This document shows positions 1 through 64,000 of a stretch of 64,000 nt of DNA, in pieces. Within the stretch, counting starts at the first letter, position 1; each line of letters begins with the position of its first letter. The translations under genes were made by a program, and so were the position numbers. The DNA comes from Mobula hypostoma (Eukaryota), in assembly GCF_963921235.1 (NCBI RefSeq), contig NC_086108.1, forward strand, positions 7,564,001 through 7,628,000, given 5' to 3'. The notes beneath the pieces were generated by a model. It was not told the origin of the DNA. It did no database searches and was given only the letters and a program-made list of their open reading frames with translations.

Positions 1-232
1 TTACTTCACTCCTCTCCCACTCACCTGGTTTTCCCTGCCACCTTGCACTTCTTCCTCCCCTCCTGCCACCTTCTTACGCTGACTACTGCTCTTCCTTTCC
101 AGCCCGGGAAAAGGATCTTGGCCCAAAACGTTGCCTGTTTAGTTTTTTCCACAGGTGCTGCCTGACCTGCTGAGTTACTCCAGCACTTTGTGTGTGAGTC
201 TTGGACTTCCAGCATCTGCAGATTTTCTTCAG
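1..232 (+). mobile_element. Penelope-like element 3' terminal repeat fragment with degenerate hammerhead motif (100-137)
   Basis: Pyrimidine-rich tract, then 'aaggatcttggcccaaaacgttgcctg...gctgcctgacctgctgagttactccagcactttgtgtg'; the same module follows GIY-YIG frames elsewhere in the window. Confidence 0.75.
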
Positions 233-430
233 CATGTTTGAAAGCTTACCTCCAACACCAGTCTCTGCACTGGACAGAAGATGATCACGAACTCAGGCAT
301 TCTCTTATTAAGAATCCCAAAGGCTGCTTTTGCAAGAAAAATTGTGTTTTTCTTAAAATGGTAATCTAATGATCATCTTCCTGTCATTCCTGACTGGATT
401 TCCAGTCCCTGCTACTGAAAAGCATCCCCC

Positions 431-757
431 GAATCAGAATCAGGTTTATTATCACTGGCATGTGACGTGAAATTTGTTAACTTAGCAGCAGTTCAATGCA
501 ATACATAATCTAGCAGAGAGAAAAAAAATAAAATTAAAAATAATAATAAGTAAACAAGTAAATCAATTACGTATATGGAATAGGTTTTAAAAAGTGCAAA
601 AACAGAAATACTGTATATTAAAAAAAAAGTGAGGTCGTGTCCAAAGCTTCAATGTCCATTTAGGAATCGGAAGGCAGAGGGGAAGAAGCTGTTCCTGAAT
701 CGCTGACTGTGTCCTTAATAATGGACTCTACCTTTCTGAGACACCGCTCCCCAAAGA
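431..757 (-). mobile_element. Rex1/Babar LINE 3' fragment nested in the Tc1
   Basis: (GAATCA)n tail read on + strand, then 'ggcagaggggaagaagctgttcctgaatcg' = antisense of RFRNSFFPSA. Confidence 0.8.
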
Positions 758-1529
758 TAGCATGATGCTACCTCTATCGTACGTTACAGTAAGAATGGTA
801 TTACCTAGATGGTGCAGTATTAGATTTATGTCTAATAAGTTCCACTTTAGTCCCATCTGACCACAAGACGCTCTTCCACATCTTTACGGTATCTTCCAAG
901 AGATGCTTTGCAAAGTCTTTACAGGCAATGATATCCTTTGCTTTTTCCTTGCCACTCTTTCATAAATACCATTTTTGTACAAGGCCTTAGAGATTGTGGA
1001 ACCATGAATTTTATCTCCAGTTGCATCCACTAACTTCTGCAGCTCACCTAGAGTGACTGTTGGCATCACAGTAGCCTGTCGTACAAGTGCCACTCTTCTC
1101 CAGCGACTGAGCGTAAGAGAGGCAGCCTGACCTAGGTAGTGTGGCTGTGGTCCCATATTATTACCACTTTTTCCACTGGACTCTATGCTCAGTGTCTTTG
1201 AGATGGTCTTGTATCTTTCCCCAGAGTTGTGCTTCTCTATTATCATTTTGCTGACTTGTCTTGAATGCTCTTATGTCTTCATTTTCATTTGTTCTGTTGA
1301 AAATCTACTGTGCTGTTGGACATTGCAGAGAGAGGGGATAATTATTCTTATTAGTTCATTGAAAACAGGTGATCCTCCAATTCTCTACATCAACAAATTG
1401 TGTGAGTTGGTAATGTGCAACATTGCAGCTGAGGAAATTTAGCGTAGTATTTACAAGGGGGTAGAAAAATTTGCAGTTTTGGAATTTTTCTTTTTGATTT
1501 GACATGACACACAATGCTTTAGTCATAGG

Positions 1530-2058
1530 CAGTGTGTTTGCTATTTCTCAGCTGCTGTCGGAGGTAGACCGCTTTACTCAAGCAAACCTTCTCTTTCATT
1601 TGACAGAGAGTGAGTGCCTGTTGGTCCTTGAGACAGGGGCCTTGGAGGAGCGACGCAGATTGGAACAACAAGTTGCATGTCTCTGCACTTGTTGCAGGAG
1701 TGACCTCTCTTCCTCGATGGAGAGGGAGACAACCCGTTGAGATCCGGAGTGCTGGCTTGTAGACTGTAGTTTTAATGGACTCTGGATCGGGGTCTCTTTG
1801 GGGGCATTCTGCTGTTGCTGCATGGTGGTGGTGGTTGGTAGGGTGGGTGGGGGGTGTGTGGTCGGTGCTTCTGCTGGTGTGAGTAGGGGTGAGGGTCAAT
1901 GCCTTTACTGTTGCTTGTGCAGAGGAGGGCGGGGTGTTGGGGGTTCGTTGTTTCTATCAATCATTCTATGGGGTTTCTTCTTTCGTAGATGTCTGTGAAA
2001 AGTATGAATTTCAGTTTGTTTATTTATACATTCTCTGATATTAAATGAACCTTTGAGT
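1530..2058 (+). mobile_element. Non-autonomous retroelement-like repeat (related copies near 2370-2770, 6950-7435, 50380-50830)
   Basis: Shared blocks 'gtgctggcttgtagactgtagttttaatggactctggatc' and 3' 'gaatttcagg..tatac....tgatattaaa.gaacc' recur at 2500-2768. Confidence 0.55.
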
Positions 2059-2243
2059 CATAGTAAAGTACAGCACAGAAACAGACCCTTCAGCCCATCT
2101 AGTCTGTGCTGAACCAATTAAACTGCCTACTCCCATCGAGCTACATCAGGACCATAGCCCCTATACTCCTACCGTCCATGTACTGATCCAAATTTCTGTT
2201 CAGTGTTGAAATTGAGCTCGCATGCACACTTGTGCTGGCAGAT
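2058..2243 (-). mobile_element. CR1 LINE 3' end fragment
   Basis: Closely matches 3850-4025, which continues into a CR1 ORF2 frame. Confidence 0.75.
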
Positions 2244-2369
2244 TTGCTAAAAAAATACCTACTTCAATATACTGTATTTTAAATATAGAAAATGAGACAG
2301 TAAAATGTAAAAACGGGAGGCTGAATACTTTTTCAAAGCGCTGTATGTCAGTGATAACAAACCTGTCTA

Positions 2370-2770
2370 TCGAGCAATTCTTCCCCGAGTTGGGGAACCT
2401 GGAGAAGATTGCAACCGGACCCGCGAGGAGCTGGTTTCCACTCTTGTTGCGGTAGGAGCGACCTCTCTCTCCCTCACTGGTGAGAGAGAACTTGACCTAA
2501 GTGCTGGTTTGTGGACTGAAGTTTTTGATGCACTCTAGATCTAGATCTGTTTGAGGAGCTTTTGTTTTTGCTTGCATGGTGGAGAGTCGGTGCCTCTGCT
2601 GGAGCACGTGGGGGGAGGAGAAGGAGAAGGGCTGATGCTGCTGCTTGTGCTTGGGGGGTGGGAGGGGGCTTGGGTCCTGATGTCTCTATCATTCTTTCGT
2701 GGATGCCCGTGAAGAGTTAGAATTTCAGGTGCATGTTGTATACTTCCTTTGATATTAAACTGAACCATCT
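2370..2770 (+). mobile_element. Second copy of the 1530-2058 repeat family
   Basis: Sequence similarity to 1640-2058. Confidence 0.55.
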
Positions 2771-3199
2771 GATTCAGATTCTGCTCTGTAGCGAGCTGGT
2801 CAGCACAAGTGCAGACCTAGCAATTCTTGACAACTTTTATTTTCTGTAACCATTTCCTGTGACTCAGTACGTTAATTTTTTTTTCTCACTTTTTAATCAT
2901 GGAAACAAAATGTTTATCAGTTGAATCAGCAGTAAGGTTTAGGAAAGTTTCACACATCACTACCATCATTATTAATTTCCTGTACAGGTTATTCAGCGCT
3001 TTGTTCAGCCACCAACCAGAAGGATCTAGTTAATTTTGTGTCATCTTTTTTGTCAGCTTTTTTTCCATTCCCAACAATATCATTTCTACCTGAGAAACAG
3101 AGTCTTTGGAGGCTCAGTGTTTCATCTTCTTTCTCTGGCAGAGGTACAATTGCTGCTTGCCAATGGCTCTGTTAATGTACAGGGTGGTTCTGTCAAAGG

Positions 3200-3848
3200 C
3201 CGGTATGGAAACACCGGTGCTCAGTGGAGAAGTCTTCAAAAAGTGGTGGATTTGCCCAGTCCATCACAGGTAAAGCCTTCCCCATCACTGAGCATATCTA
3301 CAAGGAGCACCCCCCACCCCCAAAGAAAGCAGCATCCATTATCAAGGACCTCCACCATCCAGGACATGCTCTCTTCTAGCTGCTGCCATCAGGAGGTACA
3401 GGAACCTCAGGTCCCACACCACCAGGTTCAGGAACAGTTATCACCCCACAACCATCAGGCTCCTGAACCGGTGTGGATAACTTCACTCACCACAATGAGC
3501 CTCAGGTCCCACACCACCAGGTTCAGGAACAGTTATTACCCCACAACCATCAGGCTCCTGAACCAGTGTGGGTAACTTCACTCACCTCAACTCTGAAATG
3601 ATTCCATAATCTATGGACTCACTTTCAAAGACTGAAAACTATGCCCTCAGTATTAATTAAATAATTAATCAACTAATTAATAGAAATTGTTGTAGTTGCA
3701 GTTTGCCGCCTTTTGCACACTTGTTGTCAGTCTGTGTGTAGTTTTTCACTGATTTTATCTATTTCCTGTTAAACTGTGAATGCCTGCAAGAAAATGAACC
3801 TCAAGGTAGTATGTGGTGATATATATGTATGTTGACAATGAATTTTGA
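3200..3848 (+). mobile_element. Rex1/Babar LINE 3' fragment with internal 95-bp tandem duplication
   Basis: KAASIIKDLHHPGHAL...HTTRFRNSYYPTTIRLLN motif; 3405-3491 is repeated at 3500-3586. Confidence 0.85.
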
Positions 3849-3849
3849 A

Positions 3850-4325
3850 TCATAGAAAAGTATAGCATATAAGCTGGCCCTTTGGCCCATCTAGTCTGTG
3901 CTGAACCATTTAAACTGCCTACCTCCATTGACCTGCACCAGGACCATAGTCCTCCATACCCCTACTATCCATGTACCGATCAAATTTCTCCTAAACATTG
4001 AAATCGAGCTCGCATGCACCACTTGCTCATTCCACACTCTTACCACCCTCTGAGTGAAGAAATTGCCCTCATGTCCTCTTTAAACTTTTCACCTTTCACC
4101 CTTAACCCATGACATCTAGTTGTAGTCCCACCCAACCTCAGTGGAAAAAGCCTGCTTGCATTTACCCTGTCTATTCCCCTCATAATTTTGTATACCTTTA
4201 TCAATTCTCCCCTCAATTTTCTACGTTCCAAGGAATAAAGTCCTAATCTATTCAATCTTTCCTTATAACTCAGGTCCTCCAGACCCAGCAACATCCTTGT
4301 AAATTTTCTCTGTACTCTTTCAAAG
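3850..4325 (-). mobile_element. CR1 LINE ORF2 C-terminus and 3' UTR
   Basis: ORF 4040-4342: ERVQRKFTRMLLGLEDLSYKERLNRLGLYSLERRKLRGELIKVYKIMRG, a canonical CR1 C-terminus. Confidence 0.9.
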
Positions 4326-4737
4326 AAAATTAAATCTGACATTTTAACTTTACCCAGTGCATAGTAAGTTCATTGGACAGAACAGTGGTTGAAGAGATTG
4401 TCTTTGACATTCATTCAGGGGACACTGTGTGTCGTTTTCTCAAGTTTATAATACCAAATCCTGAAAATTTATTCTGTCATGCTAATAGCTTTACACCATC
4501 TGTGGCTCCACCTTAAGTAAGGATGTAATTATGAAGACTTGTCTCCTGAAATCTCAGTACTTGCCAAGGTTTCATAAGCAGCACACTCATTTAAGAATAC
4601 AAGCTCAAATCTTATTGAGGGTCTGGACTACAAAGGATGGAGATGATTTTTCAGGTTCATGTGAGGCTCTCTCAGTGGGTATAACGTAATCCAAGTCAGT
4701 GAGCTATCCCTGGCTGTCTGGTAAATACATACCCACA

Positions 4738-6395
4738 ACCAGGTGAGGCAACACTTCACCTGCAAATCTGCTGGGGTCATCTACTGTGTACTGGTGCACC
4801 CGATGCAGCCTCCTCTACATTGGTGAGACCTGTCGTAAACTGGGAGACTGCTTCATCGAACACCTCCACACTATCTGCTCAGTGGCCAAACATTTTAATT
4901 CTGATTCCCATTCCCGTTCCGATGTGTCAGTCCATGGCCTCCTCTTGTCAAGTCAAGTTTATTGTCATTTAATTACACACATCTATATAATGTATATAGA
5001 AACGAGATGTTTCTTTGAACCAGGGTGTAAAGCACAGCAGTACACATAACACTCAATAACTTATGAAGGTATGGATAAAACCTACAGATGAATTACACAT
5101 AATAACAAAATAAAGTGTATTAATTTTAAACATTGGAACGTACAGAATAGATTAACTCGTGACACTTACAAATACAATGCAGCAGGGAGTTCAGAAACCT
5201 AATGGCCTGGAGGAAGAAATTGTTTCTCATCCTGACCGTTCTGGTCTTTCTGCATCGGAGTCTCCTGCCTGATGGTAGAAAGTCAAAGAAGATGCTGGGT
5301 GGATGGGTGGAATCCTTAATAACACTAAGGGCCCTGTGTATGCAGCACTCCTGATAAATGTCCCCGATGGACGGTAGGGAAACCCCTATGTTCCTCTCGG
5401 CCATTCTCACAGGCCTTTGTAGGGACTTCCGGTCTGATGCTTCGGCTGCTCCCAGACCAGATGGAGATGCAACTTGTCAGGACACTCTCAACTGTGCTCC
5501 TGTAAAATGCAGTTAAGATGGAGGAAGGGGTGGGAGCCTTGCTTGCCTCAATCTTCCTAGGAAGTGGATGTGCTGCTGTGCCTTCTTGTTCAGAGAAATG
5601 TTGTCAAGGGACCAGGTGAGATCATCGTGATGTGAACTCCCAGGAACTTGGTGCAATTAACTCTCTCTATGAAGGAGCCGTGTATTCGCGAGGGGGGGGG
5701 GATGTCTGCACCTTCCTGAAGTCCACAACAATTTCCTTTGTCTTCTCTATGTTCAGGCCTGTGTTCTTCTCACACCAATCCACCAGCCGCTCCACTTCCT
5801 CTCCATATTCCATCTTGTCATTAATCTTGATAAGGTCAAACACTGCTGTGTCATCTGCAAACTCGATGACACGGTTTGAGCTGGATCCTGCACGGTTTGA
5901 GTCATGTGTCAGCAGTGTGAGCATGGGGATCACCTGTGCTCAATGTAATGGGACCAGAGACATTGCTGCCCATGTGGACTGACTGTGGCCCTACTTTAAC
6001 AGTATCTAATTGCCAAGATGAGGCCACCCTTTACCTTATATTCTCTCTGGGTAGCCTCCAACCTGATTTTTCCTTCTGGTTAACAAATTCTTCCACCCAC
6101 CTCCTTCCGCAATTCCTCACTCTAACCTTTTACCTCTTCTCACCTCGTGTCCCCTCTTCCTTCCCTTTCTCCTATGGGCCACTCTCCTCCCCTATCAGAT
6201 TCTTTCTTCTCCAGCTCATGACCTTTCCCACCCACCTGACTTCACCTATCACCCAGCTAGCCTCCTCACCAAACTTTTTTATTCTGGCACCTTCCCTTTC
6301 TTTCTCAGTCTTGGCCCAAAATGTTGACTATCTATTCATTTCCATAGATGCTGTCTGACCTGCTGAATTCCTCCAGCATTTTGTGTGTGTTGCAG
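4738..6395 (+). mobile_element. Penelope-like element (GIY-YIG end plus terminal repeat) split by a Rex insertion at about 4950-6000
   Basis: VIYCVLVHP/YWCTRCSLLYIGETCRKLGDCFIEH GIY-YIG motif; 'ccatggcctcctcttg' resumes as 'tgccaagatgaggccacc' at about 6011. Confidence 0.85.
4948..5985 (-). mobile_element. Rex1/Babar LINE fragment (RT C-terminus, TGACT-type tail)
   Basis: ORF 5667-5933 (EFADDTAV...LNIEKTKEIVVDFRK) and ORF 5126-5410 (LPSGRRLRCRKTRTVRMRNNFFLQAIRFLN). Confidence 0.85.
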
Positions 6396-7689
6396 AAGAT
6401 TCCTTATCAGAATCAATCTAGCCAATAGTGGAGAATGCCGAATGGAACAACCGATGCTAATTTTCCAAGCTGTTGATCAAAAGTATGTTTGGGTAAAACT
6501 CTTGATATGTCCCGAAAGAGATTTGACAGGAGAAATGGGATTCTTTCTGACTCATATATTAAGGGCATTTTAAAACATTTTTACAGAGTTGTGTGTGCAT
6601 GGAACACCCTGACAGGGAAATGGCAGACGAAGATACATTAGGGATATTTAAGACACTCTTTGAAAAGGAGATGGCACCAATAAACAATGCTACCAAAGTC
6701 GACATCCTCAAACGGGCCACAAAGCAACTCCTTTCACTTCTTTTACATCTTTTTATGTCAGAAATGACTCTACTAATGTTAGAGCCTACTATCTACTTTG
6801 TGGCGGCATGACTTTGGGCCAATCGGGCAATCTGGCATTCTGCTATCTCCAAGAGTCTTCCACAAGGCTGCAACCAAAGTGTGAAGCCAGGAGACTGTGA
6901 ACCATTCCATCTCTCGCTGATTAAAGCACCGAGGCAGGTTAGAGGCGAGCATGTGTTTAGCAGCATCTACCAGCCTCTCACTTGCTACTGCCAGAGAAGG
7001 AATTTGCCTCTGGTGGACTCTCGCTCGAGTGATCTCTCTTTCACTTGATGCTGTTGGCACATGGTACCGGAGCAAGGTTTAGTCGATGTGGATTGTAGAT
7101 CTGTACTCTGATTGAGGGTTATGGTGTGTTCTAGTTCAGGCTACTCTTTTTTGTTACTACTTTCGGGCAATGTTTGAATCAGGGCGGCCTGCAGATAATA
7201 AACACCACGCTGAACTACACTGAAATATTCCTTTTGATTTTGAGCTTCATATTCCGTGTTTTTTGCTAATTTTTTTGGTTGTTGTCTTTGCATGGGGGGA
7301 GGGGGGTTAATGTTTGATGTTAATGGGGGGCGGGGTTCGTTCCATGATTTTGTTTCGCAGCTGTCAGTGGGGAAGACGAATTTCAGGGTTGCATACTGCA
7401 TACATACTTTGATTACAAATGTGCTCTGAATCTTTGATAGGCATATAGATGATAGAAAAATGGAGGGCTATGTAGGAGGGAAGGGTTACCATCAGGGGTT
7501 CCCATCCTGTATAATGCCATGGACCAATACCATTAAACAAGGGGTTCATGGACCCCAGGGTTAGACTGATTTAAGAGTAGGCTAAAAGGTCAGCACAACA
7601 TCATGGGATGAAGGATCTACACTGTGCTGTGAAGTTCTAAGTTCTATCACTTAGGTAGATGGCACCCAGCAAAAGTTTAAATAGTCTGT

Positions 7690-7845
7690 GCTGGTGGTGT
7701 AGTGACAACTGCATGAGAGGTCCCAGGTTTGAATCCGGCTGGCTGCTTGCATGAGTTCTGCTTGTGCTGGGTTGAGCATTGTAAAACAAACAAACGCTAA
7801 AGGAAACGGCAAGATTGCTGTCTGATGTGACAAATTGATGTGGGG
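7690..7845 (+). mobile_element. tRNA-derived SINE (same family as 17750-17960)
   Basis: A-box 'tggtgtagtg', B-box 'ggtttgaatcc'; body 'aaacaaacgctaaaggaaacggcaag' matches the other copy. Confidence 0.7.
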
Positions 7846-8249
7846 TGTAGTAGTAAAGGTTTAAATAAATTGCTCCTTAAATGGTACATGTTATGGTGTA
7901 CACAAATGAAAGTATGCTGGAGAAAAGAACAGGTAGTTAATGAACTGGAGCTTAAAGTCGATAGTATCCAGTGAATTATATTCCCCGTCTCAGAATAAAT
8001 TGCAATTAAGTCAGAGTCAGTGAGATCTGAGAGAAATATAACTTAACTGTTGTGGAGCCAATTTAAATGCAAAAAATGATGAGTAGGGGAAAAAACAAAT
8101 TACAGAGCAGTAAATTATGGAGAGACAGAGAGAGAGAGAAAATGTTCCCACTTTTAAAAGGTCTGATAACATCTAAATCTGAAAATTAAAACAAACCCAT
8201 AAATGACAACCATATAAACAAGAGATTCTGCAGATGCTGGAAACAGGAG

Positions 8250-8691
8250 ACATCACCATCATTGTTATGTGCTGTGTCATATGACGTGGGTGATCATGGT
8301 CTTCCATCTGTTTTTAATCTGATCCCCTTCACACTGTTATTGTTATTCTTTTTTCTATCCATGACTATGATTGTTCCTGGAAATTTTTTTCTACAGAAGT
8401 GGTTTGCCATTGCCTTCTTCTGGGCAGTGTCTTCACAAGAGGGGTGACCCCAGCCATTATCCATACACTTCAGAGGCTGTCTGCCTGGTGTCAGCAGTTG
8501 CATAACCTGGACTTGTGATGTACATCAGCTGCTCATACGACCATCTGTCACCAGCTCCAGTGACTTCACCTGATCCTGATCAGGAGGTCTAAGCAGGTGC
8601 TACACCTTGCCCAAGGATGAACTGCAGGCTAATGGAGGGAAGAAGCACCTTACACCTCTGTTGGTAGAGACATATCTCCACCCCACCACCC
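8250..8691 (-). mobile_element. RTE-related non-autonomous element (structured head plus BovB/Sauria-like RTE tail) inserted into a Penelope terminal repeat
   Basis: Antisense of 'gaaggcaatggcaaaccacttctgtagaaaaa'; flanked by 'ctggaaa' on both sides; host repeat resumes at 8692. Confidence 0.75.
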
Positions 8692-8944
8692 TGGAAATCC
8701 AGAACAATACACACAAAATGTCGGAGGAGCTCAACAGGTCAGGCAGCATTTATGGAGAGGAATAAACAGTGCTGATGAAGTATCTTTGCCCAAAACATTA
8801 GCTCTTTATTCCTTTTCACAGAGATATCTTAGCAAAGGCAGTTAGACTGAAAAACAGCTTCTTCCTGAGGGCTGTTGTGCAGCTGAATAACGCTACACCC
8901 CGGCTTGCCAGTGGATTAGAATGTTATGGACTATCAAAGTCACA

Positions 8945-9172
8945 TGTTGCATGGTGAATCTGTGGAACTGATTCCCACAGGCAGCTGAGAAGGCCAAGTC
9001 ATCGAGTATATTTAAGGCAGAGGTTGATAGCTTCTTGATTGGTCAGGGCGTGAAGGGATACAAGGAGAAGGCAGGAGATTGGGGCTGAGAGGGAAAATGG
9101 ATCAGCCATGATGAAATGGCGGAGCAGATTTGATAGGCCAGCTGGTCTAATTCCACTCCTATACTTTATGTT
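8945..9172 (+). mobile_element. CR1 LINE 3' end
   Basis: 'ggtgaatctgtggaac...tttaaggcagaggttgatag...ggatcagccatgatgaaatggcggagcag'. Confidence 0.75.
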
Positions 9173-10257
9173 CTTTACACCTTAAAGTAAGGCTTCTATA
9201 TGCCTGGGTCACCTCTCTGTGCAATTCTGCTTTACACAAGAAGTAGATGGTCTGAAGGAAAATATGGGAATTTTTATTTACTTATTTTTAATTAAGCCAT
9301 ACTGCATGTATTGTAAATATCTGTTTTGCACAGACTGGAGCAGCACTGCAATCTCGTTGTCTTGACCAATGACAATAGAGTTCTATTCTATTCCTCACAC
9401 AGATAGCTGTAGAATTGAACCCCGGGAAGCTGGCATTGTGTCAGCGATACACTCACGGCTAGGCTACTGTGCCGCCTTAAATGGCAGTGCGCCTGATTTG
9501 TATCTTAAGAACATAAGAAAAAGCAGCAAGCGTAGGCCATTTTGCTTTTGTGATTATATGCTGTCATTCATTAAGATAATGATTTTCTACCTCCAAACAT
9601 TTCCCTGCACATTCCCCTATTCGTTAATATCCGAATATCTGTCAATTTTTATTTTAACAGGCCTCCAGAATACTTCAAGGTACAGAATTTCACAGGTTAA
9701 TCAGTCTCTGTATGAAAAATTAAATTCATTTACTTATACATTCAGTAAAGTAAATTTTATTATCAGAGTACATGTATGTCACCATTTATAACCCTGAGAT
9801 TCATTTTCCTGTGGCATACTCAGAAAAGCAAAGTAACTAACAGGATCAATGAAAGATCAACCAGAGTGCAGAAAACAACAAACTGTGCAAATGCAACTAT
9901 AAATAAACAGCAATAAATAATGAGAACACGAGATAATGAGATAAAGAGTCCTTAACGTGAGATCATTGGTTGTGGAAACAATGATAGGGCAAGTGGGTGT
10001 AGTTATCCCCTTTTATTCAAGAGCCTGATGGTCGAGGGGTAGAAATTGTTCATGAAAAGGCCCTCATAAAAGTTTGGTGGGTATCAAAAATATCGTTGGT
10101 TCGTGGAGAGAATAGAAGGTAGGAATTACATCCCAGTGACCAGAGGCTTAAGACAAATGAATTTAAGAGTGATGCTACAGAAGAGAATCTTATACTAGTT
10201 GTAAATTAATTAATTAAATTAGTTATTCAAGTTTTAATTTTTTAGTTTATTTAGAAG

Positions 10258-10435
10258 AGGCCCATTGAGGCCCTCCATTGGTCAGGGTCATCACGGATGC
10301 TGTGTCCCAGCTTCTAGGTGATATGCAAGCCAGGACAGTACGATACGGAGAGCAAGCCGATGCCCATGTAGCAAGCTCCCCCTCTCCACGCAGCTGATGA
10401 ATCCAAAGAAATGGCAGAGACCGATACACTTTGGT
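10258..10435 (-). mobile_element. RTE LINE 5' UTR fragment (same family as 46240-46810)
   Basis: 'gcaagccaggacagtacgatacggagagcaagc...cagctgatgaatccaaag' shared with 46315-46400. Confidence 0.6.
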
Positions 10436-11647
10436 GATATACATTTATATTGTCAAATGACAAAAAACTTGACTTGGCTTGACTTACACCTCCTTTCCGT
10501 TTGGCAGTATCTCTACCCCACTACCCTGATGGCTTAGATTGGTCTACATTTAAAACTGAGTGGCCAGTAAAATGGAGTGATCACCAAACTGAGGATATGG
10601 AAGTGAGCTCTGGGCAAGATTACAAACCTTATTTGCACGGCGCTACTAAAGTTAAAAAGTATATGAAAAGAAACTTTTGGGATTTTCTAACCTTCAGATA
10701 TTTTTCCAAACATCTACCACGTGTGTTGCACCACTGAGAATTTGTATCTTGCAGTGATTTAGTCTGCGTCTGCCGAACCGCGAAGCAGCGGTTTACACGG
10801 AATGGAAAATTATTTTGCAATGTTTTCAGCAGAATTAGTCCTGTGCCCATTTAGTCTGCAGATTAAGCTGCTCTAAGCTGTCTGAGCTACAGTATTTCTG
10901 AAAACACTGACCTTTACTGACTGCTAAAGTTCACGTGACAGAGAGGCATTCTGTAGAGCTGAAGAGGTTGGTGTTTTTAAAATATAATTTTTAATCCTTG
11001 TAAACAAAAATGGTGAAATACCGCGTCTGGAAAATATACTTCATCATAGACACTTAGCATTTCAGTCTCATCAGCTGCAGGCAAATATTGGCTCATGGCC
11101 AAAGCTAGATTTCTTTGCTTTACCAAATATTTATTGGATTAATAAATTCCATTGAATGAACTTATGCTTAGAAACAGAATATAGGGCAGATATGTTTTTG
11201 AGGCATGTTTATGTTGAGTATCATTCGATCAGTTTACCATTGAATAACTTATCCTGTATGATCTTACATTCAAAAATAGTACAACACTGGGGACCAATAA
11301 AAGACTTTTGTTGGTATTGAACCAGATTTTAAAACTACAACTGACTTGTAATATTTCTGGTATATCCATGATACTTTTGAGTACTGTATGTCCTTTTGAA
11401 AACTGATACCTGTTGACTCTATCTATCATCACAGCCTTTCGAACTGCGCCTTGTAAGGCATGAAAATGCCCGACGCTGGCCTCTCAGGTCTGAGTCGACG
11501 TCATCATCATCATCTATCTATCTATCAAGGTGACTTGATAGAGGTGTACAAGATGATAAGAGGCATAGATAGAGAGGACAGCCAGCGCTTCTTTTAATCA
11601 GGGCGAAAATGGCTAATACAAGAGGGCATAATTTTCAGGTGATTGGT

Positions 11648-12180
11648 CAAGCATCTCCACTCCATTCGCCACAAGAACTTGCTTCTGGCCAAACATTTTA
11701 ATTCCAACTCCCATCCCCGTGGCCACGGGTCCATGGCCTCCTCCTGAGCCAAGAGAGGTCACCTTCAGGGTGAAGAAGCAACACCTTATATTCTGTCTGG
11801 GAAGCCTCAAATCTGATAGCATGAATATCAATTTCTCCTTCTGGTAAAAAAAATCCTCCCTCCCCTCTCCTCTTCCTCTGTTCCACACTCTAGCCTTTCA
11901 CCTTTTCTTACCTGCCTGTTACCTCTCCCTGGGTCCCTTCCTCCTTCCCTATCTCCTATGGTCCACTCTCCTCTCTAGCCCTTTACTTTCCCACCCACCT
12001 GGCTTCACCTATCACTTTCCAGCTAGCCTCCTTCCCATCCTCTTACCTTTTTATTCTGGTGTCTTCCCCTTTCCTTCTCAGTCCAGATGAAGGGTCTCAG
12101 CACAAAACATCGACTGCTTATTCATTTCCATAGATGCTGCCTGACCTGCTGAGTTCCTCCAGCATTTTGCACGTGGTGCT
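11648..12180 (+). mobile_element. Penelope-like element 3' part with hammerhead motif at 12079-12116
   Basis: EHLHSI...AKHFNS..LRVKKQHLIFCLGSL frame, then 'cagtccagatgaagggtctcagcacaaaacatcgactg'. Confidence 0.85.
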
Positions 12181-12194
12181 TTGGTAAACGGTTC

Positions 12195-12648
12195 TCCCAT
12201 TTGTACATTTACATGAAACACCGTCTCAGGAAAGGAGCATCCATCACCAGAGATCCCCACCACCTAGGTCATGCTCTCTTTTTGGTGTTGCTATAAGGAA
12301 GAAGCTACAAGAGCCTCAGGACTCTCAACACCAGGTTCAGGAACAGTTATTACCCATCAGGCTCTTGAACCAAAGGGGATAACTTCACTTGCCCCATAAT
12401 TGAAAAGTTCCCACCTTCGAGGAGTCTTCATCCCATGTTCTTGATATTTATTGCTTATTTATTTATGATTGTTTCTCTTTTTGTATTTGCACAGCTTGTC
12501 TTCTGCACTCTAGTAGAACATTCTAGTTGGGCGGTCTTTCAAAAATTCTGTTCATAGAATTTGGGTTTGCCCACAAGAAAATGAATCTCAGGATTGTATA
12601 TGGTGACTTATATCTACTTTGATAATAAAGTTACCTTGAACTTTGAAA
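12195..12648 (+). mobile_element. Rex1/Babar LINE 3' fragment
   Basis: 'caccaggttcaggaacagttattacc' and 3' end 'gataataaagttaccttgaactttga'. Confidence 0.75.
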
Positions 12649-13009
12649 AGTATAGGGGATGTCAGAAGGTTGTTTACACAAAGATTGTTGGGTGCGTGGA
12701 ACATGCTGCCGGGGTGGTGTAGAGGCAGACATATTAAAGACTGTTAAACATAGATGAAAGAAAAATGGAGGGATATGTGGGAGGGAAGCGTTAGATTGAT
12801 CTTACCGTAGGTTAAAGGTCAGCACAGCATCCTTACAGTAGGTTAAAGGTCAGCACAACTTCCTTGGCTGAAGGGGCCTGCGCTGTTGTGTAGTGTTCTG
12901 TGTTCTGTGATGACAGCACATACATGCTTCTTAACAGAGGTGAGTGGCTAGCAGCTACAAGTGCTGAGGTTAACCATCAAGTTGAATACAGATGAATACA
13001 GTTGCCTCA

Positions 13010-14035
13010 CTCACAATACGCTGGAAAAACTCAGCAGGTCGGGCAGCATCAGTGGAAATGATGAGTCGATGTTTTGGGCCAGAACCCCTTATCAGGACTG
13101 AAGAAAGAAGGTGGGGGAGGGTTGGAAGAAGGCTCGTAGTTTCATCTGAAAAACCAGTAATTTGGAAGACAAAGGGGTGGGGGAGGGGAAGCAGGGATGT
13201 CATAGGCAGGAAAACAATGGGTAGTAGAAGGAGGCGGAACCATGAGGGAGGTGATAGGCAGCTGGGGGAGGGGGCAGAGTGACATAGGGATAGGGGAAGG
13301 GAGGGGGAGGGAATTACCGGAAGTTGGAGAATTCTATGTTCATACCAAGGGGCTGGAGACTACCTAGACGGTATATGAGTTCAACTCATATTCCTCCAAC
13401 CTGAGTTTAGCCTCATCATGGCAGTAGAGGAGGTCATGTATGGACATATCTGAATGGGAATAGGAAGCAGAGTTGAAGAGCGTGGCTACCGGGAGATCCT
13501 GCCTGTTGTGGTGGACGGAGTGGACGTGCTCGACGAAGCGGTCCCCCAATCTGCGTCAGGTTTCACCGATGTAGAGGAGGCCGCACCGGGAACACCGGAT
13601 GCAATAGATGACCCCAACAGACTCACAAGTGAAGTGTTGCCTCACCTGGAAGGACTGTTTGAGGCCCTGAATAGTGGCAAGAGAGGAGGTATAGGGACAG
13701 GTGTAGCACTTACACTTACAGGGATAAGTGCCGGGTGGGAGATCTGTGGGGATGGATGTGCGGATAAGGGAGTCGCGGAGGGACCGATCCCTGCGGAAAG
13801 CGGAGAGGGGTGGAGAGTGAAAGATGTGCTTAGTGGTGGGGGTCCTGTTGAAGGTGGCGGAAGTTGCGGAGGATAATGTGCTGGATCCAGAGGCTGGTGG
13901 GGTGGTAGGTAAGGACAAGGACACTCTGTCCCTGTTGTGGTTGCGGGAGGATGGGGTGAGGGCCGAAGTGTGGGAAATGGAGGAGATTCAAATGTCCTCT
14001 TTCTTTAAGGATCGTGGTTTCCTTTCTACCGTCAA
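13010..14035 (-). mobile_element. Penelope-like retroelement, well-preserved 3' half (GIY-YIG endonuclease, terminal repeat, hammerhead motif 13063-13100) with small 5' inversion
   Basis: ORFs 13556-13924 and 13364-13549: AFRRDRSLRDSL...PGTYPCKCKCYTC...FTCESVGVIYCIRCSRCGLLYIGET*RRLGDRFVEH. Confidence 0.9.
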
Positions 14036-14205
14036 AACCCTTATCAAATACAGTTGCCTAGCAGTTAGTGCCAGTCAATTACAGATTGGGGTGTAAGAAT
14101 TCAGAGTTCAATTCCGATGCTGCCTGTAAGAAGTTTGTTTTTCTTCCCATGAAGTGCATGGGTTTCCTTGGGCTTCCGGTTTCCTCCCAGTCCAAAAATG
14201 TATGT

Positions 14206-14912
14206 GACATCCCACCCTGCAAAAACTCATTTCAAGGAAGTAGCACCATCAATTTGCAGGAGACTTCCGGGAGAGGTGGGATGTCTGCGATAGAGTAGCT
14301 CCTTAGCAGCTGGCCAGCTAGTTTAAATAATGTTAGCTATGCTAATGAACGAATGGCACCTGTTAAACTCACCTCACCATGTCTTTTACAGTCTTTACCC
14401 ACCATGGGCAATAGAAAAGTCACTGTTGCAAACAGTGCAGCGAGCAACACTGTCATTATTTTTGATCCCTATTAGGCAGGGGTACACTTTAGGGTAGTCT
14501 GGGGTGAGGTACGTTTTATATTTTCATTTTTTGGAACACTCCCCCACGGCGTGCTCTCGCTCGCTCTCTCGTGGTTGCTCGCGCTCTCTCTCGCTCTTTC
14601 TCTCTCGTTCATGCACTCTCACTTGCTCTCTCTCGCTCGCTTGCTTGCTCTTGCACTCTCTCCCTCTCTCTCCCTCCTTCTCTCTCGTGGTCGCTCTCAC
14701 GCTTTCTCTCTCGTGGTCGCTCTCTCGCTCGCTCTCTCCCTCCTTCTCTCTCGCTCTCTCTCGTGGTCGCTCTCGTGCTTTCTCTCGCGTGCTCTCTCGC
14801 TCGCTCTCAAAAAAATTGATTTCCGTGACATTATATATAATTTGCGGGCATCCAGGGAGCCACTATTAATATGCGGGAGACTCCAGAAGTTCTGGGAAAG
14901 GTGGGATGTCTG
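14206..14912. mobile_element. hAT-like MITE with internal CT-rich microsatellite
   Basis: Inverted termini gacatcccacc (14206) and ggtgggatgtc(tg) (about 14900-14912); subterminal 'cgggagactcc...gggagaggtgggatgtctg' repeated internally near 14255-14287. Superfamily assignment is inferred. Confidence 0.65.
14552..14808 (+). repeat. Compound (CT)n/(CTCG)n low-complexity tract
   Basis: Direct reading: ctctcgctcgctctctcgtggt... units. Confidence 0.95.
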
Positions 14913-15449
14913 TTACTGGGGTAATTGGTCACTGTAAGTTGTCCTGTGATTGAGCTCGTCCCACTCTGGGGTCCACGGACCCCTCAGTTTATAGTAGGTG
15001 TTCCTGGAAATAAAAAAGCGCTGGGAACCCTTGGGTTAGTGTTAAATAGGTGGGTTGATGGGCCGTGTGGCTCATTGGGCCAGAAGGGTCTGTTCTGCAC
15101 TATATCTCTAAAAAAATAGCCAGAGCCTAGGGTCTTCCAAGCCACTGGAAGTATTGGAGAGCTCTCAGTCAAGTTTTAGAAGTGAAGTTAGGCAACATTT
15201 CAAAGTAGAAACCAATCAAGGAATGTCAAAACTTAAACACTGGGCTGATCTCAGCTGGCTTCTGGAAGTTTCTGACCAGTAAACTCCAGAAAGTGGAAAA
15301 GACACAGTCTCAAGGTCTGGGGTCAGAGGGGAAGATCTGAAAGATGCTTTAAACATCATGTATGGGGTACCATACACAACATGCTGTATGGTAACCATTG
15401 ATATAAGCACCAGCAAGACAGAGGCAACATGAAAATTTATATGCAATTA

Positions 15450-15926
15450 CCATGAACGCTGTTGCAGGAAAGCAGCATCCACCTTCAGGAAGCCCCACCA
15501 CCCAGGTTATACTCTCTTCTCACTGCTGCCATTGGGAAGGAGGTACCAGAGCCTCAAGACCTATACCACCAGGTTCAGGAACAGTCACTACCTCTCAACC
15601 ATTAGGCTCTTGAACCAAAGGAGATAACTTCACTTGCCCCAATCTTTGAGATGTTCCCATAACCAACAGACTCACTTTCAAGGACTCTTCGTCATGTTCT
15701 AGATATTTATTGTTTATTTATTTATTATTAATGTTTCTTCTTTTTGCATTTGCACTGTTTGTGGTCTTCTGCACTCTGGCTGAATGTCCTAGTCTGGTGG
15801 TCTTTCATTGATTCTGTTATGGTTATTATTCTATAGATTTATTGAGTATGCCCACAAGAAAACGAATCAGGGTTGTATATGGTGACAGATATATGTGTAC
15901 TTTGATAATAACATTCACTTTGAACT
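15450..15926 (+). mobile_element. Rex1/Babar LINE 3' fragment
   Basis: 'gcaggaaagcagcatcc...ctcttctcactgctgccattgggaaggaggtac' and 'tttgaact' tail. Confidence 0.8.
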
Positions 15927-16467
15927 TCTGAATTTTGGAATGGTACTAGCATGGACAGAAGATTGAATGACTGGCAGGAGGGAAAGAGTGCCTTTTGTAG
16001 TTGGGTGCTTGTGACTTGCAGTGCTCCAAGGGCCTGTACTCCCTGGAGTTTAGAAAAATGCAGGTTGGCGGGGGGGGGGAGTTCTCTTTGAAACCTGGTG
16101 AATATCAAAAGACCTAGACAGAGTGGATGCAGAGAGGATGTTTCCAATATGGGCGATTTGAGGACCAGAGGGCTCAGCCCATCCCTTTCAAACAGAGCGG
16201 AACTAATTCTGCTCCTATCTCTTATGGAATAAACTATCGGTTTCAAAAAGGAAAAAGTTTTAAGGGAAATTTTATCGACTCTGGGTAAAAGTGGGGAGAA
16301 AGAGAGAGTAGAATATTTAATAACAATTAAATATTCAGAAAGACAGCTCTTTTAAGAAAACGGCATCGATAGGAATCAGCAGGCTCTCAGCTGAACAAAG
16401 TCTACCCAATCTTTATCCAATGTTCATGAATTTGTACCACCAAGGAACATGATTAAATCTTAAACAT

Positions 16468-16878
16468 GTGAAAATCTGTAAATGCTGGAAATCCAGAGCA
16501 ACACACACAAAATGTTGGAGGAACTCAGGAGGTCAGGCAGCATCTATGGAATGAATAAATTGTCCACGTTCCGGGCTGGGACTCTTCATCAGGACTGAAA
16601 TGGGGGAAGACACCAGAATAAAAAGGTGTGGGAGGTAGAAGGGGACCAGCTAGAAGGTGACAGGTGAAGTCAGGTGGGTGGGAAGGGTAAAGGGTTTGAG
16701 AAGATAGGAGAGGAAAATGGATCATCAGAAAAATGGAAGGAGGAGGGGCACCAGGGTGAGGTGATTGGCAGGTGAGGAGAAGAGGTAAGAGGCCAGAGTG
16801 AGGAATAGATGAAAAGGGGAGGGGATGGGGAAAAACTATTTTTTATTGGAAGGAGAAGTCTATCTTAACGCCATCATT
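16468..16878 (-). mobile_element. Penelope-like terminal repeat with hammerhead motif 16561-16597
   Basis: Reverse complement reads cagtcCTGATGAagagtcccagcccGGAACgtggac. Confidence 0.8.
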
Positions 16879-17489
16879 AAATCTTGGAACATGGACGAAA
16901 TCTGTTTTCTTTAAATCTCAGTGCAGTGACAAGCAATGCTTTATGATATAAAATTAAATAGAAATAAGCTGAGAAAATCGAGTATCAAACAGCATTGAAT
17001 CATAGCAAGGCAAACAATTCTGCTGGTCAAGGCTGAGTAAATATTCAGTAATTATCACTGTTTCCTTTCACTGAAGCACGACTCAAGGACATTCCCAATA
17101 CACTTGTGTTTTGTATTGTTGAGCCTCGTACAAGAGCTTGGAAGGAGGAAATAATTTAGTCCCTTGAGCATTTCCAACCATTCATTGAGACCAGGGCTGA
17201 TCTTGACCTAGCTTCAATACCTCTCTCTGCTCTATATCCATTAAGACGTACGGACAGAAGTCTCATCGATGTCAGATTTTAAATTAACTGCTGACCTGGA
17301 CACCAATTACAGCTTGTGAGAAAGGTATCCCCTATTGGCTCTGTGATTAGATTTATTCCTCTTGTCCCAAATCCCAACCAGCATTTCTTTCACTTAAGGG
17401 ATATGGACGGCACAGGCAAGGCCAATGTTCATTCCACCTTAATTCCCTTTAAGATGGTGATGACTGTCCTCCTCAAACAGCAGCAGTCC

Positions 17490-18075
17490 ATAAGACATAC
17501 CAGTAGAATTAGGCCATTCAGCTCATTAGGTCCACTCTGCCATTCAATTACGTCTGATTTATTATTCCTCTCAACCCCATTCTCCTGCATTTTCCCTGTA
17601 ACCTTTGATGCCCTTACCAATCAAGAACCTATCAATCTCTGCTTTAAATATACCCAATGACTCGGCCTCCACAGCCACCTGTGGCAACGAACTTCACAGA
17701 CTCCCCACCCTCTGGCTAAAGAAATTCCTCCTCATCTCTGTTCTAAAGGTTGTTGTTGTTCCTCTCCACATCTTGTGGCGCATCGGATGGCAGCCTTGCC
17801 GTTTCTTAAGCATTTGTCTGTTTTTTTTTACGAGGCTGAGTTGCTAACTTGACGCTCAACCGGACAGAGATGGAACATGTGTAAGGAGCTGGCCAGATTC
17901 GAAACTGGGACCACTCGCCTTGAAGCCTGGTGCAGCTGCCACTACACCACCAGCTGGCTATCTGTTCCAAAGGGATGCCTTTCTGTTCTGAGGTTGTTCC
18001 GTTTGGTCTCTTACTCTCCCACTATTGGAAGCATCTTCTCCATGTCCACTTTATCCAGGCCTTTCAATATTAAAT
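17490..18075 (-). mobile_element. CR1 3' fragment hosting a SINE
   Basis: Antisense of MRRNFFSQRV..LW...LP and the CR1 3' UTR. Confidence 0.8.
17750..17960 (-). mobile_element. tRNA-derived SINE with (CAA)n tail and 13-bp target-site duplication
   Basis: Minus strand has A-box tggtgtagtgg and B-box gtttcgaatc; TSD tctgttctaaagg (17737-17749) / tctgttccaaagg (17961-17973). Confidence 0.85.
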
Positions 18076-18194
18076 ATAATTGTACCTGCCTCTACCACCT
18101 CGTCTATTAATTCATTCCATATACCCACCAACCTCTTTGGCAAACTTGCCCCCACATATCTCCTTATATCCTTCCCTTCTAATGTTATGGATTT

Positions 18195-19600
18195 AAAGAT
18201 GAGTGGGAAGTTTTGCTAGTGCTGCATGAGAGGTGAGGGCTCAGAGTTGCAGAGGGATGGGAATCAGAATACCACAACAGATAGGGGAGAAAGATGTTGT
18301 TAAGCCTACATATGAAGCCAGGAATCAAACTGTTGAGCATGGTGGAACCAATGTTCTGAGCTGTGTAAATTTCAATGCAAGGAGTATTGTACAAAAGGCA
18401 GATGAGCTTCGGGCAAGGATCAGCACATGGAATTAAGATATGGTTGCAGGAGGGCAGGACTGGCAGCTCACAGTTCCAGGGTTTCATTGTTTTAGACGTG
18501 ACAGAGTGGGAGGGATTAAAGGGGGAGGGCGTAGCATTACTAGTCAGGGAAAATGTTATGACAGTGCTCCATCAGGCCAGCCTGGAGAATTTGTCTAGTG
18601 AGGCTCTGAGGAATAAGAAAGGTATGATCACGTTAATGGGATTATATTATAGACCAAACAACAGTCTGTGGGATTTACAGGAGCAATTTTGTAGAGAGAT
18701 GGCAGACAGTTGCAAGAAACAATGTTGTGACAGTAGCTGATATTAACTTTCCACATATTGACTGGGACTCGCATACTGTAAAAGGACTAGACGGGATGGA
18801 ATTTGTCATATTTGTTCAGGACAGTTTCTTTAATCAGTACAAAGAAGTTCCAATTAGAGAAAGTGCGATACCAGTTCTCTTATTAGGGAATGAGACAGGG
18901 CAGGTGACAGAAGTGCGAGGTGTTGCACTTCCATAGGACCAACCAGGGTAGGTCTTACACAGTGAATGGCAGGGCACTGGGGAATGCAATAGAACGAAGG
19001 GATCTGGGAATACAGGTCCCTAATTCATTGAAACTGGCATCACAGGTAGATGGGTTGTAAGGAAAGCTTTTGGCACATTGCCCCTCATAAATCAAATTAT
19101 GGAGTACAGGAGATGTTGAAGTTCTATAAGATGTTGGTGAGGCCTAATTTGGAGTGCTGTATGCATTTTTTGGTCACCTACCTACAGGAAAGATGTAAAT
19201 AAGGTTGAAAGAGTAACAGAGAAAATTTATAAGGATGTTGTCGAGTCTGCAGGACCTGAGTTATATGAAAAGATTGACTAAGTCAGAACTTCATTCCTTG
19301 GAAGGTAGAAGATTGAGAGGAGATTTGATAGAGGCATACAAAATTATGAGGGGTATAGATAAGGTAAATACAAGCAGGCTTTTTCCACTAGGCTGGGTGG
19401 GACTAAACCTATGGCCTCTGTTTGAAGGGTGAAAGGTGAAATGTTTAAGGGGAACATGCGGGGGGGGAAGCTTCTTTAGTCAGAGGGTCATGAGTGTGAA
19501 AGGTGCTGCCAGGACAAGTGGTGTATGTGGGCTCAATTTCAGTGTTTAAGGGAAGTCTGGATAGGTATATGGATGGTAGTAATATGGAGGGCTAAGGTCA
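18195..19600 (+). mobile_element. CR1 LINE, internally deleted ORF2 (APE endonuclease fused to C-terminus)
   Basis: LSCVNFNARSIVQKADELRARISTWN; GVALLVRE; MGLYYRP; DINFPHIDWD; then LEGRRLRGDLIEAYKIMRG. Confidence 0.9.
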
Positions 19601-19611
19601 AATTGGCAATG

Positions 19612-19814
19612 GTCAGAGGTTCACATGCTTTCTTCAAACAAATATATGTAATATTGGATAATTTTTCTCAATAAATAAATGAAGTATAATGTTTTTTGTG
19701 TCATTTATTTGGGTTGTTTGTATCTAGTTTTAGAACCTGTGTGAAGATCCGATCACATTTACGCAGAAATAGAGAAAATTCTACAGGGTTCACAAACTTT
19801 CTAGCACCACTGTA
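19612..19814. mobile_element. Tc1-like terminal fragment (second copy at 27733-27871)
   Basis: Ends 'agggttcacaaactttctagcaccactgta' (reverse complement TA-CAGTG terminus). Confidence 0.7.
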
Positions 19815-20280
19815 TTTATCATTCAGAGCTTGAGGAGATTCGGTATGTCACAAAAACACTTGCAAATTTCTACAGACATACTGTGGACAGCATTTTAACT
19901 GGCTGCATGGCTGCATCACTGTCTGGTATGGTGGCCACTGCGCAGGATCGAAATAAGGGGCGGAAAGTTCTGAACTCAGTCAGCTCCGTAATGGCCACTA
20001 GCCTCCCCAGCATCCAGGGCATCTTCAAGGAGGAATGCCTTAAAAAGGCAGCATCCATCATTTAAGGACCCCCACCTCCCAGGACATGCCTTCTTCTCAT
20101 TGCTACCATCAGGGATGAGGTACAGGAGCCTGAAGGAGCACACTCAACGATTCAGGAACAGCTTCTTCCCCTCTACCAACTGATTTCTGACTGGACGTTG
20201 AACCCATAAACACGACCTCACCACTTTTTATTTCTCTTTTTGTACTGCATATTTAATTCATCTATTTACTATACATACAT
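19815..20280 (+). mobile_element. Rex1/Babar LINE 3' fragment
   Basis: FYRHTVDSILTGC...LPSIQGIFKEECLKKAASII. Confidence 0.85.
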
Positions 20281-20284
20281 ATAT

Positions 20285-20525
20285 TGTTTTGGTCACCTAC
20301 ATGAAAGATTTAAATAAGGTTGAAAGAGTACAGAGAAAACTTATAAGGATGTTTCCGGGTCTCCAGGACCTGAGTTATATGGAAAAATTTAATAGATAGG
20401 ACTTTATTCCTTGGAATGTAGAAGACTGAGAGGTGATTTGATAGAGGTATACAAAATTATGAGGGGTATATATAGGGTAAATTTAAGCAGTTTTTTTCCA
20501 CTGAGGTTGGGTGAGACTACAACCA
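20285..20525 (+). mobile_element. CR1 ORF2 C-terminal fragment
   Basis: ECRRLRGDLIEVYKIMRGI. Confidence 0.85.
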
Positions 20526-21269
20526 GTTCCTTAAGCACACCTCCTGAAAGGTGTTTTCCCTACCTAGGGGGTCTGGAGTCCAAGGATCACTGCCTCAGAT
20601 TCACGTTCTCAGGGAATTGCATCAGTTGCATTAACAACTAACAGAACCAAAACCTAATGCAAGTGTCGGTGCACATTCTAGCACCAATAAAGCATGCCCA
20701 CCATGTTCAGCAGAACAACACAATAACAACAACAGCAAAACAGGTCCCTCCTCATAAAGGACCAGTCAGGCTGCTGCTTTTGTCTCTCCAAGAACACCAT
20801 TTAACATTTAGTCCCACTGGCCCTTTTAAAGTAGAGATATAATTTTCCAAAGTTATGTCATCAAAATTGAACTTTATTTCGTCAATCATGCGAGTATTTT
20901 CAGGAAGTACATGTGATAAAACCCAAAAGGAAACAGGTTGCTCTTCTATATCGGAGATCTAAGGTACTAGGGACCGCGAAAATAAAGAGGGAAAGTGTTG
21001 AAGCAACACAGGTCCATCTGTGAAAAACAAACGTGTGCTTTGGGTTGTCAGTTCAAATTCCAATTCAAGTCACTCCTGAATGCATTCCAGATCTCATGCT
21101 TAAAAAGGGTCAGGGGTATGGACTGTCAGCACCAGCTAGTCACATAGCTGCGTTAAAAATCCCCACAACTTGAGGTCGCAATCATACTAGTCTCTGACAT
21201 GAATTGAGAATCATTGTGTACACTACCCACACTGGAGCAAATTCCTCACACATGTATATGTACGTGGCA

Positions 21270-22065
21270 GAATCAGAAATTCGTTAACTTTGCAGCATCA
21301 TTACACTGCAATAAATAGTAACAGAGAGAAAACACAGTAATTACATATATTAAATAGTTAAATAAGTAGTGCAAAAAAAGAATTAGAAATAAAAAAATAG
21401 TGAGGTAGTATTCATGGGTTCAATGTCCATTCAGAAATCAGATGGCAGAGTGGCTGAAGCTGTTCCTGAATCGTTGAGTGTGTATCTTCAGGCTTCTGTA
21501 CCTCCTCCCTGATGGTAACAATGAGAAGAGGGCACGTCCTAGTTGATGGGGGACCTTAATGGTGGACACCGCCTTTCTGAAGCATTGCTCCTTGAAAATT
21601 TCCTGGATACTGCAGACGCTAGAGCCCATGATGGAGCTGGCTAATTTTACAACTTTCTGCAGCTTAATTTGATCCTATGCAAAGGTCCCCACATCCCCCG
21701 TAACAGACAGTGATGCAGCCAATTAGAATGCTCTCCACGGTACACCTGCAAAAAATTGCTAGTGTTTTTGGTGTTGTAAAATCTCCTCAAACTCTAATGA
21801 AATACATCCGCTGTCTTGCCTTCTTTATGGTTGCAACGATATGTTGGATCCAGGTTAGGTCCTCAGAGAACTTGAAATTGCTCACTCCCTCTCACCTCTG
21901 AGAGAGCTGGTGTTATGTTCTCTTGTCTTACCCTTTCTGAAGTCCTCAATCAGTTCTTTGGTCTTACTGACACTGAGTGCATGGTTATTGCTGTGACACC
22001 ACTCAACTAACTGGCATATCTTGCTCCTGTGCACGCTGTCATCACTTTCTGAGACTTTGCCGAAT
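21270..22065 (-). mobile_element. Rex1/Babar LINE fragment
   Basis: LVEWCHSNNHALSVSKTKELIEDFRK; ALFSLLPSGRRYRSLKIHTQRFRNSF. Confidence 0.85.
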
Positions 22066-22727
22066 AAAGTCGATCTGTGATAACAAAATCCTGAAATAAT
22101 GCCACAGCACATGCTGAATGGGTAGCAGCACTGTCGCCTGTGCTGTGTCATTGTCTAATGACAATGGGAATGGGATCCTGACCCAACTGCACGGGTCAGC
22201 AGACAGCACGGGGTGAAAACGTGAAGCTCCATGTGCCGCAGAGGCCTAACAAGTCGAACAATGCCTGACAATGAACAGCTTACGGTCTTTAAGACTGGTC
22301 TCTGTAAGGAGACCAAATGGAAATGGAAGCTGTTTACTGTTAGTGGGATAATTGTCAATTGTTAGTTTTTTAAAAACTGTATCACATGTCAATTTCATTT
22401 GCATCTTATTTAAATTGGAAATAAATAACTAAGAGTGATGAAAAGCTGGTTTAGGATAAGTAAAGTTACTCCATTGTTCATTATTTTCTGACTACCAACA
22501 CAAAACAAGAGCATATTGTTCAGGATTAGCATCTTAGAACATCATCACACGGCCAGTCAGTCAGCCAGCTTTAAAAATACTGAAGAGGCTGTAAATCTGA
22601 ACAAAATCAAATCAGAAAATACAGGACAAATTCAAGCAGCTCAGAGAGATAGGAGAAAAGGACACCATGGCAGCGTAGCAGTTAGTGCGACACTATTAAA
22701 GCTGGGTTTCAGAGTTTCAATTCTGGT

Positions 22728-23440
22728 GCACTCAACATCAGTAAGCCTAAAGAACTGATGGTGGACTTCAGAAAGGATAAGACAAGGGAATACACACCAG
22801 TCATCATAGAGGGGTTAGAAGTGGAAAGGGTGAGCAAATTCAAGTTCCTAGGTATCAGTATCTCTGAGGATCTATCCTGGGCCCAACTTATTGATGCAGC
22901 TATAAAGAAGGCACGACAGCAGCTATGTTTCATTAGGAGTTTGAGGAGATTTGGTATGCCACCTAAAATACTCTTAAATTTCCACAGATGGAGAGCTTAT
23001 TAACTGGCTACATTACTACCTGGTATGAGGGGGTGGGGGGGAGACTGCATAGGATTGAAATTAATCTGCAGAGAGTTGTAAACTTAGTCAGCTTCATTAT
23101 AGGCACCAGTCTCCACAGTATCCAAGAGCAATGCCTCAAAAAGGCAGTGTCTATCATTAAGGACCCCCATCGCCCAGGCCATTCCTTGTCCTCATTGCCA
23201 TCATCAGGGAGGAGGTACAGCTTCTTCCCCTCTGCCTTCCCTTCTAAACAGACATTGAACCCATGAACACTACCTCACTACTTTTTTTTAAATTTGCATT
23301 TTTGCACTACTTATTTAACTATATAATATATATACTTACTGAAATTCATGCTTTTTTCTATTATTATGTATTGCAACGTACCGCTGCTGCAAAGTCAACA
23401 AATTTTATGACATACGCCAGTGATATTAAATCTGATTTTG
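22728..23440 (+). mobile_element. Rex1/Babar LINE fragment
   Basis: VERVSKFKFLGISISEDLSWAQ...KKARQQLCFIRSLRRFG. Confidence 0.85.
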
Positions 23441-23732
23441 TGTGTGGTTGCAGGGTAAGCCCTGCCCTACCCAGACTTCACCGATCAAAGCAAAAAAGAA
23501 TGAGAGGTGACTTCATAGAGGTGTACAAGATGATAGAGGGCATAGATCAAGTGGTGGTGGGTGGGGGGGTGTTGATGTTTGATATTTTTCTTTGAATGGG
23601 TTGATTCCATGGTTCTTCTCTTGTATCGTGGCCTCTACGGGTAATATGAATCTCAGTGATGTGTACTACATACTTACTTTGACAATAAATGTACTTTGAA
23701 TCTTCGACAGCCAGAGACTTTTTCCCAGCGTG

Positions 23733-24620
23733 AATTGAATTAAATTGAATTGACTTTATTTCTTACATCCTTCACATACATGGGTAAAAAATGAACATCT
23801 GAATGTGCAACGTGCAATTTATAGTAACTTGTAATAAATAGTATGTACAACAGGATAGTCAATTAACATATAGTATTAGTGAGAATTAATCAGTCTAATG
23901 AGCTGGTGGAAGAAACTGTCCCGGAGCCTGATGGTCCTGGCTTTTATGTTGCAGTATCATTTCCCAGATGGTAGCAGCTGGAATAGATTGTGGTTGGGGT
24001 GACTTGGGTGCCCAATGATCCTTAGGGCCCTTTTTAGACATCCGTGTTTGTAAATGTCCTGAATAGTGGGAAGTTCACTTCTACAGATGTGCTGGGCTGT
24101 CCGCACCACTCTCTGCAGAGTCCTGCGATTGAGTGAAGTACAGTTCCCATACCAGGCAGTGATGCAGCCAGTCAGGCTCTCAATTGTGCCCCTGTAGGAA
24201 GTCCTTCGGATTTGGGGACCCATATCAAACTTCTTCAACTGCCTGAGGTGAAAGAGGCGCTGTTGTGTCTTTTTCACCACACAGCTGGTGTGTACAGAGC
24301 ACGTGAGATCCTCGATGATATGTATGCTGAAGAACTTAAAGCTGTTCACCCTCTCAACTGCAGATCAATTGATGTCAATAGGGGTGAGCCTGTCTCCATT
24401 CCTCCTGTAGTCCACAAACAGCTCCTTTGTTTTTGCAACATTGAGGGAGAGGTTGTTTTCTTGACACCACTGTGTCAGGGTGATGACTTCTTCTCTGTAG
24501 GCTGCCTCATTATTATTTGAGATGATGCCAATCAATGTAGCATTGTCAGCAAATTTCATTAGTAGATTGGAGCTGTGGGTGGCGACACAGTCATAGGTAT
24601 ACAGACAGCAACGAAGGGGG
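23733..24620 (-). mobile_element. Rex1/Babar LINE fragment (second subfamily, (TCAAT)n tail)
   Basis: ORFs 24365-24559 (KFADNATLIG...LNVAKTKELFVDYRR) and 23957-24349 (QRLFHLRQLKKF...TGCITAWYGNC). Confidence 0.9.
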
Positions 24621-25249
24621 CTTAGGAAGCAGCTGATATGAGGTGTATAATTTTAAGGTAATTAGAGGAAAGCATGGGGAGGTGGGGGGAAGATGTCAGA
24701 ATTTTTTTAAAACACAGAGTGATGGGTGCATGGAACTCACTGCCAGAGGTGGCGGTACAGGAAGATACATTAGGGACATTTAAGTTCAAAGCACATTTAT
24801 TATCAAAGTATGTATACATTCTACAACCTTGAGACTTGTCCCTTGCATGCAGCCACAAAACAAAGTAACCAAAAAGAATCCATTAAAAATAGACTGTCAG
24901 ACACTTAATGCAGAGAGAAAAAGAAAACAAATTGTGAAAACAATAAAAGTAAAGAGACTCTGAGATTGGCAGACGGTTAATAGAAAAATGGAAAGCTATG
25001 TAGGAGGGGAGGGTTAGATTGATCTTAGAGTTGGTTAAAGGGTCAGCAGGACATGGTGGGCCCAAAGGCCTATACTGTGTTGTAATATTCTATGTTGTAT
25101 GTAAGGCAGCACAGGGAAGCTGTTGTTAGTGTAACTGCCTTACAGGGTCTGAGTGATTCCAGTTACTCCCTACACCTTAAGGGCATGGTAGGAAGGTGAC
25201 TAGCTACTGTCAGTACTGTCCTAGTGTCGATAAAGAACAAGTTCATAAA

Positions 25250-25557
25250 TAGCCCATTCTCGTTCTGACATGTCAGTCTATGGTCCCCTCGTGTTAAGAT
25301 GAGGCCACCCTCAGGGTGGAGGAGCAACACCTTATATTTCTGTCTGGGTAGCCTCCACCTGATGGCATGAATATCGATTTCTCCTTCCGGTAAAAAAAAT
25401 CCCCTCCCCACCCCTCCTCTATTCCCCACTCTGACCTTTTACCTAGTCTCACCTGCTTATCAACCTACCCCTGGGTCCTCTTCTCCTGCCCCTTCTCCTG
25501 TAGTCCACTCTCCTCTCCTATCAGATTCCTTCCTCTCCAGCCCTTGACATTTCCCAC
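25250..25557 (+). mobile_element. Penelope-like 3' fragment
   Basis: DEATLRVEEQHL.F.LGSL.PDGMNIDFS motif and the pyrimidine-rich tract. Confidence 0.8.
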
Positions 25558-25992
25558 AGAATCGTGGGGGCTGGTTGGCTTATTTGCCAGTTGAAAGCCA
25601 CTTCTGCCGTATCAGTTGTTGATTTGCTCGTTTAAAAGTAGGGGCTGCTTTTTCCCCGCTGGATGGCCTGTACGCCACAACACCAATTTCCAGTTTCAAG
25701 CACCTCAGAGGTACAAGAACAGCACATGCAGGAGGCTTGCTCTCCTTCCTCTGTCCCCAGGCACCCTTCACAGAACCATTGGGAAGGTATGCTCCACAAC
25801 ACAGAAGGCCCACACGCAGTTTTAGCTTAGTATCTATTTGTTCAATATTTAGTTTTGTGGTTTATGTAACTCAAGGGAAACTTAGATGTTTGGTCAAATC
25901 TTTTATTGTTTGTGAATAAATAATTAATATGCTTATTTGTAGTCGGTGTTTTTTGTCGCACTCACTAAACCCGTGAACCTGCTTCCATGTTA

Positions 25993-26295
25993 CACCCACC
26001 GGCCTCACCTATCACCCTCCAGCTATCCTCCTTATCCTCTCCCCCACCTTTATATTCCGACATCTCCCCCTTTCCTTCTCAGCTCTGAAGAAGGGTTTTA
26101 GCCCAAAACATCGACTGTTTATTCTTTTCCATAGATGCTGCCTGACCTGCTGAGTTCCTCCAGTGTTTTGTGTGTGTTGCTCTGGATTTCCAGCATCTGC
26201 AGTTTCTTTTTGTGTTTGTGATTTGCTGCTGCACTGCAAAGAGTGATGCCTACCCCAAAACTTGCTGAGTTCCTCCAGCATTTTGTGTGTTGCTT
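25993..26295 (+). mobile_element. Penelope terminal repeat with hammerhead motif 26080-26117
   Basis: cagctCTGAAGAagggttttagcccAAAACATCgactg followed by the conserved 'tagatgctgcctgacctgctgagttcctcc'. Confidence 0.8.
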
Positions 26296-26484
26296 CTCTC
26301 TTCATTTTGAATGTGATCTGCTGAATATTTTAGACTCGCTGCAATGTACAGAGGGCTACTGAGGGTCTAGGGTTAATGTATAGTGAAATACTGCCTCTAT
26401 ATCACTATGCTATTATCTCAGTGGTCCCTGCCACCACTAAGGTCTCGTCGCTAGGACAGCAAGCTGTTCACTGTACTTTTACTA

Positions 26485-26750
26485 TTTTATTGAGATACAC
26501 CGCGGAATCAGCCTTTTCAGCCTTTGAGCTGTGCTGACCAGCAATCCCCCAATCTTAATCCTAGCCTAATCATGGGACTATTTAGTATGACAAATTAACC
26601 TACCAACTGGTACCTCTTTGGACTGTGGAAGGAAACCCGAGCACCTGGAGGAAATGCACACAGTCACGGGGAGAAGGTACAAAGTCCTTACAGGCAGCGG
26701 TGGGAACTGAACCCAGTCGCTGGTTGTGCTAACCACCTCGCTACCGTACT
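26485..26750 (-). mobile_element. V-SINE
   Basis: Antisense V-domain 'tctttggactgtggaaggaaacccgagcacctggaggaaa' plus tRNA-like head. Confidence 0.75.
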
Positions 26751-26999
26751 GCACTGATTACTGTTTACCTGTGCTGTGCACTTCACATGCATTTTGAATT
26801 GTATTTTATTAATTTAGTTGTGGTAATATCTTGTGTGTAATCCAGAGAAACATTGTTTTATTTGGCTGTATATACGTGCAGTCTGATGCCAACAAACTTG
26901 AACTTGAAGCCCTCTTTTCCAGGGGAAGGAACCTTGGCACTTTATTTTTTAGTTAAACACATCCCTCCAGCTCTCACACCAAATCGGTACATCTTTTTT

Positions 27000-27642
27000 G
27001 CACCCTCAGAAAAGGCAAGACGAGAGAACACACACGCTGGCCTTAGAGGGGATCAGAAGTGGAGAGAGTGAGCAATTTCAAGCTCCTGGGTGTCAATATC
27101 TCAGGATCTATCCTGGACCCAACATATCGATGCAGCGACAAAGAAGGCTATATTTCATTAGGAGTTAGAGGCGATTTAGTACGTCACCAAAAACAATTGC
27201 AAATTGTTTTTGCAACTGTACCATGGAGAGCATTCTATCTGGTTACACCACCATCTGGTATTGTTGGCGGGGGGGGGGGGCTCTACTGCACAGGATCAAA
27301 ATAAGCTGCAGAGAGTTGGAAACTTAGGCAGCTCCATCATGGACACTTGTCTCCATGGTATCCAAGGCATCTTCAAGGAGTGAGGCCTCAAAAAGGCAGC
27401 ATCCATCATTAAGGAGCTCCACCATCCAGGACATGCCCTGTTCTCACTGGAACCATCAGAAAGGAGATACTGAAGCCTGAAGGCACACACTCAGCGTTTC
27501 AGGAACAACTTCTTCCCCTCTGGCATCCGATTTCCGAAAGGCCATTGAACCCATGAACACTACCTCACTACTTCTTTCATTTCCATTTTTTATATATAGT
27601 AAGTTAACAAATTTCACGACATATGCCGGTGATATTAAACCT
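27000..27642 (+). mobile_element. Rex1/Babar LINE fragment
   Basis: VERVSNFKLLGVNIS...KKAASIIKELHHPGHALFS. Confidence 0.8.
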
Positions 27643-27732
27643 CAGTGGTTCAATGGTCCCATTTAATATTGGAGAATGTATATAATATACAAATTGAAAT
27701 TCTTATTCTCGGCAGACTTCCTCGAAACAGAA

Positions 27733-27871
27733 TGTTTTTGTGTTATTTATTTAATTAGGTTCTCTTTATCTAGTTTTAGGACTTATGTGAAGATTTGATC
27801 ACATTTTAGGTCATATTTATGCAGAAATAGAGAAAATTCTACGGGGTTCACAACTTCTTAGCACCACTGTA
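27733..27871. mobile_element. Tc1-like terminal fragment
   Basis: Matches 19690-19814 and ends cttagcaccactgta. Confidence 0.7.
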
Positions 27872-28164
27872 TGTTTTTTTTAGGGATGTTAGACAAACAA
27901 ATGAGGGAGAATGCAATAGAAAAAGCTGGGAATGGTATGTATCCAGACACCCTGGGCAGCAGAGGAAAGACAGCTGAGCTGAGACAGGTTGGCAGCAGTG
28001 TGCGGGATTAACAAAATAACTTGTTAGAACATATTTGACTAATAGAATCAAAAAAGATTTGGTAAGATTTGATGGTGGGTGTCTGAGATGTTCGTAACAC
28101 CGCCATTAGATATATCAAGTTCTGACTCCTAAATCTTTAGATATTAGCTTTATATGTAACCATA

Positions 28165-28495
28165 TAAAATGCTGGAGGAACTCAGCAGGTCAGACAGCAT
28201 CTATAGAAAGGAATAAACAGTCGACGTTTCAGGTCAAGATCCTTCATCAGGACTCGTATGAGGTTTGTGACATCTTCCCTCTTCCTTTCCAGTCCTGGAA
28301 AAATGTCTCAACCCATAGATGCTGTCTGTCTTGCTCAGTTCCTCCAGCATTTTGTGTGTGTTGTTCTAGATTTCCAGCATCTGTAGAATCTCTTATGTTT
28401 ATTCTTCTCCATTGATGCTGTTTGACCTGCTGAGCTCCTCCAGCATTTTGTGTGTGTTGCTTTGGATTTCCGGCATCTGTAGAATTTCTTGTGTT
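28165..28495. mobile_element. Cluster of Penelope terminal repeats (one on -, two tandem on +)
   Basis: Minus copy 28165-28255; plus copies 28275-28395 and 28396-28492. Confidence 0.8.
28218..28255 (-). ncRNA. Minimal hammerhead ribozyme motif, core intact
   Basis: Reverse complement gagtc CTGATGA A ggatcttgacct GAAAC GTC gactg; stem I agtc/gact; stem II weakened. Confidence 0.65.
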
Positions 28496-28949
28496 TATCA
28501 TACGAGCTTTGTTTGTCACATGTATCAAAAACATATAGTTAAATGCATTATTTGCATCAACAACCAACACAGTCCGAAGCAGTTTGCAAGGGTCGCTGTG
28601 CTTCCGGTGCCAACATTGCATGCCTACAACTTATGAACCCTAACTGCACATCTTTGGACTGTGGGACTGCAGGCAGATGGTCACAGGGAGAATGTACAGA
28701 CTCCTTACAGGCAGCAGTGGGAATTGAACACTGATCACTGGTGCTGTAAAGCAGAACGCTAACCGCTGTGCTACTGTGGTGGCTGCAAAACTCTTATAAA
28801 TAAAGGAAGCAGTCTGAGGTGATGATTGAAATTCTTACAAGGTAAACACATTGCACACATGAAAGCTTTTTGGCTTAAATGAAATTTTCCTATTGCGTGT
28901 TTGGGGTGACGTAGAAACCAAAAAGAGAAAAACCACAGCTAACTTCATC

Positions 28950-29312
28950 AGTGGGTGGCAGGGCGGAGAAACGTCTTCACCCAAGGAGGTGTAAGGTGCT
29001 CCTTCCCTCTGCTAGCCTGCAGGTCAGGTGTAGCACCTGCTTAGCCACCCCCCCGTCCCAACCTCCCGATCAGGGTCACATGAAGCCACGTGAAGGTGGT
29101 GGATGCTCATATGAGCAGCTGATGGATATCACAAGTCCTGGTTATGTGATCACTGACACCAGACAGATAATCTCTAAACAGTATTGATAACAGCTGGGGT
29201 CACCTGCCTTGTAAAGACACTGCCCAGAAGAAGGCAATGGCAAACCACTTCTGTAGAAAAATTTGCAAAGAACAACCATGGTCAAACGACAATGATGATG
29301 AACTACATCAGA
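28950..29312 (+). mobile_element. RTE-related non-autonomous element (family of 8250, 35210, 57043, 60150)
   Basis: Head 'ggaggtgtaaggtgctccttccctctgctagcctgcagg' and tail 'gaaggcaatggcaaaccacttctgtag'. Confidence 0.75.
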
Positions 29313-29458
29313 TACCCAAGTACATCTCAGCACTTTGACCAGTGTACTTGGCAAACGGCCTCCTTAGCCACCCACCACTGGTTGAGTCTGACCACGGATG
29401 TTGCGTCCCAGCTATCTATGCTGTTGGTACAGCTCTGTCTGTGCTGATAAGACCAATG

Positions 29459-29552
29459 CAAGAGTGGCAGTTAAAACAAAGACAGCAGTGTACACCGCTT
29501 GTGTCACCAGCACACTGCTGTACAGATGCAAGACCTGGACAACAACGCAAAG
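29459..29552 (+). mobile_element. Short RTE ORF fragment
   Basis: VKTKTAVYTACVTSTLLYRCKTWTT. Confidence 0.7.
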
Positions 29553-29559
29553 GTCATAT

Positions 29560-30398
29560 TTAGAAGTGACCTCAGCTCTGCTGGAGATGCGGCGTTCCTT
29601 TGAATGGGCCCATTTGCCTTCTGCTGCTTTCGGGAGTTTTTCTTCACCAGATGTTGTTTTAGGGTGCTTCTCGGCCGGTTGCAGGCTCCTTCCAAGACTC
29701 AGCGTTGACGTCCAGCACCTTCATGTCCCGCTTTCAGATATCCTTGCCGTGCAATCGCAGGCGGCCAGCGGTTCTCTTGCCTGAAGCTGGCTTACTGTGT
29801 AGGGGATGGCCTCTGGGATGCAGGCATCCTGCATGCAGACGACGCGGCCCAGCTAGCGTAGCCTATGGTGGCTGAGCAGGGTGTACACACGTGGGAGGCC
29901 GGCATGAAAGAGAACCTCAGCAGCAGGTACTCTATCTCTCCAAGATGTGATGAAGGCTCCTTAAGTGGAACATGCTGAGCCTTCTCTCCTCCTTAGCGTA
30001 TGTTGTCCAGGTCTCGCTGCTGTATAGCAGTGTGACGCAAGCATTAAACACTGTCATCTTTGTTTTGACTGAGAGTTTGGAGTTCTCTCAGACTGATGCA
30101 GTGAGGCAGGAAAGAGCTGTTGCAGCTTTCTGGATGTGTTGCTGATGTCTGAGTCCAAGGAGAGGTTGTCACTGATGATGAACCCCAGGTATATGAACTG
30201 ATGAACAACATCTAGTTTGTAGTTATCAATGGCAAATGACAGGTGGTGCCTTCACGTTCTGCTCAAGACATTTGTCTTTCTCAGGCTAACAGTCAGACCA
30301 AATTCCTTGCATGTGTGGGAGAAGCGATGCATCAAGCTCTGGAGCTGCTGCGGAGTGTGGCTTGCAACTGCTGCATCACCAGCCTATAGCACGTCTTT
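29560..30398 (-). mobile_element. RTE (BovB-like) LINE ORF C-terminal fragment
   Basis: Minus strand: KAATALSCLT...NSKLSVKTKMTVFNACVTLLYSSETWTTYAK; RT motif region 'gcatcaccagc' near 30375. Confidence 0.85.
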
Positions 30399-30756
30399 TC
30401 TGCCGCTGCCTATAAGGAGTTTGTATGTTTTTCCTGTGACGTGGGTTTCCTCCCACAGTCCAAAGATGTACTGGTTGGTAGGTTGATTGGTCATTGTAAA
30501 TTGTCCCATAGTGATGTTGGGATTAAATCGGGGGATTGCTGGGCGGTGCGGCTCCGCTCCGCTCGAGGGGCCAAAAGGGTCTGCATCTCAATAAACAAAT
30601 AAATCATAGCTTTTTGCACTTTGGTTTTGCATTGTAGGCAGACGAGGTTAAAAAGTCTGTCATCTGATCTAGTAGGTGGGGTCCTCCTCTACTTACCAAA
30701 AGCAGAATATATGACCCTACTCTGGAATATGACTCACTGAAACAAAGTCATGGAAA

Positions 30757-31730
30757 GTCATGGATTCTTGATTACCTGACTGGCAGACCACAGTATGTGT
30801 GCTTGCAACACTGTGTGTCCAACAGAGTGATCAGCAGCACTGGGGCTCTACAGGGGACTGTCTTGTCTCCCTTTCTCTTCACCACTTACACCTCGGACTT
30901 CAACTACTGCACAGAGTATTGTCATCTTCAGAAGTTTTCGGATGACTCTGCCATAGTTGGATGCATCAGCAAGGGAGATGAGGCTGAGTACAGGGCTATG
31001 GTAGGAAACTTTGTCACATGGTGTGAGCAGAATTATCTGCAGCTTAATGTGAAAAAGACTAAGGAGCTGGTGGTGGACCTGAGGAGGGCTAAGGCACCGG
31101 TGACCCCTGTTTCCATCCAGGGGGTCAATGTGGACATGGTGGAGGATTACAAATACCTGGGGATATGAATCGACAATAAACTGGACTGGTCAAAGAACAC
31201 TGAGGCTGTCTACAAGAAGGGTCAGAGCCCTCTCTATTTCCTGAGGAGACTGAGGTCCTTTAACATCTGTCAGACGATGCTGAGGATGTTCTACGAGGCT
31301 GTGGTGGCCAGTGCTATCATGTTTGCTGTTGTGTGCTGGGGCAGCAGGCTGAGGGTAGTAGACACCAACAGAATCAACAAACTCATTCGTAAGGCCAGTG
31401 ATATTGTGGGGATGGAACTGGACTCTCTGACGGTGGTGTCTGAAAAGAGGATGCTGTCCAAGTTGCATGCCATCTTGGACAATGTCTCCCATCCACTACA
31501 TAATGTACTGGTTGGGCACAGGAGTACATTCAGCCAGAGACTCATTCCACCGAGATGCAACACTGAGCGTCATAGGAAGTCATTCCTGCCTGTGGCCATC
31601 AAACTTTACAACTCCTCCCTTGGAGGGTCAGACACCCTGAGCCAATAGGCTGGTCCTGGACTTATTTCCTGGCATAATTTACATATTATTTTTCCCTCGG
31701 GATCAATAAAGTATGACTATGACTATGACT
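30757..31730 (+). mobile_element. Young 5'-truncated Rex1/Babar LINE; RT/C-terminal frame broken by a single TGA; (TATGAC)n tail
   Basis: ORFs 30797-31168 and 31277-31648 are in the same frame and linked by *IDNKLDWSKNTEAVYKKGQSPLYFLRRLRSF; GALQGTVLSPFLF and KFSDDSAI motifs; 3' 'ccctcgggatcaataaagtatgactatgactatgact'. Confidence 0.93.
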
Positions 31731-32044
31731 TAAACAGACAAGGAGAAGACATGTTCTAAGTCTTCGGGCTTTACTGAACACACTGAATTCAATTGGGCTA
31801 CCAGCTGTACCAAGCATGCTTAGTTCCACCAAATTAAAAGGGCCAGAAATTAAGAGTTTGAAGCATTAAACCTGTGATTGTGTATGAGGTGTCTGTCATG
31901 TTCACTCCTGCCCATCTGATCTAACAAGAGTCAATGTCTCCTGATTATTCAGAAAATGATTCTTAGAGACAGGACTTACAAGCATAGTCTGATTGGGAAT
32001 AGTTAACATGGCTTTGTAAGGGGCAGGTTGTGCCTCGCTGAATT

Positions 32045-32525
32045 CAGAGTCAGAATCAGAATCAGGATTAATATCATGGGCATACGTCGTGAAATTTGTT
32101 AACTTTGTGAGAGCCGCACAATGCAATACATAATAATAGAGAAATATTGAATTACAGTAAATACATAACATAGTTAAATTAAATAAATAGTGCAAAACAT
32201 ATAGAAATAAAAAAGTAGTGAGGTAGTGTTCATGGGTAAAATGCCCATTCAGAAATCGACATTTCTGGCAGAGGGGAAGAAGCTGTTCCTGAAACACTTG
32301 GTGTGTGCCTTCAGGCTTCTGTACCTTCTCCCTAATGGCAGTAAGGGGAAGCGGGGCAAGACGGGGTCTTTAATGATGGATGCAGCCTTTCTGAGGCACC
32401 GCCTCTTGAAGGTGTCCTACAAGAAGGACACTACAAAGGCTAGTGTCATGATGGAGGTGACTCAGTTTACAACTCGTTGCAACTTACATCGATCCTGTGC
32501 AGTAGCCACCCACCCCCCAACCATA
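32045..32525 (-). mobile_element. Rex1/Babar 3' fragment inserted in a CR1 RT fragment
   Basis: (GAATCA)n tail; CR1 'ggcaggttgtgcctcgctgaatt' resumes as 'ttccttgaagaagtgacgaaacatattgatgaaggtagagcagtggatgtgg' at about 32530. Confidence 0.8.
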
Positions 32526-33094
32526 CCAATTCCTTGAAGAAGTGACGAAACATATTGATGAAGGTAGAGCAGTGGATGTGGTGTACATGGATTTTAGTTA
32601 GATGTCCAACAAGGTTCCCCATGGTAGGCTCGTTCAGAAAGTTAGAAGGCATGGGATCTAAGGAAACTTGGCTCCATGGATTCAAAACTGGCTTGCCAAT
32701 TTTAGGCAGAGGGTGGTTGTGAACAAAAGACCAAAGAGTTCGTCTGTCTCTTTGTGTCTTGCTATGCTTGTCGATTGAACCCCTATTTATTGTGGCACCT
32801 TTCCCTCAGTTCTTGAGGCTTCACCTACACTGAAGAATTTATGAATCAGAATTCAAAGTTCCCCTGACAACAGCAGCAATCATGTGGAAATGGCAAATCG
32901 TGAGCTCTGAAGTCCTGGTGGAAAACTTTGTAACTTACTATGTCGTATTTAGTGTGGTTTATTTGTGCTCTCTATTTTTGTGATAATAAATTAGGCTTAA
33001 GTTACTTTGTTGTGCTTGTATGCTTCTTACCACATCTCCTGGATACTCAAATTGTTTGAGTCTTTTGGGTCTGATCCAAGTTCTTAACTCCTTG

Positions 33095-33600
33095 AAAGTG
33101 GCTACACAGGTTGATAGGGTGGTTAAGAAACCTTAGGGAATACTTGCTTTTATTAGTCAAGGCACTGAGTTCAAAAGTCAAACGGTTATGTTGCAACCTA
33201 ACAAAAGTCTGGTTAGGCCACATCTGGAGTATTGGATACGTTCTGGTCGCGCGCGCACCCCCCCCCCCCGCCCCCATAGGAAGGATGTTTGAGACTTTGG
33301 AAAGAGGTTCACCAGGATGCTGCCTGGTTTAGAGGGCATGTGCTATCATGAGAGGCTGGATAAACTTGAGGGTTGGAGGCTGAGGGGAAATCTGATAGAA
33401 ATTTATGAAGATTATGAGAGGCACAGATAGAGTTAACGGAGAACATCTGTTTCCCAGGTTGAAATATCTAACTAGAGGGCATGCATTGAAGGCAAGAGGG
33501 GTAGGTTTAAGAGGGGTAAATTTTTTTAGCTCAGAGTGGTGGATGCCTGGAATGCACTGCATGGTATGGTGGTAGAGGCAAATACATTTGAAGCTTTTAG
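33095..33600 (+). mobile_element. CR1 LINE C-terminal fragment
   Basis: Decayed VRPHLEY...RFTRMLPGLEG frame. Confidence 0.75.
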
Positions 33601-34218
33601 ACCATAAGACACAGGAGCAGAATTAGGCCATCTGGCCATCGAGTCTGCTCCACCATTCAATCATGGCTGATCCGTTTTCTTCTATCCCCTCCTCAACCCC
33701 AGTTCCTGGCCTTCTCCCTGTAACCTTTGATGCCATGTCAAATCAAGAACCTATCAATCTCTGCCTTAAAAACACCCAACAACCTGGGTTCCACAGCTGC
33801 ATGTGGCAACAAATTCCACAAATTCACCATCCTTTGGCTAAAGACATTTTTTTGTATCTCCATTTTGAAAGGGCGCCCCGCTAATCCTGAGGCGATGCCC
33901 TCTTGTCCTAGACTCTCCCACCACGGGAAACATCCTTTCCACATCTACTCTGTCTAGGCCTTTCAACATTCGAAAGGTTTCAATAAGATCCCCCCCTCAT
34001 CCTTCTGAATTCCAGCAAAGTACAGACCCACAGCCATCAAACGTTCCTCATATGATAACCCTTTTATTCCTGGAATCATCCCTGTGAACCTCCTCTGGAC
34101 CCTCTCCAATGCCAGCACATCTTTTCTAAGATGAGGGGCCCAAAACTGTCACAATTCTCAAGGTGAGGCCTCACCAGGTGCCTTATAAATCCTCAGCATC
34201 ATATCCCTGCTCTTGTAC
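33601..34218 (-). mobile_element. CR1 LINE 3' fragment (well preserved)
   Basis: FSQRMVNLWNLLPHAAVE...FKAEIDRFLI. Confidence 0.85.
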
Positions 34219-34479
34219 TGAGAAGCAAACTTGCTGATAAGTGTTGAGAGAAGTGTTAAATAAGCACATTCACAAGGTGAGAGCCTCATGATGATGGCTT
34301 TTAATTTGTTGTAAAATACACTGCAAAACTGAGGAATCACCTCCATGGAATTCAGTTTTAAAAAAATGTTTATCATAAGCATAACGATGAATTTATTTGT
34401 TGTCAGGAGCATTTATGGGTATATTTTAGGGGAGGATGCTTATACAATTGCTAGGAAATGTGGTTAGGACATTACACAT

Positions 34480-34620
34480 TCCCCACGCCTTGCATCAGCT
34501 ATGATTCAGAAGTCTGTGGGTTCAAGTCCCACTTCAGAGACCTGAGAGCAGGAACTGAATCTAATGCTCCAGAGAGGGACTCAGGTAGAACTCAAAAGCC
34601 AAAAGATGAAACATTAAATA
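34480..34620 (+). mobile_element. Old SacSINE1-like (Deu-SINE) fragment
   Basis: 'tcagaagtctgtgggttcaagtcccacttcagagacctgag...gatgaaacattaaa'. Confidence 0.5.
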
Positions 34621-35204
34621 TAGAACAGAGAACAGTACAGCACATGAACAGGTTGCTCAGCCCACCATTTCTGTACTGAGCAAGATACCAAATTAAATAT
34701 ACTAGTAATCTCTTCAGGCTGCATAGGATCTACACCACTCCCCCCATTCTCTGCATATTCAATGGTTCAATGTTTCCTTTTAATATCAGAGAATGTATTG
34801 AGTATACAACCTGAAATTCTTACCCTCTGCAGACATCCACAAAACAGAAAAAAAACCCAAAGAATGAATGACAGAAGCAACGTAAGAACTGGAAAGCCCC
34901 CTGCTCCTGCCTCTCCCACCCATGAGCAGCAGCACATACACATCTCAAAGCCTCTTAAACAACACTATCATATCCACTTCTACCCTGGCATCTACAACTC
35001 TGCCTGAAATGTTGACTGTTTATCCATTTCCATTAATGCTGCCTGATCTGCTGAGTTCCTCCTGCATTCTGTGTGTGTTGCTCTGGATTTTCAGCATCTG
35101 CAGACATTCTTGAGTTTGTGTAAAAAAATGCCCCCCACATCTCCTTTGAACTTTTCCCATCTCACCTTAAATGCATGCCCTCTAGAATCTGACATTCTTA
35201 CACA

Positions 35205-35515
35205 CTGGGTGGTGGGATGGAGGTACGTCTGTATGAAAGGACGTGCAGCACCTGTTTAGCATACCCGCTCCCCCTGAGCAGTGTGACATGAAGCCATGGG
35301 AGCAGCTGGGGGCATATCACAAGTCATGTTACCACTGACACCAGGCAATCTCTGAAGAGTACTGGTAATGGCTGGCATCACCCATCTTGTAAAGACACTG
35401 CCCAGAAAAAGGCAATAATACATTACTTCTGGAGAAAAATTTGCCAAGAGCAATCATTTCATGATAAGACCATGATTGCCTATGTCATACAACACGGCAC
35501 ATAACGAACGAACAA
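35205..35515 (+). mobile_element. RTE-related non-autonomous element, internally deleted, (CGAA)n tail
   Basis: Matches the 57043-57412 family; ends 'cacggcacataacgaacgaac'. Confidence 0.75.
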
Positions 35516-35949
35516 TCTACATTTCATCCAAGTCATATACATCAGAATCAACAGAGATCTTAGCACTCGCTCCTGTGGAATACTACTGGTTACAGACCAC
35601 CAGACAGAATAATACCCTTCCACTATCTCTCTGCTTTCTATTAAACCAAGGCCAAGAGATGGACATAGAAGATCCAAAGAAACCCTTTTTGAAGGAAGAG
35701 TATATTCCTGAAGTGACGGTGGAATAATTGGTGGGGTTCAGTAAATCTGTACAGAACCCCACCGAATATCTATGTAAAATGTTTGTACACTCCCCCTGTG
35801 ACTACGTGGGCTTCCTCAAGGTGCTCCAGTTTCTTGCCACTTTCTAAACAAGTACAGGCTAGGGTTAATGAGTCGGGGCATGTTATGCTGGCGCCACAAG
35901 CACGACACTTGGGGGCTGCCTCCAGCACATTCACGAATTGTGTTGGTTG

Positions 35950-36500
35950 TTGACACAAAAGAAAGCGAGACAACGGCTTTATTTCATTAGGAGTTTGAGG
36001 AGAGTTGGTATGTCACCTAAAACACTCTTAAATTTCTACAGATGTACCGTGGAGAGCATTCTAACTGGCTGCATTATCATCTGGTATGGGAGAGCTACTG
36101 CACTGGATCAAAATAAGACGCAGAGAGTTGTAAAACTAGTCACCTCCATCATCCGCACTAGTCTCCCCAGCATCCAGGACATCTTCAAGGAGCAATGCCT
36201 CAAAAAAAACCCCAGTATTCATCATTAAGGACCCCCATCACCCGGGTCATGCCATTTTTCTCAGGGAGCAGGTAGAGAAGCCTGAAGGCATACACACGAT
36301 TCAGGAAAAGCTTCTTCCCCTCTGTCAATGGATTTCTGAATGGACATTGAACTCATTCATAAATATTACCTCACTACTTTTTAAATTTCTACTTTGCACT
36401 ATTTATTTACTTTAACTATTTAATATATATATATAAATAAAATGTAATTCATGTTTTTTTTCATTATTATGTATTGCACTCTAATGCCGTTGTCAAATTA
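35950..36500 (+). mobile_element. Rex1/Babar LINE fragment
   Basis: KKARQRLYFIRSLRRVGMSPKTLLNFYRCTVESILTGCIIIWYG. Confidence 0.88.
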
Positions 36501-36734
36501 AAGATATCTTTGAATATTAAGCATATAGCTAATCTGGTTAATATTATTATCTGTGAGCTTGCTACATGCAGATTGGCTACCTGGTTTCCTATAATACAAC
36601 CATAGCTGCACATCTGATCTAAGCTGCTACTGAACTGCTAGTAATTGCTACACAATATCTCCCTATCACATAGGAGATCATTTTGGCACATCGAATTTTT
36701 ATGTGAACTGTTCTTTCCACATTCCCATCAACTG

Positions 36735-37326
36735 TAAAACTTCGACAAACCTCTATAGATGTGTAGTGGAGAGTGTACTGACTGGCTGCATCACAGCCTG
36801 GTGTGGACACACCAATGCCCTTGAATAGAAAATCCTCCAAAAGGTAGTGGATTCGGCCCAGTACATCACGGATAAAGTCCTCCCAACCATTGAGCACATC
36901 TACATGAAACACTGCCGCAGGAAAGCAGCATCCATCCACCACCCAGAAGACTGTCTCTTCTCACTGCTGCCATCAGGTAGAAGGTACAAGAGCATCAGCC
37001 CCAGGTTCAGCAACAGTTACTACCCCTCAATCGTTAGGCTCTTGAACAAAGGGGATAACTACACTCACTTGCCCCATCCATTGAGATGTTCCCACATCCA
37101 ATGATCTCACTTTAAGGACTCTTTATCTCATTATCTCATGTTTTCATTATTTATTGCTATTTATTTATAATTGCTTTTGCAGTTTGTTGCCTTCTGCACT
37201 AGTTGATTTTTCATTGATCCTGTAGTAGTATTCTATAGATTTGCTGAGTATGTCCGCCAGAAACTGAATCTCAGGGTTGTATATCGTGACATACATGTAC
37301 TTTGATAATAAATTTACTTTGAACTC
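36735..37326 (+). mobile_element. Rex1/Babar LINE fragment
   Basis: DSAQYIT..LPTIEHIYMKHCRRKAASI...LLPSGRRYKS. Confidence 0.85.
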
Positions 37327-37671
37327 CCCCAGACTCATCCACACTTGGGGCAATCTACGTTGGCCAATTAACCTCACAATTCATACACATCTTTGAGATG
37401 TGTGGGCAAAGGAGGAGCCTCAGAAAAACCCACAATGGTCAGTGGAGCTATGAGACAACAGCTCTATTAGCTACACCTCTCAGTGCTCTCAGAGAAGCAC
37501 ACACTAAATCCTGAAGAAACTCTGGTGTGAGGCAAATGGAGGGAATAATGTTTAATCAGGTGATCCAAAATTTCAACTATTTCCCTCCATAGATGCTGCC
37601 TGACCCGCTGAGCTCCTCCAGCATTTTGTGTGTGTTGCTCTGCAGAATCTTTTGTGACTGTGCCTAGGAAT

Positions 37672-37895
37672 GTCAGTTAGTGCACATGCCTGGCATTAGA
37701 CTTCTGAAGGAGACACGGTTTCCAGCTCTGTTGTGGGAGAAGATGTCTAGGCAGAGAAAAAGATCCAAGGATATACTTAAAGCTTCCTTGAAGAAATGCA
37801 ACATCTTCACAGAATTCCTGGGGATACCTGGGCAACAATGCTCAATGTGGAGAAGGAGAAAATGGGAAGGAACAAAGAACCTCAAGGCCATGGAC
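37672..37895 (+). mobile_element. RTE LINE C-terminal relic
   Basis: HMPGIRLLK...RQRKRSKDILKASLKKCNI...WRR. Confidence 0.7.
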
Positions 37896-38077
37896 AAGAA
37901 TGCACCAGCTTGTGTGATGCGGTAGTGTAGTGGTTAGCACAACACTTTACAGTGCTGGCGACCCAGGTTCAAATCCCTCTGCCATGTGGGAGGGAAGGGT
38001 AGGTTAAAAGGTTGGCACAACGTCGTAGGTCTAGGTGTCTATACTGTGCTGTACTGTTACTGCGCCACCCATATGTA

Positions 38078-38338
38078 GGGCACATGGTAGCACAGTGGTT
38101 AGCACAATGCTTTCCAATACAATACAGGCGATCTGGGTTCAATTCCCTCTGCTGCCCGTAGGGAGTTTGTATGTTCTCTCCATGACCTCCCACATCCAAA
38201 GATGTACCAGTCGGTAGGTTAATTGGTCATTGTAAATTGTTCCATGATTAGTCTAGTATTAAATAGGGGGATTGCTGGATGGCGTGGCTAGAAGAGCTGG
38301 AAGGATCTATTCTGCGCTATATCTCAATAAAAGAATAA
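38078..38338 (+). mobile_element. V-SINE
   Basis: A-box 'tagcacagtggttagcac', B-box 'gggttcaattcc', V-domain 'ggagtttgtatgttctc...cccacatccaaagatgt'. Confidence 0.8.
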
Positions 38339-38704
38339 AAATCTTAAAAGCTACCAATTCAACCACCCCATTAACCACCTCTACCCCATCTGGTGAAGAG
38401 CCTGTGGTTCACACATTGACCTGATTAGTCAACCTCAGAACCCACAAAACTAGGGATGGAGCAAGTTCCTCTCAACTCCCTAAGAAGGAAGATATCCCTA
38501 AGATAGCTATATGGTCAGGAAAGGAATGGAGGGTTATGGGCTGAGTGCAGGTCGATGGGACTAGGTGAGAGTAAGAGTTCGGCATGGACTAGAAGGGCCG
38601 AGATGGCCTGTTTCCGTGCTGTAATTGTTATATGGTTATAAGGAAGGATGTAAACTACAAAAGAAAATTTTGCCATTTAAAATAAACACGGTAGAATTAT
38701 TATT

Positions 38705-38953
38705 TTATTTGGAGATATAGCATGGTACAGGCACTTCCGGCCCAGCAACCCACCCATTTAACCCTAGTCTAATCACAGAACAATTTACAATGACCAATTA
38801 AACCACTAATCAGTGAGTCTTTGGTTTGTGGGAGGAAACCAGAGCACCCGGAGGAAACCCACGCGCACATGGGAAGAATTAATAACCTTTTTTTTTACAG
38901 AGGACACTGGAATTGAACTCTGAAATCCCAAGCTATAACAGCAATGCACCAAC
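38705..38953 (-). mobile_element. V-SINE
   Basis: 'tgtgggaggaaaccagagcacccggaggaaacccacgcg' = antisense V-domain. Confidence 0.8.
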
Positions 38954-39199
38954 CAGAATCAGATTTAATATCACCGTTGTGAAATTTGTTAACTTTGCTC
39001 AGCAGTACAAACCAATATATGATAAATATAGAAAAAAAATCCAAATTACAGTAAGTATATTAAATAGTTAAAATAAGTAGTGTTCATGGATTCAATGTCC
39101 AATCGGATGGCAGAGGGTAAGAAGCTGTTCCTGAATCATTGAGTGTGTGCCTTCAGACTTCTGTACCTCCTTCCCAATGGTAGCGAAGACAGGACAGTT

Positions 39200-41272
39200 G
39201 GTAAGAACAAATAAAAAGGCAGGGGCAAGTGCAGCGGCCATCATCTGAGTGGACATACAGCAGTGCTCTTAAAGCTTTAGCTCTTTGAAGCTTCAGTGAA
39301 GAGAAGCAATGGAAAGAAAAGGTCAAGTTTTTTTTCCTTCTCTTCATTATATCCGCTCTGCTAGGACAGGAGAGACATCAGGCAGGGTAGTGCAATGCTC
39401 TTCTTGCAGGATATGCAGGGAAACCTCCAGTATCTCTGACCACAACTGTGAGCTTCTAACAAACTGCATCCAGGAGCTGCAGCTGAAACTGGATGAGCTC
39501 CGGATCATGCGGGATGCTGAAAGGTGATAGATAGGACATATAGAGAGGTGGTAACTCCCAAGGTGCGGGACACAGGAAACTGGGTGACAGTCAGGAAGGG
39601 GAAAGGGGTTAAGGAGCCAGTGTAGAGTACCCCTGTGGCCATCCCCCTCAACAACAGGACAACAGGCATATCACTTCGGCTATTGTTGGGTGGTGGGGGG
39701 GTTGGGTGGATGATCTAACAGAGGAAAGTCACAGTGGTTGAATCTCTGGCACTGAGTTTGCCTCTGTGACTCAGAAGGGAAGGGAAGAGAAGGGGCATGC
39801 TGTGGTGAGAGGGGATTTGTTAGTTAGGGAAATGGACAGGAGATTCTGTGGGCGAGAACAAAATTCCCGGATTGTATGTTGCTTCCTGGGGGCCAGCGTC
39901 TGGGATATCTCGGATCGAGTCCTCAGCATTCTTAAGTGGAGGGTGAACAGCCAGAAGTCGTGGTCCATGTAGATACCAATGACATGGGTAAGACAAGTGA
40001 CAAGGTTTTGCATAATGAGTTCAGGAGTTAGGTGCTAAATTAAAGGGCAGGACCTTCAGGGTTGTGATCTCAGGATTGCTACTCATGCCATGTGCTAGTG
40101 AGGCTAGAACTTGGAAGGTTGTACAGTTTAATGGAGGGAGGGCATAAGATTTTTGGGTCATTGGGCTCTGTTCCAGGGAAGGTGGGACCTGTACAGAAGA
40201 GATGGTTTGCACCTGAACTGGAGGGGTCTAATTTCCTAGCTGAAAGGTTTGTTAATGTTGCACAGTGGGTTTTAAACTAGAGTTGCAGGAGGATGGGAAC
40301 CAGAGTGCCGAAAAGTTAGCGGAGAGGTTGCGGAGGCAGATGTTGGTAAGACATCAAACAAAGTTAGTAATCAATAGGTTGAGCACTGTGTGACGAGTCC
40401 TGAGTTGCCTATATTTAAATCAAGAAGTATCATAGGAAAGGTAGATAATAGTGATTAAGATGAGGTAGCTGGTTTACAAACAGGGGCAATGTGTAGTGAG
40501 GAGAGGCTGTTGGTAGATCAAAATTGCAGTCACCAGGATGAGTTGCAATGTAAAAGACGGACAATATTGAAAAGGGTGAATACACGACTGAAGGTATCGT
40601 ATCTGAATGTGCGCAGTATACAAAATGAGGTATATTAACTTGCAGCACTGTTGCAGATTGGCAGGTATGATGTTGTAGGCATCACTGAATCATGGTTGAA
40701 AGATTAGGGCTGGGAGCTTTATATGCGAGGATACACGTATCGAAAGGACAGGCAGGAAAGCAGATGGGGTGGTGTCACTCTGTTGATAAAAAATTAAATC
40801 AAATCATGAGAAAGAGGTGACATAGGGCAGAAGATGTTGAATCGTTGTGGATACAGCTAAGGAACTGCATGGGTAAAAAATACCCTGACGGACCCCCAAA
40901 CAATTGTAAGGAAGTGGCCTACAAATTACAACGCGAAATAGAAAATGCATGCCAAAAGGGCAACATTACGATAGTCATGGGGGATTTCAATATGCAGACA
41001 GATTGGGAAAATCGTTTTGGATTACAGGACGGGGAATTTCTAGAGTGCCTATGAGGTGACTTTTTAGAGCAGCTCATGGTTGAGCCCACTGGAGGATCAG
41101 CTATTCTGGGTTGGGAGTTGTGCAATGAACCAGAATTGATCAGACAGCTTAAAGTAAAAGAACCCTTGGGGCAAGTGATCATAATAAAATTGAATTCAGC
41201 CTGAAATTTGAGAAGGAGAAGCTAAAGTCAGATGCATCAGTACAACAGTGGAGTAAAGGGAATTACAAAGGC
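39200..41272 (+). mobile_element. CR1 LINE 5' half: ORF1 (zinc finger/leucine zipper plus SGNH esterase) and ORF2 APE endonuclease, decayed
   Basis: VQCSSC...IQELQLKLDELRIMRDAE; AVVRGDLLVREMDRRFCGRE..SRIVCCFLGA; YLNVRSI..YDVVGITESWL; IVMGDFNMQTDW. Confidence 0.9.
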
Positions 41273-41274
41273 AC

Positions 41275-43190
41275 GATCTCACAATAGGTCAATGGCAGAC
41301 GCAATCTCAATGGTTCTTCACACAGCTTTAGACCACCTGGACAACACAAACACCAATGTCAGGATGCTGTTCATCGACTATAGTTCAGCATTTAATAACA
41401 TCATTCCCACAATCCTGATAGAGAAGGTACAGAACCTGGTACTCTGTACCTTCCTCTGCAACTGGATCCTCAACTTCCGAACCGGAAGACCACAATCTGT
41501 GCGGATTGGTGATAACATCTCCTCCTCACTGACGATCAACACTGGCGCACCTCAGGGGTGTGTGCTTAGCCCACTGCTCTACTCTCTCTATACCCATGAC
41601 TGTGTGGCTGGGCATAGCTCAAATACCACCTATAAATTTGCTGATGATACAACCATTGTTGGTAGAATCTCAGATGGCATCGAGAGGGCATAAAGGAGAG
41701 AGATATACCAACTAGTGGACTGGTGTCGCAGTAACAACCTGGTACTCAGTGTCGCTAAGACGAAAGAGCTGATTGTGGATTTCAGGAAGGGTAAGTCGAA
41801 GGAACATATACCAATCTTTATAGAGGGATCAGAGGGAGAGAGGGATCGGGAGGGGGCGGGGCGAGAAGAGGGGGAGGGGGATAGATTGATTGATAGATAT
41901 GTCAAGGTCTCTGAGGACCTCACCTGATCCCAACATATCGATGCAGTTATAAAGGAGGCAAGACAGCAACTATACTTCATTAGGCGTTTATAGAGATTTG
42001 GTATGTCAACAAATAGTCAGAGAAGATGGCAATGCAATGCAGCGCGCAGCGGCCACTCCGGAATGAACATCTGTAATCTGTCAAGTAGGATGCTGTGCAC
42101 AATCCTGATTTGACGGAGATGGACATGAGAAGCACGGAGGAACATCTGGTGAAACTTCTGAAATGCCTGTTTCGCTGCCGCTGCTACTGTGCGATCCGAA
42201 TCTCCAGAGGGGAAGGCCCTGAATCGCTCGGCAGAGATGTTGCTCGGTGTTGGAGGGCTGGTCGGAGGCTCGAAGTTTTCGGACGGACTCAGAGTCGGCT
42301 GTGGTCGGGTGCTGCATCGGCAAGTTTGCGGTGCTGGCGGTTCATGGCAAGGAGAGTTTTTCTTCCTTCTACCGTCTGCGTGAGATGATGGGGCTATCGG
42401 GACTTTGAGACTTTTTTTTTACCGTGCCCATGGTCTGCTCTTATCAAATTACAGTATTGCTTTGCACTGTTGTAACTATATGTTATAATTATGTGGTTTT
42501 TGTCAGTTTTAGCCTTGGTCTGTCTTGTGTTTCTGTGATATCATACTGGAGGAACATTGTATTATTTCTTAATGCATGCATTACTAAATGACAATAAACG
42601 AGGACTGCGTGTCCTCATAATCTAATCTAAAGTACACTCAAAAACTTCTATAGATGTACCATAGAGAGCATTCTGACAGGCTGCATCACTGACTGGTATG
42701 TGGGGTGGGGGCAGGGGTGCTACTGCACAGGACTGAAAGAAGCTACAGAGGATTGTACATTTAATCAGCCCCATCTTGGTACTAGCCTGCAAAGTACCCA
42801 GGACATCTTCAAGGAACGGTGTCTCAGAAAGGCAGCGTCCATTATTATGGACTCCTGCACCCAGCGCATGCCCTTTTCTCACTGTTACCATCAGGTAGGA
42901 GGTATAGAAGCCTGAAGGGACACACTCAGCGATTCAGGAACAGCTTCTTCCCCTCTGTTATCCGATTCCTAAAAGGACATTGAACCCTTGAACAGTACCT
43001 CACTTTTTAATTATATACTATTTCTGTTTTTTGCACAATTTTTAATATATTCAATATACAGATACTGTAACTTATTTATTATTATTTTATTTATTTTTTT
43101 TTGTTCTATATTATATATTGCATTAAACTACTGCTGCTAAGTTAACAAATTTCACAACGCATGCCGGTGATAATAAACCTGATTCTGATG
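41275..43190 (+). mobile_element. Rex1/Babar LINE, about 1.3 kb of RT and 3' end, interrupted by a 600-bp insertion
   Basis: NRSMADAI...[13 protein letters not shown]...[20 protein letters not shown]...[10 protein letters not shown]; tail 'aataaacctgattctga'. Confidence 0.92.
42020..42630 (+). mobile_element. Non-coding ~600-bp retro-insertion (AAGATGGC head, AATAAA plus (ATCTA)n tail)
   Basis: Host Rex sequence 'ggtatgtcaacaaata' resumes as 'tacactcaaaaacttctatagatgtacc'; CpG-rich body. Confidence 0.7.
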
Positions 43191-43219
43191 AGAGAAGAAT
43201 CGGCCAGCACTGATTGGAA

Positions 43220-44062
43220 AAGAACAATCTGTTGCAAAGTTTGCAGAGGATATGAAGACAGGTGGAGAGGTAGGTAGTTTTGAGGAAATAGAGAGGCTAC
43301 AGAAGGACAGACAGATTAGGAGAATGGGCAAAGTATTGGCAGATGGAATACACTTGTTGGGAGGTGTATGGTCATGCGCTTTGGTAGAAGAAAAGAAAGG
43401 GTTGACTATTTTCTAATTGGAGAGAAAATACAAAAAAAACTGAGACACAAAGGAGCTTGGGAGTCCTTGGGTAGGATTCCCTTAAGACTAATTTGCAGGT
43501 TGAGTCTGTGGTGAGGAAGACAAATGCACCGTTAGCATTCATTTCAACAGGATTAGAATGTAAAAGCAAGAATATAACATTGAAACTTTATAAAGTACCG
43601 GTGTACTGTGAACAGGTTTGGTCCTTTTATGTGCTGGAACATGACGGGGTTCAAAGGAGGTTAACGAAAATGATTCCAGGATTGAATGGCTTGTCATATG
43701 AAGAGTGTCTTATGGCTCTGGGCCTGTATTCACCAGAATTCAGAAGAATGAGGGGTGACCTCATTGAATATTATCAAATAGTAAAATGCCTTGATAGAGT
43801 GGATGGGAGAGGACGTTTCCTATGGTGGAAGAGTCTAAGACCAGAGGGCAACCTCAGAATGGAGGGGCGTCCTTTTAGAATGGAGATGAGGAGTTTCTTT
43901 AGCCAAAGAGTGGTGAATCCATGGAATTCTTTGCCAAAGGCAGCTGTGGAGGCTAAATTTTATGGATATTTAAGGCAGAGACTGATAGATTCTAAACTGG
44001 TTCAGGGCATGAAGGGATACAGGGAGAAGGCAGGAGACTGGGCTGAGAGAAACAATGGATCA
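43220..44062 (+). mobile_element. CR1 LINE RT C-terminus
   Basis: KFAEDMKTGG; ORF 43493-44080 GVQRRLTKMIPGLNGLSYEE...FRRMRGDLIE. Confidence 0.88.
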
Positions 44063-44934
44063 GGAAGGGTCTTGGCCTGAAATGTTGACTGTACTCTTTT
44101 CCAAAGATGCTGCCTGGCCTGCTGAGTTCCACCAGCATTTTGTGTGTGTTCCTTGGATTTCTAGCACCTGCAGATTTTTTCTTGTCAGCCACGATAAAAT
44201 GGCAGAGTAGATGTGACGGGCCAAATGGCCTAATTCTGCTTCTGTTTCTTTTGGTCTTATTGGAGGGCATGTCCTGGGTGGTCAGGCCCTTAATGATGGA
44301 CACCACCTTCCTGGGGCACTGTAGCTTGGTTACTACAGAGGCTAGTACCCATGATGGAACCACTACGCCACTGTGGCATAGATTATCATTTCATGCCAGC
44401 ACCAATCATCGCTCCTGAAGAAACAGAGGCACCAAAGCAGAGGACTGGCACCGTTCCCACATCTTGCCCAAATGTCTTACAGTCAGCTCACTCTGCCTGG
44501 AATATCATAGCCCAAATAGTGGTGTTGATAACAGCCAGCAATGTACCCTCAGGTTCCTGCTGATGCAGCAGGAGACTGGGCTGAGGATTCACACATACAC
44601 TGCTCTCTGTCAGTGAGGTGGAGGAGGGCACACTATATTGTACTTTGAAAAGCAATAGCAGTTTGGAGTAATGGGTGCTTTCTGTCAAATGTGGTGACAC
44701 CACTGTAATTGTCTGCCACGCAGCTGCCTCTATCCAGTAACCCTTGTCATTCTTCTCCTCAGTATCCTAAAACAGATCTATGTTGGCTAGTTTACAGCAG
44801 GAATTTTCATCTTTTGCACTCGGTGGTTCCTTTATTAGGGACACCTGCATGTGACCCTTTATTGTAAAAGGATTTAAGTACAAACATTTTATATGGGACT
44901 TGGATCTTCTCATCTTAAAAACAAGGATATATCT

Positions 44935-45445
44935 GCTGCAAAAAAGTGGTGGATATTTCCTGGTCAATCATGGGTAAAGCCCTCCCCACGATTCAGTACA
45001 TCGACATTAAATGCTATCGCAGGAAAGCAGCATCCATCGTTAGGGACCCTAACCACACAGGCCATGCTCTCTTGTCGCTGCTGCCATCAGCAAGAAGGTA
45101 CAGGAACACCAGGACTCACACCACCAGGTTTAGGAACAGTTATTAACTCTCAACCATCAGGCTCCTGAACCATTAGGGATAGCAACATTTGCTCCTTCAC
45201 TGAAATGGTCCACAACCACTGGACTTGCTTTCAAGGATTCTTCACCTCACATTCTCGATAGTTATTGCTCATTTAATAATCATTATTATTTCTTTCCCTT
45301 TGTATTTGCCATTTGTTGTTCTCTGCACTCTAGTTGAACGCCCAAATTGGTGCTGTTTTCCATTGATTCTGTTATTATTTTACAGATTTATTGAGTGTAC
45401 TCACAAGAAAATGAATCTCTGGGTTGTATGTAAGTATTTAATTAT
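44935..45445 (+). mobile_element. Rex1/Babar 3' fragment
   Basis: RRKAASIVRDPNHTGHALLSLLPSARRYRNTRTHTTRFRNSY. Confidence 0.85.
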
Positions 45446-46239
45446 TGAGTTACAGCACAGAATGGGTTCCTTCGATCAGGGCCACCTAAAAACTGCTGAT
45501 TTAACCCTTGCCTAAGCATGGGACAGTTTGCATTGACCACTTAAAACTACTAACTGGTACATCTTTGGACTGTGGGAGGAAACCTATACGGTCACAGGGA
45601 GAGCGTACAAGCTCCTGACAGACAGCGATGGAAATTGAACCCTGATCGCTGGTATTGTAAAGCATTGTGCTGACCGCTATGTTATCTATACATGTACTTT
45701 CATAATAAAATTGACTTTCAACTTTCAGAGGGTTTGTGGTATGGGTTATTTGTTGCACGGAGAGAGACTGGGAAACCTCGGTCTTTATTCTCTAGAGCTT
45801 AAAGGATGAACTTATTGAAACATACTAAGTTCTTAGAGAGTTTGAAGAATAGTTCTGGTTCACCTGCATAATTTTGTATATGTCTATCACAAATTTCTAT
45901 GCTCCAAAGGAAACAAACCCAGCCCATGCAGTCTCCAGCAACGCTCCACTGAACCTCTTTATCCATTATAGAATAATAACCATAACAGAATCAATGAAAG
46001 ACCACCCAACTAGGGTGCTCAACTGGAGTGCAGAAGACAACAAACTGCAAATACAAAGAGAAAAAAAATTAATAAATAGAGTGCAGAGCGCACACATGAG
46101 ACACAGGAGCAGAATCAGACATTTGGCCCATCCACTGCACTCCAGCATTCAGTCATGGCTGATTTATTATCCCTCTCAAACTTATGCTCTTGTCTTCTCC
46201 CTGTAACCTTTGATGTCCTGATTAATCAAGAACTGATCA

Positions 46240-46810
46240 TTTGAGGCCCTCCACAGGTAGGGATCAACCATTGATGTTACGTCCTAGCTGTCTAGGCGAT
46301 ACATAAGCCAGTATGCAAGCCAGGGCAGTACGAGTGGAGAGCAAGCTGTTGCCCCACACAGGCTACCATTCTCCATACAGCTGATGAATCCAAAAGAACA
46401 GCACAGGCTGATGCAGCTGGGCACCAGCAGTGTTGCAGGAGTTACCAGTCAGTGTTCAAATCAGTGTAGGACTGCCTTAGGGCCTCCATCTCCGGATCTT
46501 TCCTTGGGTTTACTCCCAAAGACTTCCTCATGTGTGGGTATAGTCGTAAGGCAGTGGAAGTTTGAGATCAGAGTTTTCCTTCTCCTAGCTGAGCTGCCAA
46601 CCACAATTGACGAGCCCCTTCTGTCTGGAGCGACTGGTTTTAAGGCACCAGTAACCCACCTTTGCCCCTTCTCCTGTCAGTAGAAACAGTTCTGCTGGGC
46701 TTAGTAGCTAAGCCACACATGAAGGCCAGGAGCTGGTCTCAGATGTCAGAGGCTATTTGAGACATGCAGCATTAGGATCATTTAAAAGGTAAAGGGAGCT
46801 TATCCCTAGC
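46240..46810 (-). mobile_element. RTE (BovB-like) LINE 5' UTR
   Basis: 'gatcagagttttccttctcctagctgagctgccaacc...gacgagcccc' resembles the antisense RTE/BovB 5' UTR as I recall it. Confidence 0.6.
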
Positions 46811-46854
46811 TATAATAATCTTAAGGAACCAGTAACCGATCAACCTCCGCTTTA

Positions 46855-47460
46855 CAGCTTTAAGTTCCTCGGCATCCACATCACCGAGGACCTCACGTGG
46901 TCTGTAACACCAGCTGTGTCAACAGTGTCTCTTTCACCTCAGACGGTTGAGGACGTTTCGTATGGACCCCCAAATCCTGAGAACTTTCTACAGAGGATCA
47001 ATTGAGAGCATCCTGACTGGCTGCATCACTGCCTGGTACGGGAACTGTACCTCCCTTAATTGCAGGGTTCTGCAGAGAGTAGTGCGGACAGCCCAGCACA
47101 TCTGTAGTTGCGAACTTCCCATGATTCAGGACATTTACAAGGACATGTGTGTAAAAAGGGCCCGTAGGATCACTGGGATCCCAAACCATCCCAACCACAA
47201 TCTATTCCAGCTGCTACCATCCGGGAAGCAATACTGCAGCATAAAAGCCAGGACCAACAGGCTCCGGGACAGCTTTTTCCACGAGGCCATTAGACTGATT
47301 ATCTCATGCTGATTTGAGTGTACTCTGTATTACACTGACTGTTCTATTTAATATAAATTACTATGAATGCACTTTGCACATTTAGATGGAGACGTAACGT
47401 GAAGATTTTTACTCCTCATGTATGTGAAGGATGCAAGAAATAAAGTCAATTCAATTCAAT
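46855..47460 (+). mobile_element. Rex1/Babar fragment, (TCAAT)n tail
   Basis: ORF 46947-47312 ILRTFYRGSIESILTGCITAWYGNC...RTNRLRDSFFHEAIRL. Confidence 0.9.
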
Positions 47461-47541
47461 ATACCCAATGACTTGGATTCCACAGTCAGCTGTAGCAATG
47501 AATTCCACAGACTCAGCACCCTCTGGCTAAAGAAATTCCTC

Positions 47542-48177
47542 ACTGCTAGAGGGATTGAATTCAAGAGCAGGAAGGTCATGCTGCAACTATACAGAGTACT
47601 GGTGAAGCCGCACCTGGAGTACTGTGTGAAGTTCTGGTCTTCATACTTGAGGAAGGATATATTGGCTTTGGAGGTAGTGCAGAGGAGGTTCACCAGGTTG
47701 ATTCAAGATGAAGGGGTTAACCTATGAGGAGAGATTGAGTCACCTGGGACTATACTCTCTGGAATTCAGAAGAATGAGAGGGGATCTTATAGAAACATAC
47801 AAAATTTTGAAAGGGATAGATAAGATAGAAGTAGAAAAGTTGTTTCCATTGGTAGGTGAGACTAGAACTAGGGGACATTGCCTCAAGATTCAGGGGAGAA
47901 GATTTAGGACGGAGATGAGGAGAAACTGTTTTTCCCAGAGAGTGGTGAATCTGCGGAATTCTCTGCCCAGGGAAGCAGTTGAGGCCTCTTCACTAAATAT
48001 ATTTACGATACAGTTAGATGGATTTTTACATAGTAGGGGAATTAAGGGTTATGGGGAAAAGGCAGGTAGATGGAGCTGAGTTTACGGACAGATCAGCCAT
48101 GATCTTATTGAATGGCGGGGCAGGCTCGATGGGCTGGATGGCCTACTCCTGCTCCTATTTCTTATGTTCTTATGTTC
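47542..48177 (+). mobile_element. Young CR1 3' fragment nested in an older antisense CR1 (47460-48480)
   Basis: ARGIEFKSRKVMLQLYRVLVKPHLEYC...ORF to stop at 48079, tail (TTATGTTC)n; host resumes 'atctctgttctaaag'. Confidence 0.9.
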
Positions 48178-48644
48178 ATCATCTCTGTTCTAAAGAGAAG
48201 TCTTTGAACTCTAGGCTCCGCACTCTGGTCTTAGGGTCTCGCACTATAGGAAGTATCTTCTCCATGTCCACTCTACCTAGGACTTTCAATATTCGGTAGG
48301 TTTCAACAAGATCTGCTCTTTATTCTTCTAAACTCCAGTAAGTGCAGGCCCAAAGCCATCAAATGCTCCCTTTCAGTCCAGGGATCATTCTTGTGAACCT
48401 CCTCTGGACCCTCTCCAACGCCAGCATATCCTTTCTTAGATAATGGGCCCAAAACTGCTCACAATGCTCCAAGTGCTCCTTCCTATAGAAAGCACATGCT
48501 ACTACAGCCGTGGCACAACGAACAATCATATTTAAATCTAATATTTAAAAAAAATTCACATTTCAACACAAATACAACATTTAATATTTCAAAACATTTA
48601 AATTTGTAACATGTTGCATATTTGTACAATAAACTCCCTATTCT

Positions 48645-49612
48645 TATGTGCTTAGCCCCCTGCTCTCCTTGCTTTATGACTTTGGAGCTAAGCACAGCTC
48701 CAATGCCATTTTTAAGTTTGCTGATGACACCACTGTTGTGGGCCGAATCAAAGGTGGTGATGGATCAGCATACAGGATGGAGACTGAAAATCTGGCCGAG
48801 TGGTGTCATAACAACAACCTCTCACACAATGTCAGCAAAACCAAGGAACTAATTATAGACTTCAGGAGAGGGAAAACAGAGGAGAGGTAGAGAGGGTTGC
48901 AACTTTTAAATTCCTGGGTGTTACTGTTTCAGAGGACCTGTCCTGGACCCACCATGTAAATGCAATTACAAAGAAAGCACAGCAGTACCTCTTCTGCTTT
49001 AGGAGCTTGTAGAGATTTGGCATGACATCTAAAACATTGACAAACTTCTATAGATGTGTGGTGGAGAGTATATTGACTGGCTGCATTACAGCCTGGTATT
49101 GAAACACCAATACCTTTGAACAGAAAATCCTACAAAAGGCAGTGGATTCAGCCCAATACATCACGGGTAAAGCTCTGCCAACCTCTGAACACATCTACAT
49201 GAAACATTGTCAAAGGAAAGCAACATCCATCATCAGAGGTCCCCACCACCCAGAACATGCTCTCTTCTCACTGCTGTCCATTCTCACAGGAGCCTCAGGA
49301 CTCACACCACCAGGTTCAAGAACAGTTACTACCCCTCAACCATCAGGCTGTTGAACCAAAGGCGATAACTACACTTACTTCCCACAACCAATGATCTCAC
49401 TTTACTGACTCTATCTCAAGTTCTCATTATTCATTGCTATTTATTAATATTTACATTTGCATTTTGTTGTCTTCTGCACTCTGGTTGATTTTCCTTGATC
49501 CTGTTATAGTTACTATTGTATAGATTTGCTGAGTTTGCCCATTAGAAAATGAATCTCAGGGTTGTATGTGTTGACATATATCTACTATGATGATAAAACT
49601 TACTTTGAACTT
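48645..49612 (+). mobile_element. Rex1/Babar LINE fragment
   Basis: LSPLL...IFKFADDTTVVGRI...NVSKTKELIIDFRR. Confidence 0.88.
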
Positions 49613-49924
49613 GGGAATCACAGGTTATTGGGTTAAGGGTGAAAGGTGAAATGTTTATGGGGAACATGACGGGGTACTTCTCATGTGTGAAATGAGCTGT
49701 CATCGAAATAAGTGGATGAGGATTCGATTTCCACATTTAAAGGAAATTTATATAGGTTCACGGATGGGCTATGGTTCAGGTGCAGGTTGTTGGGACTAGC
49801 AGATTAATAGTTTGTCATGGACTAGAAGGACCGAAAGGCCAGTCTGTAATGTTCTATGACTCTATGAAATAAATAGTCTAACATTCTGGAGAGAGAATCA
49901 CACACGTTGAGACATGATGGTGAC

Positions 49925-50135
49925 ATGGCTCACAGTGTTGTACTGCCAACTGAGTCAAGAGTTGTAGATTTGAGATCTATTCCAGAGTCTTCAAGGTGTA
50001 ACCAAGGTCAACCTCAAATGACAATATTGAGGATCGTTTCATTGCTGGAGTTTTTGAAATGTAGATGAAGTACTGAACCATTCCAGGTGATGACAGACGA
50101 TGTGACCTCTATTCAGAACAGCAGACCAATTCTCC
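49925..50135 (+). mobile_element. Highly decayed SacSINE1-like (Deu-SINE) relic
   Basis: 'ctgagtcaagagttgtagatttgag..tattccagag...tgagg...gatgaagtactgaacc' has the same order as 34480-34620. Confidence 0.4.
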
Positions 50136-51274
50136 AGAGCAACACACACAAAATGCTGGAGGAACTCAGCAGGTCAGGCAGCAACTATGGAAGGGAATAA
50201 GCCGAGACCCTTCATCAAGACAAAGTACAATGAGAAGAATTCTATCCAATGTAGATGATAATTTTCTGCTGCTACATGTATTTGTTGCTTTCTTTTCCGC
50301 ACACATAGTTACTACCGTTTTTGTATATTGACTGCAATGTGCCTGCAGTATTGGACTGTGAAAGAATTTAAAAGATTCAAAGTACATTTATTAGTACTAG
50401 GTATGCAGAATACAACCCTGAGATTCATCTTCCTCCAGTCAGCCAAGAAACAAGGAACCATGGGGTCTGTTCAAAGAAAAAAAAACTCACCATGCTAAAA
50501 CAAAATTGTGCAAACGGTAACAAAAAAACGATCAAAAACATAGAATATAAAACACAAAATCAAAAGGCATATTTCAGCTAAGTGTTCGTTATCTGCAGGC
50601 CATCTCAATTCAAAAACAACCCAAAAAATAGCAACAAAATAAGGAGCGTCCAGAAGGTTGAACATATCATACACATGAAGTAGAGTCCACAATCCACAAA
50701 CCACGTCGATTAAACCTTGTTCTAGCACTTTCCTCCGACAGCAGCGAGGGAGAGACCATCGCACACGGACACCCTCCTACGGCAGCAGTGAGTGAGAGGC
50801 TGGTAGACGGTGCTGAAAACTCGTTTGCCCCTGCATCCGCCTTGATGTTTTCAATCGGTGAGATTGACGAGAGGTGGAGTCAATCATGGCGGTAGTGTCC
50901 GTCTCCGTCTCCATGCTTCCTGGCCACCAGGCCTCACGCTTTGCTCGCAGCCTCATGGAACCCCCTCAGACACGGCCAAGTGCCAGATCACCCAATCAGT
51001 CGAAAACACACCACCAGAATGTAGATTACAGGCTCTTGCAAACAAAAGCCATTAATCTTTCTAATTTTTTCCACGGAAGGGAGGAGGCACCATCATTTCC
51101 AAAATCCTCTGCAGCTTGACTTCAGTCAGGGCCTACTTATAGCCAGACTATGGAGGGTACACAAATGAATGAAAGCTCGTGAATTTGATTTGCTGACCAC
51201 CTAACTGCCACACACTTTCTGAAAATTAGGATCCAGGAAAGAGCTGAAAGACAATGCTTGGTCTATAAACAAAT

Positions 51275-52542
51275 GAGAAAATCTGCAGATGCTGGAAATT
51301 TAAGCAACACACACATACAAGATACTGAAGAAATTCAGAAGGTCAGGCGACATTTATGGAAAAAAAAGTACAGTCAACGTTTTGGGCCGAGACCCTTCGG
51401 CAGGACTGGAGAAAAAAAGATGAGGATTTAAAAGTTGGGGGGAGGGAAGAGAGAAACACAAGGTGATAGATGAAAATGGGAGGGGCAAGGATGAAGCAAA
51501 GAGCTGGGAAGCTGATTGGTGAAAGAGACATGGGGCTGGAGAAGGGGGGAGTCTGATAGGAGAGACCATCAATGCTGCCCTCAACCACAACTCTTCCATT
51601 TCACACACGTCCGCTCTTACCCACTCTCCCATCACCTTACCAAGGGTAGGGTTCATCCTGTCTTCAACTATCTCCCCTGCAACCTCTGTGCCCAGCACAT
51701 AATTCTCCAATGGGATCTCACCACCAAGCACATCTCTCCTCACCTCCTTTCTGTTTTCTGCAGGGATTGCTCCCTATTGGACTCCCTTGTCCATTCATCC
51801 CGCCCCACTGATCTCCCTCTTGGCACTTACCCTTGCAAGTGGAACAAGTACTACACCTCCTCACTTGCTACCATTCAGGGCCCCAAGTAGTTCTTCTAGG
51901 CGAGGTGACACTACACCTATGAGTCTGTTTGGTCATATACTGTGTCCAGTGTTCTTGTATGTATATCAGTGAGACCTGCCTGCCAGGAGAAGCAAGCTTG
52001 CCCATGAACCACTCATCTTAATTCCACTTCCCATTCCGATATGTCAATCCATGGTCCTCTACTGTCGCGATGAGGCCACAGTCAAGTTGGAGGAACAACA
52101 CCTTATATTCTTGGGTAGGCTCTAACATGATGGCATGAATACTGATTTCTCAAACTTCCCGTAATGCACGCCTCACCCCCCCTCACCTCTCACCATTCTC
52201 CATCCCCCTTTCCCTCTCTCAAATTATCTCCTTGTCTCCCTCTGGTGCTCCTCCCCCCATTTCTTTCTTCCATGGCCTTCTGTCCTCTCCTTTCAGACAC
52301 CCTTCCAGCCCTGTATCCCTTTCAATTAACTTGCCAGCTCTTTACTTCATCCCTTCCCCCTCTCAGTTTCAACTATTAACTTGTGTTTCTCTCTCCCCTT
52401 CCCCCACCTTTTAAATCTACTCCTCATCTTTTTTTCTCCAGTCCTGTTGAAGGGTTTTGGCCCAAAACGTCGATTGTACTTTTTCCCACAGATGCTGCCT
52501 GGCCTGCTGAGCTCCTCCAGCAATGTGTGTGTGTTGCTTGGT
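51275..52542 (+). mobile_element. Penelope-like element with inverted terminal repeat at its 5' side
   Basis: 51275-51566 is antisense terminal repeat; 51566-52542 is sense (TINAALN..SS..FCRDCSLLDSLVHSS.PTDLPLGTYPC, GIY-YIG remnant, terminal repeat). Confidence 0.88.
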
Positions 52543-52689
52543 CTATGAACAAAGGAAATGCTGCTAAATATGAAAGTCTGCTATGACTGTAAATAATCAT
52601 GTAATTAAATTAATAATTCGAAGTCACAAAATTAGACGTCAGCCTTACAAGATGTGTCGATAAGCACAGCATGTTCTCAGTAACTTAGA

Positions 52690-53297
52690 ATTTCAGGTTC
52701 CTGGGTATCATTATCTTTGAGGCTCTAACCTGGACCCAACACATCGTTGCAGCTACAAAGAATGCACAACAGTGGCTATACTTCATTAGGGTTTAAGGGA
52801 TTTGGTATGTCACCAAGGACACTTGCAACTTTCTGCAGACGTACCATGGAGAGCATTCTGTGACTGCATCACTGTTTGTATGGGGGGGGGGGCTACTGCA
52901 CAGAATCGGAATAAGGTGCAGAGAGTTGAAAATTTAGTCAGCTCCATCAAGGCACTAGCCTCAAAAAGATGGCGTCCATCATTAAGGACTCCAGTCAACC
53001 AAGACATGTCCTCTTCTCATTGCTACCATTAGGAAGAAGGTACACACTCAACGATTCAGGAACAGCTTCTTTCCCTCTGCCACCTGATTTGTGAATGGAC
53101 ATTGAACCCATGAACATCATGTCACTACTTTTTAACTTTATATTTTTGTACTATTTACTTAATTCTGTATTATAAACACACATACTTACTATAATTCAAT
53201 TTTTTCCTGTTGTTATGTATATCATTGTACTGTTGCTGCAAAGACAACAAATTTTATGACATTTGCTGGTGATATTAAACCTTTTTCTGTTTCTGAA
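52690..53297 (+). mobile_element. Rex1/Babar fragment
   Basis: FRFLGIII..LTWTQH; 'acgattcaggaacagcttctttccctctgcc'. Confidence 0.8.
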
Positions 53298-53574
53298 TAC
53301 TGCGCAGCAGAATATCTCACTAAACATTTGGTGAATTAGAATATCCTCAAATCAGGGAGTACAAAATATGCGTAGAAGCTATTGTATGTTCTGCAATATG
53401 AGAGGCCATGCAAAAGACTGCAGTTGCTGAAATCTGGAGCAAAAAGGCAGCTGCTTTTAAAGTTGCAAACCTTCTGCTTCCAACAGGGTAAGCAGTGTTG
53501 GTGGAGACGGAAGGGAGGCGTCAACGATTCATGTTGGACAGGGAAACCAGAGGTCCCTGAGCCAGTCCTCATCA

Positions 53575-54337
53575 GATGACCAGAGGTGGAGAAGATTTGT
53601 AACTTTAAAATTCCTGGATGTTACTCTAAGAGAGCCTGCCCCGGATTCAGCACCTAAATGCAATTGCAAAGAAAGCATGGCAGTGCCTCTACTTCCTTAG
53701 GAATCTGTGGAGATTCGGCATGACATCAAATATTTTGACTAACTTCTATAAATGCGTGCTGGAGAGTATACTGACTGGCTGCATTACAGCCTGGAATGGA
53801 AACACCAATGCCTTCCTAAAAAGGTAGCAGGTTTGGCCCAGTACATCACGGGTAAAGGCCTCCCAACCATTAAGCACATCTACATGAAACATCGTTGTAG
53901 GAAAGCAGCATCCATCATCAGAGACTCCCACCACCCAGGCCATGCTCTTTTCTCACTGCTGATTATCAGGTAGAAGGTACAAGAATCTCAGGACTCACAC
54001 CACCAGGTTCAAGGACAGTTACTACCCCTCAACCATCAGGCTCTTGAAGAAAAGAGGATAACTACACTCACTTGCCTCATCACTGAAATATTTCCACATC
54101 CAATGATCTCACTTTAAGGACTCTTATCTCATTGTCTCAGGTTCTCATTATTTATTGCTATTTATCTATATTTGAATTTGCACAGTTTGTTGTCTTCTGC
54201 AGTCTGGTTGATCTTTCATTGATTGTTAAGGATACCATTCTATAGATTTGCTGAGTATGCCCAGAAGAAAATAAATCTCAGGGTTGTATCTGGTGGCATA
54301 TATCTACTTTCACAATAAAATTTACTTTGAACTTTGA
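53575..54337 (+). mobile_element. Rex1/Babar fragment
   Basis: AQYITGKGLPTIKHIYMKHRCRKAASIIRDSHHPGHALFSLL. Confidence 0.85.
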
Positions 54338-54378
54338 GATCCTGCATCAAGACTAAATGGAGATAATATACTGACAAA

Positions 54379-55420
54379 CACTCAGTGGCCACTTTATTAG
54401 GTACAACCTCTTGTTAATGCAAATATCTAATCAGCTGATCATGTGACAGCAACTCAATGCATAAAAGCATGCAGACCTGGTCAAGAGGTTCAGTTGTTGT
54501 TCAGACCAAACATCAGAATGGGGAAGAAATGTGATCTAAGTGACTTTGACCATGGAATAACTCGGTGCCAGATGGGGTGGTTTGAGTATCTCAGAAATGC
54601 TGATCTCCTGGGATTTTCATGCTCAACAGTCTCTAGTTTTACAGAGAATGGTACAAAACAAAAACAGGGAAAAAACATGTCCAGTGAGCGGCAGTTCTGT
54701 GGGTGAAAACACCTTGTTTATGAGAGGTTAGAGGAGAACGGTCAGATTGGTTCAAGCTGACAGGAAGGTGACAATAACAGTGCAGAAGAGAATCTCTGAA
54801 TGCACAATATGTCGAACCTTGAAGTGGATGGGCTACTTCAAGAAGACGACTACAAACTTGTGCCAAGATGAGGCCACCTTCAGGATGGAGGAGCAATACG
54901 TTATATTCTTTCTGGGTAGGCTCCAACCTGAAGGCATGAATATGATTTTTCCTTCTGATAAACAAAGAACCCCCCCCACTGCCCCGCAACCTTTACTCTA
55001 TTCCCCACTCTGACTTTTTACCTCTTCTCACTTGCCTATTACATCCTCCTTGGCTCCTCTCCTTCTTCCCTTTCTCCTATAGTCCACTCTCCTCTCCTAT
55101 CAGATTCCTCCTTCTCTAGTCCTTGACCTTTTCCACCCACCTGACTTCACCTATCACCTCCCAGCTAACCTCAGTCCCCTCTTCCCAGCTTTTTATTCCG
55201 GTATCTTCCCCCTTTCTTCTCAGTCTTAGAGTACGGTCTTGACCCGAAATGCCGATTGTTTATTCATTTCTATAGATGCTGTCTGACCTGCTGAGTTCCT
55301 CTAGCATTTTTTGTGTGTGTTGCTTTATATTTCCAGCATCTGCAGACATTCTAGAGTTTATACATTCAGTGGACATTTATTATTAGATACAGGAGGCACC
55401 TAGCAATGTGGCCATTACTT
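54379..55420 (+). mobile_element. Internally deleted Tc1-like transposon with a Penelope fragment (54857-55358) inserted
   Basis: Left end cactcagtggccactttattaggta; MGKKCDLSDFDHG...ADLLGFS..TVS..; RLVQADRKVT..ISECTICRTLKWMGY; degenerate inverted end near 55398-55418. Confidence 0.85.
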
Positions 55421-56189
55421 ATTATAGACAAAAAAGTCAGACCTTTCGTAGATTAGTAGACAACGATCAGGTTTAGCATCAAGTTTCTTGTGGGGAAGAA
55501 CATTAACAACAGGAAACCCAAGCTTGCTTTGTCATCCTTGTTTTTCCCCTTTGCTCGGATGTGTATTCTTCCTCTTCAGATCTCTGTGGTTTCAGCAAGG
55601 CATGATCAGCCTTGCTGATCAGCCACTCAAGATCTGCGGCTTTAGGTGTTCGTCACTTTGCAAAATAATATTAAAAAAACTGTGGTCAGGATTAATCACT
55701 TGAAAGTACAAGGCATCATTACTTGTCTGTTCTACACACCTGCAAAATATTTCCTTATCCACCTTGGCTTACATCAAAGACAACAATCTGCATTCAAACA
55801 GAACAGATGACCACCTGGACACAGGCGTGACTAAACCCTAAAATAATCCTCAATCCCAAAAGACCACCTAATAAAGAAAAAAGCCCAAATAAAATGTACA
55901 TTATGGAAAGTGGCTATCTATCTATTTAGCTGGTTCGGCACAACAATGTGAGCCAAATGACTTGTTTCTGTGCTGTACTGTTCTCTGGTCTATCTATTTC
56001 TATCTTTTTTTTTCCTCTCTTCCTTTCTTCAGCCTCAACCTTTTGGCCCAGATTACTATATAAGATGTTATCAAAAGCCTTACTAAGGTTCATACAGACA
56101 ACATCTATCAATTTCACCAATCCCCTCACTCACCTCTTTAAAAAAAAACTATAGATTTGTGAAGCAAAACCCACTAAGACTTCCACTAA

Positions 56190-56957
56190 CACTGGACAAC
56201 AAAGATTTTGCTTCCTGAATGCTTTTGGGTGTATCTTGCAAATTTTAGGCTGTCAATAATGAAAGATCAGAATGAAATTTATTTTTATATTTATATTTGT
56301 TATTTTAATTCATAATTCAAGTCAGAATAACTGACACCAAGATTAAGGAAAGCATTTTGTTGGTCCACAAATCAAACAGGTCATTGCCAACAGGCAACTC
56401 AAAGAATTTCTTGTGGGACCAGAGAAAACTGCATAGAAGGCATTCTAGGATGTTGCTGAAAGTTTTCTTGGCAACGACAGAGCATCAAACTACATGCAGC
56501 TGTTTGATAACATGCTTCAAGCATACAAAACTATGAAATGCAACATATCACTAATGATTCATTTTCTGCATTCCCATTTAGACTTCTTTCCTGCAAATTT
56601 TGGTGCTGTCAGAGACGAGCACAGTGAAAGGTTTCACCAGGACATTGCGATCATGGAGAAATGGTATCAGGACAACTGGAATCCATCAATACTGGCTGAT
56701 TATTTTTGGACACAAGCGAGAAGCCTCAGACTCTGAGTATAAATGAAAATCATCAATAAAACATCTCTAGCTTAGTTGAAATATTGCAAAGCATCAGCAA
56801 GGTAATTAAAGGCACTATATTCAAAAGTTAATTTGTTTTTCCAAATTTCTATATATAATAATTTGAAATTATATTTGTGTTCAGTTTCAAGTGGTCTGTC
56901 CTGAACAAAAAACAATTCAGAGGAAACAACACTTCTGAAAAAAATTGTTATTCAATG
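56190..56957 (+). mobile_element. Chapaev3-type (CMC) DNA transposon, internally deleted
   Basis: TAA|CACTGGACAACAA ... TTGTTATTCAATG|TAA; frame FVGPQIK...FLGNDRASNYMQLFDNMLQAYKTMKCNISLMIHFLHSHLDFFPANFGAVRDEHSERFHQDIAIMEKWYQDNWNPSILADYFW. Confidence 0.75.
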
Positions 56958-57042
56958 TAATTAGTCTCTGGCTTTCTGAATGAATATAACTCATGCCCCC
57001 CCAGAACCTTCTTCAACAACTTTCCTACTACTACGGTAGGTT

Positions 57043-57412
57043 GGTGGGGTGGAGATACGTCTCCACCAAAGAGGGTGAGAGGTGCTCCTTCCATCCGCGA
57101 GCCTGCAGATCACCCTTGGACAAGGTGTAGCACCTGCTTAGTCCCAAAATCCCATTCCCCCCCCAATCAGGGTCACGTAAAGCCATGGAAGCAGATGGTG
57201 GATGGTTGTATGAGCAGCTGGTTTGTATCACAAGACCTGGCTTTGTGACTACTGACTCCAGGCAGACAATTGCTGAAGAGTATTGTAAAGACATTGCACA
57301 GAAGAAAGTAATGGCAAATCACTTCTGTAGAAAAAATCTGCCAAGATTAATCATGGTCATGGAAAGACCATGATCACCCATGTCATACGACACAGCACAT
57401 AACGAATGAACG
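57043..57412 (+). mobile_element. RTE-related non-autonomous element with hairpin-rich head
   Basis: ggtggaga-tacg-tctccacc hairpin; tail 'aatggcaaatcacttctgtagaaaaaatctgccaag...cacataacgaatgaacga'. Confidence 0.8.
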
Positions 57413-57539
57413 ATTATTCTGATGCGACTGGTGATTTATAATGTAAATAAGGAATTTGAACATCCACGAGGTTACCAACTTGTATCCAATTAGTCAACGC
57501 CTATAAAAATGGTATTTTTTTGTGCAACATTCAGAATAG

Positions 57540-57920
57540 CTTGGGCACTGGCCACCATACCATCCAAGACACCTTCAAGGAGCATTGCCTCTAAAAGGCG
57601 GCACCATCATTAAAGACCGCCCTCTTGCCATCTTCTCATTGCTACCATCAGAAAGAAGCAAAAGAATCCCTGAAGACAGGCACTCAACGATTCAGGAACT
57701 GCTTCGTCCCCTCTGCTATCAGGTTTCTGAACGGACAATGGACCATCAACACTACCTCACTACTTTTTTTATTTGCGTTTTTTCGCTACTTATTTGACTA
57801 TTATATTTACTGTAATTCACAGCTTTTTCTTCTTTATTTAATATGTAACGCGTTGTACAGCTGCCTCAAAGTGAACAGACTTCAGGATAAATGCTGGTGA
57901 TATTAAACCTGATTCTGATA
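57540..57920 (+). mobile_element. Rex1/Babar 3' fragment
   Basis: TQRFRNCFVPSAIRFLNG and 'gatattaaacctgattctga' tail. Confidence 0.8.
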
Positions 57921-58211
57921 GTGACCAGGCTTTTCTCCTGGCATGTAAGTGTGGTTGAGGAACGAGTGCAAGTTGTCAGAGTCCAGTTAATCAGCAACAA
58001 CATTTATCTTCCCCATGGATGAAATCATTCTATAATCTCGCCAGGTGATATGCACTCTTTTTCTTTTGCAGCAAGGTTCTCAGAGGGGTTAATTGGTAAC
58101 ATCATGGAACAACAGTACGTGCCAGAGAGTTGCGTTTAGATGCCAATCACTGTGTTGCTCCCCCAGTCAGCTTCCAAATTGTACATCACCTAACCCGGGC
58201 TGGCTTCCTGC

Positions 58212-58260
58212 AGGCTGTACACATCAGCCTTGAGGCTGCACACATCAGCCTTGAGGCTGC
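58212..58260. repeat. 21-bp tandem repeat (2.3 units), each unit self-complementary
   Basis: aggctg-tacacat-cagcct-tg / aggctg-cacacat-cagcct-tg / aggctgc. Confidence 0.9.
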
Positions 58261-59297
58261 GAGCTGCAACACCCACGGCTTTTTCCACAGGACAGCTTGC
58301 AAACAAGTGTTGCTACTTCATCATTATTGACCTGATACTGTTAATGACAGGGCTGCTGGTGTCTGCATCTCTGCCCTCAGCCCGGCACCGTCAACAACGG
58401 GTCCGCTGCTGTCTGCACTGCTGGCATTGACCAGGTATTGTTAATGACAAGGCTGCTGCTTTAGTGCCTTCAGATCATCTGAGTTGACAAAAAAAAAGTG
58501 AACTAAAGAGGCTCATTTATTGTTAAAGTTTATACAACAATGTTATCTTGACCGTCTGTCACATAAAACTCCAATAGTTTTGGATATCCAAAGACTACAC
58601 AATGGAATATGTTCGAGATTTATCCTCTACCTTCTATCAAGTTCAAGTTTATTATCCTTCAACCATACACATATATACAGCTAAACGAAACACTCTTCCT
58701 CAGGGGCCAAGGAGTCAACAGTCACACACAGCACATATAGCCATACACAGCAGTTACAATACAGCACAAATAATTCAGATTAAGCACAATACAGTTACAA
58801 AATAAAATTGACACAAGTCCCTGAGTAGCATAGGATTTTGTCCTGGAGCCACTGGACCACAGTATTAATGGAAGAGCCGACCTGTACAGAGGTTAGAATT
58901 TTAACCTACATGGAATTCAGCGTGCTCTCTCACACCGCTTCCAGTGCCCTTTCTCCTGGATGCTGTCACAGGCAACACCACGATATGTAAGCCTGAAAGA
59001 TCTGGTCACAAACCCACAAACTACTAATTAATACAACTACTTATTCATCTTGAATCTCAGGAAAGTCACAATAAAGCTACTTAAAACACAAAAAGATCAG
59101 TTTAAAAAAAAAACCTGCAATTTTAAAGTACTTTTCATTATTAACACTCAAGAAGTTTCTTCTCCATCCCTTTCCAGTCTGGACTAAGGGTCCCGGCCAG
59201 AAACATCGACTGTTTCTTTCCTTCTAGAGAAACAGCCTCCTCAGCTTTTCCAGCACTGTTGTGTGTGTTGTTCTTCTCCTACCCACAACAGGACAAC

Positions 59298-59620
59298 AAG
59301 CTTGTCTTGGTTTGGAGGCTTGTGTGCCTCAATGACCCAGAGATCTATGTTGGCTGGAGTCAGGGTTTTATACTATGTCTCTGTTTAGGGTCACCTATGT
59401 CAAGCAGGTCAAAGGTAAGACCAGACTCAGAGTGATCCACGAATCCTCCAGATTCGGGGGTTCAGCTCAGGGCTAACAAATCAGGCTGGTAAAACAAAGC
59501 TGGTACGGAAACAACAGTGAAGAATTTTTCTACATCTGAGTGGCCAAGGACAGATAGAGATGGAGGACTTCATTGCTGCTCCAAACGCCAGTGGCGTAGT
59601 GGGTAGTAAGTTAGTAAGCT
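59298..59620 (+). mobile_element. Bipartite non-autonomous RTE element (5' UTR fused to 3' end, (TAAG)n tail)
   Basis: 'ggaggcttgtgtgcctcaatgaccc...tagggtcacc...gggctaacaa' joined to 'gccaaggacaga...gatggaggacttcattgctgc...gtaagttagtaag'. Confidence 0.7.
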
Positions 59621-59703
59621 CCTCTCCTAAAAAACAATGTGCCTTGACTGCTCTCCATGTGAGCTCGACTGCTGGGTCTGGAGGCAAATCAATTACGACA
59701 CGT

Positions 59704-59739
59704 GTCCTGACGAAGGGTCTCAGCCTGAAACGTCGACTG
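59704..59739 (+). ncRNA. Minimal hammerhead ribozyme motif, core intact; predicted cleavage after GTC at 59734
   Basis: gtc CTGACGA A gggt-ctca-gcct GAAA C GTC gactg, at the start of a Penelope terminal repeat (59704-59835). Confidence 0.7.
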
Positions 59740-60149
59740 TACCTCTTCCTAGAGATGCTGCCTGGCCTGCTGCATGCACCAGCAACCTTGATGTGTGTTG
59801 CTTGAACTTCCAGCATCTGCAGAAATCCTCGTGTTTAGGTGTCATAACAAGCCTTTTTCCTGTCATCACGTCAGGAACTTTCAGAGGCCACTTGGAAAAG
59901 AATCAGTATTTGCTGAGCTGGTTCAGTCCATGCCAGGAGTCAACTCCACAAATTCCTGCTCTTTGCGGCTAACACTTCAATGGGTTCACATACTGAAAAA
60001 AAGTACAAAATAAATCATTGGCATCTCAGGGGTCCACATCCATAGATCCCCAAAGACGTTGTGCAAGTTGATCGAGGTTCAAAATTCAAGTTCAAAGTAC
60101 ATTTATTATCAAAGCATGAATGAATTATACAACCTTGAGATTAGTCTGT

Positions 60150-60362
60150 CCGGCATCAGTGGTCGCATAACCAGGACTTGTGAAGTTCACCAGTTGCTCA
60201 TACAACCATCCATCACCTGATCCCATGACTTCACGTAACCCTTATCGGGGGGGGGGGGAGGGAGGAGCTAAACAGGTGCTACACCTTGTCTAACAGTAAC
60301 CTGCAGGTTAGCGGAGGGAAGGAGATGTCCTTTGGTAGAGATGTATCTCCACCCTCCCACCC
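60150..60362 (-). mobile_element. RTE-related non-autonomous element, 5' part
   Basis: Antisense of the 57043 head (ggtagagatgtatctccacc). Confidence 0.7.
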
Positions 60363-61477
60363 ATATAATTTTATGAGGATAGACTGAGTGTATTTTTTCT
60401 TTGGAGAAAAGGAGGATGAGAGGTGACTTGATAGAGGTATACAAAACGATAAGAGGCATTAATTGAGTGGACAGCCAGAGACTTTTTCCAGGGTGGAAAT
60501 GGCTAATATGAGGGAACATGATTTTAAGGTGATTGAAGGAAGGTATAAATGGGGACGTTAAAGGAAAGTTTTTATTTTTACACAGAGTAGCAGGTGTGTG
60601 GAACATGCTGCCAGGGGGAGTGGTTGAGGCAGATAGATTAGAGAGATTTATGCGACTCTTCGACTGTACATAGGTAATAGAAAAATGAAGAACTACATGG
60701 GAGGGAAGATTTAGATCGATCTTAGAGAAGGTTAAAAGGTCAGCACAGCATTGTGTGCCGAAGGGCCTGTATCCACAGAGATCTTTGCTCTAAGTTTTAA
60801 TCATCAATTTCTTAAATTGCAGTCACAGAAACCTAACCCTCAGCATTCACACCAACCCTTGAAAGAAGCTACAGGCTGTGCCTATGCTCAGCTTTCTAAG
60901 CGAGTGTTGTGTAGTGGCCTCTGCATAGCACAGAGCAGGCTATCAGTGCAGGTTTTGTCTATATGGCTTGGCCCAAAGCCATTAGTCCTGCTTTGGTCCA
61001 TATCACGACACACAGGGTCTTTCAACAGTCTGTCCATCTGGTCTTTTGTGTGACAATCCCGTGTCCTTGCTCCTGGCTGGTTCTCTGCCTCACATGTCTG
61101 GGCAAGAACGCCTGTGACAGATTGTCGAGGCTGAGGCATTGTTACATTTCTTTATTCCACTGGGTGCTGGCGACAAGGCGACTCGGAGAAACCTAGAATC
61201 CCAATGGATGACACAGTGCTCTTTGTGCTCTAGAGACACCCACACACACACGCCCAAGATCGATATACTTGATATATTTAAAGCACTTAAAGCTCTTACA
61301 GTTTGGATCAGATTAAAACTGCTTGACAATGACTGAGAGGGACTTGTTATTTTAAGTGTTGTCAATCAGCTTGGCTCACAATGCACTCTTTGCTTCAAAG
61401 AAAAATGGTTTCAAAATTCTCTGCCACGTTTTAACTACATGATCTACAATAACAGTAAGATGTATTATTGACAGAAA

Positions 61478-61582
61478 GCCACACACACACAAAATGCAGG
61501 AGGAACTCAGCAGGTCAGGCAGCATCTGTGGAAATGAATAAACAGTTGATGTTCTGGGCCAAGGTCCTTCTTCAGGACAGAA
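61478..61582 (-). mobile_element. Penelope terminal repeat with degenerate hammerhead 61543-61580
   Basis: Reverse complement ctgtcCTGAAGAaggaccttggcccAGAACATCaactg. Confidence 0.75.
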
Positions 61583-62239
61583 AGCTGGAATGTGGAGGTG
61601 CCAGTCTTCAGATAAAGTATCAAACATAAAACTGCTTCTTCCTTCAAAGCTTCTGTTTCCCAATGAAAAGATCAATGGAGATTAAAAGCACTTTATATAA
61701 AAGCAGGAGTTTGCGGCTGAGAGGGAAAATGGATCAGCCATAACGAAATGGTTTAGAGGACTTGATGGACCAAATGGCCTAATTCTGCCCCTATATCTGA
61801 TGGTCTTATAGTCACATATATAGACAGCAGGCTAGCATAGAACATAGAACAGTACAAAACCCTTCAGCGCACGATGTTACACTGACCTTTTAACCTACTT
61901 CAAGATTAATCTAACCCTTCTCTCCTACAGGAATCCACTGCTATTAGCAAACATTTAACAAACCTACAGTGTAAGGATAAAACCACTATTGACAAACATT
62001 AACAAACCTAGTGTTTAATTTGTACAGACACCTTACATGCTGCAAGCTCACAGAGAGTTCAGATTTTTATCTTTTTACAAAATTAATTACACCACAACAC
62101 ACTGTATGCTACATTTCCTCACCAGTGGTTGGGTTTAGTTGTTTGGAGAATGTTATTAATGTCTGGCATTCAAGAACTACTGCATTTATGAAGAGATTGG
62201 TGGGGATAGTTCCACTATGATGGTTTGAAGAGGTTGCTG

Positions 62240-63325
62240 ATTCTTGGTTGCATCAAGCATGGTATCTCTTTTGAGTTCAAGAACTGTGAGGTAATGTTCC
62301 AACTCAATAAAACCCTAGTTAAATCACACATAGAATATTGTGTTCAGTTCTTTTCGCCTCATGATGTGGGACATGGAAGCTTTGGAGAAGGTGCAGAGGA
62401 GACTTACCAGGATGCTGCCTGGATTACAGCGCATAATTTATGATGATAAATTGAATGAGCTAGGCTTTCCCCTTTAGAGCCAAGGAAGATGAGTGGCTCA
62501 GTGGCTGGTACGCTGACGGAGAAGATCCTGACAGGCAGGATTTATGAACATTTGGAGAGGTATAATATGATTAGGAATAGTCAGCATGGCTTTGTCAAGG
62601 GCAGGTTGTGCCTTACGAGCCTGTTTGAATTTTTTTGAGGATGTGACTAAACACGTTGATGAAGGAAGAGCAGTAGATGTAGTGTATATGGATTTTAGCA
62701 AGGCATTTGATAAGGTACCTCATGCAAGGCTTATTGAGAAAGTAAGGAAGTATGGGATCCAAGGGAACCTTGCTTTGTGGATCCAGAACTGGCTTGCCCA
62801 CAGAAGGCAAATTTTCCCATATAAATTAATGGTAATTGCTTCTTCACTTTATGCCACTTTGGCTTACGAACGGTTTCATAGGAACGCTCTACATTCAGAT
62901 AGCGGGGAAAACCTGGTACAGAGAAAAGAGAAAATTAGGTAGGTCTTATTCCTTGGAATGTAGAAGATTGAGGGGAGATTTGATAGGCATATACAAAATT
63001 ACGAGGGATATAGATAGGGTAAATGCAAGCATGTTTTTCCGAGGTGAGGTTGGGTGAGACTACAACCAGAGGTCATTGGTTAAGGGTGAAAGGGAAATCT
63101 TTAATGGGAACATGAGGGAGAACTTCTTCACTCAGAGGTGGTGAGAGTGTGGAATGAACTGCCGGTGCAACTAATGCACGCGAGCTCAATTTCAACATTT
63201 AAGGAAAGTTTGGACAGGGCTATGGTCCCAGTGCAGGTTGAAGGGAGTAGGCAGTTTAAATGGTTCAGCATGGACTAGAAAGGCTGAAGGGCCTGCTTCT
63301 GTGCTGTGCTTTTCTATGACTCTAA
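62240..63325 (+). mobile_element. Cluster of CR1 ORF2 fragments
   Basis: SQHGFVKGR; FFEDVTKHVDEGRAVDVVYMDFSKAFDKVPHARL; SLECRRLRGDLIGIYKI; CR1 3' UTR. Confidence 0.88.
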
Positions 63326-63367
63326 GGCCCTCCATTTTTCTATCATCCATGTGCCTATGCAAGAGTC

Positions 63368-63653
63368 TCTTACCTACTTACCTGCTGGTGTTTAGGGCAG
63401 CAGTGAAGGTCCTCTATCTCTGGTGGTGTTCAGGGCTTCCTTCATCGTGTTAGTAGCTTCCTCTCAGTTTTCACTACCGTCAGTCATGCAAGTCCCAGGT
63501 GGAGGCTCAGGAATACCATCACACTCAGATATAGGATTCTTATTGCTGGTCCCATAACAATCTTGTTTTACCAGTCAGGATTGTTAGCACTGAGCTAAAC
63601 CTCTGAACCTGGAAGACCGTTGGACCACTCTTAGTCTGTCCTCTACCCTTTGA
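63368..63653 (-). mobile_element. Second copy of the bipartite RTE element (as 59298-59620)
   Basis: Antisense tail 'ttacctacttac' and shared 'ttttaccag..ggattgttagc.ctgagct..acc..gaacctgga'. Confidence 0.7.
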
Positions 63654-64000
63654 GCCACAACTCACTGTGCAAAGAATTTACATCTGATATCCTCCCCTAT
63701 ATGTTCCTCCAATCACCTTAAAATTATGTCCACTTGTATTAGGTATTTTTGTTCTGGGAAAATAAATCCCCATGCAGCAGTCTTGAGGGGTTTGAGGGAT
63801 TTATGTGGACCCCAAGATCACTCTGTTCCTCTATACTGCTAGCTGCCAGTGAAAGTGGGAGATGTGGGTCAACTGCAGCATTTAAGAGAAGTTTGGGTAG
63901 CTACTTAAATGCCAAGGGTATGAAGGGCCATGGTCTGGGAAAAAGAGTAGACAGGGAGTATCCATTGATGCCTCTCATAAGCTTATTAAACCTCTATCAG

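Follow-up and report, generated by a model that had tools for sequence, protein, structure and literature searches.

Probable minimal type-I hammerhead motifs, mostly decayed, in Penelope-like terminal repeats of the ray Mobula hypostoma

The motif and its host element

A stretch of 64,000 nucleotides from the ray Mobula hypostoma (contig NC_086108.1, positions 7,564,001 to 7,628,000; hereafter the window) contains a recurrent 38-nt motif. Very probably this motif shows the pattern of a minimal type-I hammerhead and lies in the 3' terminal repeat (pLTR) of a Penelope-like element that likely belongs to the Neptune clade. Source RNAs of this element would be cut as a dimer or with assistance of a protein, and the copies in the window are truncated, CpG-decayed and likely inactive. 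The identification as a minimal hammerhead of a Penelope terminal repeat, already proposed in a preliminary description of this DNA, is borne out by an architecture that agrees with the published one (PMC4209133) and by matching endonuclease proteins.

The element is organized in the order reverse transcriptase (RT) thumb, zinc linker, GIY-YIG endonuclease, pyrimidine-rich UTR, motif, pLTR end and an optional tail. All 23 copies or fragments of the module in the window have the 3' end in common, and their 5' truncations are nested (Table 1). The order thumb-linker-GIY-YIG is found at 13317-13987(-) and 51565-52200(+), and the translation of frame 13559-13840(-) is 73-82% identical to ray proteins (best 5 of 19 matches), the closest proteins among the matches listed being those of Hypanus and Mobula rays. 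In the relatives P0002, P0003 and P0006, RT motifs are present upstream in the same frame. The 64-kb window holds neither an RT core nor a full-length element, and thus the source element itself is not seen. Pfam searches gave no match with three endonuclease fragments, nor with 148 non-repeated open frames of at least 62 amino acids, so that no host exon was identified in a search which short exons escape. Assignment to Neptune appears likely from the sequence of the frame 13556-13987 and the frame after its stop, which encode a CX2-5CXXC linker zinc finger and a CCHH endonuclease, as do the relatives P0001-P0003; this linker type is common to Nematis too, and a 2026 preprint (10.64898/2026.07.22.740005) reports Neptune and Poseidon but no Nematis in its sampled vertebrates.

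The most complete insertion, at 51255-52553, consists of an inverted pLTR, a body and a second pLTR, with a tail at one end and a 19-bp target-site duplication, which is the typical Penelope structure as given in PMC3846280 and PMC8557442. The duplication scored 15, whereas the highest of 300 random pairs scored 8; of the 14 loci examined for duplications, the other 13 gave nothing comparable, their scores of 3-6 lying within the range of the random pairs. It had been claimed that the motif always follows GIY-YIG frames, which does not hold literally. Only five of the 13 motifs (12079, 13100, 26080, 52439 and 55221), together with the partial motif at 6308, have endonuclease-coding DNA upstream in the same orientation, as detected by tblastn; the other copies are the same module cut short.

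Occurrence in the window and beyond

The 13 sites listed in the preliminary description are all homologous 38-nt motifs, and its four partial sites (6308, 35000, 44063 and 50200) could also be confirmed. Four copies (8691-8770(-), 28268-28395(+), 28396-28493(+) and 37565-37647(+)) and two fragments (8219-8243 and 26262-26293) had escaped it. The recurrence is not due to chance: a degenerate 38-nt pattern, derived from the same copies, matched six times in the window and never in 100 shuffles, and the reversed window gave no match at E<=10 to a profile built from 11 motif copies. A search of the window against Rfam at E<=1 returned no hammerhead family; a weak match to mir-146 in this search was dismissed as a chance hit.

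Table 1 Copies of the pLTR module and associated features in the window
Positions	Strand	Feature
15..230	+	3' UTR remnant, pLTR end and tail; motif 100-137 with 4 core changes; copy probably continues beyond the window start
4738..4952	+	GIY-YIG fragment belonging to the copy with its end at 6401; a later insertion (4953-6007) separates the two
6008..6401	+	Endonuclease end, 3' UTR, pLTR end; first hammerhead box deleted
8691..8770	-	Short copy starting directly after the predicted cleavage site, at 3' arm of stem I; arranged head-to-head with next copy, stem I arm common to both
8767..8822	+	Short copy starting at 5' arm of stem I; motif from 8767, G12>A
11640..12184	+	5'-truncated: endonuclease C-terminus, 3' UTR, motif 12079-12116 (U4>A, G12>A); lacks a tail
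13005..13990	-	Longest copy: RT thumb, CX2-5CXXC linker, GIY-YIG with CCHH, 3' UTR, motif 13063-13100 (G8>A, G12>A); coding frame (13317-13987) broken
16465..16830	-	3' UTR, then motif 16560-16597 (A13>G; position 17 is G), then tail
25252..25555	+	Part of the 26 kb copy (end of endonuclease, 3' UTR), which a later insertion (25556-25992) interrupts
25993..26210	+	3' UTR, motif 26080-26117 (G12>A), tail; reference stretch for contig-piece abundance
28161..28255	-	Short copy; motif 28218-28255, core intact, stems weakened
28268..28493 (tandem also given as 28313-28498)	+	Two tandem pLTR-end and tail units, period 96, adjoining inverted copy; hammerhead partly deleted in unit 1, absent in unit 2
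34999..35114	+	Short copy starting inside stem II, with tail
37565..37647	+	Short degenerate copy starting at second box
44063..44183	+	Short copy starting inside first box, with tail; sits in LINE 3' end, apparent 4-bp duplication
50133..50237	-	Short copy; second box deleted
51255..51273	+	Left target-site duplication of composite insertion, 19 bp, 1 mismatch
51275..51564	-	Inverted pLTR, tail of ~30 nt; motif 51371-51408 with intact stems, A6>C and G12>A
51571..52539	+	5'-truncated body (thumb, linker, GIY-YIG, broken), 3' UTR, motif 52439-52476 (A6>T, G12>A); lacks a tail
52535..52553	+	Right target-site duplication; ~5 bases of it overlap the element end
54855..55357	+	Endonuclease end, 3' UTR, motif 55221-55258 (5 core changes), tail
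59155..59271	+	Short degenerate copy; motif 59175-59212 (3 core changes)
59701..59834	+	Short copy; motif 59702-59739, core intact, 3-bp stem I; tail; probably of another subfamily
61476..61608	-	Short copy; motif 61543-61580 (G12>A, A13>G); no tail

Outside the window, 163,708 contig pieces of run X1 aligned to one 311-base stretch with at least 80% likeness; these are pieces rather than copies, and depth rather than copy number. The contigs of runs X7 and X10, which are only guessed to derive from RNA, supplied 4,720 and 10,877 pieces and show neither transcription, strand nor ends. Use of the loose ends of contig pieces as 5' truncation points was rejected: the loose letters continue the motif, so the ends are alignment breaks, which fall at the reference's own changes.

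Structure and decay of the motif

The anatomy given in the preliminary description holds for the copies taken as a majority, in which stem I has 5 bp, the two boxes are present, an additional A precedes a stem II of 4 bp, and a 4-nt palindrome and a GUC triplet complete the fold; individual copies rarely fold this way, the core being intact in only 2 of 13. The CUGANGA and GAAA boxes with an NUH triplet are a property of the family. Helix cells are paired in 82% of cases, as compared to 17-46% when the structure is slid along the sequences, with a structure that was derived from the same copies. Folded as single strands, none of the copies did better than shuffles (z +0.06 to -0.72, 7 of 7). 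Stem covariation, to which the preliminary description had looked for confirmation, is absent from the window, where 0 of 9 pairs changed on both sides among the 13 copies.

Such covariation does occur among other families that share this core, retrieved from metagenome contigs by a pattern that fixed the cores. Among 83 distinct motifs, stem I averages 3.28 bp versus 1.56 with shuffled partners (maximum 2.0 of 1000), and 30 of 40 loops keep the inner pair of stem II (mean of shuffles 19.5, maximum 27), counts that ignore kinship among families. Only two of the 83 motifs have G at position 17. These families are unrelated to the ray module by blastn (no match), and there, too, the motif is found behind an endonuclease, a related endonuclease-side protein being encoded upstream in the same sense at 25 of 123 loci.

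All 11 invariant core bases are kept in two copies only, 28255(-) and 59702(+), both of which carry C11.1>T and have a stem I reduced to 4 or 3 bp. Eight of the 13 copies have lost G12 to A in a pattern of CpG decay, since a CpG spans C11.1-G12, and TG or CA occurs at all four CpG sites. Apart from CpG sites the core is no better conserved than its flank (113/130 versus 502/578, p=1.0). The expectation that the boxes would be better conserved than their flanks was therefore not borne out, in copies that are old (8-29% from the majority) rather than young. The copies in the window are likely to be mostly truncated, mutated and inactive, as judged from their sequence. An enormous ribozyme load had been proposed; the module is indeed very abundant genome-wide, but the scarcity of intact cores, the CpG decay of G12 and the equal rates of core and flank indicate a fossil load and not a load of active ribozymes.

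Some trace of selection may nevertheless be visible at the level of the source elements. N7, the sole free core position, is T in 7, A in 5, C in 3 and G in 1 of 16 copies, and in the contig pieces no other core position reaches a variant share of at least 10%, apart from G12, which is a CpG site and is A in the reference copy itself. Variation confined to N7 is suggestive of selection on the core in the source lineage, in which alone the core would be kept.

Possible roles and alternative explanations

Endonuclease-primed reverse transcription would copy the source RNAs, beginning at a point within the tail. Copying begun in the upstream pLTR would run off at a near 5' end, which may be either the transcription start or the cleavage site, or stall at the structured motif; most products would be short for this reason, and an excess of 5' ends near the motif would be explained. 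The full-length source RNA would be cut as a dimer, or with help of a protein. Self-cleavage through pairing of two 4-nt palindromes is weak in vitro (PMC4209133).

It is conceivable, although we consider it rather unlikely, that the fold is real and kept in the source elements but serves as a protein-binding or splicing-linked structure of the pLTR instead of in cleavage. Hammerhead mutants of an anole element had no effect on insertion in vitro, and no RNA-seq reads end at the site (PMC11167929); minimal hammerheads cleave poorly (PMC4209133). A double-hammerhead dimer can be drawn for the copies, but in two-strand folding it lay 8-24 kcal/mol above the lowest-energy fold for 4 of 4 copies. 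A pyrimidine tract precedes the 5' arm of stem I, and the first bases of this arm are YAG in 10 of 16 copies, which resembles a splice acceptor; the C-termini of 19 relatives gave no sign of a spliced form in which the ORF end is joined to stem I. Against a function other than cleavage, the avoidance of G at position 17 (81/83) and the variation of N7 alone among source types follow the pattern of a catalytic core, and the anole motif does cleave in the presence of protein (PMC11167929).

Equally tentative is the proposal that the hammerhead works in vivo in retrotransposition and has left a trace in the DNA, for which the clustering of 5' ends around the hammerhead (12 versus 2, post hoc) and a head-to-head inversion joined at stem I offer a lead, with cleavage at the triplet setting many template 5' ends and the stem I arms steering a template switch that leads to head-to-head inversions such as that at 8691-8822. 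A matching head-to-head joint also occurs in two contig sets from other runs. If true, ray genomes with ~1e5 insertions would provide a fossil record that settles the role of Penelope hammerheads.

The preliminary description also raised the possibility of an independently amplifying, short non-autonomous element, i.e. a solo pLTR or monomeric retrozyme-like unit with its own transcription that is copied in trans by a Penelope-like protein. We regard this as improbable, even though the 5' ends of 21 copies are concentrated around stem I (12 within -30..+40 versus 2 in -400..-31; rate ratio 14.7, p 1.7e-5, with bins chosen post hoc) and short copies are over-represented relative to a smooth truncation curve. 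In addition, pLTRs are sufficient in cis for mobilisation in rotifers (PMC3846280), and a pLTR origin has been proposed for retrozymes, which are reported from one chondrichthyan (preprint 10.64898/2026.07.22.740005). However, the 5' ends of the short copies scatter from -27 to +36 around stem I, a 63-nt spread with no single site; 5 of the 12 lie inside or behind the motif, and two composite loci supply 5 of the 12. In a tree of 20 module copies (108 columns) short copies did not form a resolved clade (6 label changes versus a shuffled mean of 6.9), and forcing them together cost 15 lnL (p-AU 0.08), in a weak tree in which no branch is well supported. Their divergence range equals that of the long copies, and the sole tandem of the module in the window (28313-28498) lacks a complete hammerhead.

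That the dispersed copies are host ribozymes which cut passing transcripts, and so impose a genome-wide regulatory load, is very improbable: 23 copies or fragments in 64 kb and ~1e5 contig pieces genome-wide would fit, but neither of the two intact cores has sound stems, core and flank decay alike, and no two full motifs on one strand are closer than 527 bases, one member of that nearest pair being broken. A chance hammerhead-like pattern within an ordinary repeat, for which the lack of an Rfam match, a folding signal and covariation in the window might speak, is largely refuted by the same core with varying but paired stems in unrelated families, in the same place behind the endonuclease, and by point-by-point agreement with the published descriptor (PMC4209133).

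Comparison with known systems

No earlier report of the motif in rays or sharks was encountered in the literature searched, a collection with few subscription papers and without Repbase. The present data add rays to the vertebrates with Penelope minimal hammerheads, and illustrate that counts of motif-like repeats greatly overstate the number of active ribozymes. The very large family also permits a computational test, in which the 5' ends of insertions and inversion joints are compared to the cleavage site. The role of these hammerheads is called unclear in PMC8557442, and in vitro they were dispensable (PMC11167929).

The closest parallel is with the minimal hammerheads in pLTRs of metazoan Penelope-like elements (PMC4209133), which have the same type-I layout with a helix I of 4-5 bp, no helix III loop, an extra base between 9 and 10.1, a G10.1-C11.1 pair and a palindromic 15.2-16.2, and which likewise occur mostly as single dispersed copies, in truncated elements and in opposite-strand pairs. 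Neptune elements of fishes are among the carriers described; a search of that study's supplement, file 1 aside, yielded no chondrichthyans. Descriptor counts were about 4,000 in coelacanth and 9,000 in Xenopus (PMC4209133), whereas abundance in the ray, at the level of homology and mostly of decayed copies, looks far higher. For the variability of the motif, mutation at the RNA level was floated in PMC4209133; here it is ascribed to CpG decay and neutral drift.

Neptune elements (PMC8557442) share with the window the C-terminal GIY-YIG with CCHH, the CX2-5CXXC linker, a pLTR hammerhead, an inverted 5'-truncated copy and a 30-40 bp tail at one end, whereas the window has 3' remnants only. In the Anolis Poseidon element PAc (PMC11167929) the pLTR hammerhead is also located upstream of a tail whose two ends serve as alternative insertion ends, and the 3' ends of the copies in the window fall into two groups, at about +94 to +115 and +126 to +135. 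PAc differs in belonging to the Poseidon clade and in having no linker finger; its ORF starts inside the hammerhead. Non-LTR retrozymes (PMC7229834; Li et al. 2026 preprint) resemble the ray module in their type-I hammerhead and pLTR-related sequence. They are built of tandem units that each carry a hammerhead, and form circular RNAs, whereas an array of at least two tandem units with complete hammerheads does not occur in the window, where copies occur singly or in inverted arrangement and the only tandem has no complete hammerhead.

Copies of the motif and their carrier element

Homologous sequence is present at all 13 sites, and at all four partial ones, where the preliminary description had placed the motif. 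A profile built from 16 window pieces gave 26 rows at E<=1 in a search of the window. One row, 53412-53441 (E 0.91), was left out of the copy count; joining neighbouring rows among the remaining 25 leaves 23 copies or fragments, spread over about 19 loci. A control search of the reversed window gave no match. Copies of the ray module, the 3' end of a Penelope-like element whose terminal repeat (pLTR) carries the motif, add up to about 6.4 kb (10% of the total) in the window, which is self-repeated over about 45% of its length. The majority letters of the copies make up a minimal type-I hammerhead. A strict two-box search finds the motif at 59707 (+) and 28250 (-) only (two of 11 rows, the other nine being unrelated), and position G12 is an A in eight of the 13 listed copies. 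Two Penelope-like copies are interrupted by later insertions (4953-6007 and 25556-25992) and are therefore old. The first of these insertions opens with a short tandem-like end, and its frame is like those of other LINE remnants in the window.

The frame 13559-13840 (-) has 19 relatives among 50 candidate proteins, the best five being Hypanus sabinus and Mobula hypostoma proteins with 73-82% identity, so that the window probably comes from a myliobatiform ray. A thumb-linker-GIY-YIG layout like that of the frame marks Neptune or Nematis Penelope-like elements, according to the accessible part of PMC8557442. By tblastn on the window, thumb, linker and endonuclease pieces lie upstream of six copies (6308, 12079, 13100, 26080, 52439 and 55221), and the relatives reveal no RT core in the window. 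The earlier observation is partly confirmed: its sites hold, endonuclease DNA precedes five of the 13 listed copies rather than all of them, and all 11 invariant core bases are present in two. Three ray gene models among the relatives (P0003, P0004 and P0006), labelled as kinase-domain, mucin or chitinase-domain isoforms, consist mostly of the Penelope-like ORF, and the final eight residues of P0006 look like a translation of the hammerhead region, 59720-59750.

The 19-bp duplication of one textbook insertion (see table) has one mismatch and a score of 15, compared with a maximum of 8 in 300 random pairs, and the arrangement agrees with the Penelope structure outlined in the available text of PMC3846280. 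The weak mir-146 match is probably due to chance.

Features of the window
Feature	Positions	Strand	Remarks
Textbook insertion	51255-52553		Tailed inverted pLTR, then a truncated body and a tail-less direct pLTR; 19-bp duplication
Candidate intron	13100-13325	-	GT at ORF stop to YAG in 5' arm of stem I
Candidate intron	11840-12082	+	GT at ORF stop to YAG in 5' arm of stem I
Candidate intron	52160-52442	+	GT at ORF stop to YAG in 5' arm of stem I
Non-LTR retrotransposon remnants	30668-31648, 41226-41693, 62571-62942, 23957-24364		RVT_1 and ALKBH8_N Pfam matches
Tc1/mariner-type transposase remnant	884-1270	-	HTH_Tnp_Tc3_2, HTH_SB
mir-146, weak Rfam match	34309-34376	-	26.4 bits vs gathering score 50
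Degenerate CT-rich tandem array, long	14554-14808

Decay, conservation and folding

The boxes are no better conserved than their flanks: outside the CpG site, 113/130 core and 502/578 flank positions agree (both 0.869; Fisher p 1.0), and over all 19 aligned copies the counts are 140/160 and 773/866. TG and CA products occur at all four motif CpG sites, and C11.1-G12 reads CA in 10, TG in four, CG in two and AG in one of 17 copies. At N7 the window has T in seven, A in five, C in three and G in one of 16 copies, a spread that departs from one ancestral base at 87% (p 5e-5), with the proviso that CpG decay may connect the C and T variants.

Contigs of four sequencing runs were compared with the ray-module stretch 25940-26250 at >=80% likeness. 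This gave 163,708 contig pieces in run X1 and 143,864 in X5 (84% read), which are pieces and not copies. The guanine G12 of the hammerhead is the general base; position 12 is G in 29% (X1) and 24% (X5) of depth, figures biased toward the A of the reference. PMC6765202 assigns the role of base to a guanine, without naming which, and cites work on G8 and G12. Apart from position 12, N7 alone among the core positions has variants above 10% in the contig pieces. From these sequence comparisons we infer that the core would be held by selection in source elements, not in inserted copies.

None of nine stem pairs covaries within the window copies, as expected when copies decay from a few sources, and 265 of 500 shuffles pair equally well. 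Rfam gave no hammerhead family match in the window, and a single-strand folding signal was absent from all seven strands. In four of four copies the best dimer fold is more stable than the double hammerhead by 8-24 kcal/mol, in energies that ignore the tertiary core. The motif has a second palindrome, six bases long (15.1 to 1.3), that runs across the predicted cleavage site. In the best dimer fold of the copy at 28255 the two strands pair through this palindrome, which may thereby rival the active fold.

Origin of the short copies

At 8691-8822, two inverted copies stand head to head with stem I common to both, the minus copy starting at +34 relative to stem I, directly behind the predicted cut. 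A strand change at the equivalent places 26085/26118 occurs in three X1 and four X5 contigs (among 15 listed of 309 joints). Other strand-change joints equal or exceed it in support, as does 26163/26202 with 13 and 11 contigs, so that plain microhomology may account for it.

Judged by the boundaries of the profile matches, the 5' ends of copies lie between -885 and +36 relative to stem I. With two 3' fragments (+67, +109) omitted and the copy at 100 censored, 12 of 21 lie within -30..+40 and two within -400..-31 (rate ratio 14.7, p 1.7e-5), in bins chosen post hoc; five of the 12 belong to two composite loci, and a variable UTR could shift boundaries. The surplus near the motif looks real. This crowding speaks for a short non-autonomous element amplifying separately, an explanation that is nevertheless improbable, since the near-motif ends are scattered over 63 nt, five of the 12 lie inside the motif or downstream of it, a weak tree shows no grouping of the short copies, and the sole tandem in the window lacks a hammerhead. 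The copies in the window fall outside the retrozyme definition of a 2026 preprint and PMC7229834, the lone tandem having no hammerhead.

A simpler source of short copies than a separate element may, by analogy, be the mechanism in PMC11167929, in whose available text reverse transcription begins inside the RNA at both tail ends, downstream of the hammerhead, and templates shortened at the 5' side yield shorter products. On this scheme, reverse transcription that begins in the upstream pLTR of an ordinary transcript would produce solo pLTR ends that break off close to the motif. The 3' ends form two groups (+94 to +115 and +126 to +135), which fit two start sites. As an interpretation, the preliminary description is partly supported: the kind of hammerhead and the high abundance, counted in pieces, are borne out, and the ribozyme load, which is one of decayed motifs, and the independent short element are not.

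Two further arrangements may be recorded. At 28161-28493 an inverted copy adjoins two tandem 96-base pLTR-end units without complete hammerhead, and comparable go-back joints occur in contigs, one of them in a high-depth contig of run X7. The short copy at 44063-44183 interrupts a LINE-like repeat at its 3' end; an apparent duplication of 4 bp marks the insertion, so that the 5' boundary of the copy, inside the first box, is well defined.

Comparison with known hammerheads

The ORF terminates on GT in five of six copies, and stem I is preceded by a pyrimidine tract and opens with YAG in 10 of 16. Splicing of the candidate intron so delimited would, judged by sequence, shorten stem I; no spliced form was seen among the C-termini of the 19 relatives. 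The gene model P0003 leaves the element at the ORF end where the candidate intron begins. The arrangement recalls the Drosophila virilis intron ending at helix I (PMC4209133).

A scan of metagenome contigs with the core pattern, which did not require stem I, gave at least 127 matches at at least 123 loci, 84 of them distinct and 83 with enough flank. In these 83 motifs among the matches listed, relatedness among loci being uncontrolled, the mean length of stem I is 3.28 bp, compared with 1.56 when partners are shuffled (maximum 2.0 of 1000), and position 17 is C in 50, T in 30, G in two and A in one. The inner stem II pair is present in 30 of 40 distinct loops among the listed matches (shuffle mean 19.5, maximum 27 of 2000). 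A ray-type protein was matched at 29 of the at least 123 loci, 25 times upstream in the same sense; blastn with the ray module gave no match among the loci listed.

No earlier ray-specific report was found in the literature searched, which is weak evidence of novelty, and the dispersed motif is a member of the minimal-hammerhead kind already published in 2014. In the minimal hammerheads of Penelope-like elements described in PMC4209133, which reports them from fish Neptune elements and chiefly as single copies linked to truncated elements, helix I is short, one additional base sits between 9 and 10.1, G10.1 pairs with C11.1 and 15.2-16.2 is palindromic; the ray motif shows every one of these features.
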